This document shows, piece by piece, positions 1 through 64,000 of a DNA stretch of 64,000 bases; positions within the stretch are counted from its first letter, which is position 1; the number at the start of each line of letters is the position of its first letter. Below the pieces are notes generated by a model. It was not told the origin of the DNA, searched no databases, and saw only the letters and a list, made by a program, of their open reading frames with translations. This DNA comes from Alphaproteobacteria bacterium. Lineage in GTDB: Bacteria > Pseudomonadota > Alphaproteobacteria > Rs-D84. The stretch is taken from the NCBI GenBank assembly GCA_009783145.1, contig WRHR01000001.1, positions 492-64,491 of the forward strand, written 5' to 3'. The position numbers and the translations under genes are program-made.

Positions 1-13
1 GGGTTTTTATCTC

Positions 14-3000
14 TTAGTAGATCCCCATATAGGACGTGCCCGCGACTTCGCCGGCTTCCTTATTCACCAGTATCATATAGTATCCGTCCGCGCCCAGCTC
101 TCCCGCCGTAGGCAATTGAATCACCCTGTCCGCGTCGATTCCGGTGCTGGTCAAGTTCCCGCTTCCATTCAGTCCCGCGATTTTGCCGTCCGTGCCGCCG
201 CCGGTAACTTTATCCGCCTTGCCGCCGACCGCTTCCGAAACCGCCTTGCCGGTGGTCAGACCCGCAGCGGAGCCCGTAACCCCGGTTCCCGCATCAATAA
301 CGCCTTTACCCGTCACAGTCTGGCCGTCCGTGCCCCAGATCGCGACGTTGCCCTCGGACGCCGTCAAATCTTCGGACTTATCCTGTTTATTTCCTGTGAG
401 CGTCTCTACAACCCCAGGAACGACTTCGTTAATCAGAGTCTCCCCATACTGGTACACGGCATGACCGGTGGTAAGACCCGTGGCATTCTCCACAATTCCG
501 GTGCCCGCATTTACAATCGCTAATTGACCGGCCGTGGAGTTCTTGCCATTGCCGTCATCCGCGCCCCAGGTCGCAACCGCGCCGGGCGTCATTCCCACGC
601 CTTTATCCTGCTTGTTCGCGTTATCGCCGCCGGAAAAACCGTCTATTACCTCGTCAACATAAGCCGTCACCGCGCCGCCTTCCACCAGCCAAGACGGATT
701 AGCCTGCATATCCGTTGAATTCGTCGCGACATCCTTGGTGCCGGACGTCTGCTCGCCGGTGCCCGCATCCCACAGCGCAACCTTGCCCTTTGCCGCAGTC
801 GCCGTAGAACCCGTCAGCTTGTCTTGCTTGTTCTTGACCGTGGTATTGTTGTTTATGATAGTATTGATATCCCCAGCATAGTTGTTGACATCAAGGTTTG
901 TTATCTCGTTGGTGACATAGTTATAGACATCTCCGCCTGTTACCAGTCCGGTTTCATTCTCGTCCACGCCGCCGCTTGCCGTTTTAACAAACAATTCGTT
1001 CGTGTCGCCGTCAAGGTCCAAGTGGCGCGCGCCGTCATACAGCACATTGATTGCATTGTCGTTGCCAGCATCTATCGCTATCGCGTCGCCGGCGGTATAA
1101 GTATCTCCGCTGCCGCCGCCGGTAGAGCTGATAACGCCAGCGCTGCTTATATTAATGTTGCTGCCCGCAGTATAAGTCGTACCGACAACCATCTTGCCTT
1201 CATTAGCATCGGTCCCGGGCGTTATGCTTACAAAATCCCCGGCAATATATTCGGCGCCGCTTCCGGGATTGGCGTCGATCAAAGCCTTGACCGCGCCGAT
1301 GGTCGGATAATTGACTTCCTTTTTGGCGCCATTGGCCAAGTCGGCCGCAATGTTCGTGCTGTCGGATTTATTCGCCTTGTCTTCCTTGCCGCTGATGTCC
1401 GTCGTCATCCCGTCCGTGATATTCGTAACAAAGTTATAAACGTTGCCGCCGGTAACCAGCCCGCCTTCTTCGTCGCCGACAGTGCCGGTTTTTACATACA
1501 ATTCCTTGCTGGTGCCGTCGACGCCCAAGTGGCGCGCGCCGTCATATAATACAGTAACCTTGTCGTCCAGCAGGTCCGCGGCGCTGATAGCGGCGCCGGC
1601 TTCCAAGGCGCCCTTGTCAAGCTTGCCCGTAACATCGTTGATTATATTCGTCACGGTCGTGCTGCTGTCTATAAGATTATTAACTTCATCCCCGAAATAG
1701 GTCGCAAAGTTTTCAGTGAGATCATTGGTCACATTGGTGGTGACATTTGTTTCAATCGTGCTCCCATATTCATACACGGCCTTGCCGGACGCATATTGAG
1801 TATCGGTCGCTCCGCTGGTTATGCCGGCTCCGCCGCCGGTTGTTGACTTCAGTTTATTAGTCGCAACTTCGACGCCCGGGACCGCAACGGTATCCTGCAA
1901 TATCGTATTCACATACAAATCCACTGTGCCGTCGGCGCTTCCCGCTTCCAGCCCGACGGAATTCACTACGCCGGCCTCAAACATCACATCCGCAATCGCT
2001 GTCGTAACCGCGCCGCCTTCAACCAGCCAGGAAGGATTGGAAGTCATGTCAGCTTTGCTTGTCGCGATGCCCTTGCCTGTGACAGTCTGGCCGCCCGCGC
2101 CCCAAAGCGCAACGTTGCCGGAGGTCGCCGATGCAGCTGTGGATTTATCCTGCTTGTTGCCGACTTCTTCTATAATGTTCGTTACAGTCGTGCTGTTATC
2201 TATGATATTGTTAATTTCCGTAGAATAGTTGTTGATATCTATGTTATCAATCTCATTCGTAACAAAATTATAAACATCGCCGCCGGTGACAAGCCCTCCG
2301 TTTCCGTCAGCCACGCTGCCGGTTTTGACATTCAGCTTATTATCGACAATGTTCAAATGAGTGTTGTCATACCGCACATTGACTTCATTGCTTGCGTTTA
2401 TATCCGTCGCGATGCCGCCATCGTAAATCTCGCCGCCGCCGAATTCGCTTTTCGCGCTTTGAATCGCTTCATACACGGCCTTGCCGGATGCATATTGAGT
2501 ATCGGTCGCTCCGCTGGTTATGCCAGCCCCGCCGCCGGTTGTTGACTTCAGCTTGTTGGTTACATCTTCCTTGCCGGCGATGTCTGTTTCCATACCGTCC
2601 GTTATATTCGTAACAAAGTTATAGACATTGCCGCCGGTGACCAGTCCAGTGCTTCCGTCGCCAACGCTGCCGGTTTTGACATTCAGCTCGTTCCCCGCAT
2701 TAACTTCCAAGTGAGTAGCATTATACTTCACATTGATTTCGTTGCTTGCGTTTATATTGGTAGCAACGCCGCCATAATAAGTCTCGCCGCCGCCCATCGA
2801 TGCGACATCAAGCAGATTGTTCCAAGTGCCATCAGTCAAACGATATTGAATAAATCCGCCGAAAACGCGCATCTCCACCGACTTGCCGTCGGCGCCGGCC
2901 GGACCCGCATCGCCCTGCAGTTCGGATATCGAAACCAAGTTATTCCAAGTAAGGTCGCCTTCGTACTGCCATTGCAGATATGTGCCGTTGTTCCGGATTA

Positions 3001-3427
3001 TAATCTCGCGAGCGTCCTCGCCGCCTTTTCCGCCCTCGCACTTTCCTTCGCAGGCGCCTTCAAGTTCGTTTATCAAACTTAGCAAGTAATCATATTGTTG
3101 CTGAGAAACGCAATCGACGCAGTTTCCGCCTCCGGCCGTCGGAACCTTTATGCTGGATCCGGGCGTTAATTGATTGGCCGTTGAATTCAGGTATTTGCCG
3201 ATAGAGTTCCGCGCGACAGTTCCGCCGCTGGCGGAACGCGCGGTGCTGGCGCTCGCGCCCGATAGCGCGGTGCCGACCCTTGCCGGCGCAGCAGAACGCG
3301 TAGGCGTGGGCGCGCCGCTAACCGCCGGCGCCCCGGCAGACTTAATGGTAACGGCGGCGCCGGCAGACCAAGCGCCGGTTCCCGCCAATATCATTATCGC
3401 TGCGAATATACCAAAAGACTTCGTCAT
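14..3427 (-). CDS. Large repetitive secreted surface protein (1137 aa) with adhesin-like internal repeats (LVTGGxVYNFVTN, GITSGATDTQYASGKAVYE, NVAxWG..GQTVTGKG, each 3-4x). The N-terminal signal peptide is MTKSFGIFAAIMILAGTGAWSA.
   Basis: Long uninterrupted ORF with internal tandem aa repeats and a signal peptide. No recognisable YadA-type C-terminal anchor. Confidence 0.55.
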   Translation of the reverse strand: MTKSFGIFAAIMILAGTGAWSAGAAVTIKSAGAPAVSGAPTPTRSAAPARVGTALSGASASTARSASGGTVARNSIGKYLNSTANQLTPGSSIKVPTAGGGNCVDCVSQQQYDYLLSLINELEGACEGKCEGGKGGEDAREIIIRNNGTYLQWQYEGDLTWNNLVSISELQGDAGPAGADGKSVEMRVFGGFIQYRLTDGTWNNLLDVASMGGGETYYGGVATNINASNEINVKYNATHLEVNAGNELNVKTGSVGDGSTGLVTGGNVYNFVTNITDGMETDIAGKEDVTNKLKSTTGGGAGITSGATDTQYASGKAVYEAIQSAKSEFGGGEIYDGGIATDINASNEVNVRYDNTHLNIVDNKLNVKTGSVADGNGGLVTGGDVYNFVTNEIDNIDINNYSTEINNIIDNSTTVTNIIEEVGNKQDKSTAASATSGNVALWGAGGQTVTGKGIATSKADMTSNPSWLVEGGAVTTAIADVMFEAGVVNSVGLEAGSADGTVDLYVNTILQDTVAVPGVEVATNKLKSTTGGGAGITSGATDTQYASGKAVYEYGSTIETNVTTNVTNDLTENFATYFGDEVNNLIDSSTTVTNIINDVTGKLDKGALEAGAAISAADLLDDKVTVLYDGARHLGVDGTSKELYVKTGTVGDEEGGLVTGGNVYNFVTNITDGMTTDISGKEDKANKSDSTNIAADLANGAKKEVNYPTIGAVKALIDANPGSGAEYIAGDFVSITPGTDANEGKMVVGTTYTAGSNINISSAGVISSTGGGSGDTYTAGDAIAIDAGNDNAINVLYDGARHLDLDGDTNELFVKTASGGVDENETGLVTGGDVYNYVTNEITNLDVNNYAGDINTIINNNTTVKNKQDKLTGSTATAAKGKVALWDAGTGEQTSGTKDVATNSTDMQANPSWLVEGGAVTAYVDEVIDGFSGGDNANKQDKGVGMTPGAVATWGADDGNGKNSTAGQLAIVNAGTGIVENATGLTTGHAVYQYGETLINEVVPGVVETLTGNKQDKSEDLTASEGNVAIWGTDGQTVTGKGVIDAGTGVTGSAAGLTTGKAVSEAVGGKADKVTGGGTDGKIAGLNGSGNLTSTGIDADRVIQLPTAGELGADGYYMILVNKEAGEVAGTSYMGIY

Positions 3428-3452
3428 TTATTCTCTCTCTCGCCGCCACAAC

Positions 3453-4463
3453 TTAGAAGTAATACCGCAGCCCCAAGCTTATCGCGTTGTTTATCAACCA
3501 GCTTGTTTTATTGGTGAACGTATGTATGTCGGCTGGTGCCGGCGGCGTCAGTTGGAAATCAAGCGACTGCTTGGTTCCGCTGAAAGTATAGAGCTTGTAA
3601 CCCAGGTCCAAAGCGAATCGTTCGTCGATTCTCCATTGATAGCCCGCCATCAACGCAAGCATTGGGGAAGCCACGCGCTCTTTCGAGTTGCCATGCGTAT
3701 TATTCAGGAAAAATATTTCGGTGCCGCCGGCATGAATTTCCGTCGTCGGGAAAGCTATGCCAAGGCCCGGTCCGAAATACAGGCTGCTGCGCGTCGCGCC
3801 GGAAAAATTATACAGCGCGTTGACCGCAAGATACGGCGCGGAAATCGCAAACGACACGTCGTCCGCGTTGGTCGAATATTCGCCGGTATAGCCGCCTTCC
3901 AATTCGAATCGCCATTCGGCGTCATAGTTCATACCCGCGCTTGCGGCAAATCCCAGCATCGGTTTGAAATTAAACTCGTCCGTGCAGTATTCCCCGCCCA
4001 CGCAGAAAACGCCGTCGGTATAATGCTTGGAAGTAAAGCTTGCCAGAGTATGCACATACTTCAGCGCGGCGTACCACTCGCGGCTCACCGGCTCTTCATA
4101 GCGATACATTACGGACGGGCGCACGTCATTTTGCGCGACTGCCACCGGAACGATTTGTTCCTGGTAAACTTCGCGCTGCACGTATGCGGGCTGTGCGACC
4201 ATTGTCGGCTGCGAGGACATCGTAATGGGCTGGTTAGCCGTCGTGGGCTGGCTGACCGTCGCCGGCTGAGTAATCACGACATTGGTGGCTCGCGGTTTGG
4301 GCGGACCATAGCTGAAGTTATTTATGACCATCGTATCGGTGCTTGACCGGACGGGACGATCGACCTGATCGTTGCCGTACACATCGCCGATGTTAGCGCT
4401 GAAAGCGGCGCCAGAAAGGGCAAATATTCCCAATGACAGCGCAGTAAAGAACTTGATTTTCAT
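3453..4463 (-). CDS. Outer-membrane beta-barrel protein of the OmpA-like/porin-family type
   Basis: Signal peptide MKIKFFTALSLGIFALSGAAFS, alternating amphipathic strands, and a C-terminal ...LGLRYYF ending in Phe. Confidence 0.6.
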   Translation of the reverse strand: MKIKFFTALSLGIFALSGAAFSANIGDVYGNDQVDRPVRSSTDTMVINNFSYGPPKPRATNVVITQPATVSQPTTANQPITMSSQPTMVAQPAYVQREVYQEQIVPVAVAQNDVRPSVMYRYEEPVSREWYAALKYVHTLASFTSKHYTDGVFCVGGEYCTDEFNFKPMLGFAASAGMNYDAEWRFELEGGYTGEYSTNADDVSFAISAPYLAVNALYNFSGATRSSLYFGPGLGIAFPTTEIHAGGTEIFFLNNTHGNSKERVASPMLALMAGYQWRIDERFALDLGYKLYTFSGTKQSLDFQLTPPAPADIHTFTNKTSWLINNAISLGLRYYF

Positions 4464-4489
4464 ATTAAATCCTTGTTTTCATTCGTCGC

Positions 4490-4498
4490 ATTATATCA
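4490..4498 (-). promoter_or_regulatory. Candidate extended -10 promoter (TGATATAAT on the minus strand) for the OMP gene
   Basis: The reverse complement of attatatca reads TGnTATAAT about 25-35 nt upstream of the ATG at 4463. Confidence 0.35.
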
Positions 4499-4574
4499 AA
4501 AAATCGAATGCGATAAAACAACTAAATTTAAAAAAATTGTGTTGACTTTGCCCGCGAAATTATATTAGGGCGAT

Positions 4575-5600
4575 TTAATTTTTTTTGGATTTAATCTCGC
4601 GCCATATTTCGCGATTGGCCTTGTGGCTTTCGTAATCGTTGGAGAAATTATGCCCGCCATTGCCGTCCGCCACGAAAAACAAATAATTGGTGTCCGCGGG
4701 ATTCAAGACGGCGGTGATGGCGGCCCAACCCGGATTCGCGATAGGACCGGGCGTCAAGCCATGGTTCTTGTAAGTATTGAACGGATGGTCGATCTGCAAA
4801 TGCACGGTTAACAGCGGAGCGCCCTGCATATCGCCCAGCCGGTCCGTTATGGCATAAACTACGGTTGGATCGGCCTGCAGCCTCATGTTCGAACGCAGAC
4901 GGTTCAGATACACGCTTGCCACCAAAGGCATTTCGCTGGCTTTGGGCGTTTCTTTTTCGACCAAAGACGCAAGGATTATGACTTCGTCCCAAGACTTTAA
5001 TGGGCGCGGCAAACGCCGGCCGGAAATTTCCCACTTGCGTTTTATTTCCTGCATCTTGTCGCTCATTAATTTTACTACGGCCGCGCGATGAACTCCTTTT
5101 GGCACATTATAAGTATCCGGAAACAATTCGCCCTCTTTCGGGCAAGCGGAGGGGCACGCGTCCCCAGTTAAAAATCCGTTCTCGTTCAATAATGAGACTA
5201 TTTGCCGAACGGTAAAGCCTTCGGGAATAACTATGACGGTGCTGGCGATGTGGCCGTTTGCGAACATCTTCGCAATCCGCCATTGGCTGGCGCCGCGGGG
5301 AATATCATACAGACCCGCCTGAACGCGCCCACCATGCAACCGAACCAAAACTTTGAAAGTATCCGCGGAATTTACCCAGCCGCGCTTTTCAAGGGATGCG
5401 GCAACCCCGCCGACTGTCGCGCCCTGGCTTATCTCAAATGAAACCGGCGCGCGCACTCCGCTGCGAATTCCAAGGGACCAGAAAACCATCAGCGCCGCGA
5501 TCAGCGCCAACAATACGGATAACACGATAAACCAGTGCCTGAAATAAAATTTCGCACTGAACCATTTGCTTGTAGATCGCTTTGCTTTGCGTTTTTTCAT
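4575..5600 (-). CDS. mltG: Endolytic murein transglycosylase MltG (YceG family). The start is trimmed to MKKRKAKRS.
   Basis: N-terminal TM helix, then YceG motifs (ASLVEKETPKASEMPLVASVYLNRL...DPTVVYAI...FFVADGNGGHNFS). Confidence 0.8.
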   Translation of the reverse strand: MKKRKAKRSTSKWFSAKFYFRHWFIVLSVLLALIAALMVFWSLGIRSGVRAPVSFEISQGATVGGVAASLEKRGWVNSADTFKVLVRLHGGRVQAGLYDIPRGASQWRIAKMFANGHIASTVIVIPEGFTVRQIVSLLNENGFLTGDACPSACPKEGELFPDTYNVPKGVHRAAVVKLMSDKMQEIKRKWEISGRRLPRPLKSWDEVIILASLVEKETPKASEMPLVASVYLNRLRSNMRLQADPTVVYAITDRLGDMQGAPLLTVHLQIDHPFNTYKNHGLTPGPIANPGWAAITAVLNPADTNYLFFVADGNGGHNFSNDYESHKANREIWREIKSKKN

Positions 5601-5676
5601 ATCGCGCGGTATGATACAGACTTTATTATTGCTTTCCAATGATTTTTTCATTAAATTTTTATCAAAAGGAAAAAAT

Positions 5677-6036
5677 ATGAATCTCACGCAAAAACAAATT
5701 GATTTTATTAATGAAAACGAGTGGGTGGTCTTCGCAACCGCATCAAATACGGGAAATCCTCGCGCTGCCGTGGTTATGCCGTCGCGCGTTGAACCAGACC
5801 GCATAATACTTTCCAACGTTCAAATGGGCAAGTCAGAGAAAAATATCCGCGAAAACGGCCAAGCGTTCATCTCGTCTTACAAAGGCGATACTCAAATCAA
5901 AGTTTCCGGCATGGCGAAATATCAGGATTCCGGTACTTTATTTGAAGAAATCCGCGACTTTGAAGCAACCCGCGATGCAGATGTCAAAGGGATAATTATC
6001 TTAAATATCCAAGAGATTGAGCAAACGGAAGGATAA
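5677..6036 (+). CDS. Pyridoxamine 5'-phosphate oxidase-like FMN-binding protein (general stress protein 26 type)
   Basis: MNLTQKQIDFINENEWVVFATASNTGNPRAAVVMP... fold signature. RBS aaagga lies 7 nt upstream. Confidence 0.55.
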   Translation: MNLTQKQIDFINENEWVVFATASNTGNPRAAVVMPSRVEPDRIILSNVQMGKSEKNIRENGQAFISSYKGDTQIKVSGMAKYQDSGTLFEEIRDFEATRDADVKGIIILNIQEIEQTEG

Positions 6037-6079
6037 TTTCCCAAATAATATTTTAACAAAATTTTTCTTTGAAAAATTT

Positions 6080-6152
6080 TGTCATTCCCGCGTAGGCGGG
6101 AACAGGGTCTATGAACCGCAAGCGCAAGCGAGCCAAAGGTCTTAAAGACCCA
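6080..6152. repeat. Family-B hairpin element (TGTCATTCCCGCGTAGGCGGGAAC ... GCAAGCGCAAGCGAGCC), homologous to the element at 36493-36560
   Basis: Palindrome ttcccgc-gtag-gcgggaa. The same about 70-bp sequence recurs at 36493-36560. Confidence 0.7.
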
Positions 6153-6205
6153 CTCTGGCCTGTGCCGGAGTGACAATTTTTTGTAAAACAAAAAATTGTG
6201 AAAAA

Positions 6206-7456
6206 TTAAACCTTCTTCAAAACTATACTCGCATTCGTGCCGCCGAAGCCGAATGAGTTCGAAAGTGTGACTTCAACTTTGCGTTTTTTCGCCACATTCG
6301 GAACTAAATCGAAATTGCCAACCGCATCTTCCGGATCTTCCAGATTAATTGTCGGCGGAACAATCTGGTCGCGGATTGCCAGAGTGCTGAATATAGCCTC
6401 CACCGCGCCCGCCGCGCCCAGCAAGTGTCCCGTCATCGACTTCGTGCTGGACATTGAAACCGGCGCATCACCAAATAATGTTTTTACCGCTTCCAATTCG
6501 CCCGGATCCCCGACCGGTGTTGATGTTCCGTGCGCGTTGATATAATCCACCGCAGATGGCGCCAGCCCCGCGTCTTTCAGCGCCGCGCGCATTGCGCGCA
6601 AGCCGCCCTCGCCCCCTTCGGCCGGGGCCGTTATATGGCTGGCATCCGCGCTCATTCCGTAACCCGCGACCTCGGCATAAATTTTTGCGCCGCGCGCTTT
6701 TGCATGCTCGTATTCTTCCAACACCAAAATACCCGCGCCTTCGCCCATTACGAATCCATCGCGGCCTTTATCCCAGGGACGCGACGCGCGCGTCGGTTCG
6801 TCATTGCGCGTGGAAAGCGCGCGCATAGCGCAAAATCCCGCCATACCCAATCGTCCGATACCTGCTTCGGCCCCACCGCAAATCATAATATCCGCGTCGC
6901 CGTATTTTATAAGACGCGCAGCTTCGCCGATAGAATGCGTGCCGGTCGCGCAAGCCGTAACAATCGACAGGTTAGGCCCTTTAAGCCCGTACTTTATGGA
7001 AATATGCCCGGCCGCAAGATTTATAATCGACTTTGGCACAAAGAACGGGGAAACGCGACGCGGACCATGTTCTTTTAATTCCAGACTGGTTTCATAAATC
7101 GTAGTCATGCCGCCGATTCCGGAGCCTACATGCACGCCTATGCGTTCAAGGTCGATCGTTTCCAGATTTAAATTTGCATCGCGCACCGCTTCGTCCGCGG
7201 CGACAAGCGCATATACGATAAATTTATCCATTCGGCCCTGTTCTTTTGGAGAAACGATTGCGTCGGGATTATATTCGCCTGGCCCATCGCCGATTGTTAG
7301 CAAGCCCGCGATTTGCACGGGTAAATCCGCGAATTCTTCACCGTCCAGGTTCCGTATGCCGGACCGGCCGGCGACTATATTTTCCCAGGCAAATGAAATG
7401 CCCGTGCCGACTGGGGAGACTATCCCCATGCCGGTAATGACAACTCTGCGCGTCAT
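6206..7456 (-). CDS. fabF: 3-oxoacyl-ACP synthase II
   Basis: MTRRVVITGMGIVSPVGTG..., the KAS II active-site context, and full-length 416-aa conservation. Confidence 0.95.
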   Translation of the reverse strand: MTRRVVITGMGIVSPVGTGISFAWENIVAGRSGIRNLDGEEFADLPVQIAGLLTIGDGPGEYNPDAIVSPKEQGRMDKFIVYALVAADEAVRDANLNLETIDLERIGVHVGSGIGGMTTIYETSLELKEHGPRRVSPFFVPKSIINLAAGHISIKYGLKGPNLSIVTACATGTHSIGEAARLIKYGDADIMICGGAEAGIGRLGMAGFCAMRALSTRNDEPTRASRPWDKGRDGFVMGEGAGILVLEEYEHAKARGAKIYAEVAGYGMSADASHITAPAEGGEGGLRAMRAALKDAGLAPSAVDYINAHGTSTPVGDPGELEAVKTLFGDAPVSMSSTKSMTGHLLGAAGAVEAIFSTLAIRDQIVPPTINLEDPEDAVGNFDLVPNVAKKRKVEVTLSNSFGFGGTNASIVLKKV

Positions 7457-7558
7457 GTTTATTCCTTTCGTTTTATTGAAAACATATTCCAGATATTACA
7501 TATCCAAGGAAAAATTGCAAGGGATTGTAAGAGTATAAACAGAAACGACCCAAAGGGT

Positions 7559-7650
7559 CGTCACCCCGGCGAAGGCCAGGGTCCATTGCGTCGCAGGCAA
7601 TCAATAATGCTGCGCAGCAGTAGGTCCCGGCCTTCGCCGGGATGACGACT
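7559..7650. repeat. Family-B palindromic element with terminal inverted arms (GTCACCCCGGCGAAGGCCAGGGTCC ... GGTCCCGGCCTTCGCCGGGATGACG)
   Basis: Inverted-repeat arms seen directly. Related hairpins occur at 6082, 32018, 36496, 36967, 38416, 59035 and 62330. Confidence 0.7.
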
Positions 7651-7701
7651 GAGTGTGTTTGAATAAAGTGCCAACAAAAATATCCTTGACAAATAATATA
7701 A

Positions 7702-7965
7702 ATGATTTATGATATGATAATAACCGACAAATTAGGAGATAAGAAAATGAAATATCAGGTAAAATTTGATGAAAAACAAATAATTGCAATGATTGATTTA
7801 GTAACTAGAGAGCTAGGCGTTATAGATGGTCAGGCAAATTTCATGTCTGAATCGTATAATTTTGAAAACAGTTTTTCCATTCACTATGACGCAGGCATTG
7901 AAAGAACCAAAAGAAGGAACAATCTTCTGGGAATACGTCATGAGTTGATGCAGATAAAAAGGTAG
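7702..7965 (+). CDS. Small AT-rich hypothetical ORF in the acpP-fabF spacer
   Basis: 87-aa ORF in an atypically AT-rich 580-bp spacer, followed by a terminator hairpin. There is no homology signal. Confidence 0.25.
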   Translation: MIYDMIITDKLGDKKMKYQVKFDEKQIIAMIDLVTRELGVIDGQANFMSESYNFENSFSIHYDAGIERTKRRNNLLGIRHELMQIKR

Positions 7966-8004
7966 AAAGTATATAAAATACAGAAATATGAAAATGATAG
8001 TAAT

Positions 8005-8035
8005 TGTGCCAAAAAAACCGCGCAATGCGCGGTTT
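8005..8035. terminator. Bidirectional rho-independent terminator (ccgcgcaatgcgcgg flanked by A-run and T-run)
   Basis: GC hairpin with poly-T on both strands. It sits immediately 3' of acpP. Confidence 0.7.
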
Positions 8036-8037
8036 TT

Positions 8038-8292
8038 TTACTTTTTCGCCGGAGCGGCTGGCTTTACGTTTGCGTCTATATACTTAACAGCATCGCCCAC
8101 GGTTTGCATTTTCGCGGCGGCATCGTCCGGAATGGTGATGTTGAATTCTTTTTCCACTTCCATAACGAATTCCACAACGTCCAGACTGTCCGCGCCCAGA
8201 TCCGCGACAAATTTGGCTTCCATGGTGACCTTTTCTTTCGCAACGCCAAGTTTATCGACGATGATGGCTTGAACTTTATCAAAAGTACTCAT
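8038..8292 (-). CDS. acpP: Acyl carrier protein
   Basis: ...[26 protein letters not shown]... contains the phosphopantetheine-attachment DSL motif. Confidence 0.95.
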
Positions 8293-8430
8293 TTTTTATC
8301 CTTTTTTTGAGTTTAACTCTGGCGCCCTTTTTTCTCTTATTTTGTTCGGGCAACTTTCCACAAGATACCACCCAAAGCCCCCCCGTGTCAAGATTTATAA
8401 CAAATTATAACAAAGCGGAGTTTGTCAATT

Positions 8431-9468
8431 CTAACCGAGATTATTTAATACGTTATTCATATTTTCGCGCAGATGCTCCCTGTCCGCAGTCCAAGCCAGC
8501 CGCCGCGATAAGAATTTATAAATATCATTCATCTGAATACCGGATAAGCCTGCTGCTGCGGTTAAATTATGCCATGACGCGCGCGGATCGGTCAGATGGC
8601 CTTTGCGCGAAGGAAATACGAATGCGCTCGATTGCGGTATATTGCGCAGCAAGACTACGGCCGGATCGCTTAGTGCCCGCCCGTTCCAAGTATCGCTGTT
8701 GAAATCAAGATCGCGCCAGCGCATTGAAAACACTGCGGACTTTGGCGAGAACCCGAATACCAGCATCAGAAACGCGCTACGGATTGCGGCACTTCTTTCT
8801 TTTTTAATCGCTGACAGCAGCCGCGAGAACTCGGCGGCGGAAAGTTTGCGCGTACGGCGTTTTTCAGCGAACTTTTTCAGATTTTCGGCCGGATTCTCGC
8901 GGATATGGCCGCTCTCGGCGGCAAACTTAAACATGCTTTTCATAATTTCCAGCATGCGGTTTGCCGTGGCGCGTCCGGCGGTTTCCGCGATGTTTTCATG
9001 CACCGCATTCAATTCCGACACGGTGATATCTGCAACAAAACGCGGTATCAAGAACGCCCAATGGCGGGCGACGCTGCGTTCCAGCTTTTTCATACTCGCC
9101 GGCGCGCGGGCGATTTTCTTTGAGGCATAATTTGCGAACAAGCGACCGAATGTAATCTTCGCGCTGCGTTTCACCGCGGGTTTGACCGCAATCGCAATCT
9201 TTTCCGACACCGCATGACGCGCTTCGTCGATCGATACATCGGGATAGCGCCCGATAATTATACGAACATCGCGCCCACTGCCGCGACCTGCCCCCCGAAG
9301 CCCTGGCGAAGGGGGGACGCGTTTTCTGGTAAAAAAAGTCTTGATGCCGCGCGCGGTGACATAAAGGCGAAGACGAGGTTCCGAAATATCTTGCACCACA
9401 TCAAATCCTGCCGCCGGCACGCTCAGGTTATCCAAAATATGCGGCGAAAAGAAGAATTGATGGCTCAT
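8431..9468 (-). CDS. Phage-integrase-family (P4-like tyrosine recombinase) homologue, probably catalytically degenerate
   Basis: Arm-binding-type N-terminus (RLYVTARGIKTFFTRKRV...GRYPDVSIDEARHAVSE) and a core-binding region ending ...HIRENPAENLK. In the C-terminal catalytic region the expected conserved Arg of the first box and the HxLR box are substituted (GFS, WHNLT). Confidence 0.5.
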   Translation of the reverse strand: MSHQFFFSPHILDNLSVPAAGFDVVQDISEPRLRLYVTARGIKTFFTRKRVPPSPGLRGAGRGSGRDVRIIIGRYPDVSIDEARHAVSEKIAIAVKPAVKRSAKITFGRLFANYASKKIARAPASMKKLERSVARHWAFLIPRFVADITVSELNAVHENIAETAGRATANRMLEIMKSMFKFAAESGHIRENPAENLKKFAEKRRTRKLSAAEFSRLLSAIKKERSAAIRSAFLMLVFGFSPKSAVFSMRWRDLDFNSDTWNGRALSDPAVVLLRNIPQSSAFVFPSRKGHLTDPRASWHNLTAAAGLSGIQMNDIYKFLSRRLAWTADREHLRENMNNVLNNLG

Positions 9469-10172
9469 TTTTCTCCGCTGTTCAATATATGAACTTCCGC
9501 GCCCTGTTTGCTGGAAACGAATGACATTTTTCCATCTTCAAAAACAATCGCGGCGCAATTATCAACGCCATAGCACAATATGCCATGCGACTTTGCCAAA
9601 GTTATAATCGCTTGCTTTTCTGTATCCGATTTATCATCCCAATGCGGAAAGCACCAGCCCTTTATGAACCCCAACGCTGAAAAAATCTCCAGCTTTGAGA
9701 AATCGCCGTCAATATGGTCTTCATTATCCGCCCAATCGAACCAGCATACCGCGCCGGCGGATAGACCGGATAAAATTATCCCGCGTTCGCCATATTCTTT
9801 CAGCAGCTTGTCAAACCCGGTCGCGCGCCAGCGTTCCAGCATAAACAGAGTATCGCCGCCGCCCACATAAATTATGTCGGTATTATCTAAAACTTTTCGC
9901 ATTTCTTTTTCTGTCGGCGCTTCGTTTGCCAGAGGGAGTCTTGATATTATACACCCAAGCTCTTGTCCGAAATGCTCATCCACGGCGATTTGATAGCTGG
10001 GCCATTGATATCCGCCGGCCGTATCAACAAACAGCAGCCGCGGATTTTTCTTGCCCGACATTTCAATAATTTTCTTATCTATAGCGGTAGTCTCAACCGG
10101 ATACTGAAACATAACGCCGTCTTTCAAGCGCCTGCTTCCGATGTCTCCGCCGCCGATTGCAATTATTTTCAT
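9465..10172 (-). CDS. pepE: Peptidase S51 family (dipeptidase E, PepE-like)
   Basis: MKIIAIGGGD... LSGLSAGAVCWFDW... matches the S51 Ser-His-Glu fold signature. The start is trimmed to MKIIAIGGG. Confidence 0.7.
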   Translation of the reverse strand: MKIIAIGGGDIGSRRLKDGVMFQYPVETTAIDKKIIEMSGKKNPRLLFVDTAGGYQWPSYQIAVDEHFGQELGCIISRLPLANEAPTEKEMRKVLDNTDIIYVGGGDTLFMLERWRATGFDKLLKEYGERGIILSGLSAGAVCWFDWADNEDHIDGDFSKLEIFSALGFIKGWCFPHWDDKSDTEKQAIITLAKSHGILCYGVDNCAAIVFEDGKMSFVSSKQGAEVHILNSGEK

Positions 10173-10174
10173 AA

Positions 10175-11971
10175 CTAATCCCCTACTTTCAACGCATTTA
10201 TAAACGCGCTTTGCGGGATTTCTACGTTGCCGAAGCTGCGCAGGCGCTTTTTGCCTTCTTTCTGCTTTTCCAGCAATTTCCTCTTTCGCGTTATATCTCC
10301 GCCATAGCATTTCGCCGTAACGTCTTTCCGAAATGCCGCAATCGTTTCGCGCGCTATGATTTTTCCGCCGATTGCCGCCTGCAGCGGAATCTTGAACTGA
10401 TGCCGCGGAATTAAATCTTTCAATTTTTCCACAATCTGACGCCCGCGTTTTTCCGCAAAGCTGCGATGGCACAGGAACGATAAAGGCTCCACAGGCTCCT
10501 CATTCACCAGCACGGAAACTTTTACCAAATCGGAGACTTCATATCCCGCCAGCGCATAGTCGAACGAAGCGTACCCCTGCGACAGAGATTTCACCCGGTC
10601 GTAAAAATCAAAAACTATTTCCGCCAGCGGCAGCTTGTAAACCAAGACCGCGCGATTTCCCACATAGCTGATGTTTTCCTGGACTCCGCGCCGCTCTATA
10701 CACAGCGACATCATCGCGCCAAGGTATTTATCCGGCGCCATTATAGTCGCGCGAACCCAGGGTTCCTCTATATCCGCAATCGTTGTGGGTTCCGGCATAT
10801 CCGCAGGGTTCTCCAAATCAATCGCTTCGCCATTTCGTAAATGCAGTCTGTACAACACCGACGGAATCGTGTTTATTAAATTCAGATTAAATTCGCGTGA
10901 TAACCGCTCTGAAATAATCTCCATATGCAGCAGGCCCAAAAATCCGCAGCGCAGGCCAAACCCCAACGCGGACGATTTCTCTGTCTGAAACACAAACGAA
11001 GCATCATTCAGCGCCAGCTTTTCCGCCCCGTCGCGCAAGTTCGGATAATCGTCGGCCTCCACCGGAAAGAATGAAGAGAACACGACGGGAATGCTTGGTT
11101 TAAATCCGGGCAAGGGCGAAAGATTTTCCGTCCGCGAATCTACAATTGTATCGCCGACCTTGCAATCCCGAATCGTTTTCATACCTGTGATGATAAATCC
11201 GACTTCGCCCGCGTGCAGAGCATCTACATTCACCATTTTCGGAGTGAAGTATCCGATTTTATCAACAGCATATTCCGCGCCAGTGGCCAGGAATTTTATT
11301 TTCTGCCCGCGCCGCAGCGCGCCGTCCACAACTCGCACAAGAACAACAACGCCCAAATACGAATCGTACCAAGAATCCACCAGCAGCGCGCGCGTCGGCG
11401 CACTTGCGTTCCCATGCGGCGCCGGTAACTTTTGCACAATTGTTTCCAGCAATTCCGATACGCCGGTCCCCGTCTTGCCCGAAACACACAGCGCGTCCGC
11501 AGCATCCAGCCCAATCACATCTGCAATCTGCTCTCGCGCGCCGCATACATCCGACGACGGCAAATCGATTTTATTCAAAACAGGCAGAATTTCTAAATCG
11601 TTATCGACCGCCAGATAAGCATTCGCCAGCGTCTGCGCTTGAACGCCTTGGGTTGCATCCACCAGCAGAATCGCGCCCTCGCACGCGGCCAAGCTGCGCG
11701 AGACTTCATAAGTAAAATCTACGTGCCCGGGCGTATCCATTAAATTCAATTGATAAGTATGTCCGTCGCGCGCTTTGTATGACAGGCGCACTGTTTGGGC
11801 CTTTATGGTAATTCCGCGCTCGCGCTCTATATCCATGCTGTCCAGGACTTGCGCTTTCATCTCGCGCGATTGCAGACCGCCGGTGTATTCTATAATCCGG
11901 TCGGACAATGTAGATTTCCCATGGTCGATATGAGCGATTATTGCAAAATTTCTGATGTCTTTCTGAGTCAT
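10175..11971 (-). CDS. lepA: Elongation factor 4 (LepA)
   Basis: [14 protein letters not shown]1 box, [12 protein letters not shown], and the LepA-specific C-terminal domain. Confidence 0.95.
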
Positions 11972-12006
11972 AATTTTTTACTTTCTTTATGTGCGAATTC
12001 AAATCA

Positions 12007-12110
12007 ATTTCTATGCGGCAGATGCGAAGTATTCGCAGACCCGACGTGTATAAAAATACACGAGGCCCTGTGAATACGAGCAGATGCCCATAGAAATTGA
12101 TTTGCGGCAA
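12007..12110. repeat. Large imperfect palindrome of about 100 bp (arms AAATCAATTTCTATG / CATAGAAATTGATTT, centre CGTGTATAAAAATACACG) upstream of lepA
   Basis: Inverted-repeat structure seen directly. Confidence 0.5.
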
Positions 12111-12160
12111 TGATATACCGGTATTCGGCAAAAGTAAAGCGGGGAATTACAGGCGCGAAC

Positions 12161-12367
12161 TTACGCGATTTCTACAAATCGCGGCTGATTGACTCCGGGG
12201 CGGACAATTTGGTCGGACCAATTCTTTGCAAGGCGAACCCAAATGCTGCCGTCGGACAGCTCGCGATAAACGACCAAGTCCTCCAAGGTCTCAGAGTCCT
12301 TGGCAATCATAAGAATTTCTACCTCGCAGCCTTTGAAATGCCGATACTTCGCGCCGACTTTAATCAT
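12161..12367 (-). CDS. DUF1653-family small protein
   Basis: KYRHFKGCEV...VVYRELSDGSIWVRLAKNWSDQIVRPG matches the DUF1653 pattern (YrHyKG...vYr...g..wvRp). Confidence 0.5.
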   Translation of the reverse strand: MIKVGAKYRHFKGCEVEILMIAKDSETLEDLVVYRELSDGSIWVRLAKNWSDQIVRPGVNQPRFVEIA

Positions 12368-12701
12368 GAATCGCCTCCAACAGTTTTTCAATCCTTTCGG
12401 ATTTTTCCAAAGTATCGTCATAGACGAACCTGATATCCGGAACATATTTCTGATCCATTCGCGCAGCCAGCTCGTACCTTATCGCGTTTTTGACCGAGTC
12501 CAATTTTTTTTGCGTCGACGCATCGCCGCCCTGCCAGAATAATTTCACGAATTGCAGGCCGCCATGGCTTTCCGCGCCGACCAGCGACACGCGGACCAGC
12601 AGCGGGTCTTCCGCGTAGTTATCGCGCAGTATTTGCGCCGCCAAGATTTGCACCTTGGACGAAATCTTTTCCGCCCGGTTATTGTTATGTTGTTTTTTCA
12701 T
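12360..12701 (-). CDS. rbfA: Ribosome-binding factor A
   Basis: RAEKISSKVQILAAQILRD...DPLLVRVSLVGAESHGGLQFVKLFWQ...RYELAARMDQKYVPDIRFVYDDT. Confidence 0.8.
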   Translation of the reverse strand: MKKQHNNNRAEKISSKVQILAAQILRDNYAEDPLLVRVSLVGAESHGGLQFVKLFWQGGDASTQKKLDSVKNAIRYELAARMDQKYVPDIRFVYDDTLEKSERIEKLLEAIHD

Positions 12702-12725
12702 ACTCATCAGTCTATAATACGCTTT

Positions 12726-13298
12726 GTGAAGTTGCAACATTATCTTTTAAAGAAATCGGATCATCCGGCGGCGCTGTGGGTGATATTCTTCCTGACGGTG
12801 TGCGAGTCCATTTTCCTGTTCGTCCCGCCCGAAGTATTCATGACCCCGACAATCGTCGCGAACAAGCGCCGCGCGGTCGGCGTCGTAATCGCGGCGTCCC
12901 TCGGCTCTCTTGTCGGCGCGGCAATCGCGTATATGATAGGCGTGTGGCTTTTCGACACGGTCGGGATATGGCTGATCGAACATTTCAGCACTATGGAGAA
13001 ATTCGAAGCCGCGCGGCAGATGTTCATCACGCACGGGCTGCTGATAATTCTTATCGCGGCGTTTACTCCCGTCCCGTTCAAACTGCTGACAATATGCGCG
13101 GGCTTCCTGCGGTTCAACCCGATTTTATATCTGGGAATAACCGCAATCGGGCGAATGATGAGATTCGCGATCGCGGGATTTTTATTGTGGAGGTTTCAAG
13201 AGCAAGCGAACGTAATCGTAAAGAAATATTTTTGGCAATTGATGCTATTCGCGATAATCATCGCGGCGGCGGGACTATGGCTGATGTGGCTGCTTTAA
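12726..13298 (+). CDS. YqaA/DedA-like inner-membrane protein, probable GTG start
   Basis: Multi-TM protein with ...LFVPPEVFMTP...FTPVPFKLLTICAGFL. A TATAAT box at 12713-12718 lies just upstream. Confidence 0.45.
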   Translation: MKLQHYLLKKSDHPAALWVIFFLTVCESIFLFVPPEVFMTPTIVANKRRAVGVVIAASLGSLVGAAIAYMIGVWLFDTVGIWLIEHFSTMEKFEAARQMFITHGLLIILIAAFTPVPFKLLTICAGFLRFNPILYLGITAIGRMMRFAIAGFLLWRFQEQANVIVKKYFWQLMLFAIIIAAAGLWLMWLL

Positions 13299-13804
13299 TC
13301 CGCCTTGGCCGTTTTCCAGGTCGACGCATCCATCAATTTAAAACCCTCGTCTTCCATATCCAGCAACTGCTTGCATCTGAAGTCGTCGTACCAGTTTTTT
13401 GGAGGGCCCATATAGACCCCGACCGCGCGGTTGGCGTTTTGCTGGGGATAAATCGCCACCCAGTCATAGCTTGAATCCATCTTCGCGGCGGAGATGACCG
13501 TAATGCGGTCCCGGTCGAAACCTTTCTGCTCCAAAGCTTTGCGTATCTTATCCGCGCGAGTGTTTCCTATGTTCAGGTTCAACTGCTCGTTTTCGAAATC
13601 GCTGCCCAGGCCGACCAGTATGACATTGGAGCATTGCACGACGGGGACGTCCAGGAACATATCTTCTATCGCGACTTTAGTATCAAGGGAAGTATTGGCC
13701 TTGCCGGCGTCGAAAAGCAACAGCTCTGGCGGAGGATTTTCCTGCACGGCACAAGCAGCCAACGCGCCAACGGCAATTGCGGTGAATAACATTTTTTTCA
13801 GCAT
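13295..13804 (-). CDS. OmpA-family lipoprotein (Pal-like)
   Basis: Lipobox LAAC after the signal peptide, then an OmpA-like C-domain pattern (NVILVGLGSDFENEQLNLNIGNTRADKIRKALEQKGFDRDRITV...NRAVGVYM). Confidence 0.5.
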   Translation of the reverse strand: MLKKMLFTAIAVGALAACAVQENPPPELLLFDAGKANTSLDTKVAIEDMFLDVPVVQCSNVILVGLGSDFENEQLNLNIGNTRADKIRKALEQKGFDRDRITVISAAKMDSSYDWVAIYPQQNANRAVGVYMGPPKNWYDDFRCKQLLDMEDEGFKLMDASTWKTAKAD

Positions 13805-13854
13805 GGCAGTCTCTTTGTACCGTGCCATTGTATCACTTTATTAATAAAAAACAA

Positions 13855-14030
13855 AGTCCGCGATGTGGTGTTCCCCTCCTGTGGAGGGGTGCCCCCGGAG
13901 GGGGCGGGGTGGTTCTTGTAATCTTCAAGAAGTTATGACGATGCACGAACATTACCCGAACCACCCCGCCGCGCGATAACAGCGCGCACCCCTCCACAGG
14001 AGGGGAACCGATGCACGGCCATACAGAAAA
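13855..14030. repeat. About 175-bp element bounded by inverted copies of GTTCCCCTCCTGTGGAGGGG(TG/AA)C, with an inner inverted pair CCCCGGAGGGGGCGGGGTGGTTC / GAACCACCCCGCC
   Basis: Seen directly. The same 22-bp palindrome recurs at 49496-49523. Confidence 0.6.
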
Positions 14031-14060
14031 AATCGCCGCGATTGCGGCGATTTTTTATTT
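14026..14060. terminator. Bidirectional terminator ATCGCCGCGATTGCGGCGAT with flanking A/T runs. An identical stem recurs at 37032.
   Basis: Perfect 20-bp palindrome followed by T-runs on both strands, immediately 3' of the 14055..14549 gene. Confidence 0.7.
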
Positions 14061-14549
14061 TTTCGGAAATACTTTCTGATATTGTCTTTTCCACCATCCG
14101 GGTTTCGCTTCTTGCGCCGGCTGAGCGACTTCGGAAGTCTCCGTTTCTTCGGCGGACGCTATTTCCGCAGTCTCGACGGGTTCTTCCACGATCACTTCTT
14201 TGGGCGCCGGCTTTTCAACCGGAGCTTTTGCCACTTTCGATTTTTCTAGTTCTTGCGCGTCTTTCCAAGCCTGCTTTTTCTGAGCTGCTGCTTCTTCTGC
14301 CTTTTGCGCGGCCAAGGCTTTATCTACCTCTTTCCCCTCGCAAGTGATTTTGTTGCAGTTCTCATGGTAATGGCTGTTGTATTTGCCGCCAACCCAATTC
14401 ACGCAGTGAGACTTGGTGTCGGACACCTGCTGGCAATGGTGGGTTTTGGTCCCGATTTTTTCGTCCGGGTCAGCCTTGTTGTACTCGGCGGGTTTCGAGC
14501 ACGCCGACAGCGCTATAACGGACGCGATTATAAGTAATTTTTTTAGCAT
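14055..14549 (-). CDS. Lipoprotein with a Cys/His-rich motif (THHCQ...HCVNWVGGKYNSHYHENCNKITC) and a Lys/Ala/Glu-rich tail
   Basis: Lipobox LSAC. The motif is shared with the adjacent paralogue at 14668..14937. Confidence 0.5.
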   Translation of the reverse strand: MLKKLLIIASVIALSACSKPAEYNKADPDEKIGTKTHHCQQVSDTKSHCVNWVGGKYNSHYHENCNKITCEGKEVDKALAAQKAEEAAAQKKQAWKDAQELEKSKVAKAPVEKPAPKEVIVEEPVETAEIASAEETETSEVAQPAQEAKPGWWKRQYQKVFPKK

Positions 14550-14562
14550 AGCAGTTCCTTTT

Positions 14563-14683
14563 CATAAGTCGCTAGTCGAAAGTCGTTAGTCGCTAGTAAT
14601 ACTGCGCAACTCATAATAGTTGTCCTTTATAATGGACAATGCTATCAGTTGCTCATGCTGCTAGCGACTAGCGACGATCGCGC
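14563..14683. repeat. Core-palindrome element (TTGTCCTTTATAATGGACAA) flanked by inverted GCTAGTCG/CGACTAGC tandem arms
   Basis: Seen directly. The core is shared with the elements at 35205, 35768 and 61095. Confidence 0.7.
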
Positions 14684-14937
14684 ACAGTCTTGCAAGAGAT
14701 TTCATTGCAGTTTTCGTGATAATGGCTGTTGTATTTGCCGTTAACCCAGTTCACGCAATGAACCTTGCCGTTGCCCAGTTCCTGGCAGTGATGAGTTCTG
14801 GCCGCTCTACTGGTTTCTTCAGTTTGGACCGCACTGCCGGTTGCTTCTTGAGTTCTGGCCGCTCTGCTGACAACTTCTTCAGCAAAAGCCCCGCCCGAAA
14901 TCATAGCCGCAATGGCAACGATAAGTATTTTTTTCAT
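14668..14937 (-). CDS. Small secreted paralogue of the Cys/His-motif protein (ARTHHCQELGNGKVHCVNWVNGKYNSHYHENCNEISC)
   Basis: Signal peptide MKKILIVAIAAMISGGAFA. The conserved HHCQ-x-HCVNWV-GKYNSHYHENCN-I-C block matches 14055..14549. The last codons are encoded by the arm of the adjacent repeat. Confidence 0.5.
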   Translation of the reverse strand: MKKILIVAIAAMISGGAFAEEVVSRAARTQEATGSAVQTEETSRAARTHHCQELGNGKVHCVNWVNGKYNSHYHENCNEISCKTVRDRR

Positions 14938-15140
14938 CTGTTTTCCCCTTTGTTTAGAAGCCTGTTGCAACGCAACGATGTATCCTCACGATGCGCATTA
15001 CAATTTTTTGCTAATAACGCAAAAAATCTAATGCTTTTACGCTCGGATTCATAGTCAGCTCCTTTGGTTCACCTGAGATTATAGACAAAAAGTTTGAGGT
15101 GTCAAGCTTTTTGTTCTATAATCTCATGATTCCGATTGGA

Positions 15141-17144
15141 TTAGAACCCAAAGGTTATACCGGCTCTCCAGCTAACGTTGGCCTTGTCGCCTGTGGCGTA
15201 TGACGCGCCGACATTGACCAAGGTTCCGTTGTTGATGTAGTGGAACGCGCCCAGCGCAACGCCGAAGGCGTCACGATAGCCGCCCGTACCGATGGAGATC
15301 TGAGTATCGCCGCTGGAGCGAGCATTCGGCACCAACGCCGACATCGCCGCCAAGCCTGCGAATCCGGAACGAACTTCCTTGCTCAGGTCATCGACGCGGT
15401 TGTCCAGACGATCGATTTCAGCCAGAGTATATTCATACACATAGTTGATGGAGTTCGTCAGGTTCAAAGCGTAGTCTTTCGCGACCATGCCGGACTGGAT
15501 GTCCGCGCGCAGTTGGCGCACATCGCCGGTTTCCAGAACGGTTGCGACATTGTACGCGCCGTCGGTGGTCGGATCCATTACGTTTTCAGCACCGGTCGCC
15601 AAGTAAGACAAGGTCTTGATGGCTTCGTCTTCCGCACCGACCGCGCCCGAGTTGAACACCAGCGAACCAGTGTCTTCGTCGACGATCACAGAGTTCTGAC
15701 CGATGTGGATTTTGCTGGAGCCCGAATCCTTGCCGCCATCGCGACGGATTATGTCATCGATTTTTTCTTCGGTGGCAAGCAAGGCATCCGTCAGGTTGTC
15801 TATGCCGTCAAGGTGAGAGCGATAGTCGCTGCCATCCGCCGCATCCTGAAGTTTGGACACGTCGCCGATAACACTGTCAAGCGCCAGTATGCCTTCGGTC
15901 AGGTTGGTTGCGTCTTGAACGCCCACGTTGTTAGCAGCGGAGAAGTCCAGGTCGCCTTCGGCAGCCATCGCGCGGTTCTTTTCTTTAAGAACTTCCGCGT
16001 CGGTGTAGGTATTCGCCGCAGTCAAGGTGGCCGCGCCAACGCCGTCAGCATAGGTGTTCGCAGCCGTCAGTGTGGCAGCGTCGCCAGCGTCGGCATAGGT
16101 ATACAGCAAAGCCGCGGATGCCGCAACAGCAGCGTCAGCATAAGTGCTGGAATACGTTATGGCTTCAGCTTTCTTTTGGTCGGCATAGGTATACAGCAAC
16201 AGAGCCGAGTCCGCAACCGCAGCATCAGCATAGGTGTTGGCCGCTGTCAGAGTGCTTGCGCCTACTCCGTCAGCATAGGTGTACAATGCAAGCGTTGTGT
16301 CGGTAAGAGCCGTATCCAAAGCATTCAAGGCGCCCGCGACGCTCGTTTGACCATCAATGGCTCCGCCAGCTTGCAGCACGTCTTTGAAATCCTGGGTTGT
16401 GGAATCAAAGCCCAACTGTTCGCCCATGTAAGCTTCTGCTTTATCCCATGCGGCCGTGCCAAGCGCCATAACTTCGCTCTTGGTATAGTAGTCATCGAAC
16501 GCGGCATCCAAAGCGTTGAGCGCTCCGGCTACAGTTGTTTGACCGTCAATGACGCCACCGGCACTCAGCACATCCTTGAAGTCCTGAGTCGTGGAGTCAA
16601 AGCCCATTTGCGAACCCATATATGCTTCCGCTTTGTCCCAGGCAGCTTCGCCTTCTGCGCGCAGCGTGGATGCAAGAGTGGCCAAGTCAGTCGTGCTGGC
16701 TTTGGTGTCCATCGCGGTGTCCAAAGCATTGATAGCTTCGGCCACATTTTGCGCACCGTCAATGGTTCCGCCAGTGTTCAACACATCTTTGAAGTCTTGA
16801 GTTGTTGAATCATAGCCCATCTGCATGCTCAGTTCGGCTTCCGCAGCGTTCCAAGCGGCCAGACCGGCTGCCATTAACGTTGACTCTAACGAAGCCCCAA
16901 AGGCATCAACTTCAGCCTTGGTGTAAGCATCAGTAATGCCATAACCAGCTAAGGTTGTCGCGGCGTCAGCTTTGCCCGCTAACTGCGCGGTCGTAGCAAG
17001 ATCCGATAATTGTACACCACCGAGGTTGGGCATAGCAGATGCAGAACCATCGTCAACCATTATATCGCCCGCAGCCGCGAATGCGCCGGAATTAAATCCG
17101 ATGCCGACCGCAGCCACAAGTGCGATTAGACTTATTTTTTTCAT
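15141..17144 (-). CDS. Trimeric autotransporter adhesin (YadA-like)
   Basis: Signal peptide, stalk-like repeats (TLTAANTYADAAV..LLYTYAD), and a C-terminal YadA-anchor-like segment ...LSKEVRSGFAGLAAMSAL...GASYATGDKANVSWRAGITFGF. Confidence 0.75.
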   Translation of the reverse strand: MKKISLIALVAAVGIGFNSGAFAAAGDIMVDDGSASAMPNLGGVQLSDLATTAQLAGKADAATTLAGYGITDAYTKAEVDAFGASLESTLMAAGLAAWNAAEAELSMQMGYDSTTQDFKDVLNTGGTIDGAQNVAEAINALDTAMDTKASTTDLATLASTLRAEGEAAWDKAEAYMGSQMGFDSTTQDFKDVLSAGGVIDGQTTVAGALNALDAAFDDYYTKSEVMALGTAAWDKAEAYMGEQLGFDSTTQDFKDVLQAGGAIDGQTSVAGALNALDTALTDTTLALYTYADGVGASTLTAANTYADAAVADSALLLYTYADQKKAEAITYSSTYADAAVAASAALLYTYADAGDAATLTAANTYADGVGAATLTAANTYTDAEVLKEKNRAMAAEGDLDFSAANNVGVQDATNLTEGILALDSVIGDVSKLQDAADGSDYRSHLDGIDNLTDALLATEEKIDDIIRRDGGKDSGSSKIHIGQNSVIVDEDTGSLVFNSGAVGAEDEAIKTLSYLATGAENVMDPTTDGAYNVATVLETGDVRQLRADIQSGMVAKDYALNLTNSINYVYEYTLAEIDRLDNRVDDLSKEVRSGFAGLAAMSALVPNARSSGDTQISIGTGGYRDAFGVALGAFHYINNGTLVNVGASYATGDKANVSWRAGITFGF

Positions 17145-17375
17145 AAGGTTTCTCCTTGTTTTTGTTTAGTAATTCCCTTCCTATTAGGAATATGGCCCCA
17201 GTATTCTATTCCTGATGGCAATAGTCAAGAAAAAAATCCCAATGCATTGCAAATTTATGATGCTTGACATATCAAAATAATGGTTAAACGTGAAAAGCGC
17301 GTAATTTCAGCGTCTTGGCGTAAAATACCGTTGTCCTGTTGGGAATTTTATCCTATATTATGTATTAATCATCAA

Positions 17376-17620
17376 CTGGATTGCTTCGCCCGTTGGGCTC
17401 GCAATGACAATAAGGAGTGTGTTCAAGGCACACAGCCTAAAACAAACGCCGACTTGTCATTGCGAGGAGCGCGTAAGCGCGACGCGGCAATCCAGTCAAT
17501 AAAAAGGAATCATACACTATTCACTGGATTGCTTCGTCCGTCTTCGCTTCGCTACGCCGCGACTCGCAATGACAATAAGGAGTGGATTGCGGAGCACAGC
17601 GAACAATGACAAGGGAGAGA
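17376..17620. repeat. Cluster of family-A MITE-like elements (TIR CTGGATTGCTTCGC...GCTCGCAATGACAA / TTGTCATTGCGAG...GCAATCCAG). One full copy and further half copies.
   Basis: Seen directly. Full copies also occur at 17941-18095, 29338-29455, 59300-59415 and 60186-60292. Confidence 0.75.
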
Positions 17621-17626
17621 ATAAAT

Positions 17627-17935
17627 ATGAAAGAACATCATTACTATGTCTATATTCTTTTCAACAAACGCAACGGGACTCTTTACACCGGCGTGACGCG
17701 CGACATATTTCGCAGAACTGAAGAGCACAAAAGCAAAAAGCCTTTTGGATTCGCAGAAAAACACGGGGCGGACAAATTAGGCTATATTGAAAGCTATCAA
17801 TATGTTAACGATGCCATCTTCCGTGAAAAACAAATCAAGGCCGGATCGCGAAAAAATAAGCTGAAACTAATCGAATCGATGAATCCCGAATGGAAAGACC
17901 TGTGGTACGAGCTTGGGAATTTTGTTTGGAGTTAG
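17627..17935 (+). CDS. Small GIY-YIG nuclease-family protein (URI-domain type)
   Basis: HYYVYILFNKRNGTLYTGVTRDIFRRTEEH... carries the GIY-YIG signature. It is a paralogue of 36548..36928. Confidence 0.7.
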   Translation: MKEHHYYVYILFNKRNGTLYTGVTRDIFRRTEEHKSKKPFGFAEKHGADKLGYIESYQYVNDAIFREKQIKAGSRKNKLKLIESMNPEWKDLWYELGNFVWS

Positions 17936-17940
17936 CAATA

Positions 17941-18095
17941 GTATTGTCATCGCGAGGCGCGAAGCAGCCGTGGCGACTGGATTGCCGCGCCCTGCGGGCT
18001 CGCAATGACAATTCGGTGTTTGTTTTAGGCTGTGTGCCCTTTTTGCTCTTCATTGTCATTGCGAGGAGCGCAAGCGACGAAGCAATCCAGTGAAT
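17941..18095. repeat. Family-A MITE-like element
   Basis: ...GACTGGATTGCCGCG...GCTCGCAATGACAATTCGGTGTTTGTTTTAGGCTGTGTGCCC...TTGTCATTGCGAGGAGCG...GCAATCCAGTG. Confidence 0.75.
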
Positions 18096-18123
18096 AACAA
18101 TATGCAAAATTTATATTTACTAA

Positions 18124-19005
18124 TTGTTATTTACTTCCTATACTGCGCGCGTGGAACAAAATACCGTGATTTCTTTCGCAAACGTTGCGGCGCGGTACGA
18201 AGGCGGGCGAGAGGTCCTGTCCGACGTATCCTTTAATATCAGCAACGGCGCTTTCTATTTCCTGTCCGGCGCGTCGGGGGCGGGCAAGACCACCCTTTTG
18301 CGCCTTATATATATGCTGCACCCCGCATCACGCGGCCAGATAAAGTTATTCGGAAAGACCACAACCGGAATGTCGCGAGACGACATCACCGCGCTTCGCC
18401 GCAAGATGGCCATCGTGTTCCAAGAGTACTCGCTGGTGTCGCACCTGTCGGTCTTCGACAATATCGCCCTGCCCTTGCGCGTTCGCGGCGCAGATGAAAA
18501 GTATGTGAAGAAACTTGTCGCGAAAACTTTGGAATGGGTGGGACTTGCGCAGTACGCAAACCAGCGCCCGCTGAATCTTTCCGGCGGACAGCAGCAGCGC
18601 GTTTCGGTCGCGCGCGCTATCATTACTCAGCCCGAAATCTTACTCGCGGACGAGCCGACCGGAAACCTGGACGACGATTCGGCCGCGCGACTGATGGAAT
18701 TATTCTTGCAGATGAACAAGAACTTCGGCACTGCCATCATTCTTGCAACGCACAGCCAGCGCCTGATGGACACTTACAAGTTCCCAAAGATTTATGTCGA
18801 AAACCAGCATGTGCGATTCGAGACGCGAGACGCGAAACGCGAAACGCGTGTCGATGATACAGAACCAACTGAAAAAAAATCTAAATCTCAAAATTCTGGC
18901 GCGTCTCGCGTCTCGCGTCTCGCGTCTCGCGATAAAAGTTATTTCGAAGAGCTATCGGGAAAACTTGAATTGGAATTTTCAAAACTGGCGGGAGAAGAAA
19001 AATGA
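18124..19005 (+). CDS. ftsE: Cell-division ABC ATPase FtsE, with a C-terminal extension created by an in-frame repeat-element insertion. A GTG at 18166 is a possible alternative start.
   Basis: Walker A GASGAGKTT, LSGGQQQRV signature and Walker B ILLADEPTGNLD. After ...YVENQHV the frame reads through the heptamer-arm element (ETRDAKRETR...SRVSRLASR). The stop overlaps the ftsX ATG (ATGA). Confidence 0.85.
   Translation: MLFTSYTARVEQNTVISFANVAARYEGGREVLSDVSFNISNGAFYFLSGASGAGKTTLLRLIYMLHPASRGQIKLFGKTTTGMSRDDITALRRKMAIVFQEYSLVSHLSVFDNIALPLRVRGADEKYVKKLVAKTLEWVGLAQYANQRPLNLSGGQQQRVSVARAIITQPEILLADEPTGNLDDDSAARLMELFLQMNKNFGTAIILATHSQRLMDTYKFPKIYVENQHVRFETRDAKRETRVDDTEPTEKKSKSQNSGASRVSRLASRDKSYFEELSGKLELEFSKLAGEEK
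18815..18940. repeat. Heptamer-arm palindromic element (GAGACGC/GAAACGC x4 ... GCGTCTC x4) inside the ftsE reading frame
   Basis: Seen directly. Translated as ETRDAKRETR...ASRVSRLASR. Confidence 0.8.
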
Positions 19006-19838
19006 GGAACAAACGGCCCCTGGTTTTTTCCTTCGTGCGCGAGCAAGCCATATTCTTGACGGCTTTGATAGCATTGCTGACTTTCCTTGCGACGCTTGCG
19101 TTGGGCGTTACCGTCGGAATCGGCGCCGGAGTCGCGCAATGGAACGCGCGGTGGGATACTTTCGCGACGGTTCAGGTCTTGCCGGGCGGAGACTTCGACG
19201 CCGCGCAAAAACTGTCCAGGAACGCAAAGCATGCAAACGTCGTTCCGGACGAGGAAGTTGCGAAAATGCTGCGCCCTTGGCTGGGCAGCAGCGATGCGTT
19301 ATCCGCTTATTTGCCGAAGATGATAGAAGTCGAGTTCGCGAACTCATCCGACTTGCGCAGCTTCGGCGATGCTGCGAAAAACCTGCAGGGCGCGCGCTTC
19401 ATCACGCATGCCGCCGGAGCAAGAAATATTACTCGCGCCGGATGGCAGATTATGGGAATCTCGGTCTTGGTCATGATTATGGTTCTGGGCGCCATAGGCC
19501 TCTGCATTTCATACATCACGCGCAATATAACTCTGATTCACAAGCGCGAGTTGGAAATATTAACTCAAATCGGCGCAAGCGATTCGTTCGTGGCAACCCA
19601 GATGCAAATTATCATCACTAAAATCAGCGCGATGGCGGCCGGCATCGGCCTGATTGTCGCAGTACCGATGATTTTCTTGATAACATCCATGGCTCAAGGG
19701 ACCCGAATCGGGTTGATGGCGCAAATGCATGTGCCAGCGATGGGATGGACCCTGATCGTATTGCTGCCCGTCCTAATAATCGCGCTGACGGCATGGTTGG
19801 CGCGCCGCACAACGATGAAGATTTTGGGCGATAAATAA
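19002..19838 (+). CDS. ftsX: Cell-division permease-like protein FtsX
   Basis: MRNKRPLVFSFVREQAIFLTALIAL..., four TM segments and a periplasmic loop. Translationally coupled to ftsE. Confidence 0.85.
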   Translation: MRNKRPLVFSFVREQAIFLTALIALLTFLATLALGVTVGIGAGVAQWNARWDTFATVQVLPGGDFDAAQKLSRNAKHANVVPDEEVAKMLRPWLGSSDALSAYLPKMIEVEFANSSDLRSFGDAAKNLQGARFITHAAGARNITRAGWQIMGISVLVMIMVLGAIGLCISYITRNITLIHKRELEILTQIGASDSFVATQMQIIITKISAMAAGIGLIVAVPMIFLITSMAQGTRIGLMAQMHVPAMGWTLIVLLPVLIIALTAWLARRTTMKILGDK

Positions 19839-19845
19839 TTTACGA

Positions 19846-19905
19846 TTTACAAATTACGATTTGTTGGGAGTAAAATCGTAAATCGTAAATCGTAAATCGT
19901 AAATC
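19846..19905. repeat. Hairpin built from the tandem heptamer TACGATT / AATCGTA (x4)
   Basis: Seen directly in the intergenic region between ftsX and the DUF218 gene. Confidence 0.7.
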
Positions 19906-19906
19906 A

Positions 19907-20440
19907 ATGAAATTACTTACCCCATCTTTACTAATCCTACTCATCATCGCCGGCGGCGCGGTGGCGTTCAAGCTGGGCACTCCCACAAAATGCGCGAATG
20001 TCCGCGGCGACGATACATTGTTCGCTCTGACCGGCGACGTGCGCAGGATTCCTTATGCGATGAAGCTGCTGGAATACCGCACCGATCGCAAACTGCAGAT
20101 AGTCGGCGTCGGAGGGCATCAATACGCGGAGCTTATCCCGGCACAATTCAAAAACCGCGTGGATATAGAAGTAGAATCGAAATCGACTTATGAAAACTCG
20201 CTGGCCGTGCGGGAAATTGCGATTGAAAAAAATCTGAAACGCATAGTAATCGTCACGACCGAAGATCATATGAACCGGTCTCTGCTGCTGATACGTCGCC
20301 AACTGCCGGATGCGACTGTAATCCCGTGCCCGGTAAGACTGCAAAAAATGCCCCCTTCTGAACGCCTTTGGCGCTGGGGCATGGAATACGCGAAATATAT
20401 CGCGACATGGTTGGGAATGGAAAAGCGGCGTACCGAATAA
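19907..20440 (+). CDS. DUF218 (ElyC/YdcF/SanA-family) protein
   Basis: N-terminal TM segment, then ...SKSTYENSLAVREIAIEKNLKRIVIVTTEDHMNRS... Confidence 0.65.
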   Translation: MKLLTPSLLILLIIAGGAVAFKLGTPTKCANVRGDDTLFALTGDVRRIPYAMKLLEYRTDRKLQIVGVGGHQYAELIPAQFKNRVDIEVESKSTYENSLAVREIAIEKNLKRIVIVTTEDHMNRSLLLIRRQLPDATVIPCPVRLQKMPPSERLWRWGMEYAKYIATWLGMEKRRTE

Positions 20441-20515
20441 TAATCTCCAATACAATACTAATCCCCATACACGCGTCATTACGGCCGCATAGACGGTCGC
20501 CATCACAAATGTATT

Positions 20516-20550
20516 GACAAGTGTAAATACACTGGTATAGTGACTTGTAT
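20516..20550 (+). promoter_or_regulatory. Sigma70-type promoter TTGACA-N17-TATAGT with the palindrome GTGTAAATACAC in the spacer (candidate operator)
   Basis: Near-consensus -35 and -10 boxes 25 nt upstream of the brnA-like ATG. Confidence 0.6.
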
Positions 20551-20574
20551 CGTCATCAGTATAGGAGTCTGTAT

Positions 20575-20808
20575 ATGCCAAACGTTATGCAGCAATTATT
20601 CGTAATGAATATTGAATCCTTGTTAAAGGAGTACGCCGTTTATCGCGCCTTTAACAAATCTAATTGCGTCATTAATATGCGAATTCCGGAAGAGATTTTG
20701 ACGCGCATAAAAAAGCTGGCGGACGAGCAGCATGTGCCCTATCAGTCGCTTATATCCTCGGTCCTGTTTTCATTGGCCAATATAGAAGAAACAAAAAAAT
20801 CCGCTTAG
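20575..20808 (+). CDS. BrnA-like antitoxin with a ribbon-helix-helix-type C-terminus. It is an orphan: no brnT is present upstream.
   Basis: ...MRIPEEILTRIKKLADEQHVPYQSLISSVLFSLA matches the BrnA pattern (IRld.dvl..lK.A.e.GipYQtlinsiL). RBS aggag lies 7 nt upstream. Confidence 0.5.
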   Translation: MPNVMQQLFVMNIESLLKEYAVYRAFNKSNCVINMRIPEEILTRIKKLADEQHVPYQSLISSVLFSLANIEETKKSA

Positions 20809-21254
20809 TCGCACCAGGGCTGGCGTTTGCCGCCGGAATATGGAATTGCCATATTTTCGCGCAGCATTATTTCGCCAACATCGCGCCCATCGCTAAGTTT
20901 TACATTCGCATCAATCCTTCCCAGATATTTATCGTCTTTTACATTAACTAAGTATATTTCCGAGTTTTCGGGCAACAATTCAACCAACCTATTCCGTGAT
21001 CTATGCGCCCATTCAGTTTCTTTGTCGCATTCGCCCGACAATTCCGGCGCGTCTATTCCCAGTATTCTAACGCGTACCGACACACTCGCATCGTTTTCAA
21101 GTTTTACTTTGGCCGAGAAAGTATCGCCGTCAATTATATATCCCGCAATTGCCGGCACGGGCGGCAGCGGCTCGGCCTTGACCCGCGCCGCAATAGCAAC
21201 AGAATGGCAGAACAAAAGAGCGGCTGACAATAATAATATCGGCAATTTCTTCAT
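20805..21254 (-). CDS. Secreted thermonuclease (SNase-like) homologue
   Basis: Signal peptide, then GYIIDGDTFSAKV...VRILGIDAPEL... Confidence 0.7.
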   Translation of the reverse strand: MKKLPILLLSAALLFCHSVAIAARVKAEPLPPVPAIAGYIIDGDTFSAKVKLENDASVSVRVRILGIDAPELSGECDKETEWAHRSRNRLVELLPENSEIYLVNVKDDKYLGRIDANVKLSDGRDVGEIMLRENMAIPYSGGKRQPWCD

Positions 21255-21259
21255 TTGGC

Positions 21260-22633
21260 CTAGGGGAGTTTCGGCGACCAGGTCGGCTCCAGCCCGTTGA
21301 CGCCTTCGGGCAGCTTTATATCATATGTGTTGTGCCCCATTATATCCACGCTGCGGATATGGCTGACGCGCTCGGTATCGCTGTATTTTTCCGTTTCGTA
21401 ATAGACGACGCGGCGACTGCCCGGCGCCCAGCTTGGGGCCTCCATATACCATCCTCCGGCAAGGATTTTCTCGTTCTTTCCCTTCGGCGACATCACTCCG
21501 ATGAAAAAGGTATCGTCCGCTATCTTCGTGAACGCGATATAGTTCCCGTCGGGGCTCCACGCGGGCGTGGCATAGCGCCCGTTGCCGAATGTTATGCGCT
21601 GCTCGGACAAGTCGCCCAGGTCCATCACATGAATCTGCTGGCTGCCCGACCGGTTCGAATTGAACGCCAGCTTTTTCCCGTCCGGGGAATACGAAGGCGA
21701 AGTATTGATATTATCGCCGAACGTCAATTGGCGCAGCTTGCTGTTTTCCAAGTCGTATTCGTAAAGGTTCGTGGCGCCGTTCTTGACAAGGGATATCGCG
21801 ACCTTGCCGCCATCCGGCGAAAAGCGCGGCGCGAATGTCATCCCGCCGAACTGCCCCAGCTTGCGCTGCGCGCCGGTATTCATATCCAGCGTCCAGACCA
21901 TCGGATTATCGTCGCGATAGGATAGGAATACTATGGTCTGCATGTTCGGCGAAAAGTGCGGCGACATAACCATGGTTTTCGCATCCGAGATATAGCGGAA
22001 TCCGAATCCGTCGCTGTCCATTATCGCAAGGCGCTTGGTTCGGTTGCCCATCTCCCCGGTCTCGGTCGTCATGGCTATCTGAGTATCGAAATACCCGACT
22101 TCGCCGGTCAATCTTTCATAAATGCTGTCCGCCATGATATGCGCGAGACGCCGGGCGGATTTCTTAGGCGCGACCAGGACTTGGGCTTCGATCTGTTCTT
22201 TGCCCTGGATATCCCAGACATAGAACTGCAGGCTGTATTTTCCGTCGGCGGTTTCCGTAAGCCGGCTTTGCACCATGACCTGGGTTTTTATCGCTTCCCA
22301 GTCTCGCCAAACCGGCATTTCGTCCATTTTTACGAGTTTAGGATGCGCGGCCTGCTTTACGATATGGAACAAGCCGGTGGATTTCAGGTCGTTTTCCACA
22401 ACTTCGCGCAGGGTCGCGGCCAGTTTCGCGTCTTTGGCCTCGAACTTTTGAATCGCGATCGGTATGGGCGAGACGTTGCCGGCGATAATATCGACCTTTA
22501 ATTCGGCGCGTGCCGCGCCGATAAAGAATAAAGAATAAAGAATAAAGAATCCGAGTTGGCAATTTATTGCCTTTACGAGGATACGCGCAGACGCGAAGCG
22601 TCGAGCGAATAAATTCTTTGCTTTTTTTAACAT
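21260..22633 (-). CDS. tolB: Tol-Pal system beta-propeller protein TolB. The start is trimmed to MLKKAKNLF.
   Basis: N-terminal TolB domain plus repeated WSPDG beta-propeller blades (SPDGGKVA, SPDGKKLAF, AWSPDGNYIAF). The signal peptide contains the tandem heptamer AAAGAAT x4. Confidence 0.9.
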   Translation of the reverse strand: MLKKAKNLFARRFASARILVKAINCQLGFFILYSLFFIGAARAELKVDIIAGNVSPIPIAIQKFEAKDAKLAATLREVVENDLKSTGLFHIVKQAAHPKLVKMDEMPVWRDWEAIKTQVMVQSRLTETADGKYSLQFYVWDIQGKEQIEAQVLVAPKKSARRLAHIMADSIYERLTGEVGYFDTQIAMTTETGEMGNRTKRLAIMDSDGFGFRYISDAKTMVMSPHFSPNMQTIVFLSYRDDNPMVWTLDMNTGAQRKLGQFGGMTFAPRFSPDGGKVAISLVKNGATNLYEYDLENSKLRQLTFGDNINTSPSYSPDGKKLAFNSNRSGSQQIHVMDLGDLSEQRITFGNGRYATPAWSPDGNYIAFTKIADDTFFIGVMSPKGKNEKILAGGWYMEAPSWAPGSRRVVYYETEKYSDTERVSHIRSVDIMGHNTYDIKLPEGVNGLEPTWSPKLP

Positions 22634-22765
22634 AATGTTTCCTTTCCTTAGGCACGGCGATTTTATCTTATAACAAATAAAAAGCAAACAAAATAAAAAC
22701 TCCACTGGACACGATTCGCGCATTTTGATAGAATTCAGAGACTAATATTTAGGAATGGATGCCCT

Positions 22766-25700
22766 GTGAAGAGAGAAGGCCGGAAAATCAGCTTGGTCGC
22801 GTTAATTATCGCCGCGTTCGTCGCGCCGGCAATGGGCGCCGATATAAACATAGTTACCTCCAAGCAATACGTCGACGCCAGGTTCAACCCTGCCGACGCC
22901 GCGACCAAGATTGCGGTCGTGACGCTTGACGCCAATAATCGCCCCATCGTAAAGAATGATAAGAGCATTTCAGACATACTCGGCGGCATAACTACAACGA
23001 CCACCGGTGCCGGTAATGCGGTTACAAGCATTTCCGACGACGGCGCGGGCCATATCACTGCGACCAAGGGCTCGACTTTCTTGACCGGCGAAACCGACCC
23101 GTCCATCGATACCACTGTCATGGGCACTGCGGCGACTGCCGCGGGAACGACTGGCACCGCGGGCAAGGTTTATACGGTTCAGAAAAATGCGGCCGGGAAA
23201 GCAGTCGTCAGCGTGCCTTGGATGGATAACAATACGACTTACACCGGCACCGCGCCAATTGATGTAACCGGTACTGTCGTGTCTCATAATACTTCCGGCG
23301 TAACAGCCGCAGCATATGGGCCCAGCGCTCCCGCGACTTTGACATCTGGCGGAACGTTTACCGTTCCCAGCGTGACTGTAGACGCAAGAGGACATGTCAC
23401 TGCTGCTGCTGCGCAAACCATGACTATGCCAAGCATACCTGCGGCTGCAAATAATGCCGCGATTAAAATAGCATATGCGACGACCGGCATAACGGCTGCA
23501 GGGAACTTTGCGACCGTCAATCAAGCGGCCGATAGTACTTTGACCTTGCATACTGTGGCAAGCACCGGAAGCTATAACGATCTGGGCAACAAGCCGTCGA
23601 TACCAGCGGCTCAGGTTAATAGCGATTGGAATGCAGGCAGTGGCGTTGCGCAGATACTGAACAAGCCGACAATACCGACTATAACTATGAACAACGCTGG
23701 GACTACGACGCCGAGCTTTTATGCTCCGACAGCAGGAGGCACTTCGGGTAATGTTCTGAAATCCACCGGGGCGACCAGCGCTCCGACTTGGGGGACATTG
23801 TCTTACTCTGATATTACTGGCACCCTGCCGCAGGTGCAATCTGACTGGGCTCAGGCGACAACGGGTGCGGCTGATTATATTAAGAACAAACCGACGATAC
23901 CAAATACTGCTGGCACTGGCATCAACATAACCGGCGCGACCATAACTAATACCGCGCCGAATTTGCAAACGAAGAATATTGTCGGAGCGGCGACCGGCGC
24001 GACTGCGAATGCGGCCTCTACGAACGGCAATACGTATTTGAATGCTGTTGAGAACGGCGCTGTGGTCAGCACTCACAAAATCGCTGGAGGCGGCGCGACT
24101 ACTGTTACTTCCGACGCTTCCGGAAACATAACCATCAGCAGCACGGATACGCCTCCTACGACATATACCGGCACCGCGCCTATTAATGTGACCGGTACTG
24201 TTGTATCTCATAATACTTCCGGCGTTACGGCGGCAACTTATGGTCCCGGCGCGAATGCGACATTGGCTTCGGGCGGAACATTTACTGTTCCGGAAGTTAC
24301 GCTCAATGCGACAGGACATGCGACCGGCGCCGCGACAAGAACATTTACCTTGCCGACTATATTAACCCATCCGGCCGGCGCGAACGGCACTTTCGGACCG
24401 GCTGCGAACGCGACACTGACTTATGGCGGCACATTCACAGTTCCGCAAGTAACCGTCGATGCGAACGGGCATACGACAACAGGCGCGACAAGAACATTTA
24501 CCATGCCGGCCGCGCCGACCGCTTATACTCACCCCAACGACGGCGGGGCTGGAACGTACGGTCCGGGAGCAGATGCAACATTAGTAAGCGGCGGCACGTT
24601 TACAGTTCCACAAGTAACCGTCAACGCTGCCGGGCACACGACTTCGGGCGCGACCAGAACGTTTACTATGCCCTCGATTCCCGCGGCTGCAAACAATGCA
24701 GCGATTAATATTGCATATGGCGCAACCGCAACAGCTCCGGGACAATTTGCGACTGTTGATCAATCAGCTGCTACAACTCTTACTTTGCATACTGTGGCAA
24801 GAACAGGAAGTTATGATGACCTGACTAACAGGCCGACTATTACGGATACTAAGATCAAGGCGTTCAACGGCAACGTTACTGCAGGCACGGCGGCGGCATA
24901 TACTCTTGCGACCACATATCCTGCGTTCACGGCGGCGGATATGGCTGACGGAACGGTAGTGTTTGCGACTCCGAACCAAACGAACTCCGCCGGCGCGACG
25001 TTATCCGTTGGCGGGCAGACAGCGCGTCCGATTTGGAATTCCGCGACCGGCGCGACTGTGGCGGCAAGCGCTTTGGTTGCGAACATGGCTTACTCGTTCA
25101 CGTATGACGCCACGAATAACAGATGGCATGCAAAGCAGCTGGATACAAACACGGTTTATACTCATCCGACCGGTGGTGCGAACGCTACGCTTGGTCCGGG
25201 GGCGAATGCGACGTTGACATTCGGCGGCACATTTACCGTTCCGCAAGTAACTGTCGATGCGAGCGGGCACACGACTTCTGGCGCGACAAGAACATTCACT
25301 ATGCCTGCGACGCCGACGGCTACGGGCACTGCGGGCGGCGATTTGACCGGAACTTATCCTAACCCGACTTTGACCACGACTGGCGCGGCTGCCGGAACTT
25401 ACGGCATTACGGCGGATGCGTCCGGATCCGGAGCAAGCTTTAAAGTTCCGAAATTCACTGTCGATACCAAGGGTCGTTTGAGCATGGCGGGAGAGAATAC
25501 CGTCACTATGCCGACGACAACGACTTATGCCGGCACCGCGCCAATTACCGTAAGCGGAAGCAGCATAACTCATGACGACTCCGGCGTAACGGCCGCAGCA
25601 TACGGGCCCAGCGCGCCCGCGACCTTGACATCCGGCGGAACGTTTACGATTCCGTCAGTTACCGTTAATGCAAAGGGCCACGTCACGGCGGCAGCAACTC

Positions 25701-28700
25701 AGACCATGACCATGCCTACGATACCGGCGGCGTTCACTCATCCGGCCGGCGCGAACGGCACATTCGGTCCGGCTGCGAATGCGACTTTGACTTATGGCGG
25801 CACATTTACAGTTCCGCAGGTAACAGTTGATGCGAATGGGCATACGACCACCGGCGCGACCAGAACATTCACTATGCCGGCGATTTACACTCATCCCAAT
25901 GACGGCGGAGCTGGAACATACGGTCCGGGCGCGGATGCTACTTTGGCAAGCGGCGGCACATTCACGGTTCCGTATGTAACGGTCAATGCGGCCGGTCATA
26001 CGACCGCCGGCGGAGTCAGAACATTTACCATGCCGACTTTATCGCCGAACTTGCAGACAAAAAATATCGTCGGCGCGACAACGGGGGCAACCGCGAACGC
26101 GGCTTCTACGAACGGCAACACATATTTGAACGCCGTTGAGAACGGCGCAGTGGTAAGCACTCACAAAATCGCGGGCAGCGGCGCGACTACCGTCATATCG
26201 GATGCGTCTGGCAATATAACTATCAACAGTCCCGCCGCCACGACATATACCGGAACTGCGCCGATTACCGTAAGCGGAAGCAGCATCACTCATGACAACT
26301 CCACCGTCACGGCTGGAAATTACGGTCCGGCGGCGAATGCGACGTTGACTTCCGGGGGAACATTTACAGTGCCGTATATCTCCGTCGACGCGAAGGGCCA
26401 TACAATCACAGGCACGGCGACAAGAACGTTTACGATGCCGACTATTACGGATACTAAGATCAAGGCGTTCAACGGGAATGTTACCGCGGGCACGGCGGCG
26501 GCTTACACTCTGGCAACTACATACCCGTCGTTTACGGCGGCAGATATGGCTGACGGAACGGTTGTGTTCGCAACTGTGAACCAGACGAACTCCGCAGGTG
26601 CGACGCTGGCTGTTGGCGGACAGACTGCAAGGCCGATTTTCAATACTGCGACTGGGGCTGCTGTGGCGGCGAGCGCGCTGATAGCGAACACGGCTTACTC
26701 GTTCACGTATGACGCCACGAATAACAGATGGCATGCCAAGCAGCTTGATACGAATACGTTAACGCGGGTTAATCTGAACAACGCGGGATTGAACAGCGGC
26801 GACATTACGGCGTTCTATGCTCCGACCGGGGGCGGCACGTCAGGCAACGTTCTGAAATCCACCGGGGCGACCAGTGCTCCGACTTGGGGGACTTTGAGCA
26901 CCAGCGACATCACCGATATAAATACATATGTTACGACGAACGCGGCCAAATCATTCAACGGGGCAACTACTACCTTGGCGACTAACGCTTACTCGCTCGC
27001 GGCAACGCAGCCGACGTTTGCGGCGGGGAATTTGGTCGCAGGCGCGGTGGTGTTCGCTACATTGAACGCGACGAATCCGTCGGCTGCTCCGACTTTGAAT
27101 GTGAATTCTACCGGCGCGAAGACCATCATGCTGAACGGCGCGGCGACGGGGGCGAGCGCTTTGGTTGCGAATGTCGCCTACTCATTCACTTACGACGGCA
27201 CGAACTGGAGCGCAAAGCAGCTTGATACGAATACGTTAACGCGGGTTAATCTGAACAACGCGGGATTGAACAGCGGAGATATTACGGCGTTCTATGCTCC
27301 GACCGGGGGCGGCACATCTGGCAATGTCTTGAAATCCACCGGAGCAACCAGTGCGCCGACTTGGGGGACGTTGTCTTATTCGGATATAACTGGAACTGCT
27401 CCGGACACCAAGATTAAGGCGTTTAATGGGAACCTTACCGCAGGCACGGCGGCGGCTTACACTCTGGCGACCACATATCCGACGTTTACAGCGGCGGATA
27501 TGGCTGACGGAACGGTTGTGTTCGCTACTGTGAACCAGATGAACTCCGCCAGTGCGACATTGTCTGTTGGCGGACAGACCGCGAGGCCGATTTTCCATAC
27601 TGAGACTGGCGCGGCCGTGAATGCGGGCTCATTGGGGACGTACAGGGCACATTCATTCACTTACGATGGCACGAACAACAGATGGTACGCAAAGCAACTT
27701 GATACGTACGAACATTCCGCATCAGGCAATCCTGGGCAATACGGTCCGACTTCCGGCGGAACATTGGCCTTCGGCGGCACATTTACCGTTCCATATATAG
27801 AGGGAAATGATCAAGGACATGTCATTGATTCTGGGGAAGTTACATTTACTCTGCCGGCGGCGCCGACTGTCACTGAAACCGATCCGCTGTTCAACGCCCT
27901 TGACGGGACAGCTGGGGCGACCACCGGGACTGCCCCGACATACCTTCTTACCACCGCCGCTGCAAAGAAGATAACTCTGACGACCGGCGCGCGCGTCATT
28001 ACGAAGATACATGCCGCCGCAACGGCCGCAGCCACTTTGAATGTAACCTCGAACAGTGTCGCTCTGGGGGCAAAGGCCATCTTTGTGAACGGTGCGGCGG
28101 TCAGCTCTACCAATCCGTTGAAAGCGAACGCGGTTTACGAATTCATATATGACGGGACTCAGTGGCAAGCGATTGGCACGGATACTATTCCGGATTTGAG
28201 CACAGTTGTTCCGACATACGAAACCGATCCGAAGTTCAACTACTTCGACGGCACGATTAGCGGAATGGCGCCGAGCTATACTCTTACCACGTCAAAAGTC
28301 ATACCTTCGCCATTGGCGGCTGGTGCCCGCGTGGTTGCAAAAATCCAAGGAACCGCAACATCTGCCGCAACTTTGACCGTTATTGCGAATGGCGTCAATC
28401 TCACTGCAAAGAACATATTTGTAAACGGCGCTGCAATCAGCTCGACCAATCCGTTGAAAGGCGCTGTTTACGAGTTCATCTATGATGGAACCCAATGGCA
28501 GATTATTGGCGCGATTCAAGATGTTGCAACAAATGAAGCCGACCCGAGGTTCTTCTTCTACGATGGGCAGACCGGCGGAACCGCGCCGAATTATACTCTT
28601 ACAACGACAAAGATCGTGCCCACCATGGTATCGGGCCCAGGCGCGCGCTTGGTCGTGAAATTTCATGCCGGCACGACATCCGCCGCGGCTTTGAACTTAA

Positions 28701-29293
28701 CCAGCGGAGTTAAACTCCTCGGCCAATATCCGATATTTGTGAACGCCGCCGCGGTAAGTCCGTCCAATCCGCTGAATGCCGCAGTTTACGAGCTCATCTT
28801 CGACGGCACTCAATGGCAGGCAATCGGTTCCGGCAGCGGCGGAGGCATATCTGCCGCGACGACGACTAAACTGGGCGGCGGAAAATTATTCTTTAATCCT
28901 TATCCTGGTATAGATCTGGGCGCAACAGAGACCGATTGTCTTGTGGACGAGACAGGGATGAAGGGTGAATGTCGTGCTTATCCGATCCAGCTTAATGACA
29001 CCGACGACAAAATGTATGTTGCAGTTCCGGATGCGTACACAGTAGTTAATAACGAATTTTATAACAACATACTTCCAAGCATTCCTGTCGCCACCATTGA
29101 ATACAGCGCGGGCAACGGAGGTTCGAACGGTATGATTCCAAAGATACCGTATGCCTGCCGCGCGGGACAGAATCCAAAGGTTACCTGCATGCTCGGATAT
29201 GGCGAATTTACCAGCAACGGCGCGAACGGCACGGGCGTTGATGCCGCCGGCGGATCCGGCACCGGATTCTATTGGGAAAAAGTCACACGTTGA
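22766..29293 (+). CDS. Giant repetitive secreted protein (2175 aa, GTG start). It carries more than 15 tandem repeats of about 45 aa (YGPxANATLTxGGTFTVPQVTVDANGHTTxGATRTFTMP) and C-terminal repeats of about 80 aa (...AKxIFVNGAAxSSTNPLKxAVYEFIYDGTQWQ).
   Basis: Single 6.5-kb ORF with a signal peptide and highly periodic Thr/Gly/Ala-rich repeats. Shadow ORFs on both strands are rejected. Confidence 0.7.
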   Translation: MKREGRKISLVALIIAAFVAPAMGADINIVTSKQYVDARFNPADAATKIAVVTLDANNRPIVKNDKSISDILGGITTTTTGAGNAVTSISDDGAGHITATKGSTFLTGETDPSIDTTVMGTAATAAGTTGTAGKVYTVQKNAAGKAVVSVPWMDNNTTYTGTAPIDVTGTVVSHNTSGVTAAAYGPSAPATLTSGGTFTVPSVTVDARGHVTAAAAQTMTMPSIPAAANNAAIKIAYATTGITAAGNFATVNQAADSTLTLHTVASTGSYNDLGNKPSIPAAQVNSDWNAGSGVAQILNKPTIPTITMNNAGTTTPSFYAPTAGGTSGNVLKSTGATSAPTWGTLSYSDITGTLPQVQSDWAQATTGAADYIKNKPTIPNTAGTGINITGATITNTAPNLQTKNIVGAATGATANAASTNGNTYLNAVENGAVVSTHKIAGGGATTVTSDASGNITISSTDTPPTTYTGTAPINVTGTVVSHNTSGVTAATYGPGANATLASGGTFTVPEVTLNATGHATGAATRTFTLPTILTHPAGANGTFGPAANATLTYGGTFTVPQVTVDANGHTTTGATRTFTMPAAPTAYTHPNDGGAGTYGPGADATLVSGGTFTVPQVTVNAAGHTTSGATRTFTMPSIPAAANNAAINIAYGATATAPGQFATVDQSAATTLTLHTVARTGSYDDLTNRPTITDTKIKAFNGNVTAGTAAAYTLATTYPAFTAADMADGTVVFATPNQTNSAGATLSVGGQTARPIWNSATGATVAASALVANMAYSFTYDATNNRWHAKQLDTNTVYTHPTGGANATLGPGANATLTFGGTFTVPQVTVDASGHTTSGATRTFTMPATPTATGTAGGDLTGTYPNPTLTTTGAAAGTYGITADASGSGASFKVPKFTVDTKGRLSMAGENTVTMPTTTTYAGTAPITVSGSSITHDDSGVTAAAYGPSAPATLTSGGTFTIPSVTVNAKGHVTAAATQTMTMPTIPAAFTHPAGANGTFGPAANATLTYGGTFTVPQVTVDANGHTTTGATRTFTMPAIYTHPNDGGAGTYGPGADATLASGGTFTVPYVTVNAAGHTTAGGVRTFTMPTLSPNLQTKNIVGATTGATANAASTNGNTYLNAVENGAVVSTHKIAGSGATTVISDASGNITINSPAATTYTGTAPITVSGSSITHDNSTVTAGNYGPAANATLTSGGTFTVPYISVDAKGHTITGTATRTFTMPTITDTKIKAFNGNVTAGTAAAYTLATTYPSFTAADMADGTVVFATVNQTNSAGATLAVGGQTARPIFNTATGAAVAASALIANTAYSFTYDATNNRWHAKQLDTNTLTRVNLNNAGLNSGDITAFYAPTGGGTSGNVLKSTGATSAPTWGTLSTSDITDINTYVTTNAAKSFNGATTTLATNAYSLAATQPTFAAGNLVAGAVVFATLNATNPSAAPTLNVNSTGAKTIMLNGAATGASALVANVAYSFTYDGTNWSAKQLDTNTLTRVNLNNAGLNSGDITAFYAPTGGGTSGNVLKSTGATSAPTWGTLSYSDITGTAPDTKIKAFNGNLTAGTAAAYTLATTYPTFTAADMADGTVVFATVNQMNSASATLSVGGQTARPIFHTETGAAVNAGSLGTYRAHSFTYDGTNNRWYAKQLDTYEHSASGNPGQYGPTSGGTLAFGGTFTVPYIEGNDQGHVIDSGEVTFTLPAAPTVTETDPLFNALDGTAGATTGTAPTYLLTTAAAKKITLTTGARVITKIHAAATAAATLNVTSNSVALGAKAIFVNGAAVSSTNPLKANAVYEFIYDGTQWQAIGTDTIPDLSTVVPTYETDPKFNYFDGTISGMAPSYTLTTSKVIPSPLAAGARVVAKIQGTATSAATLTVIANGVNLTAKNIFVNGAAISSTNPLKGAVYEFIYDGTQWQIIGAIQDVATNEADPRFFFYDGQTGGTAPNYTLTTTKIVPTMVSGPGARLVVKFHAGTTSAAALNLTSGVKLLGQYPIFVNAAAVSPSNPLNAAVYELIFDGTQWQAIGSGSGGGISAATTTKLGGGKLFFNPYPGIDLGATETDCLVDETGMKGECRAYPIQLNDTDDKMYVAVPDAYTVVNNEFYNNILPSIPVATIEYSAGNGGSNGMIPKIPYACRAGQNPKVTCMLGYGEFTSNGANGTGVDAAGGSGTGFYWEKVTR

Positions 29294-29337
29294 TGGCAAA
29301 TGGAAAAAAGTGTAGGCTTCGCCGATACTTTTTTTTA

Positions 29338-29455
29338 ACTGGATTGCCGCGTCGCCCTTCGGGCTCCTCGCAATGACAATTCGGTGTTTGTTTCAGGCTC
29401 TGCACCTTGTTCTACTCTTCCTTGTCATTGCGAGCGCAGCGAAGCAATCCAGTTT
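29338..29455. repeat. Family-A MITE-like element
   Basis: CTGGATTGCCGCG...CTCGCAATGACAATTCGGTGTTTGTTTCAGGC...TTGTCATTGCGAGCGCAGCGAAGCAATCCAG. Confidence 0.75.
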
Positions 29456-29511
29456 ATTAAATAACAACATTATTCTTCCCTCTCCGCTTTTTTTCCTTTA
29501 TAATTTCCATC

Positions 29512-30219
29512 ATGTTACGAACAATTTTATTTAATCTTCTTCTTTTTATCTTGTTCCTGCTTTGGACGCCGGCGATACTGCTTGCGCTTCCATTAAAAGA
29601 TTTGCTCGGCCGCGTGGCTGTCGGCGTTGCTTTCAGCGTGCTGTGGCTGTTGCGCGTTGCCGCCGGCATCAAGTATGAAATTCATCATCCCGCGGCAAGC
29701 ATCGACGGCATACCGGTCAAGCCCAACAACCACAATCGCGCCGACGGAAAGGCCATAATCGCGTCAAAGCACATGTCGATAATGGAGGCCGCTGTTCTGA
29801 TGGCTCATATTCCGAACCCGTTCTTTATCATAAAGCGCGAGCTGATGTGGATACCGATTTACGGCTGGGCTTTCTGGCGTCTGGGTATGCAGCCCGTCAA
29901 CCGCAAGCAAGGCGCGACTTATATGCGCCGGCTTTCGGATAGCGTGGCGGAAAAAATCAAGTCCGGAATGACGCTGGTAATCTTTCCCGAAGGCACGCGG
30001 ACGCGGCCCGGCGCAGGCATCAAGCTGCGGCGCGGCCTGCTGTTCATTGCGGAAAGCTTGAAGCTGCCGATTGTGCCGGTCGGATTGGATACGGGGCTTT
30101 ATTGGCCAAAAAAAGGAAGAATGCATTCCGGTACGGCGAACATATGGTTCGAATCTCCGCTGCCCAGCACAGCATCGCTTGAAGAAATCGCGGAAGCGAT
30201 TCAAAGACACAGCGCGTAA
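29512..30219 (+). CDS. plsC: Lysophospholipid (1-acyl-sn-glycerol-3-phosphate) acyltransferase family protein
   Basis: N-terminal TM segment, then the SKHMSIMEA (HX4E/D-type) and FPEGTRT motifs. Confidence 0.6.
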   Translation: MLRTILFNLLLFILFLLWTPAILLALPLKDLLGRVAVGVAFSVLWLLRVAAGIKYEIHHPAASIDGIPVKPNNHNRADGKAIIASKHMSIMEAAVLMAHIPNPFFIIKRELMWIPIYGWAFWRLGMQPVNRKQGATYMRRLSDSVAEKIKSGMTLVIFPEGTRTRPGAGIKLRRGLLFIAESLKLPIVPVGLDTGLYWPKKGRMHSGTANIWFESPLPSTASLEEIAEAIQRHSA

Positions 30220-30254
30220 GCAAACGCTTTGCGTTTGCTAGAGTATTCGCTCGC

Positions 30255-30345
30255 TTCGCTCGCAGAGTAAGAGAGTAGAAGAGTTGTAGATATTTTTTTT
30301 ACTCTATTACTCTCTTACTCTGCGAGCGAAGCGAGCGTTACTCTT
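30255..30345. repeat. Hairpin element with inverted arms CGCTCGCTTCGCTCGCAGAGTAAGAGAGTAG / CTATTACTCTCTTACTCTGCGAGCGAAGCGAGCG, sitting between the convergent genes plsC and asmA
   Basis: Seen directly. It probably acts as a bidirectional terminator. Confidence 0.65.
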
Positions 30346-32463
30346 TTACTTTATCATCTCAGCAACTAATTCCGACAGCGGGCGGTTTATGAATTCCGGA
30401 TCGCCTTTGATTTCCGGCGCGCCTTTTTTAATCGCGGTATCGCATGGATGATCGTCTTCCAGCCAGTTGCTCAGCAGGTCCCCTGCCAGAAATCCTATGC
30501 CCGCGCCTGCGACCAAGGACAGCCCTCCGGTAAAAGGCGCAAGCAATATCATTCCGATGCCGGTCGTGGCGGCGGTGCGCTCTATAAGGCTGCGGCCGTT
30601 GAACTTGATATCGGGCTCGGCCATGTTTCCGGTGAACTCCATAGAATTCACTATATTGCCGGTAAAGCTGATTTTCAACCCCCGCACCGGCGTCGATACC
30701 ATCGACGCGTCCAAAGTTTCTTTTCCCAAATCCGCCCTGCCCGCCGCGCGCATATTCACGGCAGAGGTTTGCAAGGCGATTCCGCGCTCGGTCTCGACAA
30801 CTCCGCGACGGATTTTCAAGTTTACGACGGCGCATGAAACATCGACTTTGTCATACTTGTTCTTGGCGGTCACCATATCTTGCACGCTATGGCGCAGAGA
30901 TGTCAGAAAGTCCTGGCCGTACAAGTATTCCGCCGCGTCCGGCAGTGCGGTTCCGGCCCCAACGCTGCGCACTTGGAGGGGGCCGGCGACGCTTGCCATC
31001 AATTCGGACAAGTCCTTTCCGCGTCCTTGCAGATAAAACTCGAAGTCCGCCGGAAGGCCTGTTATGATATTTTTTTCGCCCACGCTTTCCAGTATCTTTC
31101 CCGCCTGAATGCCTTGCCCCATCCCCGCTCCGCGCGCGACAACCGCGCCTTCGTCGTCATAGGCGAGCAAAGCGGCGCGAACTTTTCCGCCCGCGAATCC
31201 GGCGTCCATACGAACGGAAAGCTCGCCGTCCTTAACATTCGCGCGCGCGCTTATATTCTCAACCGACAAGTTGCGATACATGACCAAGCTTGCGAGATCG
31301 ACCGCAATATCCGCGTTCGCAAGGTTCAGGTATTCGGAATAAAGCGGCGTATCCTTGAACACGTTCAGCGGCCGGTTCGGGCGCTTCCAAGGCGTCTTCG
31401 CGGTGCCGTACAGCTCTGTGAAAACTTCGCCCAATATGAATTTTTTAGATCTCAGCTTCGCGGATATCATGGGCTTCTTGCCGCCCCAACTGATATTGCC
31501 CGAAACCGACAAGTCGCTTTTTCCGAACGATATCGAAGACTGATGCAGCGTTAGCTTGCTGTGCCCCATACCGCCGGAAATGTTCAACGTCATCGGAGCA
31601 ATCTTCGGAACATCCGGATCAAAGCGTTTTAAAATCGCCTGGGCGTCCGCAATCTTTCCTTTGACTATAAAATCTATGGGCAGCTTTGACGTCTGCTCCA
31701 GCGCCAAGTTCGCGATAACCGGCGTCAGCTTGTTCGCGATCGCGACGCGCACGGGATAAACCTTGCGCGCCGCGTCCAAAGGCAGCAATGACGCGATGAA
31801 CGAATATTCCTGCCCGTCGTCCAGCGCGACACGCCCGACGTATTCTATATATCCGTCGGTCTTCTTATACCGCAGAAAGATTTCTTCCGCCTCGAACTCC
31901 GTCTTTCCGCCCGCGTCGATGAATACGAACTTCGGGTTTTCCATTTTGACGGAATCGATGCCCCAATCCGAATCAAAGGGAAATTTTGCCGGGCCGTCTT
32001 CTTGATTAGTCGTATTTGTCATTCCCGCGAAGGCGGGAACGCGCGAAGACTCCAAGGAATATTCGCCCTCGGCGTTTTCCTCCAGATATACCAGCGGGTT
32101 TACAAGTGTCAAATCGCTGACGGACGCCGTCGTACCCAAAAGCGAAAGAAGATTTATTCTCGCCTCGACCTGATCTATGCGGACGCCGTCTTCATTGGCG
32201 GCCCAATCCTTTGCCGGAATCGCTACGTCGGACAAGACGACGCGAGGCGTCAGCGAGAACTTCCAATGAATCTCGCCGCGGATTTCGACGGGCAGCCCGG
32301 TGGCGCTTGATAGAGCATGCGCGACCTCGCCGCGAAGGGTTTCAAGATTCACCCGCGACAGAGCGACAAACAGCGAAACGACCAGCCCGACAAGAACTAT
32401 CGCGAAGATGCGCGCAAAGCGAAAGAAGTCGCGCTTAAAAAATCGCATCAGTACAAATTTCAT
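30346..32463 (-). CDS. asmA: AsmA-family outer-membrane assembly protein
   Basis: N-terminal TM anchor, then the AsmA-like N-domain (SRVNLETLRGEVAHALSSATGLPVEIRGEIHWKFSLTPRVVLSDV) and a long beta-rich body. A family-B hairpin sits in frame at 32018-32044 (RVPAFAGMTN). Confidence 0.55.
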   Translation of the reverse strand: MKFVLMRFFKRDFFRFARIFAIVLVGLVVSLFVALSRVNLETLRGEVAHALSSATGLPVEIRGEIHWKFSLTPRVVLSDVAIPAKDWAANEDGVRIDQVEARINLLSLLGTTASVSDLTLVNPLVYLEENAEGEYSLESSRVPAFAGMTNTTNQEDGPAKFPFDSDWGIDSVKMENPKFVFIDAGGKTEFEAEEIFLRYKKTDGYIEYVGRVALDDGQEYSFIASLLPLDAARKVYPVRVAIANKLTPVIANLALEQTSKLPIDFIVKGKIADAQAILKRFDPDVPKIAPMTLNISGGMGHSKLTLHQSSISFGKSDLSVSGNISWGGKKPMISAKLRSKKFILGEVFTELYGTAKTPWKRPNRPLNVFKDTPLYSEYLNLANADIAVDLASLVMYRNLSVENISARANVKDGELSVRMDAGFAGGKVRAALLAYDDEGAVVARGAGMGQGIQAGKILESVGEKNIITGLPADFEFYLQGRGKDLSELMASVAGPLQVRSVGAGTALPDAAEYLYGQDFLTSLRHSVQDMVTAKNKYDKVDVSCAVVNLKIRRGVVETERGIALQTSAVNMRAAGRADLGKETLDASMVSTPVRGLKISFTGNIVNSMEFTGNMAEPDIKFNGRSLIERTAATTGIGMILLAPFTGGLSLVAGAGIGFLAGDLLSNWLEDDHPCDTAIKKGAPEIKGDPEFINRPLSELVAEMIK

Positions 32464-32465
32464 TT

Positions 32466-33464
32466 TTATTCTGTCTTAAACTCCAAAAACTTCGCGACGT
32501 TCGCCATAAAGTTCGGCATCTGCGCGCGAATTGTCACTATCTTTTTCGTTACCGGATGCCTCAGCGACAGCTTGTGCGCGAACAGGAACAATTTGTTGGA
32601 ATCCAGCATGGAATCCAAGATTGTGTTATCTGTGCTCTGTGCTCTGTGCTCTGTGCTCTGGCGATACAAAGTATCGCCGACTATCGGGGCGCCCAGCGCG
32701 AATGCCGAATGCAGGCGCAACTGGTGCGTGCGTCCGGTCTGCGGCGCAAACCGCACCCAGGTCAGGACTCCGGGCAGTCGTCCCAAGACCTCGTACTTCG
32801 TAATCGCGCGCTGCGGGCGAGTGCCACTCAAGCGCTGAAATTCATCCGCCTCATCCGACGACAGGACTTTTCCTTTCGCCATAAAGGTATCCAAAACGCC
32901 GCGGCCGACCGGAATGCTTCCGCGCAGCAGCGCCAGGTATTCTTTTGCCGCGGACTTGTCCCTGAACTGGGCCGCCAGGTGCTGAGCGGCGCGCTGATTC
33001 TTGGCGAAGACTATCACTCCGCTTGTCTCGCGATCCAGGCGGTGCACGGGAAGAATCGTGTCATAAGGGAACAATGCCGCCGCCATTTTATCAAGCGATT
33101 TTTTTATCCCGGTTCCGCCCTGCACCGCCAGACCCGCTGGCTTGTCGAACGCGACGAAGTCCGGATCGTCATGGATTATCAGCTTGCGTAATTTTTCCAG
33201 GTCGGCCAGAGAAAATTTAATTCCGGATTCCTGGCTTTTCGCTTGAGGGGACTGCTGCAGCGCGGCAAGAAAAGGCGGAATGCGCAAGTCGTCGCCCGAA
33301 TGCAGAATTTCATCGCCATGGCACCTCGCGGAGTTCACGCGCATCTGGCCTGATCGGCACAGCTTGTGAAATTCTCCGTCAGAAACTCGCGGATAGTGCC
33401 TCTTGACCCATCTTTTCAGACGGATTCCGTCTTCAGTGGAAGAGATTACAGTTTGTGTGCGCAT
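32466..33464 (-). CDS. RluA-family 23S rRNA pseudouridine synthase (RluC/RluD-like) with an S4 domain
   Basis: HRLDRETSGVIVFAKN catalytic motif and an S4-like N-terminus. The tandem heptamer GTGCTCT x4 in the 3' region is translated as HRAQSTEHRAQST. Confidence 0.85.
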   Translation of the reverse strand: MRTQTVISSTEDGIRLKRWVKRHYPRVSDGEFHKLCRSGQMRVNSARCHGDEILHSGDDLRIPPFLAALQQSPQAKSQESGIKFSLADLEKLRKLIIHDDPDFVAFDKPAGLAVQGGTGIKKSLDKMAAALFPYDTILPVHRLDRETSGVIVFAKNQRAAQHLAAQFRDKSAAKEYLALLRGSIPVGRGVLDTFMAKGKVLSSDEADEFQRLSGTRPQRAITKYEVLGRLPGVLTWVRFAPQTGRTHQLRLHSAFALGAPIVGDTLYRQSTEHRAQSTDNTILDSMLDSNKLFLFAHKLSLRHPVTKKIVTIRAQMPNFMANVAKFLEFKTE

Positions 33465-33473
33465 AGTTAAGGT

Positions 33474-33553
33474 AGAAAGTAGGAAGTAGGAAGTAGGAGG
33501 TGGGATATCTGCATTCTTTACTTCCTACCTCCTACTTTCTACTTCCTACCTGT
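33474..33553. repeat. Hairpin with tandem-heptamer arms (AGGAAGT)n / (ACTTCCT)n
   Basis: Seen directly between the pilin stop and the rluC start. Confidence 0.65.
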
Positions 33554-33554
33554 T

Positions 33555-34085
33555 TTATTCCCCATATACTATATGAACCGCGTTCTGCCCTGCGGGCCCC
33601 TTGCAATCGTTCGGGATGGCGGTCGCGCCGCCGGACCGGCCGTTGGACGCCTGGTACCCGACAGAATCAGACCAAGCCTTTACTCTGAAGTACTCGCAGT
33701 CGGACGGGTTAAGGCCGTCTATGGTCAGAATGAACTGGCGCAAGTCCGACGGATTCACGGACAGCAAGTATTTTCCGCCGTACGGATTCTTGTCCGACAT
33801 GCCGATGGCGGCGAATATGGTACCGTTGTCCAGATTTGAAAAGTCGTCGTATTCGCCCAGGATGGTGCGAACGCCGGTGACTATCTGCGCAACTTCGTCC
33901 TGCAGCGCGGTGCGCTTTTGGCTGCGCATGGCGGCGGTAATCATAGTAATAGCGCCGACGGTTATAACGCCCATTATGGCCAGAACGCCCAGCATTTCAA
34001 TCATGCTTCTGCCAGATTCGCTGTCAGAAGTCGAAACGCGAAACGCGAAACGCGAAACGCGTAGTGAATCATATAATTTTCTCAT
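33555..34085 (-). CDS. Type IV prepilin/pseudopilin with a long leader of about 27 aa (type IVb-like)
   Basis: ...SESG|RSMIEMLGVLAIMGVITVGAI has the class III signal, with Gly at -1, Glu at +5 and a hydrophobic helix. The leader residues RVSRFAFRVS come from the heptamer arms of the element at 34020-34150. Confidence 0.65.
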   Translation of the reverse strand: MRKLYDSLRVSRFAFRVSTSDSESGRSMIEMLGVLAIMGVITVGAITMITAAMRSQKRTALQDEVAQIVTGVRTILGEYDDFSNLDNGTIFAAIGMSDKNPYGGKYLLSVNPSDLRQFILTIDGLNPSDCEYFRVKAWSDSVGYQASNGRSGGATAIPNDCKGPAGQNAVHIVYGE

Positions 34086-34150
34086 ATCAAACCTTTTTGT
34101 TGCGCCAACCCACGCGTCGCGCATCTCGCGTTTCGCGTTTCGATTTGCTT
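34020..34150. repeat. Heptamer-arm palindromic element (GAAACGC x4 ... CGCGTTTCG x2) spanning the pilin start codon
   Basis: Seen directly. Confidence 0.75.
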
Positions 34151-34179
34151 TTTACTTACAAGATTGTATCATAAAAGCG

Positions 34180-35706
34180 ATGATTATTCAATTTAGCAAT
34201 CTTATAGAACATAGTCCTAAATCGCCGGGCGTATATATGATGTACGACGCGACTGGGGTCTTGTTATATGTGGGCAAGGCAAAGAACTTGAACGCGCGCC
34301 TGCGCCAGTATCTGGACATATCGCAGCTGGAATGGCACAAAAGAGTAATGCGCAGCCTGGTCGCGCGCGTGGAATGGCAAAGATGCGCGACGGAATCCGA
34401 GGCGCTGGTGCTGGAGCAAGAGCTGATAAAAACCCAAAAGCCGAAATATAATATAATGCTGACGGACGGGAAGATGTACCCGATGCTGGCGCTGACGAAG
34501 CACCAATTTCCTCGGCTGGTGAAGTTCCGCGGCAAGATATCGCAAAAGAAAGACGTGTTCGGGCCGTACCCGTCGGCGGGCGCCCTGAACGACGCGATAA
34601 AGACGATACAGAAAGTATGCCAGGTGCGCACCTGCACGGACGGGTTTATGAGAAACCGGGCGCGCCCTTGCCTGTTGCATCAGATCGGGCGGTGCAGCGC
34701 GCCATGCGCGCTTTGCGCGCAGAGCATAGATTATGATAATAATGTAAAACTCGCGCGGCGTATCTTATCCGGCGACATTCAATCGGCGACGAAAGAATTA
34801 TCAAAGGAAATGCAGGCGGCGTCGGACAGGATGGACTTTGAAAAAGCGGCCGAGCTGCGCGATAAGATATCCGCGTTAAGCGCGACCGCGACCCGCGGCC
34901 GTATGCGGGCACAAAAGGCTGACGACTTTTCCGAATCGTTCGCGGCGCTGGAAAAATGGCTGAGGATGAAAATTGAAAAAGCGTTCGTGTTCGACAACTC
35001 GCACTTGTTCGGGAAAAGCCCGGTCGGCGCGATGATAGCCTTCGACCGCGCGGGCTTTGTGAAATCGGAATATCGGCATTTCAAATTAAAGGATAACGCG
35101 CGCGCCGGGAACGACATCGCGATGATGGAAGAATTCCTTTTGCGCTTCGCGCAAAAGGACGAAACGCGAAACGCGAAACGCGAAACGCGGGATTCAGAAA
35201 ATATGAATAATACTGTCCATTATAATGGACAATGCACGTCGTTATACGACCTGCGCGTCTCGCGTCTCGCGTCTCGCGTCTCGCTTATCATCGTGGACGG
35301 CGGGAAAGCGCAATGGAATATCGCAAAGAAAACACTTGGGGACGCGGCGGCAATACTTGGCGTGACCAAGGGCATCGTGCGCGACGGGGACGAGCATTTT
35401 ATTATGCCGGACGGCGACGAAGACCGCGGCTTGGCCAAAAATTCGCCTGTGTTTTTATTTCTGCGGCGCGTGCGGGACGAAGCGCATAGGTTTGCGATTT
35501 CGTTCCATCGCCGCAGCCGGGGCAAGTCCGCGATAACCAGCGCATTGGACGAGATAGAGGGCATCGGCGCGGCGCGCAAGAAAGCACTGCTGCATCACTT
35601 TGGTTCCGTAAGGCAAATTGCGGATTCGACTGCGGCGGATATAGCGCGCGCGCCCGGGATATCGAAAACAATCGCGGAAAAGATTTACTTGCACTTTCAT
35701 CCTTAA
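34180..35706 (+). CDS. uvrC: Excinuclease ABC subunit C, carrying a 47-aa in-frame repeat-element insertion
   Basis: GIY-YIG N-domain (GVYMMYDATGVLLYVGKAKNLNARLRQY), UvrB-interaction region, RNaseH-like domain (IIVDGGKAQ) and C-terminal HhH (GIGAARKKALLHHFGS). The insertion ETRNAKRETRDSENMNNTVHYNGQCTSLYDLRVSRLASRVSL lies between ...LRFAQKD and IIVDGG. Confidence 0.9.
   Translation: MIIQFSNLIEHSPKSPGVYMMYDATGVLLYVGKAKNLNARLRQYLDISQLEWHKRVMRSLVARVEWQRCATESEALVLEQELIKTQKPKYNIMLTDGKMYPMLALTKHQFPRLVKFRGKISQKKDVFGPYPSAGALNDAIKTIQKVCQVRTCTDGFMRNRARPCLLHQIGRCSAPCALCAQSIDYDNNVKLARRILSGDIQSATKELSKEMQAASDRMDFEKAAELRDKISALSATATRGRMRAQKADDFSESFAALEKWLRMKIEKAFVFDNSHLFGKSPVGAMIAFDRAGFVKSEYRHFKLKDNARAGNDIAMMEEFLLRFAQKDETRNAKRETRDSENMNNTVHYNGQCTSLYDLRVSRLASRVSLIIVDGGKAQWNIAKKTLGDAAAILGVTKGIVRDGDEHFIMPDGDEDRGLAKNSPVFLFLRRVRDEAHRFAISFHRRSRGKSAITSALDEIEGIGAARKKALLHHFGSVRQIADSTAADIARAPGISKTIAEKIYLHFHP
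35150..35290. repeat. Composite element inside uvrC: arms GAAACGC x4 / GCGTCTC x4 around the core AATAATACTGTCCATTATAATGGACAATG
   Basis: Seen directly. It sits in frame within the CDS. Confidence 0.85.
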
Positions 35707-35737
35707 TCTTTATAATCGGGCGGAAAAATCGTGAAAG

Positions 35738-35840
35738 TGCAGGTGCAGGTGTATTAGAGTATATGAATAATATTGTCCTTTATAAAGGACAACCTATATT
35801 GTTGCACTGATTCACCTGCACTTGCACCTGCACGATTTGC
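35738..35840. repeat. Composite element in the efp leader: arms GTGCAGGTGCAGGTG / CACCTGCACTTGCACCTGCAC around the core AATAATATTGTCCTTTATAAAGGACAA
   Basis: Seen directly. Confidence 0.8.
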
Positions 35841-35856
35841 GACGAAGGAGCAACAA

Positions 35857-36423
35857 ATGGCAAGCTATACGGCAAACGATATGCGCGTGGGATGGGCGAT
35901 TTCGCATAACGGGAAAAGATATTCGGTGACAAGCATTACAAAGGTAAAGCCGGGCAAAGGCGGCGCGTTCGTCCAGGCGGACTTGCGCGATATCGACACG
36001 GGGAACAAGGGCGGCGACCGCTGGCGGTCCGAGGACAAGGTTGAAAAGCTGATGGTGGAAGACGTGGAGTGCCAGTTCCTGTACGGCGACGGGACGGACA
36101 GCTATTTTATGAACTTGTCGGATTACGAGCAATTTACGATGCCGTCTGAGGCGCTGGGGGAACAAGTGAAGTTCCTGCAGCCCGAGATGAAGGTCAAGGC
36201 TAATTTTGTGGAAGGCCACCCGATATCGATAACTCTGCCGAAAACGGTTATCGCGACGGTGGAAGAGACCGAGCCTGCGTTAAAAGGCCAGACTGCGGCG
36301 GGCGGGGGCAAGCCGGCCATATTGGACAACGGCATCCGCATAACAGTTCCTGTATTCGTGGAGATGGGCGAAAAAGTTGTGGTTAATACCGAAACTTTGG
36401 AGTACGTGGAGAGAGCGAAATAG
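35857..36423 (+). CDS. efp: Elongation factor P
   Basis: MASYTANDMRVGWAISHNGKRYSVTS...KPGKGGAFV...KVV. RBS gaaggag. Followed by a terminator. Confidence 0.9.
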   Translation: MASYTANDMRVGWAISHNGKRYSVTSITKVKPGKGGAFVQADLRDIDTGNKGGDRWRSEDKVEKLMVEDVECQFLYGDGTDSYFMNLSDYEQFTMPSEALGEQVKFLQPEMKVKANFVEGHPISITLPKTVIATVEETEPALKGQTAAGGGKPAILDNGIRITVPVFVEMGEKVVVNTETLEYVERAK

Positions 36424-36424
36424 G

Positions 36425-36452
36425 AAGCCCGCGCAAACGCGCGGGTTTTTTT
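36425..36452 (+). terminator. Rho-independent terminator GCCCGCGCAAACGCGCGGG followed by TTTTTTTG
   Basis: Seen directly 3' of efp. Confidence 0.75.
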
Positions 36453-36495
36453 GTTGGGGTGTTTTTATTTTTAACAAAAGTTTAAAAAAACTTTT

Positions 36496-36993
36496 GTCAC
36501 TCCTGCGTAGGCAGGAGTGGGCCCAGACAGTGCAAGCGTAAGCGAGCCTATAAACCTTTCACTATTATTTCCCCACAATCCAGCTTTCTAAAAAATTCTT
36601 CAGTCATTCCTTCTTTGGGCAAGATTTCATCCAATTCCGCCGCCAAATCCTTCCATTCCGGATTCATCGTTTCAATTAATCTATACTTCCAAGCCCGTTT
36701 CCATTTTTTAAGCGCTTTTTCTCTATCAATCGCCTTATCAACATATTGAAACCATTCGTAATAACCAAGTTTCTTCGTATTGTGTTCTTGCGAGTTTCCT
36801 TTTATCAATCCCAGTTTATGCTCCATAACACGACGTTCTAAATCGTTGGTCATACCGATGTACGTTGCCTGAGCGCGTTCATTGAACATGATATAAACCC
36901 AAAAATTGTATTCTTTGAATTCTTTCATAAAAAGAGAATAGCGAAGTTCGGAAATATTTTCAAGACCCACTCCTGCCTACGCAGGAGTGACAA
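36496..36993. mobile_element. Candidate mobile cassette: a GIY-YIG gene bounded by perfect 27-bp terminal inverted repeats TGTCACTCCTGCGTAGGCAGGAGTGGG. Each repeat is itself a family-B hairpin.
   Basis: The left TIR lies at 36496-36522. The right TIR at 36967-36993 is its exact reverse complement. The gene's start and stop codons abut the repeats. Confidence 0.45.
36548..36928 (-). CDS. Small GIY-YIG nuclease-family protein (URI-domain type)
   Basis: NFWVYIMFNERAQATYIGMTNDLERRVMEH...NPEWKDL. Paralogue of 17627..17935. Confidence 0.7.
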   Translation of the reverse strand: MKEFKEYNFWVYIMFNERAQATYIGMTNDLERRVMEHKLGLIKGNSQEHNTKKLGYYEWFQYVDKAIDREKALKKWKRAWKYRLIETMNPEWKDLAAELDEILPKEGMTEEFFRKLDCGEIIVKGL

Positions 36994-37024
36994 AAATTTT
37001 TCTTACGAAAAATTTTCTAAAATA

Positions 37025-37062
37025 AAAAATCGCCGCGATTGCGGCGATTTTTCATTCCGGTT
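37025..37062. terminator. Bidirectional terminator with the stem ATCGCCGCGATTGCGGCGAT, identical to 14032-14051. It lies just 3' of the DGR target gene.
   Basis: Seen directly. Confidence 0.7.
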
Positions 37063-37075
37063 ACTGTTTTTTCGT

Positions 37076-37810
37076 TTACCGTTTTCTCGCGTTCAGTTCT
37101 TTTACACGTTGCTCGACGAACCGGCGAACGCCCGCCCAGAGATCCGCGCCCTCGTTCAGGTTGCGCGACGAGTGGTCCAGCGCGATCTGCGCGCAATCCG
37201 AACGGGCCCTGTTCCAAGCGCCCAGCGAAACATCCTCATCTTTATCCTCAAACAATCTTGCTATCTCGCCTGTCTTCGTGTTATACAAATAATACATCGC
37301 TACTGCGCCGTCCGATTCCCCCAGCTTTGTCTTCTTTACTTTCTTTGCGTATGTGCTTTCCTTGATACCAATCCCAGGGCCGGCGGTTATTCCGCACAGT
37401 TTCCAATCTGAATCTTTCAGCTCCGGCTGATTATCCACGAACTTCTTCGCACGCTTCATTTCCGCCTGGTCTTTATATATGGTATGGTTATTGTCGCCAT
37501 ACGCCGTGTTCAGGTAGAAATTATCCGCATTGTTGCTGTATACTCCATCCCCACCGTTAATGATATCGTACGCATAGCCCACAAGTTGGCTGTTCTGGTT
37601 GATGATCGTCGTCATCTTTGCCATTGTTTCTTTCAGATCAAGGGGTTTTACCTGGGATTCCAACCGCTCTAACCTTGCGGCCAATTCTTTGTTTTGAATT
37701 TCCAAATTTTTGACTTTAATGCTCAAGCTTTTATGACCGCGAAAAAAGAACTCGTAAACTTTATTTTCCGCAATCTGCTGCTTCAACGTTTTCGGCTTTT
37801 CATTAGACAT
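37076..37810 (-). CDS. DGR variable (target) protein: coiled-coil N-terminus, with the C-terminal VR encoding an Asn-rich CLec/FGE-sulfatase-like ligand-binding tip
   Basis: The C-terminal 40 codons (LGAWNRARSDCAQIALDHSSRNLNEGADLWAGVRRFVEQ) form a 120-bp VR matching the TR at 38055-38174. All differences sit at TR adenines. Confidence 0.8.
   Translation of the reverse strand: MSNEKPKTLKQQIAENKVYEFFFRGHKSLSIKVKNLEIQNKELAARLERLESQVKPLDLKETMAKMTTIINQNSQLVGYAYDIINGGDGVYSNNADNFYLNTAYGDNNHTIYKDQAEMKRAKKFVDNQPELKDSDWKLCGITAGPGIGIKESTYAKKVKKTKLGESDGAVAMYYLYNTKTGEIARLFEDKDEDVSLGAWNRARSDCAQIALDHSSRNLNEGADLWAGVRRFVEQRVKELNARKR
37113..37232 (-). repeat. DGR variable repeat (VR), 120 bp, at the 3' end of the target gene
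   Basis: Reverse complement is 110/120 identical to the TR. The 10 mismatches all correspond to A in the TR (A to C/G/T). Confidence 0.85.
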
Positions 37811-38054
37811 TTTTATATCCTTTGGTTGTTTGCCCGCGAATTGTACCGCAACTTATTATTTTGTCAAGCAATTTTTGCCGTTTATTTTTGTCATTCCCAA
37901 AAATTCGCGCAAATTCCCCATTTTGACGGCTTTAATAATAAACATCTATAGAATTGTTTGTCAAATCGCAAAATATATCGCTGGCGCGAATCGGACTAAA
38001 TTCCCAGACTGGGCCACAGGCCGTATATCGCAAAAAACCGTTGGTTTGCCGCCG

Positions 38055-38174
38055 TGTTTCGCTGGGCGATTGGAACAGGAACCGTTCGAATTGCGCGCAG
38101 AACGCGCTGAACCACTCGTCGAACAACCTGAACGAGGGCACGAATCTCTGGGCGGGCGTTCGCCGGTTCGTCGA
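38055..38174 (+). repeat. DGR template repeat (TR), 120 bp and AAC-rich, in sense orientation with the RT
   Basis: TGTTTCGCTGGGCGATTGGAACAGGAACCGTTCGAATTGCGCGCAGAACGCGCTGAACCACTCGTCGAACAACCTGAACGAGGGCACGAATCTCTGGGCGGGCGTTCGCCGGTTCGTCGA. It encodes GDWNRNRSNCAQNALNHSSNNLNEGTNLWAGVRRF. Confidence 0.85.
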
Positions 38175-38509
38175 TACTTGTTGTCAAAAGTTTAGCCAAC
38201 CCGGGGGACGCGGGGTTTCCCCGCCATAGCCGACACACAAGGCTGGATATGCGACCTTCTTGGGGCCAGGCCCCGGGAAAACACGATAACCGGGAAAGCC
38301 GCCACCCTTCGCGCTGGCGCGCTACGGGTGGCAGGCCCCCTGTGGTGCAATAACGCAAACGGCCGCGGCTTTGATTCATTTTTACAAAATCGCAAAGTGA
38401 TTTTGTCATTGCGGTTCCGGCCTTCGCCGGAATGACAAACCGGGTCCGCAATGACAATTTTTTGTTTTACAAAAAATTGCAAAAATAAAAAACAAAAAAA
38501 GAACCAACT

Positions 38510-38809
38510 ATGACCGATGAAATCCATTCCTTTTCTGACTTCGCCGACAGCCGCCCTGCCCTGGACGGCAGAAAGCGCCGCATCGACGAAGTCCTGAACA
38601 AGCCCATCACCGTTCGCGGGCACAAAATCATCGCTTCGAAAAAAAACGCGGGCGAAATGTGCCTGCACTTGCAATTCGAAATGGACGGCGAGCTGTGCAT
38701 ACTCTTCACCGGCAGCGCCGTTCTTATCGACCAATGCGAAAAGTACGCCGATAAAATCCCGTTCCGCACCAGCATCGTCCGCATAGATAAATATTTTTCG
38801 TTCTCGTGA
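38510..38809 (+). CDS. DGR-associated accessory ORF (99 aa), translationally coupled to the RT. It is not obviously Avd-like.
   Basis: Its stop overlaps the RT ATG (ATGA). It lies between the TR and the RT, where accessory genes usually sit. The sequence looks beta-rich rather than a helical bundle. Confidence 0.4.
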   Translation: MTDEIHSFSDFADSRPALDGRKRRIDEVLNKPITVRGHKIIASKKNAGEMCLHLQFEMDGELCILFTGSAVLIDQCEKYADKIPFRTSIVRIDKYFSFS

Positions 38810-39822
38810 CTTCGCTTTGGTCTGATTTTATATCCCATGAAAATTTCGCGCTTGCGCTGAAAAATGCAACCCGCGGGCGCAAGACCAAGCCTTCTATCGC
38901 GCATTTCTTGAAAAACGCGGACGAGAATTTGGAAAACCTGCGCCAGCTTGTCATCGCCGGAGGGTTCAAGACCTCGCCCTATCGCACCATGGAAATCACG
39001 GATCCCAAGCGCCGCACAATATACATTCTTCCTTTCTGCCCCGACCGATTGCTTCATCACGCCTTGATGAATATTCTTGCCCCGATATGGGAGGCCGGAT
39101 TCATCCGAGATTCTTATGCCTGCATCACGGGACGCGGCCTGCACTCCGCCAGCCGGCGCACCATGCAATTCGTACGCCGGAATCAATACGTGCTGAAATG
39201 CGACATCAGAAAATTCTATCCCAGCATCGATCATAATATAATGTATGAAATCGTGAAGAAGTCTCTTCCGCCCGGCAACGAGAATATCCTGGCCATCCTG
39301 CATGACATTATATACTCAACTGCAGGCGGCAAGAACCTTCCCATAGGAAACCTCTGCAGCCAATGGATGGGAAACCTGTACCTGCACGAAATGGATATAT
39401 ATATAAAGCATGAATTGCGCGTGCGAGATTATTTGCGATACAGCGACGACTTTTGCCTGTTTTCAAACGACAATGCCCAACTGCGCGGGTGGCGCGACAA
39501 AATCCGAGAATTTCTGGCCGCGCGATTGGGGCTGATATTTTCCAAGGCCGAGATTTTTCCAGTGTCGAACGGCCTGGACTTTGTCGGATACCGGCATTTC
39601 AAGGATTTCGTCCTTTTGCGCAAGCGCACGTTGAAAAAGATAAAGTCGCGCATGCTGGAAATCGGCGAGATGAAAAATATAGCACCCGCAAACGCGGAGC
39701 GCATTCGCGGCCAGGTTGCCGCGGCGCACGGCTGGCTGAAATTCGCGTGCTCTTATAACCTGCGCAAAAAGCTGCGGTTCGAAACACTAAAGAAAAAAGT
39801 CGGGATTATTGTTTCCAGTTGA
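38806..39822 (+). CDS. Diversity-generating retroelement reverse transcriptase
   Basis: RT motifs 1-5 are present: RRTIYILPFCPDRLLHHAL, SYACITGRGLHSA, YVLKCDIRKFYPSIDH, the DGR-specific LPIGNLCSQWMGNLYLHEMD, and YLRYSDDFCLF (YxDD). Confidence 0.9.
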   Translation: MTSLWSDFISHENFALALKNATRGRKTKPSIAHFLKNADENLENLRQLVIAGGFKTSPYRTMEITDPKRRTIYILPFCPDRLLHHALMNILAPIWEAGFIRDSYACITGRGLHSASRRTMQFVRRNQYVLKCDIRKFYPSIDHNIMYEIVKKSLPPGNENILAILHDIIYSTAGGKNLPIGNLCSQWMGNLYLHEMDIYIKHELRVRDYLRYSDDFCLFSNDNAQLRGWRDKIREFLAARLGLIFSKAEIFPVSNGLDFVGYRHFKDFVLLRKRTLKKIKSRMLEIGEMKNIAPANAERIRGQVAAAHGWLKFACSYNLRKKLRFETLKKKVGIIVSS

Positions 39823-39870
39823 CAAATCATATTTATTTGCTAACTTGTTCGAAAACAAAGGATCAAACAG

Positions 39871-40563
39871 ATGCAATTAACATACGGTCCGTTCCAGGCG
39901 CTGGAACAGCAGGAATTCAAACAAGGGAACGGGAGCTTTGAAATCGAGGCTTTAAGATTCGCCAGATTGTTGCACAAACTGTCATTCGAAAGAAAAATCA
40001 ATTTCAACCACATTTTCAAGTTCTTATCCGCCAGGCCCGATAACGAATATTGGTTCGCCGACAACAACGGCAACCCTTTCGCCGGCATCATCGCCTTGGA
40101 ATACCACACCAAGGCCTTGGCGGACTCGCGATTCGAAATGCACAAGAAGTATGACGATCTGCGATTGGTTTTATCCGGAGAAACAACCATACTTCTTTTG
40201 GATAAAAGCCTGCTTAAATGGGGCAAATTCAATCAGGCGGACGATGTGGCCTTATCCGAAGAAAATTGCTTGGAAGCGCTTTGGCCGCGCAGCTTGCAAT
40301 TCGAGAAAATTCACACGTCGCCCGCGAATCAAAAGATTGACTCTGTCAAGCTTACGGCAAACGGGCTGAACGTTGGCGCGGAAGCGGGCTTGTTATACCA
40401 TATCCCCGCCGGGATGCCTCATGCGCCGGGAATGAATCCGGATAAGCTCGGCGCCTTTGATAAAGTAAGAGAACTGGTCGTAAAATACGACGCGCGGAAA
40501 AGAACTACTCATGACTGGCAAGACAAAGAAATAGGTTATTTTATCTCGGAAGTGAAACGTTAA
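39871..40563 (+). CDS. Hypothetical protein (230 aa) immediately downstream of the DGR RT
   Basis: Clean ORF with a terminator at 40565-40592. No family recognised. Confidence 0.4.
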   Translation: MQLTYGPFQALEQQEFKQGNGSFEIEALRFARLLHKLSFERKINFNHIFKFLSARPDNEYWFADNNGNPFAGIIALEYHTKALADSRFEMHKKYDDLRLVLSGETTILLLDKSLLKWGKFNQADDVALSEENCLEALWPRSLQFEKIHTSPANQKIDSVKLTANGLNVGAEAGLLYHIPAGMPHAPGMNPDKLGAFDKVRELVVKYDARKRTTHDWQDKEIGYFISEVKR

Positions 40564-40648
40564 AAATCCGTCGCGGCGCGACGGATTTTTTCTATTTGCC
40601 CACCCCTCGCCTTTATGCTATGCTTTCCCCGCTTATAAAGGAAAAAAT

Positions 40649-41542
40649 ATGAACGACGTTATAATTCTTGGCAGCGGGCCGGCCGGCCTAACCGCGGCCT
40701 TATACTGCGCGCGCGGCGGAAAAAGCGCGCTTGTCTTGGGCGGAAATACGCTTGGCGGGCAAATGGCGACAATTGCGGAATTGGAAAACTATCCCGGATT
40801 TTTGGGCAGCGGATTGGAACTTGCCGAGAAAATGAAACTTCAAGCCGAAAAATTCGGCGCAAAGGTCATCCTTGCTTCCGCGAAAGCGATCAAAACCAAA
40901 GACTCCGGATTTGCCGTCATAACCGACGACGGCAAGGAATGTGAGTCTCGCGCCGTCATCATCGCGACCGGCGCAAGTCCCAGAAAGCTGGAAATCGCCG
41001 GCGCGCGCGAATTCTTGGGCCGCGGGGTTTCCTATTGCGCGACCTGCGACGGATTCTTTTACAGCGGCCGCGACGTGATCGTCATCGGCGGCGGAAACGC
41101 CGCGCTGAACGATGCCTTGTACCTTGCCAACATCGCAAAGTCCGTCAAGATCGTATATCGCAAGGATTCTTTCGCCCGTGCCGAGAAAATCTTGGTAGAT
41201 CGCATAAACGCGACCGGCAATATATTCGTCCTTTGGAATACCGAACTGGCCGAGGTCGGCGGCGACGAGTCAGGAGTAACTTTTGCAATAACAACGGGCG
41301 GAGATAAAATCGCAGCGAGCGGGGTTTTCGTCGCAATCGGGCACGAGGCAAATACCGATTATCTGACCGAAGATATAAAGCGCGACGCAATGGGCCGCTT
41401 GGCGCCGAACGCCCTGCCCCAGGGGATTTTCGTCGCAGGCGACGTGCGCTCTGAGCTAAAAATGCAAATCGCGACCGCCGTCGGCACGGGCTGCGAATGC
41501 GCAATGGACGCGGTGGCGTATTTGAATTCAATTGAAAATTAA
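40649..41542 (+). CDS. trxB: Thioredoxin-disulfide reductase
   Basis: GSGPAGLTAALY FAD motif, CATCDG redox-active disulfide, and GGGNAA NADPH motif. Confidence 0.9.
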   Translation: MNDVIILGSGPAGLTAALYCARGGKSALVLGGNTLGGQMATIAELENYPGFLGSGLELAEKMKLQAEKFGAKVILASAKAIKTKDSGFAVITDDGKECESRAVIIATGASPRKLEIAGAREFLGRGVSYCATCDGFFYSGRDVIVIGGGNAALNDALYLANIAKSVKIVYRKDSFARAEKILVDRINATGNIFVLWNTELAEVGGDESGVTFAITTGGDKIAASGVFVAIGHEANTDYLTEDIKRDAMGRLAPNALPQGIFVAGDVRSELKMQIATAVGTGCECAMDAVAYLNSIEN

Positions 41543-41642
41543 AAAATTCGCCGGCTTTGCCGGCGGATTTTTTACCCTTGCCCCGAATCGGCGTTTTTTG
41601 TAAAATCTCCCTCAGGATATACTTATATAATAGGAGTTTAGT

Positions 41643-42761
41643 ATGGAATTCTCAGTATTTCGCCAAGTTCTGATAAAGGCGCTGGGGCATATGCAGTCTA
41701 TCGTGGAAAAACGCGCGACTCTGCCAATCTTGATGAATGTGAAGATGGAGGTCTCGGACGACTTGGTGCTTTCCGCGACTAATGTAGACTTGGAATTGAT
41801 CGAGCATGTTCCGGCCGACATCACGCTGGCGGGGAAAATCACCGTGCCTGTGCAGATGCTGTACGACATCACGCGCAAACTGCCCGAAGATGCGGAAATC
41901 AAGTTCAAGCAATCCGGCGACCAACTGGTCGTATCATCCGGGCGCGCGGTGTTCCGCTTGCCCACGCTGCCGGCAGAAAACTTCCCCATGATGGCGAACG
42001 CCAATCTGACGACCAAGTTCGCTATGACCACCGGGGATCTGGCGCACCTTATCAATCAGACGAAGTTTGCGATTCCGACCGACGACGTGCGTTATCACCT
42101 TGGCGGGATTTACTTTCATATTACCGAGGAAGGCAAGCACAAGATGCTTACCGCGGTCGCGACGGATTCCCAGCGCTTGGCGTTATGCCAGATGGCGGCG
42201 CCGGAGGGAAGCGCGGAAATGCCCGCGGTTATCTTGCCGCGCCGCGTTATCGGAGAGCTGTCAAAACTGCTTGAAGACGCAACTGTTGATGATGTCACGG
42301 TGGAGTTGTCGGATACCAAGGCGCGCTTTACAGTTGGCGCCGCGACGCTTACCAGCAAGCTGGTCGACGCGCAGTATCCGAACTATCGCGTGGTGATTCC
42401 AAAGGGCAACGACAAAATCGCAACCATCGACAGAAAGCAATTTATCAGCGCGGTTGATTTGGTATCCATCGCCAGCCAGGATAAAACAAAGTCCGTGCAG
42501 TTGGAATTCTCCATGAACCGGCTGGTTATCAACGCGTCCAGCCCGGATGCTGGTGCGGCGACGCAGGAAATAGATATTGAATATAACGGCGACGATACGT
42601 TTGCGATCGCGTTCAATGTGAAGTTCTTGCTGGATATCGCGAACCAGGTCGAAGGCGACAAGTTCCAGATAGAAATGCAGGAACCGCTGAGCCCGACGAT
42701 CATAAAGTCCAAGGACAAGAAAACGGACGCATTATTCATCCTTATGCCGATACGTATGTAA
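41643..42761 (+). CDS. dnaN: DNA polymerase III beta sliding clamp
   Basis: Three-domain beta-clamp architecture, 372 aa, with an N-terminus of the MEFSVFRQVLIKAL... type. Confidence 0.85.
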   Translation: MEFSVFRQVLIKALGHMQSIVEKRATLPILMNVKMEVSDDLVLSATNVDLELIEHVPADITLAGKITVPVQMLYDITRKLPEDAEIKFKQSGDQLVVSSGRAVFRLPTLPAENFPMMANANLTTKFAMTTGDLAHLINQTKFAIPTDDVRYHLGGIYFHITEEGKHKMLTAVATDSQRLALCQMAAPEGSAEMPAVILPRRVIGELSKLLEDATVDDVTVELSDTKARFTVGAATLTSKLVDAQYPNYRVVIPKGNDKIATIDRKQFISAVDLVSIASQDKTKSVQLEFSMNRLVINASSPDAGAATQEIDIEYNGDDTFAIAFNVKFLLDIANQVEGDKFQIEMQEPLSPTIIKSKDKKTDALFILMPIRM

Positions 42762-42867
42762 TATAATCCCGCAAATGCGGGATTATTTATTTATCTTTAC
42801 AATATAGGAAATAAAATTTTAGCGCGGGCGCGTCGTTTGTGATATCATTCCAAAAAAAGGAACCACA

Positions 42868-43398
42868 ATGAGCATCGAACACATCAAGCCCGGCAAGGAG
42901 CCGCCCAAAATTATGACCGCCGTCATAGAAGTGCCCGAAAACGGCACCGTGAAATATGAAATCGATAAGGAAACGGGCTTGCTGCGCGTCGACAGAATCC
43001 TGCACACGCCGCTGGCCTATCCGGCGAACTATGGATATTTCCCAGGAACCTTGGGCGATGATGGCGACCCGCTGGACTGCGTGGTCGTATGCAACGCCGC
43101 CCTGCGCCCCGGCGTTCTAATCGAAGTCCGCCCCATCGGCGCGCTGATAATGGAAGACAATGCCGGCGGCGACGAGAAAATCATCTGCGTGCCCACGGAC
43201 AAAATCGACCCGTTTCATACGCGAACTTCGCATACCGAATGGCTGCCGCCGATACTGCGCGCCAAAATCGAGTACTTCTTCCAGCATTACAAAGACCTAG
43301 AGCCGAAATCCTGGTCGAAAGTCATCGGCTGGGCCGACCGCGAAACCGCGGACAAGATTATCATGGACAGCATAAAGAGATATAAGAAAAAGAAATAA
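42868..43398 (+). CDS. ppa: Inorganic pyrophosphatase (family I)
   Basis: DPLDCVVV...EDNAGGDEKIICVP matches the family I PPase signature. Confidence 0.9.
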   Translation: MSIEHIKPGKEPPKIMTAVIEVPENGTVKYEIDKETGLLRVDRILHTPLAYPANYGYFPGTLGDDGDPLDCVVVCNAALRPGVLIEVRPIGALIMEDNAGGDEKIICVPTDKIDPFHTRTSHTEWLPPILRAKIEYFFQHYKDLEPKSWSKVIGWADRETADKIIMDSIKRYKKKK

Positions 43399-43434
43399 TA
43401 TGATATAATTCTTTTACACAAAAGGAGTGGGCTA

Positions 43435-44040
43435 ATGAAAGCACTTGTAAATTCACTATCAATTTTTCGCATCGTCGCGGCGTTCGCGATAATTCCGGCA
43501 TTCTTGTTCCAAATGCATTGGACGCTGTTCGTACTTTTCTCGCTTGCGGGAATCAGCGATTTCTTTGACGGGTATCTGGCCAAGAAATACAAGGTCGTCA
43601 CCAAAATCGGCGGGGTTCTGGATCACATCGGCGACAAGCTGCTGGTAATCAACTCCATGATTATCCTGGCGGTGGTGATGCGTATGTGGTTCGTTCTGAT
43701 TCCGATCATACTGATGGTATCGCGTGAGATTTATGTCAGCGGCCTGCGCGAGTTCCTGGGCTCGCAGAAAATAGAAATGCCGGTGGACAGCAAAAACGGA
43801 TATTTTTCTATGGCAAAGGTAAAAACATTTTTGCAGATGGTGTCTGTCGGAGCGTTTTTCCTGCTAATCGCGTTGGGCTCCAGCATTACCGGGCCGATTT
43901 CAGGCAAGGCGTTGCTTTACTTCCTGATAGCGTTGCCGTATATATGCATCTGGGGATTGTGGCTGTCGTTTGCCGCCAGTTGGTGGTCGGGGGGAACTTA
44001 CACATACGACTTTATAAAGAAAATAAAAAAGCTGAAATAA
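43435..44040 (+). CDS. pgsA: CDP-alcohol phosphatidyltransferase (PgsA-like)
   Basis: DFFDGYLAKKYKVVTKIGGVLDHIGDK matches the D-G-x2-A-R-x8-G-x3-D-x3-D motif. Multi-TM protein. Confidence 0.75.
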   Translation: MKALVNSLSIFRIVAAFAIIPAFLFQMHWTLFVLFSLAGISDFFDGYLAKKYKVVTKIGGVLDHIGDKLLVINSMIILAVVMRMWFVLIPIILMVSREIYVSGLREFLGSQKIEMPVDSKNGYFSMAKVKTFLQMVSVGAFFLLIALGSSITGPISGKALLYFLIALPYICIWGLWLSFAASWWSGGTYTYDFIKKIKKLK

Positions 44041-44068
44041 AAAACCGCCCAACGGGCGGTTTTTTATT
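44041..44068. terminator. Bidirectional terminator AAAAACCGCCCAACGGGCGGTTTTTT between pgsA and dnaA
   Basis: Seen directly. Confidence 0.75.
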
Positions 44069-45356
44069 TGCATTCGTTTATCATCTGTTCCAGTTCAGCA
44101 TTCAGGATCAAGTCGGTCTTGCGCGCGGATTCAATTTGGGCGATTCCATACAGCACCGTCGCATGATCTCGGTCGCCCATCAAGCGCCCTATTTCAGACA
44201 AAGACAATTTCGTCGCGGATTTCAGTGCGAACATCATTATCTGCCGCGCGCGGACTATGGCGCGCGTCCTTGCCGGACTGCATACCGCATCGAACGAAAC
44301 CCCCGTCTTGTCGCACATCGCACGAACCATCCCCGTTGGGGTTTTGTTTTTCTGCAGCGAATCAGACAGCAGCCTTTCCGCGACTTCAACCGTGACTTTT
44401 TCATCCATCAACTCACTATATGCGCTGATTTTTTTAAGCACCCCCGCAACCAGATGCCCGTCCGCCGCAATGCGCCCGGACAAAGCGTCCGCGACATCCG
44501 CGGGCGCGCCCGCGCGTCCCAGCATCAGCCTGCGCACCGTCCGGTTCGGCGCCGTCAGATCCGCCGTCAGCCCGCTGGCCAAGACCGATTGCACGCGGCG
44601 GTCGAATCCCCCCAGACTCGCGGGAGCCGCGTTCGCGGTCAGGACAACGTTTGTTCCATTCCGAATCAAGTCCAAAACCAGCGACAGGAATTCGTCAGTG
44701 CAGGCGCGCTTGCCGGAGAGACACTGCACATCGTCCAGTATAAAAGTGTCGCAATTGCGGCAGAAATCCTTAAAAGCGAAAACGGACTTTTCGTTTATAG
44801 CGCGCAGGAATTCGGATACGAACCCGGCGCCCGTCATCATCAGCACTTGGCCGTTCGCGGCCGTATTTATGCAATTCGCCAGCAAGGTTTTGCCAGAACC
44901 CGGCGCGCCGTAAATGAAAAGGGGCGAAAAACTGACCGTACCGCTCGCCAATTTTTTCGCCGCCGAAACCACGAAAGAGTTCTCTTCCGAAACGATAAAA
45001 TCGTCAAAAGCATTCTTAACCTCGGCGACGACGCGAAGCGGCCGCGACGGGCGAAACTCCGAAACATTATTATCATTGACCGATGTCGTGACCGTTTGCG
45101 CGGCGCGCCCCACCCCAATGGATAATGCCAGTCCCAAATCCGCCGCGACGGATTCCAGAATATTAAGATAAGTTCTTTTGATAAAATCGGCGGAGAATTG
45201 ATTTTGAGCGACGATATTCAGATTATTTTCGAAGACGGAGACTTTCAGCGGGGCGATCCAAGATTCATAAACGCCAGCGGGCATTTTTGCTGCGATAGCT
45301 TTTCGGATAGATTCCGGGTTTGTCGCCCGAACCTGTATCGAAGCCGCTGCCTGCAT
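44064..45356 (-). CDS. dnaA: Chromosomal replication initiator DnaA
   Basis: AAA+ Walker A GAPGSGKT, and domain IV ...LSLSEIGRLMGDRDHATVLYGIAQIE... Confidence 0.9.
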   Translation of the reverse strand: MQAAASIQVRATNPESIRKAIAAKMPAGVYESWIAPLKVSVFENNLNIVAQNQFSADFIKRTYLNILESVAADLGLALSIGVGRAAQTVTTSVNDNNVSEFRPSRPLRVVAEVKNAFDDFIVSEENSFVVSAAKKLASGTVSFSPLFIYGAPGSGKTLLANCINTAANGQVLMMTGAGFVSEFLRAINEKSVFAFKDFCRNCDTFILDDVQCLSGKRACTDEFLSLVLDLIRNGTNVVLTANAAPASLGGFDRRVQSVLASGLTADLTAPNRTVRRLMLGRAGAPADVADALSGRIAADGHLVAGVLKKISAYSELMDEKVTVEVAERLLSDSLQKNKTPTGMVRAMCDKTGVSFDAVCSPARTRAIVRARQIMMFALKSATKLSLSEIGRLMGDRDHATVLYGIAQIESARKTDLILNAELEQMINECK

Positions 45357-45563
45357 AACAAGTCTCCTTTCCTTCCCCGAAAGAGTTATTTGTCCCGCTA
45401 ATTAGCGATTTGTGTTTCGTTGTGTTACGAATGGAATTTATATCAAAAAAACCGAATAGCAAATTTTTTTAACGTTTTTTTGAAAAATTTTTTTCTTGTG
45501 TCCGATTCGGTTTTTTGCCGGTTTTCCGCGCATTGTATAGACACTGTATTGACATCCGACGGA

Positions 45564-46580
45564 TTATATTTTCACATATCCCGTATCCAGTTTTTTAATT
45601 CTTCCAGACAGTTCCAAGGCGACCAATTCGCTCTTGATTTCGGATATCGGTTTTTTGACAAGTTCGGTCAATACAGACTCGGATACGGGAACTGTTCCTA
45701 TCTTATCAAGAACGTCGTTATCCGTCATTTGCGATTTATGTCTTATGCTTTCAGTTTTCTCGATATCGTCGAAAAAATCGGAAATTCCCATGCAAAGCCT
45801 CGCCTTGCCATCCTTTATCAACTGATTCGGACCGCGAGAGCGTTCGTCAGACGGATGCCCTGGAATCGCAAAGACCGAGCGCCCGTATTCCAGCGCAAAT
45901 CCGGCGGTCGCCATGCTGCCTGATTTCAAATCCGCCTCGCCCAATATCAGTTTTTCGGAAATTGCCGCGATTCCCCTATTTCGTCGAATAAAGTTGCTTG
46001 CGACCGGAACGGTGCCGACCGGCATTCTGCTTATTATCGCGCCTCGCTCGCATATATAGTGATACAGACGCTCGTTTTCAAGGGGCCAGATATAATCAAC
46101 TCCGCCGGCCAAGACCGCGATAGTTTGCTGGTCGCCTGCTGCGCGCAAAGCGCCGCTATGCGCGGCCGTATCCGTGCCCATTGCCATGCCGGATGCCACC
46201 GCATAGCCGTTTGATGCGAAAGCCTCCGCAAGTTCCGACATAAACCGCAGGCCGGCGGCGGTCGCGTTACGCGTGCCGACCATTGCGACGGCAGTCTTTG
46301 CCAAGGTCGCAAGATTCCCGCGCGCAGTGAAAATCGGCGGATGATTTTTTATCTCGCGAAATAACTTCGGATACTCTTCGCTGTCGTCGCATATATATGT
46401 CACGCCAATCCGGTGCGCCAAGTCCATCTCACGCGCTACCTGCTCAACCAGCGTTTGGTCGGTCAGCAAAGATTCGGCCGCCGCGGCCGCGGAGCCGAAT
46501 TGTTCTATAAGCTGCGCATATTTCACAGGTCCGATTCCCGGCGTCCTTAAGATTAAAAGCTTATGAAACAAATCAGACAT
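45564..46580 (-). CDS. dprA: DNA-processing protein DprA (Smf)
   Basis: Rossmann-like DprA core VGTRNATAAGLRFMSELAEAFASNGYAVASGMAMGTDTAAHSGAL. Confidence 0.85.
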   Translation of the reverse strand: MSDLFHKLLILRTPGIGPVKYAQLIEQFGSAAAAAESLLTDQTLVEQVAREMDLAHRIGVTYICDDSEEYPKLFREIKNHPPIFTARGNLATLAKTAVAMVGTRNATAAGLRFMSELAEAFASNGYAVASGMAMGTDTAAHSGALRAAGDQQTIAVLAGGVDYIWPLENERLYHYICERGAIISRMPVGTVPVASNFIRRNRGIAAISEKLILGEADLKSGSMATAGFALEYGRSVFAIPGHPSDERSRGPNQLIKDGKARLCMGISDFFDDIEKTESIRHKSQMTDNDVLDKIGTVPVSESVLTELVKKPISEIKSELVALELSGRIKKLDTGYVKI

Positions 46581-47223
46581 TTATTGCAATCATTATCCCG
46601 GTCAGAATCAATCCGACTATAACCAGCACAATCGCCAGCTTTTTTATATTCATCTGCATCTTCGATTCCGTGCCGGCCAACAACCTTTTTATATTCTCGC
46701 GATGCTGGAACAGACACAGCGCGGCAATAGCAACGAAAACCAAGCCCATATTAAAACCGACCGCAAACCCCAAAAGCGGCATGACAAGAAATCCGACTAT
46801 CGCCCCAAGGCTGGAATACCTTGTAGTAATGGCAACCAGCAGCCATTCGATTCCGACCACGATGAACATAATCGGGTTTACAGCCAGCAGAACGCCGAAC
46901 ATGCCGGCGTTTCCCTTGCCGCCGCGGAACTTCAGCCATATCGGAAAGCAATGCCCGAAGATGGCGAAAAATCCGCATAGCGCGCCGAATGCGGGAGATA
47001 TGAAATGCGCGCCAATCATAACGGCGGCGATCGTCTTTGCCATATCAAGCGCCCAGACGCCGACAAAGCCGGAAAGTCCCAAGACTCTGCCGACATTGGT
47101 TGCGCCGGTACCGCCGCTGCCGATTTTACGCAAATCGCCCCGCCCCAGCAGTTTTACCAATAACCATCCGAACGGAATGCTGCCCAGCAGATAGGCGGCC
47201 GCCAACAAAATTGCATAAATCAT
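46573..47223 (-). CDS. plsY: Glycerol-3-phosphate acyltransferase PlsY
   Basis: MIYAILLAAAYLLGSIPFGWLL...GSGGTGATNV... matches PlsY motifs. Confidence 0.9.
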   Translation of the reverse strand: MIYAILLAAAYLLGSIPFGWLLVKLLGRGDLRKIGSGGTGATNVGRVLGLSGFVGVWALDMAKTIAAVMIGAHFISPAFGALCGFFAIFGHCFPIWLKFRGGKGNAGMFGVLLAVNPIMFIVVGIEWLLVAITTRYSSLGAIVGFLVMPLLGFAVGFNMGLVFVAIAALCLFQHRENIKRLLAGTESKMQMNIKKLAIVLVIVGLILTGIMIAINV

Positions 47224-47286
47224 TTGCTTTTCTCCTTTGTTGAATATAGAATAGCACCGAACTTGCAACAAATAAAAGGACAAAAA

Positions 47287-47547
47287 GTGGCAAATCATAA
47301 ATCATCCAAGAAACGTATTCTGATAACGGTAAAGAAGAACGCCGTTAATACGGCGCGCCGCACGGCTACGAAAACAGCGGTGAAAAAGGCAGTGAAAGCG
47401 ATCGAAAGCGGCGATAAGCAGCTCGCGACCGCGGCGACCCGCGCAGCGGAAAGCAAGCTGATGAAGGCGGCGAAAAAAACTATGCCGAAAAAGCGCGCCA
47501 GCCGCAAAGTCTCGCGCCTGACCAAGAAAGCGAATGCGATCAAATAA
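47287..47547 (+). CDS. rpsT: 30S ribosomal protein S20 (GTG start)
   Basis: ANHKSSKKRILITVKKNAVNTARRTATKTAVKKAVKAIESGDK.... RBS aaagga. Terminator at 47548-47576. Confidence 0.9.
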   Translation: MANHKSSKKRILITVKKNAVNTARRTATKTAVKKAVKAIESGDKQLATAATRAAESKLMKAAKKTMPKKRASRKVSRLTKKANAIK

Positions 47548-47590
47548 AAATCCCGCCAACCGCGGGATTTTTTGTTAAATCTTTATTCTT

Positions 47591-48757
47591 TTATCCTTTC
47601 TGCCTTGCCGCAGCGGCCAGTCTTGCGATCTCGTCTTTCATTTCAGGATATTTTCCTTTAAGCGCCAAGATTTTGTCCGAGATTTTCTTTTTATCGCCGC
47701 TTGCGATAACGGCGTCGATTCCTTCGTTTATTTTCTGTTTAAGTCCGGCTATCGCCTTTTCGGCCCTTTGGTCCGCCTCTACGGCGCCGAATTTGTTAGA
47801 GCCGGTGCCGACATTAGCCTTGGCCCGCGCCCGAAGCAATTCCGTTTTATACTCGGCCGGGTCTTGGCCCAATAAATTTCCAAGCTTTTTATAATCCAGC
47901 TTGTACTTGGCCAGATATTCGCCGACCGTTTTTTCATTTTCTTTTTTCGCATTGGCGATGGCGTTGTTATATCCACTTTCGATGGTTTTCAGATTAGCGC
48001 CTTTCAAAAGTTCTTCCCCGACGGTCTTGCACAGCTCTTTGTCTTTCAATCCTTTCAAATGTTTATCCGCCGTATCGTTGAATCCTTTGATTTTAAGCTT
48101 CAAGGTTTCGCGGCGCAATTTCGTGGATTTCAGCAAGCCGGCTTTTTCCGTTTTCATACCCAGCGGCCGCCTGTTCGCCATCATGTCGCCCAGCGCTTTT
48201 ACCCCTGTGGACGTGGTGAGATCCGAGATATTATCTTTGGTAAATATATTCGGCGCGAGCTTCCTCAATTCGTCAGTCAGGGCGAAGAACAGCTTTTTAT
48301 CTTGTTCTATTACCGGAATATTTTTATCTTGGGGCATCTTGCTGATTATTTCATTAAGCCTGGCCTGCACCTTGGCGCTGTATTCGTTATACTCGTCCAC
48401 TATCGGCTTTGTCTTGGCGATTAGCATCGGGGCATTGGTCGAATGACCTTCTTTCACCAAGTCGTTCCAATAATCAAGAGATAATTGCATTTGCTCGAAT
48501 AATTCTTTCAAGGCGACGACATCCCCGCCGGTGATTCCGGCATTTTTCAATTCATCCCAGAATTGCTGTAATTTATTAAACGAGATTTCGCCGCTTGCCG
48601 TGGTTCCCGCCTCGGCCCAGTTATATATAATATGATTGGCCCCTATCCCCCGCTGCCTTGGTTCCACTTTGTATTTTTTATCCACCGCATGCTTCATCAG
48701 CGCGTATATCTGCAAATCATCATGAATTATCCCAAAGGCTTCCAAATTGTCTTTCAT
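47591..48757 (-). CDS. Hypothetical Lys-rich protein (about 389 aa)
   Basis: Long clean ORF with no signal peptide and no recognised family. Confidence 0.4.
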   Translation of the reverse strand: MKDNLEAFGIIHDDLQIYALMKHAVDKKYKVEPRQRGIGANHIIYNWAEAGTTASGEISFNKLQQFWDELKNAGITGGDVVALKELFEQMQLSLDYWNDLVKEGHSTNAPMLIAKTKPIVDEYNEYSAKVQARLNEIISKMPQDKNIPVIEQDKKLFFALTDELRKLAPNIFTKDNISDLTTSTGVKALGDMMANRRPLGMKTEKAGLLKSTKLRRETLKLKIKGFNDTADKHLKGLKDKELCKTVGEELLKGANLKTIESGYNNAIANAKKENEKTVGEYLAKYKLDYKKLGNLLGQDPAEYKTELLRARAKANVGTGSNKFGAVEADQRAEKAIAGLKQKINEGIDAVIASGDKKKISDKILALKGKYPEMKDEIARLAAAARQKG

Positions 48758-49001
48758 TTTTTGTCCTTTTATAATAAAAACCTTCTCTCCTTTGTTTAAG
48801 ATTATATCATAAATTGTCAAAAAAGAAAATCGCGGCAACGCCGCGACAAAAAATCGAATTATTCACATTCAGTGTATCAAATGCGTGCGGGGAAAGATGG
48901 TGTAGCGTACAAAGACGTACGTGAGCCATCCCGGGCCCCAACGAAATCGAAGATTTCGGTGGGTGGATATTTCCCCGCGCGCAGGTGTTCCGGTGAGATA
49001 A

Positions 49002-49478
49002 TTACTTCTTCACCCCGTACTGGGCGACGCCGATTGTCAGCCCGCCGGGAATCTGATATATTCCGAATTTCATACCGGCCGCATATTCGCCGACCAGCAT
49101 CGCGGTTGCGCCGTCCGCAATAATTTTCGCATGCGTCGCATCATAATCTTTCACGGTTAGATATACCATCGTATGGGGAGGCACCTTCGCCTCTATCGGC
49201 AATTTGGTCACATCCATAACACCCGCGAAAGGCCAGAATTGTCCCTTTGCCTTCAGGCTGAAATAATCCATTCCGTTGTTTTCCGCCCCGTCCGCAAATT
49301 TTTCAGCCCCAATTCCAAAATTATCGGCCAAGAACTTCATCGTTTCCGCCGGCGCATCGGAATAGAATTCCGTCCAGGATGCCGCGCCTTCGTTTTTCAT
49401 CGGATTGGCGCGTATGAACACCCACACGCCGGCGATGACGATTGCCAATAAAACGTAAAATCCTATTTTGTAGAACAT
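49002..49478 (-). CDS. Hypothetical protein anchored by an N-terminal TM segment
   Basis: MFYKIGFYVLLAIVIAGVWVFI... followed by a soluble domain. Unknown family. Confidence 0.4.
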   Translation of the reverse strand: MFYKIGFYVLLAIVIAGVWVFIRANPMKNEGAASWTEFYSDAPAETMKFLADNFGIGAEKFADGAENNGMDYFSLKAKGQFWPFAGVMDVTKLPIEAKVPPHTMVYLTVKDYDATHAKIIADGATAMLVGEYAAGMKFGIYQIPGGLTIGVAQYGVKK

Positions 49479-49495
49479 GGTTTATCCTTTTTGGT

Positions 49496-49523
49496 GTTCC
49501 CCTCCTGTGGAGGGGAATCGCGA
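49496..49523. repeat. Palindrome GTTCCCCTCCTGTGGAGGGGAA, a copy of the 13860/14005 element ends
   Basis: Seen directly. Confidence 0.6.
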
Positions 49524-49533
49524 CCCCACCTAA

Positions 49534-51102
49534 TTAATTCAACGGTGCGCCCCAGTGCTGTTGTATTCTGCGTTCCGCATCAAGCGGAGATATCAATACC
49601 TGCGGCGTCAGAATCACGACCAGCACGTCGCGCGTGCTGCTGGAATCGCGGCTTCCCGACAACGCTATGAAGTCCGGATCGCCGATGCCATAGCGCGTAT
49701 CGTTATTAGCATGCCGTTCGAATCCCGACAGAACCAGAATCTGGCCGGATTCCATGACCACTTCCTGCATAAAGCTGCGCTCTTCCACTTCGGGCAATTG
49801 CAGCGTTACGGCGCCTATCGTCTCGTTCCTAAGCGCTATCAATTCCCGTATGCTCATTTTGAACAGCAGCAAGACCTTGCCGTTATCCAATACGTTCGGC
49901 AGCAGCTGCATCGAGAATCCGGTTTCCAAATCTTCCTGGTCCACTGTGGAGCTTTCCACAGTCGTAAAGTTGCGCGATTCAAACCGTTTGATGTATCCGC
50001 GCTTTCTGGTGTTGGATACCGGCGCGATGCGGTTGTTGCGCGTGGTGACTCCGACATTGGTCACAAGCGAAACTTTGCCTTGCGTCGACAAGGCCGTAAT
50101 CAGCGCCTTGCTGCCTTGTATGGTGTCCAGGCTGCCGTTGGCCGTTCCTGCTGCATTGGCCCCCAGAACCGCGATATTCAACGTATTCGCATTGGATACG
50201 GCTCCTAAGGTATTTGACGGCTCCGCCGCAATGGTAAGGCCGGATGCCGCATTAATCGCCGCGGCCAGATTCAGGCCGAACGCCGATCCGTTATTTATCG
50301 ATACCTGCAAGACTTTCACGTCGATCGTTATCAACTGCGCCAAGCGCCTGTTCTGTCTTGTTATATAATCGCCGACGCGGTTCAACACGCTTGGGGGCGC
50401 CGTCACCGTGATCGTGCCAAGTGCGCGCGACACCGTGAACTTGGCGTCGGCAGCTCCGTCAACGATTGATTCCAAAGTCTTTTCAACTTCTTCCCACTCG
50501 CGCAGGTTCGATTCCAAGGATACCTGGTTTCCGTCATCCGTGCGTATCGCCGACTGATAGCTTACGTCGGTCCCCAAGGCGAACAAGGCAAAAGTCCTGG
50601 TCTCGGTCTCGTAAAACACTATGTTGGTTTTGTCATAGTACCACAGCAGGTCCAAGTCCGTCGCGACCTGGGACAGCAGTCCGGACAAGCGCCCCGTATA
50701 GGCGACGCCCATCGTGCGTTTTAATTTTTCCTGATTTATCTGGCTGTCTATCTTGATCGGCAAGCCCGTGATGGAGTATATATTGTTGGCCAATATCTGC
50801 AGAGTCACCGGCTCGTTCAACATAATCGTGATTCCGGCGTCGTTCTCGAACTTGCGCGGCAGATTGTTTCTGTGCTCCAAGACTGTCGACCTGTTGCCCA
50901 GCCAGACGCCTTCGGAAGCGGACACGGTATCGTTGGAAATTTTCGCTTTCGGATTTTTAGACATCTCGAAAGCGTCGAACGCATTGATGAAATCCTGATC
51001 GATTGTCGACGCGACCTGAGCGCTTTCCTTTTTGGCGCAGCCGCCAAGCCAGAGCACAGAGCATAGAGCACAGAGCACAGATATTTTTATAATTTTTTTC
51101 AT
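49534..51102 (-). CDS. Secretin-family outer-membrane lipoprotein (type IV pilus / T2SS secretin)
   Basis: Lipobox LGGC. C-terminal secretin domain: ...TLQLPEVEERSFMQEVVMESGQILVLSGFERHANNDTRYGIGDPDFIALSGSRDSSSTRDVLVVILTPQVL. The signal peptide is built from the tandem heptamer AGAGCAC. Confidence 0.7.
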   Translation of the reverse strand: MKKIIKISVLCALCSVLWLGGCAKKESAQVASTIDQDFINAFDAFEMSKNPKAKISNDTVSASEGVWLGNRSTVLEHRNNLPRKFENDAGITIMLNEPVTLQILANNIYSITGLPIKIDSQINQEKLKRTMGVAYTGRLSGLLSQVATDLDLLWYYDKTNIVFYETETRTFALFALGTDVSYQSAIRTDDGNQVSLESNLREWEEVEKTLESIVDGAADAKFTVSRALGTITVTAPPSVLNRVGDYITRQNRRLAQLITIDVKVLQVSINNGSAFGLNLAAAINAASGLTIAAEPSNTLGAVSNANTLNIAVLGANAAGTANGSLDTIQGSKALITALSTQGKVSLVTNVGVTTRNNRIAPVSNTRKRGYIKRFESRNFTTVESSTVDQEDLETGFSMQLLPNVLDNGKVLLLFKMSIRELIALRNETIGAVTLQLPEVEERSFMQEVVMESGQILVLSGFERHANNDTRYGIGDPDFIALSGSRDSSSTRDVLVVILTPQVLISPLDAERRIQQHWGAPLN

Positions 51103-51143
51103 ATATCTCTCCCTACTAGCGACTAACGACTAGCTACTAGTGA

Positions 51144-52355
51144 CTATTCTTCGTTCGTCGTCACGACCAGAACGCGGTTGCCTTTAAAGAACTTTGCGTA
51201 TGGCACCGGATCCGCGCGGCTGAAATTTCGCACCAGCGCGGATGCCACGTCCATAAAGCGTCCTTTGAACACCGCCGAAGCCTGGATTGGATATTCGCGC
51301 GCGGTGCTCCATACCAGATCCCAGCCTTCCTTGTCGCTCCATTCCTGCAGGATGCTGCGCAAGGTCTGCCCGCTGGCGACGACCCACGAACGCACCTGGT
51401 CGTTTGCCGCGCTCCGCGCCATTGCCCCGCCCATGGATTCCTCGACCTCTATCTCGCCATAGTTCGATATGCCCGGCGCGCTTCTTTCTTCGTCCGCGAA
51501 GCCGTAAAATTCTCCGCTGTCGTCTTCGAACTCGTCATACGAACCGTCCGAGATATAGTCTCCGAACTCATCGAACGCACCGCCCATGCCGATCATGCTG
51601 TCGTCAAACGATCTGGCGCCGCCCAGCCTTATCTCATTTCCGGATTCATCGAACAGCTTGCCTCCGCCCGCCATGACATCATTCAGCGTTCTTCTGGCGA
51701 CTTTCGCATTCGTTTCATTGCCGAATTCATCGAACGAGCCGACCATGATATCATCAGGTATCGGGCCAGCGCCCGTCCATACTTCATCGCCGAATTCATC
51801 GAACACTCTGCCGTTGCTTGCCAAGACATCGGCCAGCGATATTCCGCCGGTCTCGTTGCCGAATTCATCGAACGCCCCGCTCATACCCGTGATATTATCC
51901 ATCGAACCTGCGGCGCGCTTATTCCCGACTCTTTTCACTTTTCCGCTTTTTGTGATTTTGCCTCTATCGGACCGAGACATGGCCAGAACGGCGCTGCCGT
52001 CGTCTTCCAGCATTTCCGCGTGCATCAGCGGCATTTCCGCGCGACCTTCGAACATATTGAACCCGGCGGGCGCTTGAAACGGATGAGTCATATCCGCGCC
52101 GCCTGAAAAGACATTGCGCATGCCGCCGCCCAGATTGAAGTTATTTTCCACGACAAGGTCCGCGCCAATTTTTGAAACTATGCGGACGTTTTCGGGATCT
52201 TCGGCCTGAACGACGGGATAGATTGAATCATAGAATTGAATGTCGGCCTCGGACCCCGGTGCGGGCCAAACATCGTACTGCGCCGTGGAATCTGCCGCGA
52301 AGACATACCCGCAGGCTGTCGCGAATAGCGCGAAAATCAAGAACTTTCGGAACAT
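51144..52355 (-). CDS. Secreted protein with FDEFGNE repeats and a C-terminal TcpQ-like domain. It is a type IVb pilus/secretin-associated protein.
   Basis: The C-terminus VRSWVVASGQTLRSILQEWSDKEGWDLVWSTAREYPIQASAVFKGRFMDVASALVRNF...GNRVLVVTT matches the TcpQ C-domain pattern. The gene is adjacent to the secretin. Confidence 0.55.
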   Translation of the reverse strand: MFRKFLIFALFATACGYVFAADSTAQYDVWPAPGSEADIQFYDSIYPVVQAEDPENVRIVSKIGADLVVENNFNLGGGMRNVFSGGADMTHPFQAPAGFNMFEGRAEMPLMHAEMLEDDGSAVLAMSRSDRGKITKSGKVKRVGNKRAAGSMDNITGMSGAFDEFGNETGGISLADVLASNGRVFDEFGDEVWTGAGPIPDDIMVGSFDEFGNETNAKVARRTLNDVMAGGGKLFDESGNEIRLGGARSFDDSMIGMGGAFDEFGDYISDGSYDEFEDDSGEFYGFADEERSAPGISNYGEIEVEESMGGAMARSAANDQVRSWVVASGQTLRSILQEWSDKEGWDLVWSTAREYPIQASAVFKGRFMDVASALVRNFSRADPVPYAKFFKGNRVLVVTTNEE

Positions 52356-52424
52356 TATCCTTATCCTTACCTTTTATATAGGTCTATTATAGCAATTTGT
52401 GCGAATCGCCGTCAAGGGTTATTA

Positions 52425-52535
52425 CGTGACGCGAAACGCGAAATGCGAAACGCGCGCATAATGCAACACTATATATCGTTGCACAATTTACGCATCTCGC
52501 ATTTCGCGTCACGCGTTTCGTTTTTGCATTTGCAA
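52425..52535. repeat. Heptamer-arm palindromic element (GACGCGAAACGCGAAATGCGAAACGCG ... CGCATCTCGCATTTCGCGTCACGCGTTTCG) with an inner palindrome TGCAACACTATATATCGTTGCA
   Basis: Seen directly. Confidence 0.75.
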
Positions 52536-52570
52536 AAATTTGTGTTAGAATCCACCAAAAGGATTTCTCC

Positions 52571-53104
52571 ATGGAAATGAATATCGATATTTTTTCAGTC
52601 GTCTTGATCGTGATAGGGTTTCTGACAATCGTAATGATCGCGTTGCTTTTCCGCAAGATCAATACGCTTGGGGCAAAGCTGAGCTTGCAGACGGCCGTGA
52701 TTTCAAGAATGCAAAGCGCGCTGAAATCCCGCGCGGCGACGAACGCGGTCGCTCAGAACTCCGAAATAATTTACCAGGATTTGCTGCAACATCTGATTCC
52801 AGTCGCGACGGCGGCAGGGATCGCTCCGCGCGAAACGCCCGAGCATCCTCTGTGGCAATGGGCCGGCGGACTGATGGACGAATACTCAAAAAATCCGTAC
52901 GTGCTGGAGCAAATCCGCCAGGCGATAAAATTGGACGGGGGCATCGCGCGGGCGGCGGATATTTATTCGGATCACGCGTCGAAGTTTTTGACTTACCTGA
53001 CGGCGACGGATCCGGAAGGATTGCTGGCGTCGGCGTTTTCTGACGGACTGCTGGGCCAGACGATGACCTTGCTGGCACAAGCGCGACAGCTGGCAGACAA
53101 CTAA
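52571..53104 (+). CDS. Hypothetical membrane-anchored protein
   Basis: N-terminal TM helix. Terminator at 53105-53130. Confidence 0.4.
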   Translation: MEMNIDIFSVVLIVIGFLTIVMIALLFRKINTLGAKLSLQTAVISRMQSALKSRAATNAVAQNSEIIYQDLLQHLIPVATAAGIAPRETPEHPLWQWAGGLMDEYSKNPYVLEQIRQAIKLDGGIARAADIYSDHASKFLTYLTATDPEGLLASAFSDGLLGQTMTLLAQARQLADN

Positions 53105-53140
53105 AAAACGCCCGAACGGGCGTTTTGCATAATTCAATCT

Positions 53141-53515
53141 TTATTTTAATCTATACCTTCTTACCGCATCCCTTTGGAATCGGCGGAATTCGCGTTTGGC
53201 GTCTCTGTATTCTTTTTTTGCATCTTTTGCTATCTCGCAGTTGTATCCATGTGATTGCAGTTTGCATTCCTCGTCCCAGTAAATCATCTGTTCCCGTGCA
53301 GTGTTTACTTTGTCTTCAAGACGTTTAAATGTGCGCGGTGCATCATCTTTGGCAATGTTGATGTTTTTTTCATTAAGGATAACCGGACGCATAGACGGAT
53401 CTTTTATCGTGAATATGGTATAATACAGCAATACTATCGCCGGAGAACAAATCAGCACTTGCCACCCTAAAGAAAGGTTAGCAAATTTTTTCATCGGGTT
53501 TGTTTTGTTTGACAT
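53141..53515 (-). CDS. Hypothetical small protein with a TM anchor and a basic C-terminus
   Basis: MSNKTNPMKKFANLSLGWQVLICSPAIVLLYYTIF... Confidence 0.35.
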   Translation of the reverse strand: MSNKTNPMKKFANLSLGWQVLICSPAIVLLYYTIFTIKDPSMRPVILNEKNINIAKDDAPRTFKRLEDKVNTAREQMIYWDEECKLQSHGYNCEIAKDAKKEYRDAKREFRRFQRDAVRRYRLK

Positions 53516-53605
53516 TTTTAATCCCTTTTCAATTCGGACTAACGATAGCACAACAAAGCAATTTGTCAATCGGTTTCTTGCCCGCTTTATTTTTTTGTTT
53601 TTTGA

Positions 53606-54922
53606 GTGTATGGTTATTGTGTGTTGAACAAAAAAACTATTATTTCTATCTCGCAAAAACGCAACGAGCCAAAGTGGCTGTTGGATTGGCGTCTGGCCGC
53701 GTATGATGCTTGGGAAAAAATGAGTGAGCCTCATTGGGGCGAAATTGATTATGCTCCGATTGATTATGACTCATTAAATTATTACAAGGAAGCCGCGCCG
53801 GTCGACAATTCCGACTTGGAAAAGATTTATGATAAGATGGGGCTTCCTTTGGTCGAGAAAAAAGCGCTGATGGGCATGGCGACGGATACGGTAATAGACA
53901 GCCGCAGCGTGCATACCAGCTATACTGCGGAATTGGAAAAACTGGGAATCATCTTTCTGCCGTTTTCCGAAGCAGTGGAAAAGCATCCGGACCTGGTAAA
54001 AAAATATCTGGGCATGGTGGTGCCGGCCGCGGATAATTTTTTCGCAGGCCTGAACGCGGCGGTATTTTCGGACGGGACTTTCGTTTATGTTCCAAAAAAT
54101 ACGAAATGCCCGATTGATCTGGCGTCATATTTTCGCATAGAAACCGCAAAAATCGGCCAGTTCGAACGCACTCTTATCATTGCCGATGAAGGCGCGGAAT
54201 TATCTTATCTTGAAGGCTGCAGCGCGCCGCGGCGCACAGGCCATCAACTGCACAGCGGCGTTGTGGAGGTTATCGCGCATGCAGGCGCGATTGTAAAATA
54301 TGCGACCGTGCAGAACTGGGCGCAAAGCATTTATAACTTCGTCACAAAGCGCGGGCAGTGCGATGCGGGCGCAAAACTTCTTTGGACCCAAGTTGAAATC
54401 GGCAGCGCGAAGACTTGGAAATATCCTTCGACTATTCTGACCGGTGATGGCGCGCACAGTGATTTTTACTCGCTATCAATTACTCGCGGAACGCAGCAAG
54501 CCGATACCGGCACGAAAATGATTCACATCGGAAACGATACCACGTCCAATATAGTCTCTTACGGGGTGGCGTTGGAAGAATCCGTGCAGACATTCCGTTC
54601 GCTGGTTTCATTCGGCCCAAAAACGCATGGCGGAAAAAACGCAAGCAAGTGCGACAGCCGGCTTATTGGCTCGTCCGCGGTATTGAATACCTTGCCAACA
54701 ATAATCCATGGGAACGGGGAAAATGATCAAAGCCACGAGGCAACAACCGGCGCGATTTCCGCGGACGCCCTGCTCTATCTGAATTGCGCCGGCATTGCCG
54801 AGGACGAAGCGACCGCATTAATCGTTGGCGGAATGGCGTCGCCGGTAATTTCCCGCCTGCCGATGGAGTTCTTGGTGGAATCGAAACAGCTTATACAAAT
54901 GGCTCTCGGCGCTGCCAAATAA
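53606..54922 (+). CDS. sufB: Fe-S cluster assembly protein SufB
   Basis: SufB/SufD beta-helix core ...ERTLIIADEGAELSYLEGCSAP...GAIVKYATVQNW... Confidence 0.85.
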   Translation: MYGYCVLNKKTIISISQKRNEPKWLLDWRLAAYDAWEKMSEPHWGEIDYAPIDYDSLNYYKEAAPVDNSDLEKIYDKMGLPLVEKKALMGMATDTVIDSRSVHTSYTAELEKLGIIFLPFSEAVEKHPDLVKKYLGMVVPAADNFFAGLNAAVFSDGTFVYVPKNTKCPIDLASYFRIETAKIGQFERTLIIADEGAELSYLEGCSAPRRTGHQLHSGVVEVIAHAGAIVKYATVQNWAQSIYNFVTKRGQCDAGAKLLWTQVEIGSAKTWKYPSTILTGDGAHSDFYSLSITRGTQQADTGTKMIHIGNDTTSNIVSYGVALEESVQTFRSLVSFGPKTHGGKNASKCDSRLIGSSAVLNTLPTIIHGNGENDQSHEATTGAISADALLYLNCAGIAEDEATALIVGGMASPVISRLPMEFLVESKQLIQMALGAAK

Positions 54923-54937
54923 ATCCTTTGGAATTTT

Positions 54938-56011
54938 TTATCTCATCTTTTCTGCTTTATCCGATCCGCATGCAGAAACAAAACCGCTTTCTTCTTTTCG
55001 CCTTGCGAAGGGATTATACGGCCTGTGGAGTTTCGACAGAACCTTAAGCCTGGCCCTTAAGATTGTCTTCGAGGGCGATAAAAGCGATTCATATTTATTC
55101 CACTCCGGCAATAACGCATTTCTTATGTAAAATGCGTGGGCGGGATATTTCTTTTCTTTTTCGAAAAACTCGGCAGCGGCCAAAGCGGCGCGCTTATGAC
55201 TCAAAGGAATTATTTTCCGTAAAGCCTCTTTATAGTCATCGCTAAAATCTTCCAAGACTACATACTTTACATCTTTATTCAGCGCCATATAGTGATATTC
55301 CAGATAGCTATTCTGTTTGTTCTCAATGCGCGCCAACTCGGACATCAAATCTATCGTCGTCTGAGTGTCAAAGGTTTCTCCCCTGCTTCCGACAGATTCC
55401 AAAAACTCGTCGATTTCCGCAAAATTCTTGAATTTCTTCGCGCCGAATATTTTGTCGCTTATCTTTTCAAGGCGGTTTTTTTTCTTAACAGGAATCTGTG
55501 CGTACTTAATCTGCTGGAATGAAGTTTTTTGTTCGGCCAGTTTTTTAAGATTTTTATTTTCCTTCAGCTCTTTGCCTGCGAAATCAAGCATCTGGGAAAA
55601 AACGCCGCTGAAATATGCAGCAGCATTTTTAGTATAGCCCAGGCCCTTATAAGCCCTGGCGTCGCCTACCATAAAATTCAGAACTCTCAAAGCTGATAAA
55701 ACATTTTCATCAACTGGTAACCGCAATACCAGTTCTTTATCCTTGTTCATCTTGAATGCTATTTGAAGCAATATTCCATAAATCGTCTTTCTGATTTTTT
55801 TGCGGTATTTTCCCCAGCCTTCTTTCAGCGCGGCCTTCATATCTTTACTATAACCTTTGGGCTTATAATCATCCTCCACGAATACCATTGTGATTTGCTG
55901 CAGAGTATATTTCTGTTCGATTATATTTTCCGCAAATTTCGCTGTTGGTTCAGACCTATCCTTCTTTTTTGCAACGACAATTTTCAAAGCATCATAAATA
56001 ATGTCCGCCAT
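54938..56011 (-). CDS. Hypothetical protein (357 aa, AT-rich), inserted antisense between sufB and sufC
   Basis: Clean ORF of atypically low GC. It interrupts the usual sufBC adjacency. Confidence 0.45.
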   Translation of the reverse strand: MADIIYDALKIVVAKKKDRSEPTAKFAENIIEQKYTLQQITMVFVEDDYKPKGYSKDMKAALKEGWGKYRKKIRKTIYGILLQIAFKMNKDKELVLRLPVDENVLSALRVLNFMVGDARAYKGLGYTKNAAAYFSGVFSQMLDFAGKELKENKNLKKLAEQKTSFQQIKYAQIPVKKKNRLEKISDKIFGAKKFKNFAEIDEFLESVGSRGETFDTQTTIDLMSELARIENKQNSYLEYHYMALNKDVKYVVLEDFSDDYKEALRKIIPLSHKRAALAAAEFFEKEKKYPAHAFYIRNALLPEWNKYESLLSPSKTILRARLKVLSKLHRPYNPFARRKEESGFVSACGSDKAEKMR

Positions 56012-56105
56012 TTTAAACTCCTGTTTATTATGCTATAATAACATAAATTTAAAATGACAAAAAGGATATTCTTTTGTACAATATTAAAAATACCAAGGAT
56101 ATAAA

Positions 56106-56783
56106 ATGATTCTGTCAATCAAGAACCTTACCGTTTCTTATCAAGGGAAAATCCTGCTGCATGATATTAATATGACGGTCGCGGACGGCGCGAGGCACCT
56201 GCTGCGCGGGCGCAACGGCAGCGGCAAGACCACGCTGGCCCAAACCGTCGCCGGCAACCCGGATTATAAAATAGAATCGGGCTCCATCACTTTCGAAGGC
56301 CGCAACATCACGAATGAAAACGCGACGACCCGCGCCCTGTTGGGGATATTCATCGGCGCGCAGAACGTGCCGGAAATTCCGGGCCTGACCGTAATCAGCT
56401 TTTTGAAGCATTCGGCCGCGGCGCATGCGCATTTCCAAACGGGGAAAGAATTATCGATGGGCGAATTTTTAGAGCGGCTGGAAACTGCGCGGACGCGCCT
56501 GGATATTCCAAAGGAATGGCTGAACCGCAGCATTAACGTGGGCTTCAGCGGGGGCGAAAGGAAACGTCTGATGTTCCTGCGCCTGGCTTTGACTGCGCCA
56601 AAGCTGGCGATTCTGGACGAGCCTGATTCCGGCGCGGACGCAAGCGCCCAAAAATTGTTCGCGGGGCTTATGAATGAAATGCCAAAGACAACATTCCTAT
56701 TTATTTCCCACCAGGAAAAATTCACGGAATTGGCCTGTCCGACCGCAATCACGACTTTGGATAAAGGCAAAATTGTGATATAA
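56106..56783 (+). CDS. sufC: Fe-S cluster assembly ATPase SufC
   Basis: Walker A GRNGSGKTT, signature FSGGERKR, and Walker B LAILDEPDSG. Confidence 0.9.
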   Translation: MILSIKNLTVSYQGKILLHDINMTVADGARHLLRGRNGSGKTTLAQTVAGNPDYKIESGSITFEGRNITNENATTRALLGIFIGAQNVPEIPGLTVISFLKHSAAAHAHFQTGKELSMGEFLERLETARTRLDIPKEWLNRSINVGFSGGERKRLMFLRLALTAPKLAILDEPDSGADASAQKLFAGLMNEMPKTTFLFISHQEKFTELACPTAITTLDKGKIVI

Positions 56784-56827
56784 TGATAAAGCAATAAATA
56801 AAGGATTCGTCATGCCAACAAAACAAA

Positions 56828-56935
56828 AACGTGACGCGAAACGCGAAACGCGAAACGCGAAAAATAATAAAGAAATAAAAAAGACCGTAACACATTCCGA
56901 ACCACGCGTCTCGCATCTCGCGTCTCGCGTCTCGA
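56828..56935. repeat. Heptamer-arm palindromic element (GAAACGC x4 ... GCGTCTC x3-4) at the 5' end of a membrane-protein gene
   Basis: Seen directly. Confidence 0.75.
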
Positions 56936-56943
56936 ACAATAAA

Positions 56944-57825
56944 ATGATAACCTGGCTATTTTGGGCCCCGCTGAAATTCACGGTGCTGTTCGCGGTATTG
57001 TTCGGAATAACTATGGTTATAACCAACCTCATATTCCGCACGCCGTCCCTGGCGGCGATCATCTGGGCGCCCAGGATTATACTTGCGGCCGTCGCGGCGA
57101 TTTCCGCGTTTTCCGTTTACAAGCTGATTCGCTGGACGCATGACGACCCGCTGGATCAGAAAAGCTTCGTCATGCTGAACATAGCCAAAAGCCTGCTGTC
57201 CTTGGTGCTGATAGCGGCGGCCGGCGCGGTAGCCTTGCAGACGCAGGCCGCCGCCACGTTCGAGCAACTGATGGCCCTGGGCCTTAGCACTCTTCTTCTG
57301 CTGATTTATCTGGGCGGCATCGGTCTGTTGGAAATCAAGCTGCTGTTCGTCCGCGCGCGGGCCCAGGGCGCGGCCAAATGGAAGCTGTGGCTTTCCATAC
57401 CTTTTGGGATAGGCCTGTTTTGGTACTCGGGATTTTTGGTTGCCGACAGCGCGAAGAAGAATCAGGTCGTAAGCGCGAAGTCGAAATTCTGGAACGGGCT
57501 GTCGGGATGGATAACGGCAAGCCGGAGAAATACACTAATCGCGTTCGTGGTGATACTTGCGGTCGGAATGGCGCTTATGAGTTCCCAACTTACGAATATG
57601 ATATTGTTCGGCGTTATATCCGCAATTATCATTTTATGCCTGAGGTATTGGAAAAGACTGCGCGACAATCTTGGCGGGTTGTACGCCTCAATCGCTATGA
57701 TTTTAAATATAGTCGTTATCCTGGGCCTGCTGGGCAAAAGCGCGTATGATTATCAAAAGCAACCGACAATGATACAAGAACAGATTGAAATAACGGAAGT
57801 AATGCCGGCTTTGCCGGCAGAGTAG
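56944..57825 (+). CDS. Polytopic membrane protein of unknown function. A possible upstream start at 56812 reads through the repeat element.
   Basis: 6-8 hydrophobic helices. The alternative N-terminal extension MPTKQKRDAKRETRNAK...PRVSHLASRVS is encoded by the repeat. Confidence 0.45.
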   Translation: MITWLFWAPLKFTVLFAVLFGITMVITNLIFRTPSLAAIIWAPRIILAAVAAISAFSVYKLIRWTHDDPLDQKSFVMLNIAKSLLSLVLIAAAGAVALQTQAAATFEQLMALGLSTLLLLIYLGGIGLLEIKLLFVRARAQGAAKWKLWLSIPFGIGLFWYSGFLVADSAKKNQVVSAKSKFWNGLSGWITASRRNTLIAFVVILAVGMALMSSQLTNMILFGVISAIIILCLRYWKRLRDNLGGLYASIAMILNIVVILGLLGKSAYDYQKQPTMIQEQIEITEVMPALPAE

Positions 57826-57948
57826 CGTGCGCTTCGCGCACAGAGTAGAAGATTAAGAGAGTATCAGATTATTCTCCTACTCTTTTACTCTCCTACTCTG
57901 ATTTTTCGGCTTTGCCGAAAAATCTTTACTCTAGCTCGCGGAGAGAGC

Positions 57949-59010
57949 ATGAACGGATTAATTATTTTTCTGGGGATTTTGTTTCTGCTGTTTGTGGGGC
58001 GGGCTTTGTTCGTGCCCTTGCTGATCGCGGGTTTTCTGTGGTATTTGATAAACGCCATCGCGGCTTATTATAGAAAAGTCATGCCTTTCAGCCGGGAATG
58101 CAAACTGACGAAGTTCTCGCATTTCATATCGCCCGTGACCTGCCGCATTTTCGACGGAGTGGCATTTCTGCTGTCTCTGGCGACCTTTGGCGGATTGGTC
58201 TATGCTTTTACAACCCAGATACGCCCGATGGCGCAGCAACTGACCATGCGCCTGCCCGAGATTCAATTCAAGATACACATGCTGCTGAATTATTTAACGG
58301 GAGCGCTGGGGATTGCGATAGACGCGGACCGCCTGCCGGATCTGACGCGCATCGCGGCGTATATCGGCGCTTCGGCGGCCAGCATGACAATGACCTTGGG
58401 CCTTGTGCTTATATATATATTGTTTATGTTCATAGAGCAAAGCACGTTCGGCAAAAAGCTGGCGGCATTATTCCCTGAGAAAAAACAATTCGGAAAAATG
58501 CGCTTCATTCTGGCCAGCATCGACGAGAACATGAAGAAATACATGTTTATGAAGACCTTTATTTCGATTGCGACGGCGCTGTGTTCCTATTTATGGCTGC
58601 GCTATATGGGGATAGAGTTCGCGGGCGTCTGGGCGTTTATCATATTCCTCTTTAATTACATACCAACATTTGGGTCTATTCTGGCGGTTACGCTGCCTAT
58701 TCTTTATTCGCTTGCGATGTCGTCCACGCTTAACACGCCGATAATGGTTGCGCTGGGGCTGATAGCATTGCAGATAGTATTCAGCAATCTGCTGGAACCG
58801 AGACTGACCGGCAAAACGCTGAACCTGTCGACCTTGGCAATATTGGTGAATCTGGTATTTTGGGGAATGCTTTGGGGCATCGCCGGGGCGTTCTTCAGCG
58901 TGCCTCTGCTGGTGGCGACATTCATAATCACGGCGCAGTTCGACCGGACAAGATGGATAGCTGTGCTGCTGAGCGCCAATGGAGAGATTCCAGAGAAGGA
59001 AGAGGATTAA
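57949..59010 (+). CDS. AI-2E family (UPF0118, PerM/TqsA-like) transporter
   Basis: 8-TM profile. The C-terminal region ...FFSVPLLVATFIITAQF fits the AI-2E family pattern. Confidence 0.55.
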   Translation: MNGLIIFLGILFLLFVGRALFVPLLIAGFLWYLINAIAAYYRKVMPFSRECKLTKFSHFISPVTCRIFDGVAFLLSLATFGGLVYAFTTQIRPMAQQLTMRLPEIQFKIHMLLNYLTGALGIAIDADRLPDLTRIAAYIGASAASMTMTLGLVLIYILFMFIEQSTFGKKLAALFPEKKQFGKMRFILASIDENMKKYMFMKTFISIATALCSYLWLRYMGIEFAGVWAFIIFLFNYIPTFGSILAVTLPILYSLAMSSTLNTPIMVALGLIALQIVFSNLLEPRLTGKTLNLSTLAILVNLVFWGMLWGIAGAFFSVPLLVATFIITAQFDRTRWIAVLLSANGEIPEKEED

Positions 59011-59299
59011 ATCATAGGTCGAACAGGAACAGCGCCGTTGTCACCCCGGCGCAGGCCGGGGCCTGAAAAGGAAGAAGACTGACAATGGCGGAGACAAAGA
59101 AAAAACTTGGGCCGAAACTGCTTTATACCGTGCGCCTAAAAATCGCCGGGTTGTTTAATAAGCGCAAGCCCGACAGACATTTCGGCAAGAATTTCATCAA
59201 TACCGTGCAGCAAGTCGTGGAGAAAAACAGCGCCGAACATCCGCGTTAGTTTTACTTGGTCCAAATATCTTTCCCGCCGCGGAAACTTATCCCTTTTTA

Positions 59300-59415
59300 T
59301 ACTGGATTGCTTCGCTCTGCTCGCAATGACAATTCGGTGTTTGTTTTAGACTGCGTGCCCCGGGCACCCTCTCCCTTGTCATTGCGAGGAGCGGTAGCGA
59401 CGAAGCAATCCAGTC
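59300..59415. repeat. Family-A MITE-like element
   Basis: CTGGATTGCTTCGCTCTGCTCGCAATGACAATTCGGTGTTTGTTTTAGAC...TTGTCATTGCGAGGAGCGGTAGCGACGAAGCAATCCAG. Confidence 0.75.
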
Positions 59416-59517
59416 AATTAATTTTGACAAACAATTTTCCTATTGTAATGCGTTTCCGCAATTGATAATATTCCTATTAACTATCCGAGCGATAGTCAAA
59501 ATAAAAAAGGAATAATC

Positions 59518-60144
59518 ATGAAGAAACTTCTCTTAACATCTGCAATCATTCTGGCCGCTGGCGCGGCGCAGGCGGCGGTTGCGCCGTATGTATCGCTGAA
59601 GGGCGGAATCGCCGACGGCGGTATGAACTTTTACTACACAAACGGAGACCCCGATAACGGCTACATAGACGGATACAGAAATATGAGCGGATTTACCGGT
59701 GCGTTCGCCGGCGGTATCGCTTACGATGTAGATACATCAATGACGCTCCGCGCGGAATTGGAATATACTTTCAGCAAGACCAATGGGTGGAATTGGGGCA
59801 GATTCGATATGGTCAATCATACTATTCTGCTGAACGGCTATGCCGACTTTGGCAGCAAAGAATGGGCGATACGTCCGTATGTCGGCGCCGGATTTGGCTA
59901 TGGGCTTGGCAACCGTTTGAAATGGACAGACTGGGCTGGCAATGATTGGGTCAATGTTGGCGGCGGAATTGCCTATGCGGGAATGTTCGGCGCGGCATGG
60001 GCAGCCACAGACTATCTTGCATTCGACCTAGGCTTTAAATATGCGGTCATCGACGGAGTAAATAGCCAAGACTGGTGGGGCGGCGAAAGCAGCGCGGACC
60101 TTATCAACAGAACCGTCACGCTTGGCGCAAGGTATTCGTTCTAA
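59518..60144 (+). CDS. Small outer-membrane beta-barrel protein (OmpA-like/Omp25-opacity porin family)
   Basis: Signal peptide MKKLLLTSAIILAAGAAQA and a C-terminal ...LGARYSF. Paralogue of 60423..61025. Confidence 0.65.
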   Translation: MKKLLLTSAIILAAGAAQAAVAPYVSLKGGIADGGMNFYYTNGDPDNGYIDGYRNMSGFTGAFAGGIAYDVDTSMTLRAELEYTFSKTNGWNWGRFDMVNHTILLNGYADFGSKEWAIRPYVGAGFGYGLGNRLKWTDWAGNDWVNVGGGIAYAGMFGAAWAATDYLAFDLGFKYAVIDGVNSQDWWGGESSADLINRTVTLGARYSF

Positions 60145-60185
60145 TAATAGAGTGTTAATGCAAGGACGGCGGCCCAGCGGCCGCT

Positions 60186-60292
60186 GTTTTTTTGACTGGA
60201 TTGCTTCGCTTCGCTCGCAATGACAATTTGTGTTTGTTTGTTCTCCCTTGTCATTGCGAGTCACGAAGTGGCGAAGCAATCCAGTCAAATAA
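60186..60292. repeat. Family-A MITE-like element
   Basis: CTGGATTGCTTCGCTTCGCTCGCAATGACAATTTGTGTTTGTTTG...TTGTCATTGCGAGTCACGAAGTGGCGAAGCAATCCAG. Confidence 0.75.
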
Positions 60293-60422
60293 TCTTGCGA
60301 ACGCAACCATTTTGACAAACGATTCTTTAACTACAAGCTAACTATTAACTTGCAATACTTTTTCGTCACTGATAGAATTCCTATCGGTTATCCAAAGATA
60401 ACCGCAACCAAAAGGAATTCTT

Positions 60423-61025
60423 ATGAAAAAACTTCTCTTAACATCCGCAATAATTATGGCGGCGGGCGCCGCGCAAGCAATGACGCCTTATGCTTCCATA
60501 AAAATGGGCTATATGGACAATTCTGTGCAAGCACACATGCCGGGCGTGCCTGTTGACGGATTTGTGGGCTATGCCGGCTTTGACGGGTTTGCCGGTTCGG
60601 TCGCCGGCGGATTGGGATTTGATGTAGAATCATTCCTGACACTGCGCGGCGAATTGGAATATTCCTATGCCAGAACCAGCCTTTCGTTTGGTGGCGATAA
60701 AGTGAACCTGAACGCGAATGCCGTCATGGTCAATGGCTATGCCGACATTGGAGATGCGGCATGGGTTGTAAAGCCGTATGTCGGATTCGGCCTGGGCTAT
60801 AGCTTTGGCAGCATATCTGAACCTGGCCACCCCTCCGAGAGTGGCGACGGCGGATTTGCATATTCAGGCATGATTGGCGCGGCATGGCACATCAACTCCA
60901 ACTTTGCGCTGGATGTCAGTGCGAAACGCTGGGTCAATAATGGCGGTATACCCAATGGCGGTGGTTCGCTTGACACCAAATATATCGGCACGTCATATAT
61001 GCTTGGCGCAAGGTATTCGTTTTAA
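60423..61025 (+). CDS. Small outer-membrane beta-barrel protein, tandem paralogue
   Basis: MKKLLLTSAIIMAAGAAQA...LGARYSF. Terminator at 61026-61056. Confidence 0.65.
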   Translation: MKKLLLTSAIIMAAGAAQAMTPYASIKMGYMDNSVQAHMPGVPVDGFVGYAGFDGFAGSVAGGLGFDVESFLTLRGELEYSYARTSLSFGGDKVNLNANAVMVNGYADIGDAAWVVKPYVGFGLGYSFGSISEPGHPSESGDGGFAYSGMIGAAWHINSNFALDVSAKRWVNNGGIPNGGGSLDTKYIGTSYMLGARYSF

Positions 61026-61057
61026 AAAACGCGGGGCAAAGCCCGCGTTTTTAATTA

Positions 61058-61190
61058 GCAATTATCAATTAGCGATTAGCGGGATGGATGCAACAATAAA
61101 TATTGTCCATTATAATGGACAACATTATTCTTTAATCTGCCAAACTTTAATTGATAATTGCTAATCGCTAATTGCTAATTGCTAATTAAA
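61058..61190. repeat. Composite element: arms TTAGCAATTATCAATTAGCGATTAGC / GCTAATCGCTAATTGCTAATTGCTAA around the core AATAAATATTGTCCATTATAATGGACAACATTATTC
   Basis: Seen directly between the convergent OMP and dnaJ genes. Confidence 0.8.
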
Positions 61191-62315
61191 AAATCCGCGT
61201 TTCTTTTTTCCGCCTGTGCCCGCGAATTCTTCCAACGCTTTTTTCTGCTTATCCGTCAGCTTCGTCGGAACTTCCGTTCCGATCTCCACGAATAAATCGC
61301 CTCCGGGAAATCCGCGGCCGCGTATGCGCATACGGGTTCCGACTTGCGTCCCCGATGGAATTTTCACGCTCAATTTTTTATCGTCGATCGTTTCAATCTC
61401 AATATCTCCGCCCAGCGCAAGCGTCGGATAAGGCACCGCGGCACGCGTTAATAAATCATTGTCCGCGCGCTCGAACCGCGGATCCGGGCGAATATGAACA
61501 TCCACGAAGAAGTCGCCGCTTGGGGCGCCCAGAATGCCGGCCTCCCCCTGCCCGCGAAGGCGCAAACGCGCGCCGTCTTGGACGCCCGCCGGAATTTCAA
61601 CTTTAATCTCGCGGCGCTGATTCTGTACGCCCATGCCATCGCAAGCCGCGCATTTCTTGGAAATCTTGCGACCCAGACCAGCGCAATCGGGACAAGCGGA
61701 TTCCATCGCGAACAAGCCGCGTCGCTGCCGCACGACGCCTGAGCCGCCGCAAGTCTTGCATACCGGAGCGGGCTTTGCGTCAGCGGTTCCATGTCCGCCG
61801 CATTTTTCACATTTCACATTGCTGGAGAATTTTATTGTTTCGATTTTGCCGGTAAAAGCTTCTTTTAAGGATATGACGACCTCGTGCAATAAATCCCGCC
61901 CTGCATGCGAAGCCTCGGCGCGGCTTTGCCGCGACGGGCCAAAATCGTCCATACCGCCGAATCCGAAATTACGCATAGCCTCGCGGATGACATCCTCCAT
62001 ATTTCCGCCGCCCATGTTAAAGCGGAACGCGCCGCCGCCCATGCCTTCGAACGGATTTCCGCCAAATCCCGCGCCGGCGGACGCACCGTTGCCGCCTGAA
62101 AACGCGGCGTCGCCGAATTGGTCGTAAGCCGCCCTCTTCTGCGGGTCTTTGAGAATATCGAAAGCGTTGTTGATTTCCTTGAATTTTTCTTCCGCGGACT
62201 TGTCGCCGGGATTCTTGTCGGGATGATGCTTCATAACCAGCTTGTGATAAGCCTTTTTGATGTCGGCATCGGACGAGTTTTTCGCCACGCCCAAGATTTC
62301 ATAAGGATTCCCCAT
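61182..62315 (-). CDS. dnaJ: Molecular chaperone DnaJ
   Basis: J-domain ([32 protein letters not shown]), G/F region, four CxxCxGxG zinc-finger repeats, and a C-terminal domain. Confidence 0.9.
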
Positions 62316-62329
62316 AGTCAAATTTTCCT

Positions 62330-62440
62330 TAAATGTCATTCCCGGAATTTTTGCAGTGGCGCGAAGCGTCACGCAATAAATTGTCACCCCGGGCAAAGCG
62401 AAGCGATGACCCGGGGCGGGAATCCAATCCGATTTATGCC
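62330..62440. repeat. Family-B-related hairpin element (TGTCATTCCCGG...GTCACCCCGGGCAAAGCGAAGCGATGACCCGGGGCGGGAAT)
   Basis: Seen directly in the dnaJ 5' region. Confidence 0.6.
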
Positions 62441-62568
62441 CCTCAATATAATGCCCGGCGCAAAAAAATCAAGCCCGGCAAAATAAACCTATAAAAAATT
62501 GTGCCATCTTCTTTAAAGAGCTTGACAAACGCTATTCGTCGTCTAGAATGTGGAAAAACGGACATATA

Positions 62569-63135
62569 ATGTACATTCTAATATTCGGTTCCAATGACAG
62601 CGGCAAAACCAGGACTATTTTCGGGCGCGACGGCAAGCCGGGCCTGCTGCACTTGTTGCCCGGGTACCAGTACATATCCGTCAGCAATTATTACAGAGAA
62701 AAAATCATCTCGGGGGCCGAAATCGGAAAAAGCATCAAAGCCTATATGGAAAAGGGCCGCCTTGTCCCGGACGAGCTGACCTTTAAGGCAATCATCGACA
62801 TGAACCTGCAATACAACGGGAACTATATTTGCGACGGGGTTCCGCGTAATATCTCACAAGCCCAATGGTTCGAGCAACGCGCCGAAGACATAGTCATCAT
62901 AAAACTGATTCTGCCGGAAAAAATCGCGTGGGAACGGGCGCAGAAACGCAAACGGGCGGACGACACCCCGCAGGCTTTCCGCCGTCGGATGAAAATCTAT
63001 AACACCCAAACCAAGCCGGCGATTAAATATCTGAAAGAAAAATATCCGTTTTTAGCCATCAGCTCGCATAAAATGGAAGCCGACAAGCGCGCGAAAGTAA
63101 TCTTCGAATTTGTAAAGCAGCATCAGGGATTGTAA
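62569..63135 (+). CDS. adk: Adenylate kinase-like protein (divergent)
   Basis: Walker A-like GSNDSGKT, the NMP-binding/LID-like block ...ICDGVPRNISQAQ...KRKRADDTPQAFRRRMKIY, and a terminator at 63136-63168. Confidence 0.55.
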   Translation: MYILIFGSNDSGKTRTIFGRDGKPGLLHLLPGYQYISVSNYYREKIISGAEIGKSIKAYMEKGRLVPDELTFKAIIDMNLQYNGNYICDGVPRNISQAQWFEQRAEDIVIIKLILPEKIAWERAQKRKRADDTPQAFRRRMKIYNTQTKPAIKYLKEKYPFLAISSHKMEADKRAKVIFEFVKQHQGL

Positions 63136-63162
63136 AAAATAAAAACTCCCGCGTGGGAGTTT

Positions 63163-63462
63163 TTATTTAACCATCTGTTTTCTTCCATGCCAAAATAATA
63201 TTCCACATGCTATAAAGATCCCGCCAAAGCTTGCGCGCTGGCCTTGACTATCCAGCCCATTTGCAACAAGTCCGGATTCCTGCCTGTCTTTGGACCAATA
63301 AATTTGCTTATCCAGCTCTGGATTATTTGCAGCCACAATCATATCGTCTGCCATGACGCTGGTACCAAGCACACTTGCGAACATGCCCCATGCGATAAGA
63401 AAACGTTCAAACCTGGTCGCCATTTTTAATCCTTTGTTCGTTTCGGACGAACGATAGCACAA
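63163..63462 (-). CDS. Hypothetical small membrane protein
   Basis: 99-aa ORF with two hydrophobic segments. No family recognised. Confidence 0.3.
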   Translation of the reverse strand: MCYRSSETNKGLKMATRFERFLIAWGMFASVLGTSVMADDMIVAANNPELDKQIYWSKDRQESGLVANGLDSQGQRASFGGIFIACGILFWHGRKQMVK

Positions 63463-63540
63463 TAATACTATTTGTCAAGATATTTTGTCTAAAAAGGCAG
63501 TGGCTTGCATTTTTTTTTATTTTCAGCTACCCTGCCCGCC

Positions 63541-64000
63541 GTGGCACAAAAAAGTCTGAATTCTTATAATGCATCCGATATCCAAGTCCTTGAAGGGCTG
63601 GAGCCCGTTCGCCTGCGCCCCGGGATGTATATCGGCGGCACGGACGAGAAAGCCTGGCATCACCTGCCTACCGAGATAATAGACAACGCTATCGACGAAG
63701 CTGTCGCGGGCTTTGCAAAAAAAATCATAGTTTCCCTGATTGATGCCAAGACTATCGAGATTTACGACGACGGCCGCGGAATCCCAACGGGACAGCATCC
63801 GAAATTCCCCGGAAAATCGGCGCTGGAAATAATCTTTACGACTCTTCATTCCGGCGGAAAGTTCAATAACGACGTTTATAAGACGTCGGGCGGATTGCAC
63901 GGGGTCGGCGCGGCGGTTGTGAACGCGCTGTCGGCGGAGACGATCGTCACGGTCGCGCGGGACGGATTTTTCTGGACTCAGCGGTTTTCCCGCGGTGTCA
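63541..64000 (+). CDS. gyrB: DNA gyrase subunit B (or topo IV ParE), N-terminal fragment with a GTG start. The gene runs off the window.
   Basis: ...SYNASDIQVLEGLEPVRLRPGMYIGGTDEKAWHHLPTEIIDNAIDEAVAGF...DDGRGIPTG...LHSGGKF...SGGLHGVGAAVVNALS is the GHKL ATPase N-domain. It is absent from the ORF track because no stop falls inside the window. Confidence 0.8.
   Translation, partial: MAQKSLNSYNASDIQVLEGLEPVRLRPGMYIGGTDEKAWHHLPTEIIDNAIDEAVAGFAKKIIVSLIDAKTIEIYDDGRGIPTGQHPKFPGKSALEIIFTTLHSGGKFNNDVYKTSGGLHGVGAAVVNALSAETIVTVARDGFFWTQRFSRGV

Follow-up and report, generated by a model that had tools for sequence, protein, structure and literature searches.

Heptamer-arm hairpins and a shared palindromic module in the genome of a termite-gut alphaproteobacterium

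Hairpins in spacers and inside genes

The stretch of DNA analysed here (the window; 64 kb from a termite-gut alphaproteobacterium) contains hairpins whose arms are mirror-image runs of 7-nt repeats, some of them capped by a palindromic module of about 55 nt. The analysis confirmed these heptamer-arm hairpins and the shared palindrome as a real observation. The core of the module is absent from 8 of the 12 window hairpins. All eight coreless hairpins listed in an initial annotation of the sequence exist, and the single arm that it had placed at 56828 has a partner at 56903-56934.

Hairpin 1 (14568..14685), with AGTCGNN arms (approximately 14566-14598 and 14660-14683) and the core module at its apex, is intergenic and has a predicted RNA fold of -54.6 kcal/mol. 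Between the ftsX stop codon and the start of a DUF218 gene lies a coreless hairpin of ATTTACG heptamers (19838..19904), which is absent in the relative L228, where the two genes abut. Further coreless hairpins were found between convergent acyltransferase and asmA genes (30240..30344; GAGTAAG-type arms with a CGCTCGCTTCGCTCGC base, 45 predicted pairs), between the pseudouridine synthase gene and a pilin-like ORF (33479..33549; GTAGGAA heptamers) and in the spacer before an AI-2E transporter gene (57841..57900; GAGTAGA/GAGAGTA-type arms). Two coreless hairpins of the GAAACGC type occupy divergent spacers. One of them (34026..34149) sits just upstream of the uvrC promoter region, and the orthologous spacer is empty in L098, L099, L096 and L100; the other (52424..52521) includes GTGACGC and GAAATGC variant units. 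A core-bearing hairpin with ATTAGCA/ATTATCA/ATTAGCG arms (61048..61192) is located between convergent OMP and dnaJ genes, directly after what looks like an intrinsic terminator, a GC-rich hairpin with a T run. No T run was seen by eye after those window hairpins that were checked (e.g. 61048-61192), and an Rfam search gave no matches.

The uvrC region carries two hairpins with the core. The first (35156..35286; arms (GAAACGC)4 and (GCGTCTC)4) lies in frame inside uvrC and fills the linker between the MMEEFLxR and LIIVDGG motifs. Five relatives have five different hairpins in this linker, and in others it is empty. In L095 the arm units GCAGATA/GCAAAGA encode ADSK, and the empty L099 allele has GCAGATTCAAAAAAT (ADSKN) in the same place, a match which we take as a sign of local array origin. 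The second, with GTGCAGG arms (35726..35838), is probably part of the efp 5′UTR because a conserved CTTTATAAT motif resembling a -10 element precedes it and the efp ribosome-binding site follows. At this same site in the uvrC-efp spacer, the window, L094 and L095 have hairpins with completely different arms. In both the linker and the spacer, relatives have heptamer hairpins that lack the core.

Besides uvrC, in-frame hairpins were found inside two genes: ftsE and an unnamed ORF (56812-57825), the N-terminal part of which contains a coreless hairpin of the GAAACGC type (56830..56934). The coreless ftsE hairpin (18816..18933; arms (GAGACGC/GAAACGC)4 and (GCGTCTC)4) is situated in the C-terminal linker. 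Its centre is native linker sequence, which aligns with the linkers of L228, where the arms are missing, and of L221. The right arm in the window is a clean insertion of 45 nt that keeps the frame. L221 has its left arm at the same site and its right arm 147 nt further downstream, beyond the conserved C-terminal helix; the final unit of its array continues into native sequence, again a sign of local origin. The arms around native coding sequence and the displaced right arm of L221 indicate that the hairpin was not delivered as one unit. This arrangement fits an array that came first and an inverted copy that came later, and speaks against a hairpin inserted as a whole, so that the "modular mobile hairpin" of the initial annotation cannot be upheld as stated.

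An assembly artefact was excluded because two independent assemblies (ENA k141_5950, L101, and JGI 3300002505, L222) are 100% identical to the window across the hairpins; hairpin length did not vary between these two assemblies of the same strain.

Heptamer arms and the core module

Every arm consists of a run of about four 7-nt units. A tandem-period scan of the window over periods 4-12 detected 13 arrays at period 7, none at periods 4-6 and 8-12 and none in shuffled sequences, and period 7 is equally exclusive in the relatives. Array length peaks at four units, the size of 41 among 78 arrays, with a median of 30 nt and a maximum of 48 nt. Roughly 85 arrays comprise about 55 distinct units, of which most are locus-specific. 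The four core loci have different arms, as the initial annotation stated; the arm units that it gave are to be read throughout as heptamers (GCTAGTCG corresponds to AGTCGNN x4, TTAGCAATTAGC to ATTAGCA/ATTATCA/ATTAGCG). Three in four arrays have an inverted counterpart with which they make up a hairpin of 60-145 nt; the two arrays, each of about 30 nt, are separated by 4-150 nt. The arms are indeed inverted, with complementarities of 84% (35726/35807) and 97% (61048/61160) at core-bearing loci and 73-96% in coreless hairpins. Predicted RNA folding energies ranged from -23 to -76 kcal/mol, with Z-scores against shuffles of -8.5 (RNA, 35722-35842) and -5.5 (DNA, 35152-35290).

Arms of the GAAACGC type point to copying between loci. 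Five such hairpins share the arm pair, sharp 30-nt boundaries and the same left/right difference (GAAACGC versus GAGACGC), and a regular A.C mismatch is found in every unit. The hairpins at 52425 and 56828 have a non-periodic first unit, GTGACGC, in common; those at 34020 and 56828 have a GAGATGC variant as third unit of the right arm, a position at which 52425 has GAAATGC in both arms. The centres are unrelated even among hairpins with identical arms. More than 119 environmental contigs contain (GAAACGC)n arrays, with an inverted partner in 19 of 124. Certain arm types recur between genomes whose UvrC proteins are only about 63% identical: the window shares AATTAGC/AATTATC arms with L100 and L006 and GAGTA-type arms with L100. 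Judging from these sequences, arms are spread between loci by something.

Solo arrays were also observed. (ATAAAGA)4 is located inside the tolB ORF (22521..22550) and has no inverted partner within 400 nt; (TCTGTGC)4.5 lies inside the pseudouridine synthase ORF (32629..32660). On the minus strand, (CAGAGCA)4.5 (51050..51081) codes for a hydrophobic stretch near the N-terminus of a secretin, which we read as a lipoprotein-type signal peptide. An array of the ACTAGCG/ACTAACG type, read from the sequence at approximately 51115..51146, occupies the spacer upstream of the secretin gene.

A search of the window for the core TGTCCWTTATAAWGGACA, allowing up to 2 mismatches, gave four matches (14621, 35214, 35774 and 61104), all of them exact. 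The mean in shuffled sequences was 0.01 and none of 100 shuffles reached four, so the core shared by four loci is not a chance palindrome. The conserved part, described initially as 18 bp, is a 20-bp palindrome, (Y)TGTCCWTTATAAWGGACAA, embedded in an asymmetric, oriented module of about 55 nt. The A side is to the left of the palindrome in the copies at 14620..14639 (TTGTCCTTTATAATGGACAA; A side GCGCAACTCATAATAG) and 61103..61122 (TTGTCCATTATAATGGACAA; A side GATGCAACAATAAATA, B side CATTATTCTT to the right). Relative to these two, the module is inverted at 35213..35232 (CTGTCCATTATAATGGACAA) and 35773..35792 (TTGTCCTTTATAAAGGACAA). Each window core forms the tip of a hairpin 113-145 nt long, and the arms differ per copy.

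Across the clade, the core is a conserved, short imperfect palindrome that occurs about once per 5-16 kb and is nearly always extragenic. Copies are overrepresented at the 3′ ends of genes and, to some extent, in convergent spacers (16 of the 43 spacers that could be classified), with T-rich sequence on their 3′ side. In Hm464_bin176 the core forms mosaics with other palindromic modules.

These data support an architecture of a kept core and swappable, simple-sequence inverted arms that is real, far from chance and modular. The initial annotation had seen core and arms as one repeat family. Its modular aspect stands, but the arms are not bound to the core, as coreless window hairpins and arm-free cores in relatives demonstrate. 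The finding is best read as a composite of two separable repeat types, heptamer foldback hairpins and a REP-like module of about 55 nt.

Possible origin of the hairpins

We tentatively favor the view that the hairpins are DNA-level foldback elements derived from heptanucleotide simple-sequence arrays by slippage and fold-back template switching, with a clade-specific REP-like palindrome at some apices. A heptanucleotide array would form by replication slippage, sometimes out of local sequence. The nascent strand would fold back and copy the array by intrastrand template switching, which would place its reverse complement nearby. Complementarity could be maintained, while the arm sequence turns over, by slippage inside each arm together with hairpin-templated correction between the two, and some arm types may also spread between loci by an additional step. 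The hairpins are probably nearly neutral and would persist where they are harmless, namely in spacers, untranslated regions and, if the frame is kept, disordered protein linkers. The position of the REP-like module, built around the palindrome TTGTCCWTTATAAWGGACAA, at hairpin apices of array-rich genomes would be explained most simply if the core enters or survives in pre-existing hairpin loops.

The many, mostly locus-specific units fit local birth better than a fixed template, and the solo arrays provide the intermediate that the slippage step requires. PMC4679880, citing Mrazek 2007, describes heptanucleotide repeats as the most abundant class of long simple-sequence repeats in bacteria, with slippage as the proposed cause. 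However, the 30-nt arm pairs with shared internal variants at five loci suggest copying between loci, which slippage and fold-back copying leave unexplained. Fold-back copying predicts perfect complements, so that the regular A.C mismatch of the GAAACGC type needs a further explanation, and the narrow array size is not what free slippage predicts. No template-switch junction was found caught in the act. Such hairpins are entirely missing from 21 kb of sequence in each of two close relatives, L098 and L099, and a lineage-specific factor may therefore be needed.

Non-autonomous foldback or MITE-like transposable elements, with the arrays as terminal inverted repeats for a transposase encoded elsewhere in the genome, are a possible but rather unlikely alternative. 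The mobile unit would be the arms or arm pairs, and different arm types would be different subfamilies. Such mobility would account for the sharply bounded, asymmetric arms with common variants at five loci, the arm types common to several genomes, the presence or absence of hairpins at five sites among close relatives and the nearly fixed array length; the uvrC linker with its five arm types could mark an insertion hotspot. It is at odds with the ftsE arrangement and with the unrelated centres between identical arms, and about 55 unit types would mean very many subfamilies. The target-site duplications and transposase envisaged in the initial annotation were not seen: no duplication was visible at any filled/empty pair, a comparison limited by divergence, and neither a transposase nor a RAYT (REP-associated tyrosine transposase) was found among about 67 ORFs scanned in the 64-kb window.

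Selection for structure at the RNA level appears improbable. According to this explanation the hairpins would be 5′UTR or 3′-end stabilizers, RNase III sites or attenuators, the arm differences compensatory changes and the core an apical protein- or RNA-binding loop. The very strong folding, the hairpin retained in the uvrC-efp spacer despite completely different arms, and the convergent-gene enrichment and T-rich flanks of the core are in its favor. Yet of the 12 hairpins that could be oriented, 8 have a sense RNA with a weaker fold than the antisense, and the set shows no bias for G.U over A.C pairs on the sense strand, which argues against selection on the sense RNA. Moreover, hairpins also occur in coding regions and divergent promoter spacers, their absence from L098, L099 and L228 marks them as dispensable, and neither the T-run inspection nor Rfam lent support. 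Least probable, and largely refuted as a general cause, is the model of the initial annotation, in which the core acts as a protein-binding site or hairpin seed that nucleates heptamer expansion on both sides. In each of the four window copies the arrays begin at a distance of 3-5 nt from the 55-nt module, most cores of array-rich genomes have heptamer arms (4 of 4 in the window; also L010, L020, L049 and L082), and in 14 of 62 core copies across the clade complementarity extends by 3 bp or more into flanks of variable sequence, compared with about one expected. Nevertheless, two thirds of the window hairpins have no core, orthologous hairpins of relatives lack it too, relatives such as Pcl387_bin15 and Lab288P3bin109 have many cores and no heptamer arrays, and solo arrays, like the ftsE hairpins, form around sequence unrelated to the core.

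Comparison with known repeat systems

Full-text literature searches yielded no description of a core combined with inverted heptamer arms, in line with the initial annotation, which knew of no such family. Several known systems share parts of it. Integron attC sites likewise keep a hairpin structure although most of their sequence can vary freely, but their conserved boxes are at the stem base and the centre is variable, the reverse of the pattern found here; the window contains neither an integron integrase nor a cassette array. Quasipalindrome template-switch mutagenesis, reportedly described by Ripley in 1982 and by the Lovett laboratory in E. coli, copies one arm of an imperfect inverted repeat from the other and thus creates or perfects complementarity without selection. 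Documented cases concern changes of a few bases and not 30-nt arms, and the mechanism does not explain the 7-nt period. Eukaryotic Foldback transposons, such as Drosophila FB, also have inverted arms of short tandem subrepeats and variable or unrelated central parts. Tetris is another example (PMC4079207). These elements are kilobase-sized with transposases and target-site duplications, none of which were seen here, and the likeness is one of architecture only.

Rickettsia palindromic elements are alphaproteobacterial palindromic inserts of about 100-150 bp, tolerated in frame in protein-coding genes at surface or linker positions. The in-frame inserts in uvrC, ftsE and ORF 56812 resemble them. 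The elements are cited in PMC1779305 and PMC2229807. Compared by description, copies of their families share the whole sequence, whereas here the architecture and, for some copies, arms or core are shared. The core resembles REP/BIME/REPIN sequences in being a short imperfect palindrome, conserved in a clade, nearly always outside genes, more frequent at their 3′ ends and combined with other palindromes in mosaics. In contrast to these, it lacks a 5′ tetranucleotide of the GTAG type, the window yielded no RAYT, and the flanking arms are simple-sequence arrays instead of a second REP copy.

The cyanobacterial STRR sequences, reportedly described by Mazel et al. in 1990, are heptanucleotide repeats. 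These and other heptamer simple-sequence repeats share with the arrays the strict 7-nt period, a few to several units, a scattered distribution over the genome, mainly in spacers and often just upstream of start codons, and a proposed origin by slippage. The unit TAACTGC used in L094 is one base from the TAACTGA repeats of Beggiatoaceae, which are heptanucleotide long simple-sequence repeats (PMC4679880, which cites Mrazek 2007). The known repeats are direct arrays with one or few unit sequences per genome, and in the BOGUAY genome 169 sets are direct and one is indirect (PMC4679880). Here, in contrast, about 55 units are used, three quarters of the arrays, each of about four units, are paired in inverted orientation, and some lie in frame inside essential genes. 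We regard the hairpins as an unusual variant of known bacterial repeat classes, the nearest being heptamer simple-sequence repeats/STRR, REP/BIME and Rickettsia palindromic elements.

Heptamer arms and the core module

The four core-bearing loci, read directly at each site, are as the initial annotation had described them. A search with TGTCCWTTATAAWGGACA allowing up to two mismatches returned four matches in the window (14621, 35214, 35774 and 61104), all of them exact, compared with a mean of 0.01 in shuffled sequences, which places the core beyond chance. The inverted arrangement of the arms was also borne out, with a complementarity of 84% for 35726/35807 and 97% for 61048/61160, both core-bearing pairs. 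The palindrome is conserved as proposed, while its size, given as 18 bp, was corrected to 20 bp within an oriented module of ~55 nt. Alignment of the four copies resolved this module into an A side, GTGCAACAATAAATA, the central palindrome and a B side, yATTATTCATATaTTCTgA. At 35213 and 35773 the module runs in the opposite orientation to 14620 and 61103, and in all four copies the heptamer arrays start 3–5 nt beyond it.

A scan of the window for tandem periods of 4–12 detected 13 arrays with period 7 and none with any other period; shuffled sequences gave none. The arm units are thus simple-sequence repeats as first reported, and the 8-mer and 12-mer units in that description resolve to AGTCGNN and ATTAGCN heptamers. 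The 78 arrays counted in 458 kb of the clade are 30 nt long at the median and 48 nt at most, and 41 of them have four units. Units are highly diverse (~55 in ~85 arrays). Twelve inverted pairs in the window compare with four solo arrays, one of which encodes a hydrophobic stretch close to the N-terminus of a secretin.

Predicted folds of the twelve hairpins range from -23 to -76 kcal/mol with 24–47 stem pairs, and z-scores against shuffled sequences were -8.5 as RNA (35722-35842) and -5.5 as DNA (35152-35290). Across the hairpins, the window sequence is reproduced without differences in two independent assemblies of the same strain, from ENA (ERZ27257305 k141_5950) and JGI; the hairpins are therefore not assembly artefacts. 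Strain-level length differences pointing to phase variation were not found, the 90% protein clusters holding more distant relatives only. The twelve hairpins have no full-length consensus in common. Searches of the whole window with Rfam 15 at gathering scores and with ARAGORN for tRNA and tmRNA yielded zero matches, ruling out a known RNA family or a tRNA-derived element. No T run was seen by eye 3′ of the window hairpins inspected; the hairpin at 61048 directly follows a separate GC-rich hairpin that carries one. With respect to replication orientation, cumulative GC skew had no turning point in the window, though dnaA is located at 44–45 kb.

Further features occur in the same stretch. A second family, GTCATTGCGAG, is present in 12 exact copies (1.4 matches expected at one mismatch) at 17398-18065, 29367-29434, 59320-59388 and 60214-60260, arranged as six inverted pairs and often accompanied by CGAAGCAATCCAG. 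Since three GTCATTGCGAG pairs bracket a small GIY-YIG gene (17582-17935), they suggest a mobile GIY-YIG cassette. Nested G+C-rich palindromes (GTTCCCCTCCTGTGGAGGGGTGC...GCACCCCTCCACAGGAGGGGAAC) at 13870-14008 and 7557-7649 are like the ccccgcccc/ggggcgggg modules found together with the core in Hm464_bin176. Two very large ORFs encode 1137 aa (14-3427, minus strand), with no Pfam match, and 2175 aa (22766-29293, plus strand), with internal ~320-bp repeats of 82–93% identity.

Searching one genome per species with TTGTCCNTTATAANGGACAA retrieved 93 loci, 40 of which contain 62 non-redundant core copies from ~14 MAGs labelled Alphaproteobacteria or Rickettsiales. The sample codes Lab288, Nt197, Cu122 and Emb289 denote higher-termite gut (PMC7024585). 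Of the 45 copies whose position could be classified, 43 fall between ORFs (in 19 tandem, 16 convergent and 8 divergent spacers) and two within doubtful small ORFs. The 3′ flanks are rich in T, with a run of at least four within 14 nt in 20 of the 62 copies, and in 14 of 62 copies complementarity extends into the flanks by a further 3 bp or more (~1 expected). This placement and flank profile resembles that of REP sequences. A GTAG-like 5′ tetranucleotide beside the core stem was absent, the flanks showing G/C and then T-rich positions only. The related locus L100 (18 kb) contains three copies of a variant of the palindrome, TGTCCAATATATTGGACA (8961, 15800 and 16970); two of these copies, with A and T runs on their flanks, look like bidirectional terminators.

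A phage origin of the core appears unlikely, with only 5 matches among 2.9 million viral contigs. Matches to the 20-mer in Patescibacteria and Flavobacterium were ruled out as the same element by their different contexts. The identical 20-mer TTGTCCTTTATAAAGGACAA is found in many Patescibacteria MAGs (L012, L019, L028, L034, L045, L077, L083, L084 and L093, and further L026, L043, L060 and L072), downstream of a CCA-adding-enzyme-like gene in the two loci inspected (L093 and L043). At many of these loci it stands beside extra TGTCCTTTA half-sites and a DnaA-box-like TGTGGATAA, and it has the appearance of a conserved site, regulatory or origin-like, with no relation to the hairpins. In Flavobacteriia (L011, L015, L036, L040, L056, L066, L079 and L090) the 20-mer occupies a conserved position, where it reads as the first codons of a gene (MTKTAQSVWENCLSFIKDN...), presumably dnaA, and is most likely a coding coincidence.

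The core had been proposed to nucleate local repeat expansion. It is missing from eight of the twelve window hairpins and from the orthologous hairpins in relatives. Several MAGs combine the core with arms of other heptamers (GAGAATT, GGTAATA, AGTAGTA, TAACAGC and GTAATTG); others (Pcl387_bin15 and Lab288P3bin109/136) have many core copies and zero heptamer arrays. Core and arms are therefore separable, which argues against a nucleating core. The distribution suggests that the hairpin would come first and that the module would later enter, or survive at, its apex.

Hairpins in and around conserved genes

The uvrC ORF (34180-35706) remains open through the hairpin at 35156-35286, and its product of 508 aa, compared with 463–475 aa in relatives, is annotated as intact by NCBI. 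The insert occupies a variable linker between MMEEFLxR and LIIVDGG. Four more genomes carry heptamer hairpins with identical boundaries in this linker, all coreless and built from GCAGTTA (L094), GCAGATA/GCAAAGA (L095), GGAGACA (L096) or AGAGTAA (L100). L098, L099 and many other genomes have a short linker without a hairpin. A rough UvrC tree groups four hairpin-bearing genomes in one clade with two empty members, and L100 stands apart. Judged from these alleles, the history would involve either a single old gain, after which hairpins were lost in some genomes and the arms replaced entirely in the others, or several separate gains. The residues ADSK encoded by the L095 arm are also those of the native linker (ADSKN) in L099, whose allele is empty, which suggests growth of the L095 arm from local sequence.

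Downstream, the uvrC-efp hairpin has a conserved -10-like CTTTATAAT motif on one side and the efp ribosome-binding site on the other; L094 and L095 have coreless hairpins with other arms at the same place. Close relatives lack the uvrC-efp hairpin as well as those between ftsX and DUF218 and upstream of uvrC. ORF 56812 also stays open through its hairpin (56830-56934).

The ftsE gene of the window is in frame through the hairpin at 18816-18933. Its counterpart in L228 (~80% nucleotide identity) has no arms, and the centre of the window hairpin aligns to the native L228 linker. Compared with L228, the window has gained the right arm as a clean insertion of 45 nt, while the left arm has 41 bases in place of ~47 native ones. 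In L221 a left arm, (GCAGTCG)4, occupies the same site as in the window, and the right arm is found 147 nt downstream, at the extreme C-terminus, so that the loop spans the sequence coding for the conserved C-terminal helix. The native centre and the displaced L221 arm indicate that the arms were added around existing DNA and that the hairpin was not delivered as one piece. Any mechanism is constrained by this case, which shows that native coding sequence can acquire both arms on its flanks.

Origin of the arms

Under selection on a sense RNA hairpin, sense-strand mismatches would be expected to be G.U. By contrast, the sense RNA folded more weakly than the antisense in 8 of 12 oriented hairpins and likewise in 6 of 7 coding hairpins, and the plus strand of all five GAAACGC-type hairpins has an A.C mismatch in each unit. 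Together with sites in coding regions and in divergent promoter spacers, these observations favour a DNA-level origin with little selected function.

The five GAAACGC-type hairpins (18816, 34026, 35156, 52424 and 56830) have sharp 30-nt arm boundaries and a common difference between left and right arm, whereas their centres are unrelated in sequence and unequal in length. A non-periodic first unit is common to two of the loci, a variant of the third right-arm unit is common to 34020 and 56828, and certain arm types reappear in distant genomes. These common boundaries and variants indicate that arms are somehow copied between loci, a process for which slippage and fold-back copying give no account. 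No enzyme able to do so was found. No target-site duplication was seen in filled/empty pairs at uvrC, uvrC-efp, upstream of uvrC and ftsX-DUF218, where an identity of 70–80% could hide short ones. A lineage-specific factor is also hinted at by the array size, nearly constant at four units, and by the lack of any hairpin in L098 and L099 (0 in 21 kb of each). It is rather unlikely that the hairpins are products of a dedicated, lineage-specific process which, reading structure or 7-nt register and not sequence, installs or exchanges ~30-nt complementary arms on both sides of arbitrary DNA, essential genes included. If they were, they would represent bacterial foldback mobile elements of a new kind, in which the arm and not the whole element transposes. 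A single cause would then account for arm pairs shared by several loci, for the five arm types at the uvrC position and for hairpin-free close relatives.

A reverse transcriptase gene at 38806-39822 was considered as a G2L4-like repair enzyme making hairpins by snap-back synthesis and was rejected: its best solved relative is 8ub7 (E = 3e-43), G2L4 structures being 9D5X and 9D4S, and its active-site motif is YSDD. It belongs to an element at 37076-39822 with a template repeat (38055-38174, plus strand) and a variable repeat (37113-37232) near the 3′ end of a minus-strand gene (37076-37810). All 10 differences between these 120-nt repeats fall at adenines of the template repeat, which therefore identifies a diversity-generating retroelement. 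It is part of a 4.2-kb island (36430-40640) between efp and trxB, together with a small GIY-YIG gene and a DUF386 gene; the island is missing from the syntenic loci L098 and L099.

The clade offers a tractable natural experiment, as closely related genomes exist with and without arrays and orthologous sites are seen empty, with a solo array, with paired arrays, and with paired arrays plus core. For arrays within conserved genes, the ancestral state can be recovered at single-base level. Conserved proteins become longer through the inserts (UvrC from ~465 to 508 aa), which also give 30–45-bp stems in mRNAs and DNA; annotation, MAG assembly and phylogenetic markers are affected by this.

Relation to known repeat systems

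Heptanucleotides have for decades been held the commonest long simple repeats of bacteria, described as STRR, TAACTGA repeats and LSSR. To our knowledge, there is no explanation for their origin, spread or 7-nt period. They are reported to be the most abundant long SSR class in bacteria, slippage is the proposed cause, and TAACTGA repeats of Beggiatoaceae and cyanobacteria are a well-described case (PMC4679880). TTGTCAG-type arrays occur in Nostoc spacers (PMC2408588). The window and its relatives share the 7-nt tandem unit with these repeats. However, known systems use one or few units per genome in direct arrays, whereas here ~55 units are mostly arranged as inverted pairs. In environmental contigs, (GAAACGC)3 matched more than 119 sequences with a GC content of 39–71%, often as GAAACNN mixtures directly upstream of start codons, and an inverted partner accompanied 19 of 124 (GAAACGC)n arrays. 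Pure and mixed arrays of this kind (L102-L220) have a wide distribution across metagenomes from soil, marine and freshwater sites; many are directly 5′ of ATG and some exceed 250 nt; L158 has the appearance of eukaryotic telomere-type CCCTAAA repeats.

The core module (62 copies, 40 loci, ~14 termite-gut MAGs) resembles REP/REPIN sequences in being a short imperfect palindrome with many, mostly extragenic copies, but has no fixed GTAG-like tetranucleotide next to the stem. No match to Y1_Tnp, the RAYT of REP/REPIN, or another transposase was obtained among ~67 window ORFs scanned (64 kb of genome). Like MITEs, the hairpins possess terminal inverted repeats (73–97% arm complementarity across the window), sharply bounded in five copies. 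In contrast to MITEs, which have a common internal sequence and length, the GAAACGC-type centres are unrelated and the ftsE centre is native host sequence. Rickettsia palindromic elements likewise insert in frame into genes, as seen here for uvrC, ftsE and ORF 56812, yet form families with a whole-element consensus, which the twelve hairpins lack. Integron attC sites carry conserved R′′/R′ boxes at the stem base, where the present hairpins have heptamer arrays of arbitrary sequence. No integron integrase was found beside the hairpins; the sole tyrosine-recombinase-like ORF (8431-9468, minus strand) lies far away, matches only the arm-binding and central domains of phage-type integrases, far below family cut-offs, and may be an integrase remnant.

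Four points appear to be new: the systematic pairing of arrays into hairpins, the high diversity of units, the in-frame positions in essential genes and, in some hairpins, a REP-like apical module. The feature is best filed as heptamer SSRs combined with REP/BIME-like and RPE-like behaviour.

Follow-up and report, generated by a model that had tools for sequence, protein, structure and literature searches.

A probable Ssn/SRM-type locus: tagged hairpin modules around small GIY-YIG genes in an uncultured alphaproteobacterium

Results

A small GIY-YIG gene within a cluster of repeats

The window, i.e. the whole stretch of 64,000 nt that was analysed, holds a dense cluster of repeats at 17.4-18.1 kb, between the gene for a YadA-anchor adhesin (start 17144, minus strand) and ftsE (18124). 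Within it lies a gene on the plus strand (17627..17935), here called ssnA#1, which encodes a 102-aa single-domain GIY-YIG nuclease. Residues 6-79 of the 102 match Pfam PF01541 with an E-value of 2e-12 and no second domain was found, in agreement with a preliminary description of this DNA that had named a GIY-YIG gene here with repeats on both sides. Among the NCBIfam models none was specific for the protein; the best, the group I intron endonuclease model TIGR01453, stayed sub-threshold (E 0.002, 18 bits vs. a cutoff of 56). A search of the PDB by sequence returned only the distant UPF0213 proteins 1zg2 and 1ywl, and no solved Ssn. Homologues are numerous (at least 7993) and 60-70% identical across phyla. 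Y9, Y20 and E67 are invariant or nearly so in 23 sequences, and their spacing (11, 47) equals that of the catalytic residues Y6, Y17 and E64 that were mutated in the 94-aa SsnA of N. meningitidis (PMC11893778), a match made by spacing and not by direct alignment.

Anatomy of the class-A module

The repeat unit around ssnA#1, which we call the class-A module, is 30-51 nt long and reads TGTC-ATTGC-[variable GC mini-hairpin]-GCAAT-CCAG. It occurs 13 times in the window, always in intergenic DNA. TGTC and CCAG are invariant among all full modules. The stem has five contiguous base pairs (ATTGC/GCAAT) with AT at its start, and is followed by 12-33 nt that form a GC mini-hairpin of 2-5 bp. Folded alone, single modules are weak (-2.6 to -8.2 kcal/mol, z-scores not significant). 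Ten of the 13 are paired as five inverted dimers with the tags pointing inward around a conserved core of about 45 nt (about 23 nt in one short dimer), and the remaining three stand singly near ssnA#1. The multicopy family of about 120 bp that had been described is thus real: CTGGATTGCTTCGC, allowing up to two mismatches, was matched nine times against 0.73 expected, a number reached in 0 of 100 shuffles, and the inner motif TCGCAATGACAA gave 11 exact matches and one with a single mismatch, all 12 inside the reported copies. The repeats are also the source of many spurious ORF fragments, 'LDCFA..LAMT' and 'ARNDN' among them.

Seven class-A modules surround ssnA#1 within 260 nt. Upstream of the gene is a dimer (17375..17496, minus strand) whose orientation is opposite to that of the other full dimers; its modules (17376-17409, minus; 17455-17495, plus) enclose a 45-nt core, and as single-stranded DNA it folds into one long hairpin (-38.4 kcal/mol, z -8.6). 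It is followed by two single modules in tandem on the minus strand, one with the longest variable loop of all (17523..17575; 33 nt) and one degenerate, TGGATTGC..CAATGACAA (17583..17612), which ends, on its tag side, 14 nt ahead of the ssnA#1 ATG. Downstream, 6 nt past the stop codon, a further degenerate single module, TTGTCATCGCGAGG... (17941..17976, plus strand), abuts the next dimer (17976..18091, plus strand; modules 17977-18010, minus, and 18054-18090, plus), which folds at -32.7 kcal/mol (z -5.9) and ends 33 nt upstream of ftsE. The copy given as 17941-18095 in the earlier list is therefore to be divided into a degenerate half module and a full dimer. The modules nearest to ssnA#1 have their tags toward the gene, and modules with the tag outward are found one step farther, at 17455 and 17977.

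The other three dimers, all on the plus strand, lie away from this cluster, and several copies adjoin genes for surface proteins or plsC, as had been noted. One (29338..29453) is located between the stop of a 2175-aa adhesin gene (29293) and plsC (29512), another (59301..59414; -33.5 kcal/mol, z -7.9) precedes OMP paralogue 1 (59518) by 104 nt, and the short dimer with the truncated core (60195..60285) sits between the two OMP paralogues, beginning directly after the T-run of the OMP1 terminator. Several dimers start directly after such a T-run.

We looked for target-site duplications and found no direct repeat common to the flanks of the five dimers; the flanks merely extend the palindrome by A...T and AT-rich sequence. 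Among the genes examined there was no transposase gene, and the only one with the same termini as the dimers is the 102-aa GIY-YIG nuclease gene. Each supposed terminal inverted repeat is a self-contained hairpin module, more than one arm of a long inverted repeat, and what had been called 120-bp MITEs are two tagged hairpin modules in inverted order, with their tags toward a core of 23-45 nt. The repeat unit is not a 120-bp transposon, and the data do not support the name MITE in its usual sense. No Rfam family was found at the gathering threshold in the whole window. A scan of the ssnA#1 cluster with promoter and terminator consensus sequences gave no signal attributable to the modules; the one terminator-like site lay inside a core, with 1.7 expected by chance.

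A second GIY-YIG gene and other hairpin classes

The window encodes a second GIY-YIG protein, a 126-aa paralogue 47-48% identical to the first (tblastn E 8e-26), whose gene, ssnA#2 (36548..36928, minus strand), had escaped the preliminary description. It is bracketed by a 36-nt inverted repeat (36486-36521 / 36966-37001) with 97% complementarity. Both arms are tagged hairpins of another class, B, with their tags outward: the downstream arm (36486..36521, plus strand) reads TGTC-ACTCCTGC-GTAG-GCAGGAGT-GGG and folds at -10.6 kcal/mol (z -4.4), and the upstream arm (36966..37001) is on the minus strand. Class B has a 9 bp stem and a 4-nt loop, as in CGTC-tagged REPs, and GGG at the position of the C that is critical for binding. 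A solitary class-B hairpin at 6149..6175 (minus strand) also matches the published motif for Ssn-related motifs (SRMs).

We searched the window with that published pattern, HGTCWYN(0-2)YYVSBRHN(0-5)WNVSBRGN(0-2)RNCYNB (PMC11893778), and obtained six sites against 0.26 expected. Besides the solitary class-B hairpin these include two canonical SRM hairpins of the CCCGGC-GAAG-GCCGGG type in inverted order at 7559..7647 (7559-7586, plus; 7620-7647, minus), and the canonical hairpins TGTCATTCCGGCGAAGGCCGGAACC (38411..38437, minus strand) and TGTCACCCCGGCGCAGGCCGGGGCC (59039..59065, plus strand). The pattern matched none of the 13 class-A modules and neither arm of ssnA#2. Class A is thus SRM-like in its predicted role, yet it falls outside the published SRM pattern.

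Hairpins accompany the gene family across phyla

The association was followed in 80 homologous loci from Alpha- and Gammaproteobacteria, Bacteroidota, Melainabacteria, Patescibacteria, Chlorobi, Nitrospinota, Planctomycetota, Chloroflexi and others. Modules were detected with the published motif plus the class-A pattern, and a generic 'GTC + hairpin + C' detector was dropped as too noisy. Modules numbered 2.02 per kb at up to 500 nt from the gene and 0.107 per kb in the rest of these loci, a 19-fold difference. At least one module within 500 nt was present in 51 of the 80 loci (64%), and 35 (44%) had modules on both sides. Tags pointed outward more often than inward, both upstream (53 vs. 29) and downstream (46 vs. 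29), and in 61% of the loci the strongest inverted repeat linking one flank to the other lay above the 99th percentile of control window pairs. The co-occurrence of repeats with GIY-YIG genes that had been put forward is hence strong in these loci, and both genes of the window are bracketed by tagged hairpins.

The hairpin class also tracks the similarity of the proteins, with an identity of 54.3% within and 49.6% between classes, a difference reached in 0 of 1000 permutations. The three closest homologues of ssnA#1 (93, 74 and 73% identity) have gene neighbourhoods that are unrelated. In each case an TGTCATTGCGAG..GCAATCCAGT module precedes the ATG by 10-25 nt, and the inverted module follows the stop. 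Canonical NTS-type hairpins, e.g. TTTGTCATTCCCGCGAAAGCGGGAATCCAGG in locus L029, flank homologues that share 50-61% identity with ssnA#1, and in Bradyrhizobium and Rhodopseudomonas loci we found CGTCATTGCGAGCGAAGCGAAGCAATCCAG, which is class A. Around the closest relatives of the ssnA#1 protein, ATTGC is the hairpin class seen most often (34/85 loci). For the 93%-identical proteins the nucleotide homology ends at the ends of the ORF, and the flanks have only modules in common, arranged differently. An origin of the dimers by deletion within a module-ssnA-module element was considered and set aside for want of sufficient support, given this end of homology at the ORF and a core that has only GACAAGGGAGAG in common with the ssnA#1 leader.

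Occupied and empty sites in related genomes

Two syntenic relatives, L090 and L096, lack the ssnA gene as well as all modules. The block of adhesin gene and dimer at 29338..29453 is wholly absent from both, and the intergenic regions that hold the hairpins at 6149..6175 and 7559..7647 measure 657 and 533 nt in the window against 151 and 70 nt in L090. At ssnA#2, the closest relative, L096, lacks the entire 4.2-kb stretch 36426-40642, so the boundaries of the cassette are not readable there, and the L090 sequence stops 60 nt short of it. In a third relative, L099, a tail variant of the module is found at other sites, e.g. as three copies upstream of dnaN. The compared relatives are divergent (DnaN 85-91% identical, GC 33-45% vs. 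51%), so these indels are not dated insertions. Contigs with exact matches to the ssnA#1 and OMP1 proteins show 100% identity to the window, and some of them end inside modules. Related genomes thus include both occupied and empty sites, and polymorphism at the level of strains was not seen among these identical contigs. Neither of the two results that the preliminary description would have taken as a refutation was therefore obtained, as such sites exist and the statistical association with the gene is strong.

Discussion

A further Ssn/SRM locus

Ssn proteins are site-specific endonucleases of single-stranded DNA (ssDNA) that are flanked by SRMs (Chenal et al. 2025, Nat Commun 16:2388, PMC11893778). 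Direct binding and cleavage were shown for four homologues, which made one cut in one ssDNA strand 5' of the tag and did not cut double-stranded DNA (PMC11893778). In the NTS consensus, CGTCATTCCCGCGMAVGCGGGAATCYRG, the 3 nt before the palindrome and the C after it matter most (PMC11893778). Our results indicate that the region is very probably such a locus, made of tagged hairpins and an Ssn-family GIY-YIG gene, because the anatomy of the module fits the published (C/T)GTC tag, AT stem and C after the palindrome. The same view is favoured by the single GIY-YIG domain with its catalytic spacing, the inverted tagged hairpins around both genes, the hairpins beside homologues in unrelated neighbourhoods and across phyla (NTS-type ones included), the agreement of hairpin class with protein similarity, and the excess of hits to the published SRM motif. 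The variable class-A loop fits as well, since the enzyme tolerates replacement of the loop and extension of the stem (PMC11893778). What counts against this explanation is that class A is off the published SRM motif, with a stem of 5 and not 8-9 bp, and that single modules fold weakly. Two further points against it are the tags of the modules nearest to ssnA#1, which face the gene and so reverse the most frequent arrangement, and the GGG that class B has in place of the binding-critical C. The partnership of repeat and nuclease has already been published, and the window is a further example of it, not a new kind of element. Directly observed here are the anatomy, the single-domain GIY-YIG family, the association of gene and hairpin in many phyla, and syntenic relatives in which gene and repeats are both missing.

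By analogy with the characterized enzymes, the ssnA#1 protein would recognise its cognate hairpin in single-stranded DNA only, as exposed during replication, repair, recombination or DNA uptake. Judging from its homology with the four tested Ssn enzymes, it would then nick the bound strand, a few nucleotides to the 5' side of the tag, and in the window dimers this cut should fall inside the core, once per strand. ssnA#2 and its own hairpin class would form a second enzyme-motif pair of the same genome. From the literature, a possible role is to limit or shape ssDNA recombination around the flanked genes, which here, as in Neisseria, mostly encode surface proteins.

Does the nuclease move the repeats?

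The preliminary description proposed that small GIY-YIG nucleases mobilise or maintain the repeats. The association behind this idea is borne out by our data; mobilisation itself fares less well, as there are no target-site duplications and the predicted cleavable sites number one per strand. A mobile element together with its nuclease was also raised as a hypothesis by Chenal et al. (PMC11893778). Such an autonomous, IS-like element, with the GIY-YIG nuclease as transposase and the dimers as REPIN- or MITE-like passengers copied via ssDNA, would extend the Ssn/SRM explanation and not replace it, and we regard it as possible though doubtful. The architecture is IS-like, with inverted modules around the gene in 44% of the loci and 36-nt arms at ssnA#2, and the wide spread of 60-70% identical proteins, the unrelated neighbourhoods of the closest homologues, the relatives free of gene and modules (L090, L096) and the tail variant at other sites in L099 all agree with movement. 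The dimers placed right after a terminator T-run hint at a preferred target, and a lack of target-site duplications is also typical of ssDNA 'peel and paste' elements. Nevertheless, strand transfer or ligation is known for no GIY-YIG enzyme and has not been reported for Ssn, and inverted modules would offer a single cleavable site on each strand rather than two releasing cuts on the same one. The homology between the 93%-identical genes, which stops at the ORF, argues against an element with fixed ends, the indels among the divergent relatives are not dated insertions, and same-strain contigs are identical. More specifically, the hairpin-ssnA-hairpin cassette would be a mobile ssDNA element in which a GIY-YIG nuclease replaces the HUH transposase, and the class-A dimers its non-autonomous copies that home just past terminators and accumulate beside horizontally acquired genes for surface proteins; in this full form we consider the proposal unlikely.

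Two further explanations dispense with the partnership. Ordinary structural or regulatory palindromes, i.e. terminators, mRNA stabilisers or protein-binding sites, to which a GIY-YIG gene is adjacent by coincidence or hitch-hiking, could account for very stable dimers that are all intergenic and often just past a terminator or upstream of a promoter region, and REPs play such roles in other bacteria (PMC3733652). However, coincidence would not lead one to expect a 19-fold enrichment by one gene family across phyla together with co-variation of hairpin and protein, four homologues bind and cleave directly (PMC11893778), and the consensus scan gave the modules no terminator or promoter signal, which leaves this explanation very improbable. 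Even less credible, and in our opinion hardly tenable, is a homing endonuclease that stands alone, like those of the phage Seg or I-TevI type, cuts double-stranded empty sites, spreads through repair-mediated homing and leaves the hairpins as target remnants. The weak similarity to TIGR01453 and the patchy distribution would suit it, but the TIGR01453 score is far below the cutoff, the 102-aa protein consists of GIY-YIG only with no DNA-binding domain, the dispersed gene-free dimers are left unexplained, and the tested Ssn homologues do not cut double-stranded DNA (PMC11893778).

Under the Ssn/SRM explanation, an anonymous repeat family of an uncultured gut-type alphaproteobacterium is tied to an enzyme family of defined biochemical activity. 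The published SRM pattern misses the ATTGC class, found at 34/85 loci, so published counts are probably underestimates. Furthermore, a single genome can hold two or more enzyme-hairpin pairs, and in addition a third class of hairpins for which no cognate gene is in sight. The repeats adjoin surface-protein genes as in Neisseria, and such genes and repeats are jointly missing from syntenic relatives. If the nuclease proved to amplify the repeats, the enzyme long sought for the CGTC REPs would have been found, and the mobile cassette, if real, would provide the CGTC-REP superfamily with its 'missing transposase' and would mean that REPIN-like replicators arose a second time, independently.

Comparison with known systems

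The closest likeness is to Ssn and its NTS/SRM repeats. Both have a single-domain GIY-YIG protein of about 95-100 aa with its gene between inverted tagged hairpins, and hairpins that are dispersed, intergenic and clustered near genes for surface or membrane proteins; also shared are the GTC tag, the stem starting with AT and the C that comes right after the palindrome, to which class A adds CAG. The flanked fractions are nearly equal, 64% and 44% here against 71% and 42% in the published association (PMC11893778). Class A differs in its 5-bp basal stem and its variable loop of 12-33 nt with a GC mini-hairpin of its own, the window dimers in having their tags inward around a conserved 45-nt core, and the contig in carrying two paralogues and two hairpin classes. 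The host here is an uncultured alphaproteobacterium.

CGTC-tagged REPs, for which no associated enzyme was found in 2013 (Di Nocera, De Gregorio & Rocco 2013, BMC Genomics 14:522, PMC3733652), include dRS3 of Neisseria and RPE-4 and RPE-6 of Rickettsia (PMC3733652). They resemble the modules in their unpaired (C/T)GTC tag, stems starting with AT and CCA tail, and in being mostly inverted dimers, extragenic, mainly alphaproteobacterial and with no transposase nearby. In the families defined there, stems measure 8-9 bp and loops 4-5 nt, with unusual loop lengths in CGTC-1 units of Bradyrhizobium (PMC3733652), whereas class A has 5 bp and 12-33 nt.

The REPIN-RAYT system (Bertels & Rainey 2011; Nunvar 2010) likewise consists of short hairpin repeats, mostly in inverted doublets, and a single-copy nuclease gene between its own repeats, with ssDNA hairpin recognition through a conserved unpaired tag and no target-site duplication. 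However, RAYT is an HUH/Y1 transposase of the IS200/IS605 type that cuts and rejoins DNA, with a GTAG tag, while the window has a TGTC tag and a GIY-YIG hydrolytic nuclease of no known joining activity. Classical bacterial MITEs, such as Correia elements and Nezha, are comparable in size (about 100-150 bp), in their terminal inverted repeats and in being intergenic and multicopy. In contrast to these, the repeats described here come with no target-site duplication and, among the genes examined, with no parent IS with a DDE transposase, and their apparent terminal inverted repeat is a hairpin unit in its own right, found on its own and in different arrangements too.

The repeated unit and its copies

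The repeat family of the preliminary description is real and lies far above chance, as CTGGATTGCTTCGC (at most 2 mismatches) occurs 9 times in the window, an ENA metagenome contig, against 0.73 expected, and the inner motif TCGCAATGACAA is present in 11 exact copies and one with a single mismatch, all 12 within the reported copies. The 120-bp element described as the repeating unit was not upheld when the copies were read and aligned; the unit is instead a module of 30-51 nt (class-A) with the sense strand TGTC-ATTGC-GAG-(variable)-GAA/GCG-GCAAT-CCAG. Ten of the 13 class-A modules in the window form five inverted dimers, in which the TGTC ends of both modules face a core. The core is about 45 nt long and conserved among the four full dimers (17375-17496, 17976-18091, 29338-29453 and 59301-59414), and truncated in the fifth (60195-60285). 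Three modules are single, one at 17523-17575 and two degenerate ones at 17583-17612 and 17941-17976. As had been claimed, the modules are intergenic (13/13) and adjoin surface-protein genes, namely a YadA-anchor adhesin, a 2175-aa adhesin and two OMP paralogues; ftsE and plsC are further neighbours. No target-site duplication was found at the class-A elements of the window.

When folded as ssDNA, 10 of the 11 full modules form an ATTGC/GCAAT stem and a small GC hairpin. The folds of single modules are weak (-2.6 to -8.2 kcal/mol), and the dimers form long hairpins (-33 to -38 kcal/mol; z-scores -5.9 to -8.6). Four short-read contigs, from this organism or related ones, terminate within class-A modules: L101 (window 58683-60142), L102 (window 59320-60223), L004 and L006. 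Such ends are the usual sign of a multicopy module breaking assemblies, and copy numbers from MAGs will therefore be underestimates.

Two GIY-YIG genes with different hairpins

The ORF at 17627..17935 (ssnA#1) encodes a 102-aa protein with a GIY-YIG domain only. By tblastn of this protein against the window we found a second paralogue, 48% identical and missed in the preliminary description, at 36548..36928 on the reverse strand (ssnA#2), which sits between perfect inverted copies (36486-36521 and 36966-37001) of a class-B hairpin, TGTC-ACTCCTGC-GTAG-GCAGGAGT-GGG, with a third copy at 6149-6175. As the hairpins around ssnA#1 and ssnA#2 differ, each GIY-YIG gene of the window is bracketed by its own kind.

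Just beside the ssnA#2 cassette lies a 120-nt inverted repeat (37113-37232 and 38055-38174, 92% complementary, arms 822 nt apart); apparently the 3' part of ORF 37076..37810 has been partially duplicated here in inverted orientation. Two half sites resembling the Ssn-related motif (SRM) of the Ssn family of GIY-YIG ssDNA nucleases are located at 38403-38457, and a terminator-like hairpin, AAAAATCGCCGCGATTGCGGCGATTTTT, occurs at 14028-14061 and 37019-37052 in inverted orientation (94%), one copy directly adjoining the cassette.

Hairpin modules accompany the gene across phyla

The ssnA#1 protein has at least 7993 homologues, and 60-70% identical ones are present in very different phyla. Among the matches listed, the three closest (93, 74 and 73% identity) have neighbourhoods unrelated to that of the window and to each other, except for two contigs with the same protein and a shared neighbourhood, and each has TTGTCATTGCGAG..GCAATCCAGT 10-25 nt before the ATG and an inverted module after the stop. 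Several predicted homologues read through into the module, giving tails such as ..LDCHGAKAPRNDG.

We surveyed 80 loci from named genomes of more than 10 phyla, taken as the top matches to an alignment made up mainly of ssnA#1-like sequences. The 200 nt on either side of each gene were compared, and the strongest inverted repeat between these two flanks had a median score of 35, vs. 18 for controls consisting of 787 window pairs at random positions of the same loci rather than matched gene flanks, and 61% of the loci exceeded the control 99th percentile. The arms almost always read (C/T)GTCAT-stem-loop-stem-ATCCAG, the stem varying by taxon (ATTGC, ATTCCCGC, ATTCCTGC, CCCCGGC and others). Counted with the published SRM motif and the class-A pattern, the latter derived from the window, a module lies within 500 nt of the gene in 51/80 loci (64%) and on both sides in 35/80 (44%). 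Close to the gene there are 2.02 modules per kb, compared with 0.107 per kb over the remainder of the loci, and outward-pointing tags outnumber those directed at the gene. The association of repeats and GIY-YIG genes raised in the preliminary description is thus supported. It is already published, with at least one SRM in 71% of Ssn homologue regions and SRMs on both sides in 42% (PMC11893778), which our independent counts reproduce; a literature search found no later paper on the Ssn family. Proteins with the same hairpin class are 54.3% identical and those with different classes 49.6%, a difference reached in 0 of 1000 permutations; part of it could stem from common descent of the host genomes.

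Exact class-A modules are also present in at least 120 IMG/VR contigs (L103-L222), mostly paired in inverted orientation with 17-20 nt between them and tags facing out, and 1 of these 120 listed loci has an Ssn-like ORF. An Ssn-like protein is encoded by 34 contigs of this collection (L223-L256), 14 of them with a module within 500 nt. The contigs of both sets may come from genuine phages or from host DNA flanking predicted prophages.

Empty sites in relatives and mobility

The relatives were found by an FtsX scan (L090) and a DnaN search (L096, L099). L090 is syntenic, with 60-90% amino-acid identity over window 4.6-36.4 kb, and L096 and L099 are closer relatives (DnaN 91% and 85% identical). 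In 73 kb of L090, L094 and L096-L098 we found no ssn gene, class-A core or SRM. L090 has 27 nt in place of window 13273-18106, a stretch that holds small ORFs, the YadA-like adhesin and the ssnA#1 cluster; the giant adhesin and its class-A dimer are missing in L090 and L096, where tolB abuts plsC; and EF-P is separated from the trxB-like gene by 82 nt in L096 vs. 4.2 kb in the window, ssnA#2 cassette included. Of the two intergenic regions with SRMs, the one at 6.1 kb measures 657 nt in the window and 151 nt in L090, and the one at 7.6 kb 533 nt and 70 nt. In L099 and L100 a class-A module with a variant tail is present at other sites, three of its copies lying upstream of dnaN. Insertion sites thus differ, occupied vs. 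empty, between related but divergent genomes (GC 33-45% vs. 51% in the window).

The preliminary description suggested that small GIY-YIG nucleases might mobilise or maintain the repeats. No indel between the window and the relatives has boundaries that match those of one element, and the same-strain contigs are identical to the window, with no insertion difference seen among them. Between the 93%-identical genes, nucleotide homology does not extend beyond the ORF, and all that the flanks have in common is modules, differently arranged, which argues against an IS with fixed ends and for frequent rearrangement at the modules. Inverted modules would offer one cleavable site per strand, so that the known single cut alone should not be able to release a dimer or cassette.

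Two surface-protein blocks, 13273-18106 (with the YadA-anchor adhesin, 15141..17144) and 22526-29512 (with the 2175-aa repeat-rich adhesin, 22766..29293), are missing in the syntenic L090 and L096, the genes on either side being direct neighbours there; class-A modules lie at the right-hand edge only of each. The window (51% GC) and its relatives (32-45%, DnaN 85-91% identical, gene order conserved) represent a large compositional shift within a narrow clade, and intergenic regions in the relatives (L090, L094-L100) are much shorter and, except in L099 and L100, without GC-rich repeats.

Other palindromic repeats

A separate palindrome family consists of heptamer runs, (AAACGCG)n ... (CGCGTCT)n, at 18817-18930 (within the 3' end of the ftsE ORF), 34028-34146, 35162-35289, 52424-52521 and 56820-56936. 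Compared with L096, where the flanking amino-acid matches are contiguous, uvrC carries an in-frame insertion of 41 codons at 35146-35268 (123 nt), resembling the Rickettsia palindromic elements located inside genes. Further hairpins have arms of short tandem heptamer-like repeats (units AGAGTAx, CTCTGTG, AGTCGNT and TTAGCAAT) at 30248-30337, 57842-57899, 32627-32662 / 51048-51083, 14567-14598 / 51114-51145 and 61048-61192; a related AGTCG-type hairpin is found in L099 (8900-8960).

Comparison with known systems

In CGTC-tagged REPs, a (C/T)GTC tag precedes a stem of 8-9 bp that begins with AT and encloses a loop of 4-5 nt, and a CCA tail follows. Most of them are arranged as inverted dimers and most come from Alphaproteobacteria; Neisseria dRS3 and Rickettsia RPE-4 and RPE-6 belong to them, and they 'apparently lack a dedicated transposase', as their authors stressed (Di Nocera 2013, PMC3733652). 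The SsnA protein of N. meningitidis (94 aa, a single GIY-YIG domain) binds the oriented hairpin CGTCATTCCCGCGMAVGCGGGAATCYRG exclusively in single-stranded form, cleaves a few nucleotides to its 5' side and lowers transformation by motif-bearing DNA; the motif-gene-motif layout was likened to IS and REP/RAYT, with a domesticated mobile element as hypothesis (Chenal 2025, PMC11893778). The ssnA#1 product is likewise a single-domain GIY-YIG protein of the right size, its Y9, Y20 and E67 are spaced exactly as the catalytic Y6, Y17 and E64 of SsnA, and its gene is flanked by its own hairpins. The class-A module has the features that matter for cleavage and binding, i.e. the GTC tag, the AT-start stem and a C after the palindrome. 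However, no class-A module and neither of the class-B arms at ssnA#2 fits the degenerate published SRM pattern, although this pattern has six other sites in the window vs. 0.26 expected, and class-A stems and loops do not have the dimensions that define the CGTC-REP families. Since loop identity is dispensable for recognition and the loop can be replaced or extended in the published enzyme (PMC11893778), the long variable class-A loop would be compatible with recognition.

Taken together, the locus, in an organism represented by one 64-kb contig, very probably belongs, as a new member, to the Ssn/SRM (CGTC-REP) kind; it is marked by a hairpin variant that escapes the published motif, two putative enzyme-hairpin pairs on one contig and the co-localisation of the repeats with accessory surface-protein genes.

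Follow-up and report, generated by a model that had tools for sequence, protein, structure and literature searches.

The window analysed here, a 64,000-nt stretch of DNA from an uncultured gut alphaproteobacterium, contains an ftsE gene whose 3' part carries two arrays of tandem heptamers, facing each other as the arms of a hairpin and both translated in frame. The locus raises the question of how such a structure came to lie within an essential divisome gene. The nearest relatives of the window are MAGs assigned to Alphaproteobacteria, "Rickettsiales" and Candidatus Enterousia, and its host is a relative of Candidatus Enterousia from a termite-gut-type clade. The ftsE ORF (18124/18151..19005) matched TIGR02673 (FtsE) with 254.5 bits over residues 15-226 of its 293 aa, just missing the equivalog cut-off of 264.85, and this was the top-scoring of 186 families; in an alignment with relatives, the Walker A, signature, Walker B, and H-loop columns were invariant. 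Its translation ends ...KIYVENQHVRF-ETRDAKRETR-VDDTEPTEKKSKSQNSG-ASRVSRLASR-DKSYFEELSGKLELEFSKLAGEEK*. As a sequence-only reading of the locus had stated, the stop codon (TGA, 19003-19005) still overlaps the ftsX start (ATG at 19002) within ATGA (19002-19005), and in relatives, where ftsE-ftsX synteny is kept, the two codons likewise overlap or closely abut. An independent JGI assembly (L083) was identical in DNA to the window across 361 aligned bases, with no frameshift or stop in the element, and the same FtsE protein was found in an NCBI MAG and ENA contigs (P0001, P0121, P0122). Since DNA and protein recur in independent assemblies, the ftsE element is not an assembly artefact.

The inverted repeat consists of two 30-nt arms (18819-18848 and 18900-18929/31) that are 93% complementary and lie 51 nt apart; TRF assigned them period 7, with 4.3 and 4.6 copies. 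Folded as DNA, the element reaches -37 kcal/mol (z -4.9). An in-frame hairpin with heptamer arms and an intact ORF was thus correctly recognized from the letters alone, although its composition proved different. The left-arm codons (18820-18849, ETRDAKRETR) start directly where the final strand of the nucleotide-binding domain ends (..HVRF). The element had been read as a single insertion fused to the 3' end of ftsE and followed by 24 additional codons. However, the inter-arm stretch of 51 nt aligns with native linker sequence of relatives (window ACAGAACCA..AAAAAATCT..CAAAAT; L002 ACTGAACCAAAAAAATCTGAAAAT), and the end of the encoded peptide recurs as TEPKKSEN in L002 and as PKKSEN in L003 and L084. 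The loop thus belongs to the native linker, so that the arms enclose host DNA and the structure is no one-piece insertion. The 24 codons, too, are ancestral and not an add-on: we recovered 78 FtsE tails from the 86 related loci, and all 78 close with the conserved C-terminal motif, in the form (K)(I/V)WKGPKPQNYFxELSKQFDDIGNA or NYFxELSNKLExQFSKLAG.

These tails also bear on the claim that the repeat extends FtsE by about 70 aa. The window tail does run ~67 aa beyond canonical TIGR02673, but the arms supply only ~20 aa of this (2 x 10). All 78 related tails are long (46-57 aa after the YKFP motif), and the ~20-aa excess of the 72-aa window tail corresponds to the two 10-aa arm translations. A long FtsE tail with a conserved C-terminal helix is a feature of the clade and was not made by the repeat. 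The suggestion that the tail might be disordered held for one part of it: in the AlphaFold2 model, residues 228-261 had pLDDT values <50 and no secondary structure, whereas residues 262-280 formed a helix (pLDDT 62-72). A variable, disordered linker joins the ATPase domain to the conserved C-terminal helix, and its C-terminal half is what the two arms enclose; the arms probably have no function for FtsE.

Table 1. Features of the ftsE locus and other heptamer arrays in the window (positions are those of the 64,000-nt stretch).
Feature	Position	Strand	Remarks
ftsE CDS	18151..19005	+	GTG start 18151, alternative TTG 18124; intact ABC ATPase domain and clade-specific tail
ftsE left arm, CGAGACG CGAGACG CGAAACG CGAAACG CG	18819..18848	+	(CGAGACG)2(CGAAACG)2
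ftsE "loop", VDDTEPTEKKSKSQNSG	18850..18900	+	17 codons; native FtsE linker remnant; DNA and protein match the end of the relatives' linker
ftsE right arm, (CGCGTCT)x4.6	18900..18931	+	codons 18901-18930 read ASRVSRLASR
Ancestral C-terminal motif DKSYFEELSGKLELEFSKLAGEEK and stop	18931..19005	+	motif conserved in 78 tails
ftsX	19002..19838	+	weak TIGR00439 match; Pfam FtsX gene at same position in relatives
Hairpin, (ATTTACG)n/(CGTAAAT)n	19835..19905	+	fills ftsX-DUF218 spacer, ends 1 nt before ATG
Hairpin, CGAAACG family	34028..34142		arms bracket SD, ATG, and first 8 codons of a minus-strand pilin-like gene
Hairpin in uvrC, CGAAACG family	35161..35283	+	clean 41-codon in-frame insertion (ETRNAKRETR..RVSRLASRVS)
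Intergenic hairpin, CGAAACG family	52425..52517		mirrored variant units GAAATGC/GCATTTC and GTGACGC/GCGTCAC
Hairpin, CGAAACG family	56830..56934		between sufC and probable start of next gene
Intergenic hairpin, unit AGTCGCT	14567..14678		loop with palindrome TTGTCCTTTATAATGGACAA
Intergenic hairpin, unit GTAGGAA	33469..33551		27-bp stem
Hairpin, unit AATTAGC	61053..61187		between convergent OMP gene and dnaJ; loop has 20-nt palindrome of the 14567 hairpin
Solo array, (TCTTTAT)x4 (coding strand)	22521..22550	-	TolB signal-peptide hydrophobic core (FFILYSLFFI)
Solo array, (CAGAGCA)x4.6 (coding strand)	32624..32660	-	surface loop of RluA-type pseudouridine synthase
Two adjacent non-complementary arrays	51050..51140		(TGCTCTG)n on coding strand and (ACTAGCG)n in spacer

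Nor is the hairpin the isolated oddity of a divisome gene that it had seemed, as about a dozen sister hairpins, several of them intragenic, lie within the same 64 kb (Table 1). The window contained 20 period-7 arrays (0.07 expected from shuffles), compared with two of period 8 and none of period 9, and the 21-mer (GCGTCTC)3, allowing up to three mismatches, matched it 18 times versus 0 in 100 shuffles. Nine complementary heptamer pairs (folds of the + strand, -24 to -60 kcal/mol) were identified, together with one hairpin with hexamer arms. At least seven different heptamers serve as units: CGAAACG/CGTCTCG occurs at five loci, AGTCGCT and CAGAGCA at two each, and ATTTACG, GTAGGAA, AATTAGC, and ATAAAGA provide further units. 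In the hairpins at 52425 and 61053, the two arms share the same variant units. All five CGAAACG copies have the same orientation, and in this family the left arm on the + strand mostly has A where the complement of the right arm has G, completely so in two of the five (uvrC and 56830) and partially in the other three. A replication-strand cause of this asymmetry was considered; dnaA and dnaN lie in the window, but the GC skew has no clear switch.

By an approximate, hand-built gene map, on which the window is ~84% coding and ~16% non-coding, a laxer count of 21 arrays placed eight in coding sequence and 13 between genes. All eight coding arrays fall in loops, linkers, or signal/leader peptides, and, as read from the units, units that create stops in tandem are confined to intergenic sites or to the sole stop-free orientation. 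In uvrC, the 123-nt insertion immediately precedes the LIIVDGG motif in the RNase H-like endonuclease domain; L003 and L005 have orthologues that lack precisely this stretch (..EKHD|LIIVDGG), and the alignment to PDB 3c65 breaks into two segments at this point, leaving ~45 query and ~13 chain residues unaligned. At the pilin-like gene, one hairpin arm contributes RVSRFAFRVS to the leader peptide, and (TGCTCTG)n encodes the hydrophobic region of a secretin lipoprotein signal peptide (SVLCALCSVLW). The array in the RluA-type gene has replaced native sequence and made the protein a net 3 aa longer, and at 61053 the first AATTAGC unit provides the stop codon of dnaJ. The gene after sufC is taken as sufD from its position only.

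The ftsE arrays are absent from the closest relatives, L084 (P0124; listed at 83% identity, in a cluster built at 90%) and L002 (P0004; 77%). In L001, an array of another unit (GTCGGCA) begins at the same codon of ftsE as the window's left arm, and its partner is positioned after the conserved helix, such that these arms also bracket native coding DNA. At the ftsX-DUF218 site, L085 has a (TTGCTGA)n hairpin, L012 a solo (ATTTAAG/ATTTACG)n array, and L002 and L084 no array. Orthologous sites of the relatives thus carry different or drifting heptamer units. A metagenome scan with (GCGTCTC)3 returned at least 120 contigs, mostly with solo arrays and from high-GC organisms; pairing was seen at 5/5 CGAAACG loci of the window versus ~5/120 of the metagenome contigs listed with the same array. 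As a control, these contigs indicate that pairing is not automatic, and they say little about the window's lineage: the two paired cases inspected (L099 and L101) are intergenic, the adjoining genes do not resemble those in the window, and no DNA match to the window came from any of the contigs listed.

[quoted passage not shown] Heptamers are the commonest long simple repeats, with slippage proposed as their origin (PMC4679880), and template switching both creates and maintains hairpins (PMC8794818). Arrays would grow and homogenise through replication slippage, and templated copying, through template switching or gene conversion, may write them or their mirror images elsewhere, nearby or far away, with one arm as template for the other or one locus for another. 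Copies that break genes would be purged by selection, leaving survivors in permissive protein regions, as with the RPEs of Rickettsia. Whichever of the three frames is read, a tandem heptamer yields one and the same repeat of 7 residues; CGAAACG/CGTCTCG, free of stops on both strands, can therefore survive as a complete hairpin within an ORF, in a permissive region only. In FtsE, the arms add two hydrophilic decapeptides and leave the helix, the frame, and the ftsE/ftsX overlap untouched, as all alternatives would be lethal.

The origin of the arrays by slippage and template switching is probable, with three observations pulling in other directions. Slippage and local template switching alone do not explain how CGAAACG reached five distant loci without its loop. 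The one-piece uvrC insertion, with arms and loop, looks like transposition. Finally, templating from arm to arm should erase the A/G asymmetry, and the asymmetry therefore suggests that the copies descend from one master element. The clustering of hairpins at gene boundaries could, in addition, reflect function rather than mere tolerance.

Such a function is the core of a different explanation, in which a stable stem in the ftsEX transcript is retained because it sets how long the mRNA lasts, how RNase III/E processes it, where ribosomes pause, or how much FtsE is made relative to FtsX, with the insert in the FtsE protein as a by-product. The element indeed folds strongly as sense RNA (-58 kcal/mol, z -5.2); hairpins occupy cistron junctions (ftsX-DUF218, after sufC, upstream of efp, and around the pilin-like start); relatives have hairpins of other units at the same junctions, as if structure were kept and sequence not; and comparable roles have been suggested for the hairpins of STRRs (PMC2670836). 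However, the closest relatives do without the ftsE hairpin, and in L001 the right arm sits elsewhere in ftsE. The antisense strand of the element folds better still (-69.9 kcal/mol, z -7.5), and in all five CGAAACG copies the antisense outdoes the mRNA strand by 12-20 kcal/mol, whichever way the gene runs. A terminator/promoter scan found no terminator at the ftsE hairpin, which lacks a terminator-like U-tract, and Rfam 15 at gathering score gave no match in the whole window. With permissive settings, 18700-19950 and 37800-38900 yielded nothing real, only sub-threshold miRNA precursors on the ftsX-DUF218 hairpin, and a tRNA and tmRNA scan was negative. A regulatory hairpin also gives no rationale for solo arrays or for arrays in signal peptides, and we regard it as an unlikely account of the ftsE element.

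It is similarly doubtful that a so far undescribed process at the DNA level writes complementary pairs of heptamer arrays around short pre-existing segments and spreads the family without the sequence enclosed. If true, such "bracketing" repeats would be a new class of mobile or enzyme-written element, not a by-product of slippage and template switching, and might affect RNA structure or phase variation. The segments bracketed by heptamer arrays include coding linkers, a conserved helix, and a translation start region.

A one-piece miniature mobile element (MITE, RPE, or REPIN-like) would instead use the heptamer arrays as terminal inverted repeats and depend on an unseen transposase in trans. 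The uvrC copy, an exact insertion relative to its orthologues, is what such an element would leave; the same arms recur at five loci in one orientation with a mostly common asymmetry; a 20-nt palindrome, TTGTCCATTATAATGGACAA, is found in four loops (and in none of the 82 related loci examined); and with RPEs, palindromic elements lying in frame are already on record (PMC10969869, PMC1779305). On the other side, the ftsE loop is native, the arms at the pilin-like gene and in L001 also bracket native sequence, the CGAAACG arms enclose loops unrelated to one another, and the copies sharing the loop palindrome have different arms. By eye, neither a target-site duplication nor a common insertion target was seen at ftsE, uvrC, the pilin-like gene, 52425, or 56830. 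No cognate transposase was present among the ~50 ORFs of this 64 kb of genome scanned with Pfam, which yielded only an integrase of phage type, a pair of small GIY-YIG proteins, and one reverse transcriptase (38806-39822). A mobile element of this kind is improbable.

Less probable still is that the ftsE array is a contingency (phase-variation) locus, in which gain or loss of one 7-nt unit shifts the frame and switches off or alters the gene. Seven nucleotides do not divide into whole codons, and arrays in the pilin-like leader and the secretin and TolB signal peptides concern surface-structure genes typical of such loci, but ftsE and uvrC are poor on/off candidates, the arrays are short (~4 units), and the ftsE array was identical in the one independent assembly compared as DNA, with an identical protein in two more. 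Intragenic invertons are known from gut bacteria. We give very little weight to an invertible segment in which the arms are recombination sites that flip the 51-nt loop to yield an alternative FtsE linker: read by eye, the reverse complement of the loop is stop-free in frame (ARILRFRFFFSWFCIID), but a stop-free reverse frame of 17 codons has a ~44% chance, the inverted uvrC loop gains a stop codon, the varied arm sequences argue against a site-specific recombinase, and a single orientation is found in all assemblies. Misassembly is a risk at repeats and palindromes, yet an assembly or sequencing artefact, or a decaying ftsE pseudogene, is scarcely credible given the identical DNA from a named JGI sample, the identical NCBI and ENA proteins, the many independent MAGs with similar arrays, and an intact ORF that retains every ATPase motif as well as the conserved C-terminal helix.

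Tandem-heptamer hairpins, so far seen mainly in filamentous cyanobacteria, abound in a little-known clade of gut Alphaproteobacteria, where essential genes (ftsE and uvrC) tolerate them in frame and the arrays even form the cores of signal peptides. In practice, such arrays cause spurious N-terminal extensions and odd low-complexity segments in protein predictions from MAGs.

How the family relates to known repeat systems can be judged feature by feature. MITEs and REP/REPINs are likewise short, non-coding, hairpin-forming dispersed repeats, and REPINs insert without target-site duplications (PMC3116915, PMC3733652). A REP/REPIN is marked by an imperfect palindrome of 20-40 nt with a conserved GTAG/CGTC head and by a linked RAYT transposase gene; in the arm units, CGTC occurs only as part of the repeat, and the 64 kb contain no Y1/HUH transposase. 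In contrast, the window family has no conserved full-length sequence, target-site duplication, or cognate transposase in view, and the copies in ftsE, at the pilin-like gene, and in L001 enclose native DNA. RPEs are closer in that they are palindromic repeats of ~100-150 nt, lie in frame at tolerated sites of conserved functional genes (PMC10969869, PMC1779305), and belong to repeat-rich Alphaproteobacteria too. However, RPE copies follow a full-length consensus and are one-piece insertions, whereas the window family has only heptamer arms in common, with unrelated or native loops, a tandem period, and many alternative units.

Template-switch hairpins and quasi-palindrome correction resemble the window hairpins in placing long, near-perfect arms around existing sequence in one step and in keeping the arms matched (PMC8794818), but they have been described for unique stems (rRNA, miRNA-like loci) and not for tandem-repeat arms of one unit recurring at several loci. 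The TAACTGA and other long simple repeats of Beggiatoaceae, cyanobacteria, and Bacteroidetes share the favoured heptamer, the 2-6 units, the frequent position just upstream of start codons, and the few intra-ORF cases in stop-free orientation (PMC4679880); for heptamer repeats near start codons in Nostoc, regulatory effects are suspected (10.1101/2022.06.06.494920). Unlike the mostly paired arrays of the window, they are nearly always direct and have one dominant unit (one inverted set in 170).

The closest likeness is to STRRs, with their tandem 7-nt units in few copies, several dispersed unit families per genome, and a location mostly at gene boundaries, where inverted pairs form hairpins between cistrons. 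STRR units differ at the same site between related cyanobacterial strains. [quoted passage not shown] The 7-bp repeats of STRRs form hairpins between genes such as hupS and hupL (PMC2670836). They differ from the window family in their hosts, which are heterocystous or filamentous cyanobacteria rather than a gut alphaproteobacterium; here, moreover, complete hairpins lie in frame in essential ftsE and uvrC, arrays encode signal-peptide cores, and arms demonstrably bracket native coding DNA. On the origin and spread of STRR-type repeats, the window contributes native sequence between arms, differing units at orthologous sites, and one clean one-piece insertion, in a clade whose many MAGs at graded distances make the question of that origin testable by comparative genomics.

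Examination of the ftsE element showed it to be real and carried in frame within the gene, as the sequence-only reading had claimed. Its arms form a 30-nt inverted repeat that is 93% complementary with 51 nt between, and the 21-mer (GCGTCTC)3, allowing up to 3 mismatches, had 18 matches in the window vs 0 in 100 shuffles. The host ORF is intact and encodes FtsE (TIGR02673, 254.5 bits over residues 15-226), with all of the ATPase motifs invariant, and its TGA still overlaps the ftsX ATG, as also claimed; such overlap or close abutment is common to relatives too.

The same reading had the element extending FtsE by ~70 aa and adding 24 codons behind it, neither of which held. Uncultured Alphaproteobacteria labeled 'Rickettsiales bacterium' or Candidatus Enterousia encode the nearest FtsE homologues; termite-gut metagenomes are the source of the closest, and the FtsE proteins of these relatives are all 245-319 aa long. 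Of the 86 related loci retrieved at that point, 78 yielded tails, and in all 78 a variable low-complexity linker comes after the last ATPase strand (..HV.F) and leads into the conserved motif NYFxELSNKLExQFSKLAG or (K)(I/V)WKGPKPQNYFxELSKQFDDIGNA. Since every tail has this motif, the 24 codons (DKSYFEELSGKLELEFSKLAGEEK) represent the ancestral C-terminus. Past the YKFP motif, tails usually measure 46-57 aa in relatives vs 72 aa in the window; the window's FtsE is indeed longer, yet a long tail is clade-wide, and the repeat element contributes only about 20 residues. An AlphaFold2 model (59-sequence alignment; moderate quality only, mean pLDDT 66, pTM 0.57) folded the ATPase domain, left residues 228-261, i.e., the element, without structure (pLDDT <50) and placed a helix at residues 262-280, the conserved motif, so disorder is predicted for the former segment and not for the latter. 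TIGR02673 stops ~67 residues short of the C-terminus, the remainder being the variable linker and the helix NYFxELS(x4)QF..I/L; this clade-specific extension (FtsE alignments A1 and A4; 78 loci), lying outside TIGR02673, might contact FtsX or another divisome partner.

Read in codons, the site runs ..QHVRF / ETRDAKRETR / VDDTEPTEKKSKSQNSG / ASRVSRLASR / DKS YFEEL.., and its loop, ACA GAA CCA (ACT GAA) AAA AAA TCT (AAA TCT) CAA AAT, matches the linker of the related locus L002 (ACT GAA CCA AAA AAA TCT GAA AAT) as well as the ..PKKSEN-YF ending of L003, L084, and L085. Judged by these matches, the middle 17 codons (VDDTEPTEKKSKSQNSG) are native FtsE linker and, since the loop is native, the arms bracket host DNA. 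Two close relatives lack arrays at ftsE: L084 (protein P0124; identity given as 83%, for a cluster formed at 90%) and L002 (P0004, 77% identity). In L001 (79%), another heptamer, (GTCGGCA)x4.6, begins at exactly the same codon, after ..HHVKF, and has (GACTGAC)n as its near-complementary partner, 106 nt farther downstream and past the conserved helix; despite these arrays, the frame remains open and the overlap of the stop with the ftsX ATG is preserved. L085 (~1880-1930) and L012, of two other lineages, carry an unrelated, in-frame, G/C-rich palindrome of ~45 nt (TCCCCCCTCTTGGGAGGGAGTGCCCCCAAAGGGGGCGAGGGGGGG, translated ..SPLLGGSAPKGGEGG..) in the same linker. The FtsE linker is thus evidently permissive, having taken up repeats on several occasions.

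Nor is the element an isolated oddity of ftsE. The window contains 20 period-7 arrays vs 0.07 in shuffles (period 8, 2; period 6, 1; period 9, 0), most of them paired as hairpins. Loops are unrelated among copies with the same arms, and a loop palindrome, TTGTCC(A/T)TTATAA(T/A)GGACAA, is common to four hairpins whose arms all differ (three heptamer units and one hexamer unit). Among the 82 related loci retrieved at that point, this palindrome had no match; it may represent an independent small element aimed at hairpin loops, or else a binding site for a protein. The five CGAAACG-type hairpins all lie in one orientation on the + strand, and where the complement of the right arm has G, the left arm mostly has A (complete in 2 copies, partial in 3). 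In each of the 52425 (GAAATGC/GCATTTC and GTGACGC/GCGTCAC) and 61053 hairpins, the two arms share the same variant units, whose positions do not always mirror each other. At the edge of the 61053 hairpin, the dnaJ stop codon (TAG) is supplied by the first unit of (AATTAGC)n and the array abuts the last sense codon.

Coordinates of repeats, genes, and other features in the window
Feature	Position (strand)	Unit or remark
ftsE element, left arm	18819-18848	CGAGACG CGAGACG CGAAACG CGAAACG CG
ftsE element, right arm	18900-18931	(CGCGTCT)x4.6
FtsE ORF	18124/18151..19005	stop TGA 19003-19005; ftsX ATG 19002
FtsE C-terminal extension	18931-19002	
Hairpin	14567-14678	AGTCGCT
Hairpin	18819-18931	CGAGACG; ftsE
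Hairpin	19835-19905	ATTTACG
Hairpin	33469-33551	GTAGGAA
Hairpins	34028-34142, 35161-35283, 52425-52517, 56830-56934	CGAAACG/CGTCTCG
Hairpin	61053-61187	AATTAGC
Hairpin	35737-35833	hexamer arms
Solo or chimeric arrays	22521, 32624, 51050/51113	
TolB array	22521-22550 (-)	(TCTTTAT)4
Secretin array	51050-51081 (-)	(TGCTCTG)4.6
20-nt perfect loop palindrome	14620-14639, 35213-35232, 35773-35792, 61103-61122	hairpin tips
dnaJ stop codon	61182-61187 (-)	
uvrC	34183..35706 (+)	insertion 35161-35283
Type IV pilin-like gene	33555..34085/34124 (-)	
Second repeat family	17397-17573, 17946-18066, 29366-29435, 59319-59389, 60213-60261	GTCATTGCGAG..; inverted pairs
Third repeat family	32018-32031, 38423-38436, 7633-7646 and others	..TTCGCCGGAATGAC..
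GIY-YIG genes	17582..17935; 36548..36970	small
AsmA-like gene	30346..32463 (-)	
Reverse transcriptase	38806..39822 (+)	338 aa
Non-coding stretch; ORF	38000-38460; 38511..38810	ORF 99 aa
dnaN	41643..42761 (+)	
dnaA	44064..45356 (-)	adjoining region 45357-45563
Giant ORF	22766..29293 (+)	2175 aa; tandem repeat 26446-27706
YadA-anchor adhesin	15141..17144	
ORF	14..3427	1137 aa; no match

At a laxer threshold, 8 of 21 arrays lie in coding sequence and, since ~84% of the window is coding (by an approximate hand-built gene map), arrays are depleted from genes, not excluded. In uvrC, a clean in-frame hairpin insertion of 41 codons (123 nt; ETRNAKRETR-DSENMNNTVHYNGQCTSLYDL-RVSRLASRVS) directly precedes LIIVDGG within the RNase H-like endonuclease domain; the L003 and L005 orthologues lack precisely this stretch, and the alignment to PDB 3c65 breaks into two segments there. 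A surface loop of an RluA-type synthase is overwritten by (CAGAGCA)n, and arrays encode the hydrophobic signal peptide cores of TolB (FFILYSLFFI) and of a secretin (SVLCALCSVLW), the latter replacing the orthologous hydrophobic region with length almost unchanged. In a type IV pilin-like gene, the SD, the ATG, and the initial 8 codons are enclosed by the arms of the 34028 hairpin; one arm is translated within the leader, which is 25 aa (MRKLYDSLRVSRFAFRVSTSDSESG/RSMIEML) vs 9 aa (MKFINQESG) in L003 and L005. Since three heptamers make 21 nt, an array is read in all three phases and yields the same 7-residue repeat in any frame; therefore each unit is either ORF-compatible or not. Tandem units that create stops (AGTCGCT, AATTAGC, the GTAGGAA arm, and the CGTAAAT arm) occur between genes only, ATAAAGA occurs within a gene only when oriented so as to lack stops, and CGAAACG/CGTCTCG, stop-free on both strands, is the sole unit forming whole hairpins inside ORFs. 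Such a pattern is the signature of a selection filter on indiscriminate insertion.

In relatives, 71 period-7 arrays were found in 1.3 Mb, patchily, being dense in some genomes and lacking in many. The ftsX-DUF218 junction has an (ATTTACG)n hairpin in the window, a (TTGCTGA)n hairpin in L085, a solo direct (ATTTAAG/ATTTACG)n array in L012, and no array in L002 or L084, and upstream of ftsE in Enterousia-like genomes a shared small hairpin is followed, at one and the same position, by (TTTGAAC)n or (TGCTCTC)n. Given these differing arrays, sites persist as units drift or are replaced, with or without a partner arm. A metagenome scan for (GCGTCTC)3 returned at least 120 contigs; the matches listed were mostly solo arrays from high-GC organisms and only ~5 among them had an inverted partner, so pairing belongs to particular lineages and not to the array itself. 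Solo (GCGTCTC)n of at least 3 units is widespread in many unrelated, mostly high-GC environmental contigs (L087-L206). Four contigs of ~50% GC (L099, L101, L131, and L137) have long hairpins of this unit, whose periodicity fades outward over ~80 nt.

Other features of the window were also recorded. Of the two small stand-alone GIY-YIG nuclease genes, the one located just upstream of ftsE is surrounded by three copies of the second palindromic family. The third family, within the AsmA-like gene, is translated in frame as VPAFAGMTN, a peptide also present N-terminally in the FtsE predicted for a relative (P0022). The reverse transcriptase matched Pfam RVT_1 and, in PADLOC, best matched a generic RT model, UG17, and UG4; upstream of it are a 99-aa ORF and a G+C-rich, apparently structured non-coding stretch that had no Rfam match. 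Since dnaA and dnaN are both present, the replication origin may lie nearby; the window's GC skew showed no clear switch point. The giant ORF, which had no Pfam match, includes a tandem repeat with a 477-nt unit, present in 2.6 copies.

We favor, at a probability of roughly 0.6, the view that the arrays are a repeat family of the type of the cyanobacterial heptamer repeats (STRR), either selfish or neutral. Slippage would expand and homogenize arrays; templated copying, by gene conversion or by template switching, a documented way to make hairpins (PMC8794818), would produce mirror arms and new copies; and purifying selection would let copies survive only at permissive places. At ftsE, this place would be the disordered linker, with the outcome shaped by the conserved helix and the ftsX overlap, and the element would be neutral for FtsE. 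The anatomy, the repeat family, the native loop, the empty sites of relatives, the tolerance in frame, and the distribution of stop-creating units are direct observations, whereas the origin by slippage or template switching and the neutrality for FtsE are inferred. Slippage and copying poorly fit the recurrence of one unit family at five loci with no loop in common, the one-piece uvrC insertion, and the A/G asymmetry, with 5/5 copies in one orientation; the last suggests copies of one asymmetric master element. A regulatory mRNA hairpin is an unlikely alternative. For the ftsE element, the RNA sense strand folds at -58 kcal/mol (z -5.2) and the antisense at -69.9 kcal/mol (z -7.5), the latter in an unbroken 30-bp stem where A/C mismatches become G-U pairs; as DNA the element folds at -37 kcal/mol. 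In all five CGAAACG-type copies, the arm asymmetry makes antisense RNA fold 12-20 kcal/mol better whichever the gene direction. That the element is a one-piece MITE- or RPE-like transposon is quite unlikely: the clean uvrC copy does resemble transposition, but the ftsE element lacks the target-site duplication of a MITE, and the 64-kb window showed no transposase or RAYT gene. We consider a contingency locus very improbable and an intragenic inverton still more so, and an artefact or pseudogene is scarcely credible, since a JGI contig from an independent assembly (L083) shows no difference in the 361 aligned bases and the same FtsE protein occurs in an NCBI MAG and in ENA assemblies.

As with Rickettsia palindromic elements (RPE; PMC10969869, PMC1779305), conserved genes tolerate the ftsE element within their reading frame; unlike RPE, it has no shared full-length consensus and no one-piece insertion. 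Heptamers are the commonest long simple repeats of prokaryotes, TAACTGA arrays lying just upstream of start codons (PMC4679880), and the 7-bp STRR repeats form hairpins of unknown function between cistrons (PMC2670836). A single full-text search on Enterousia and Rs-D84 found nothing on such repeats in this clade. The element works like an STRR-type heptamer repeat and descriptively is one, except that its host is not a cyanobacterium. Of interest beyond the lineage are the whole hairpins inside essential genes and the arms bracketing native coding DNA. Since copies "written around" host sequence and copies "inserted whole" coexist in one genome, the origin of STRR-type repeats should be testable in this clade.
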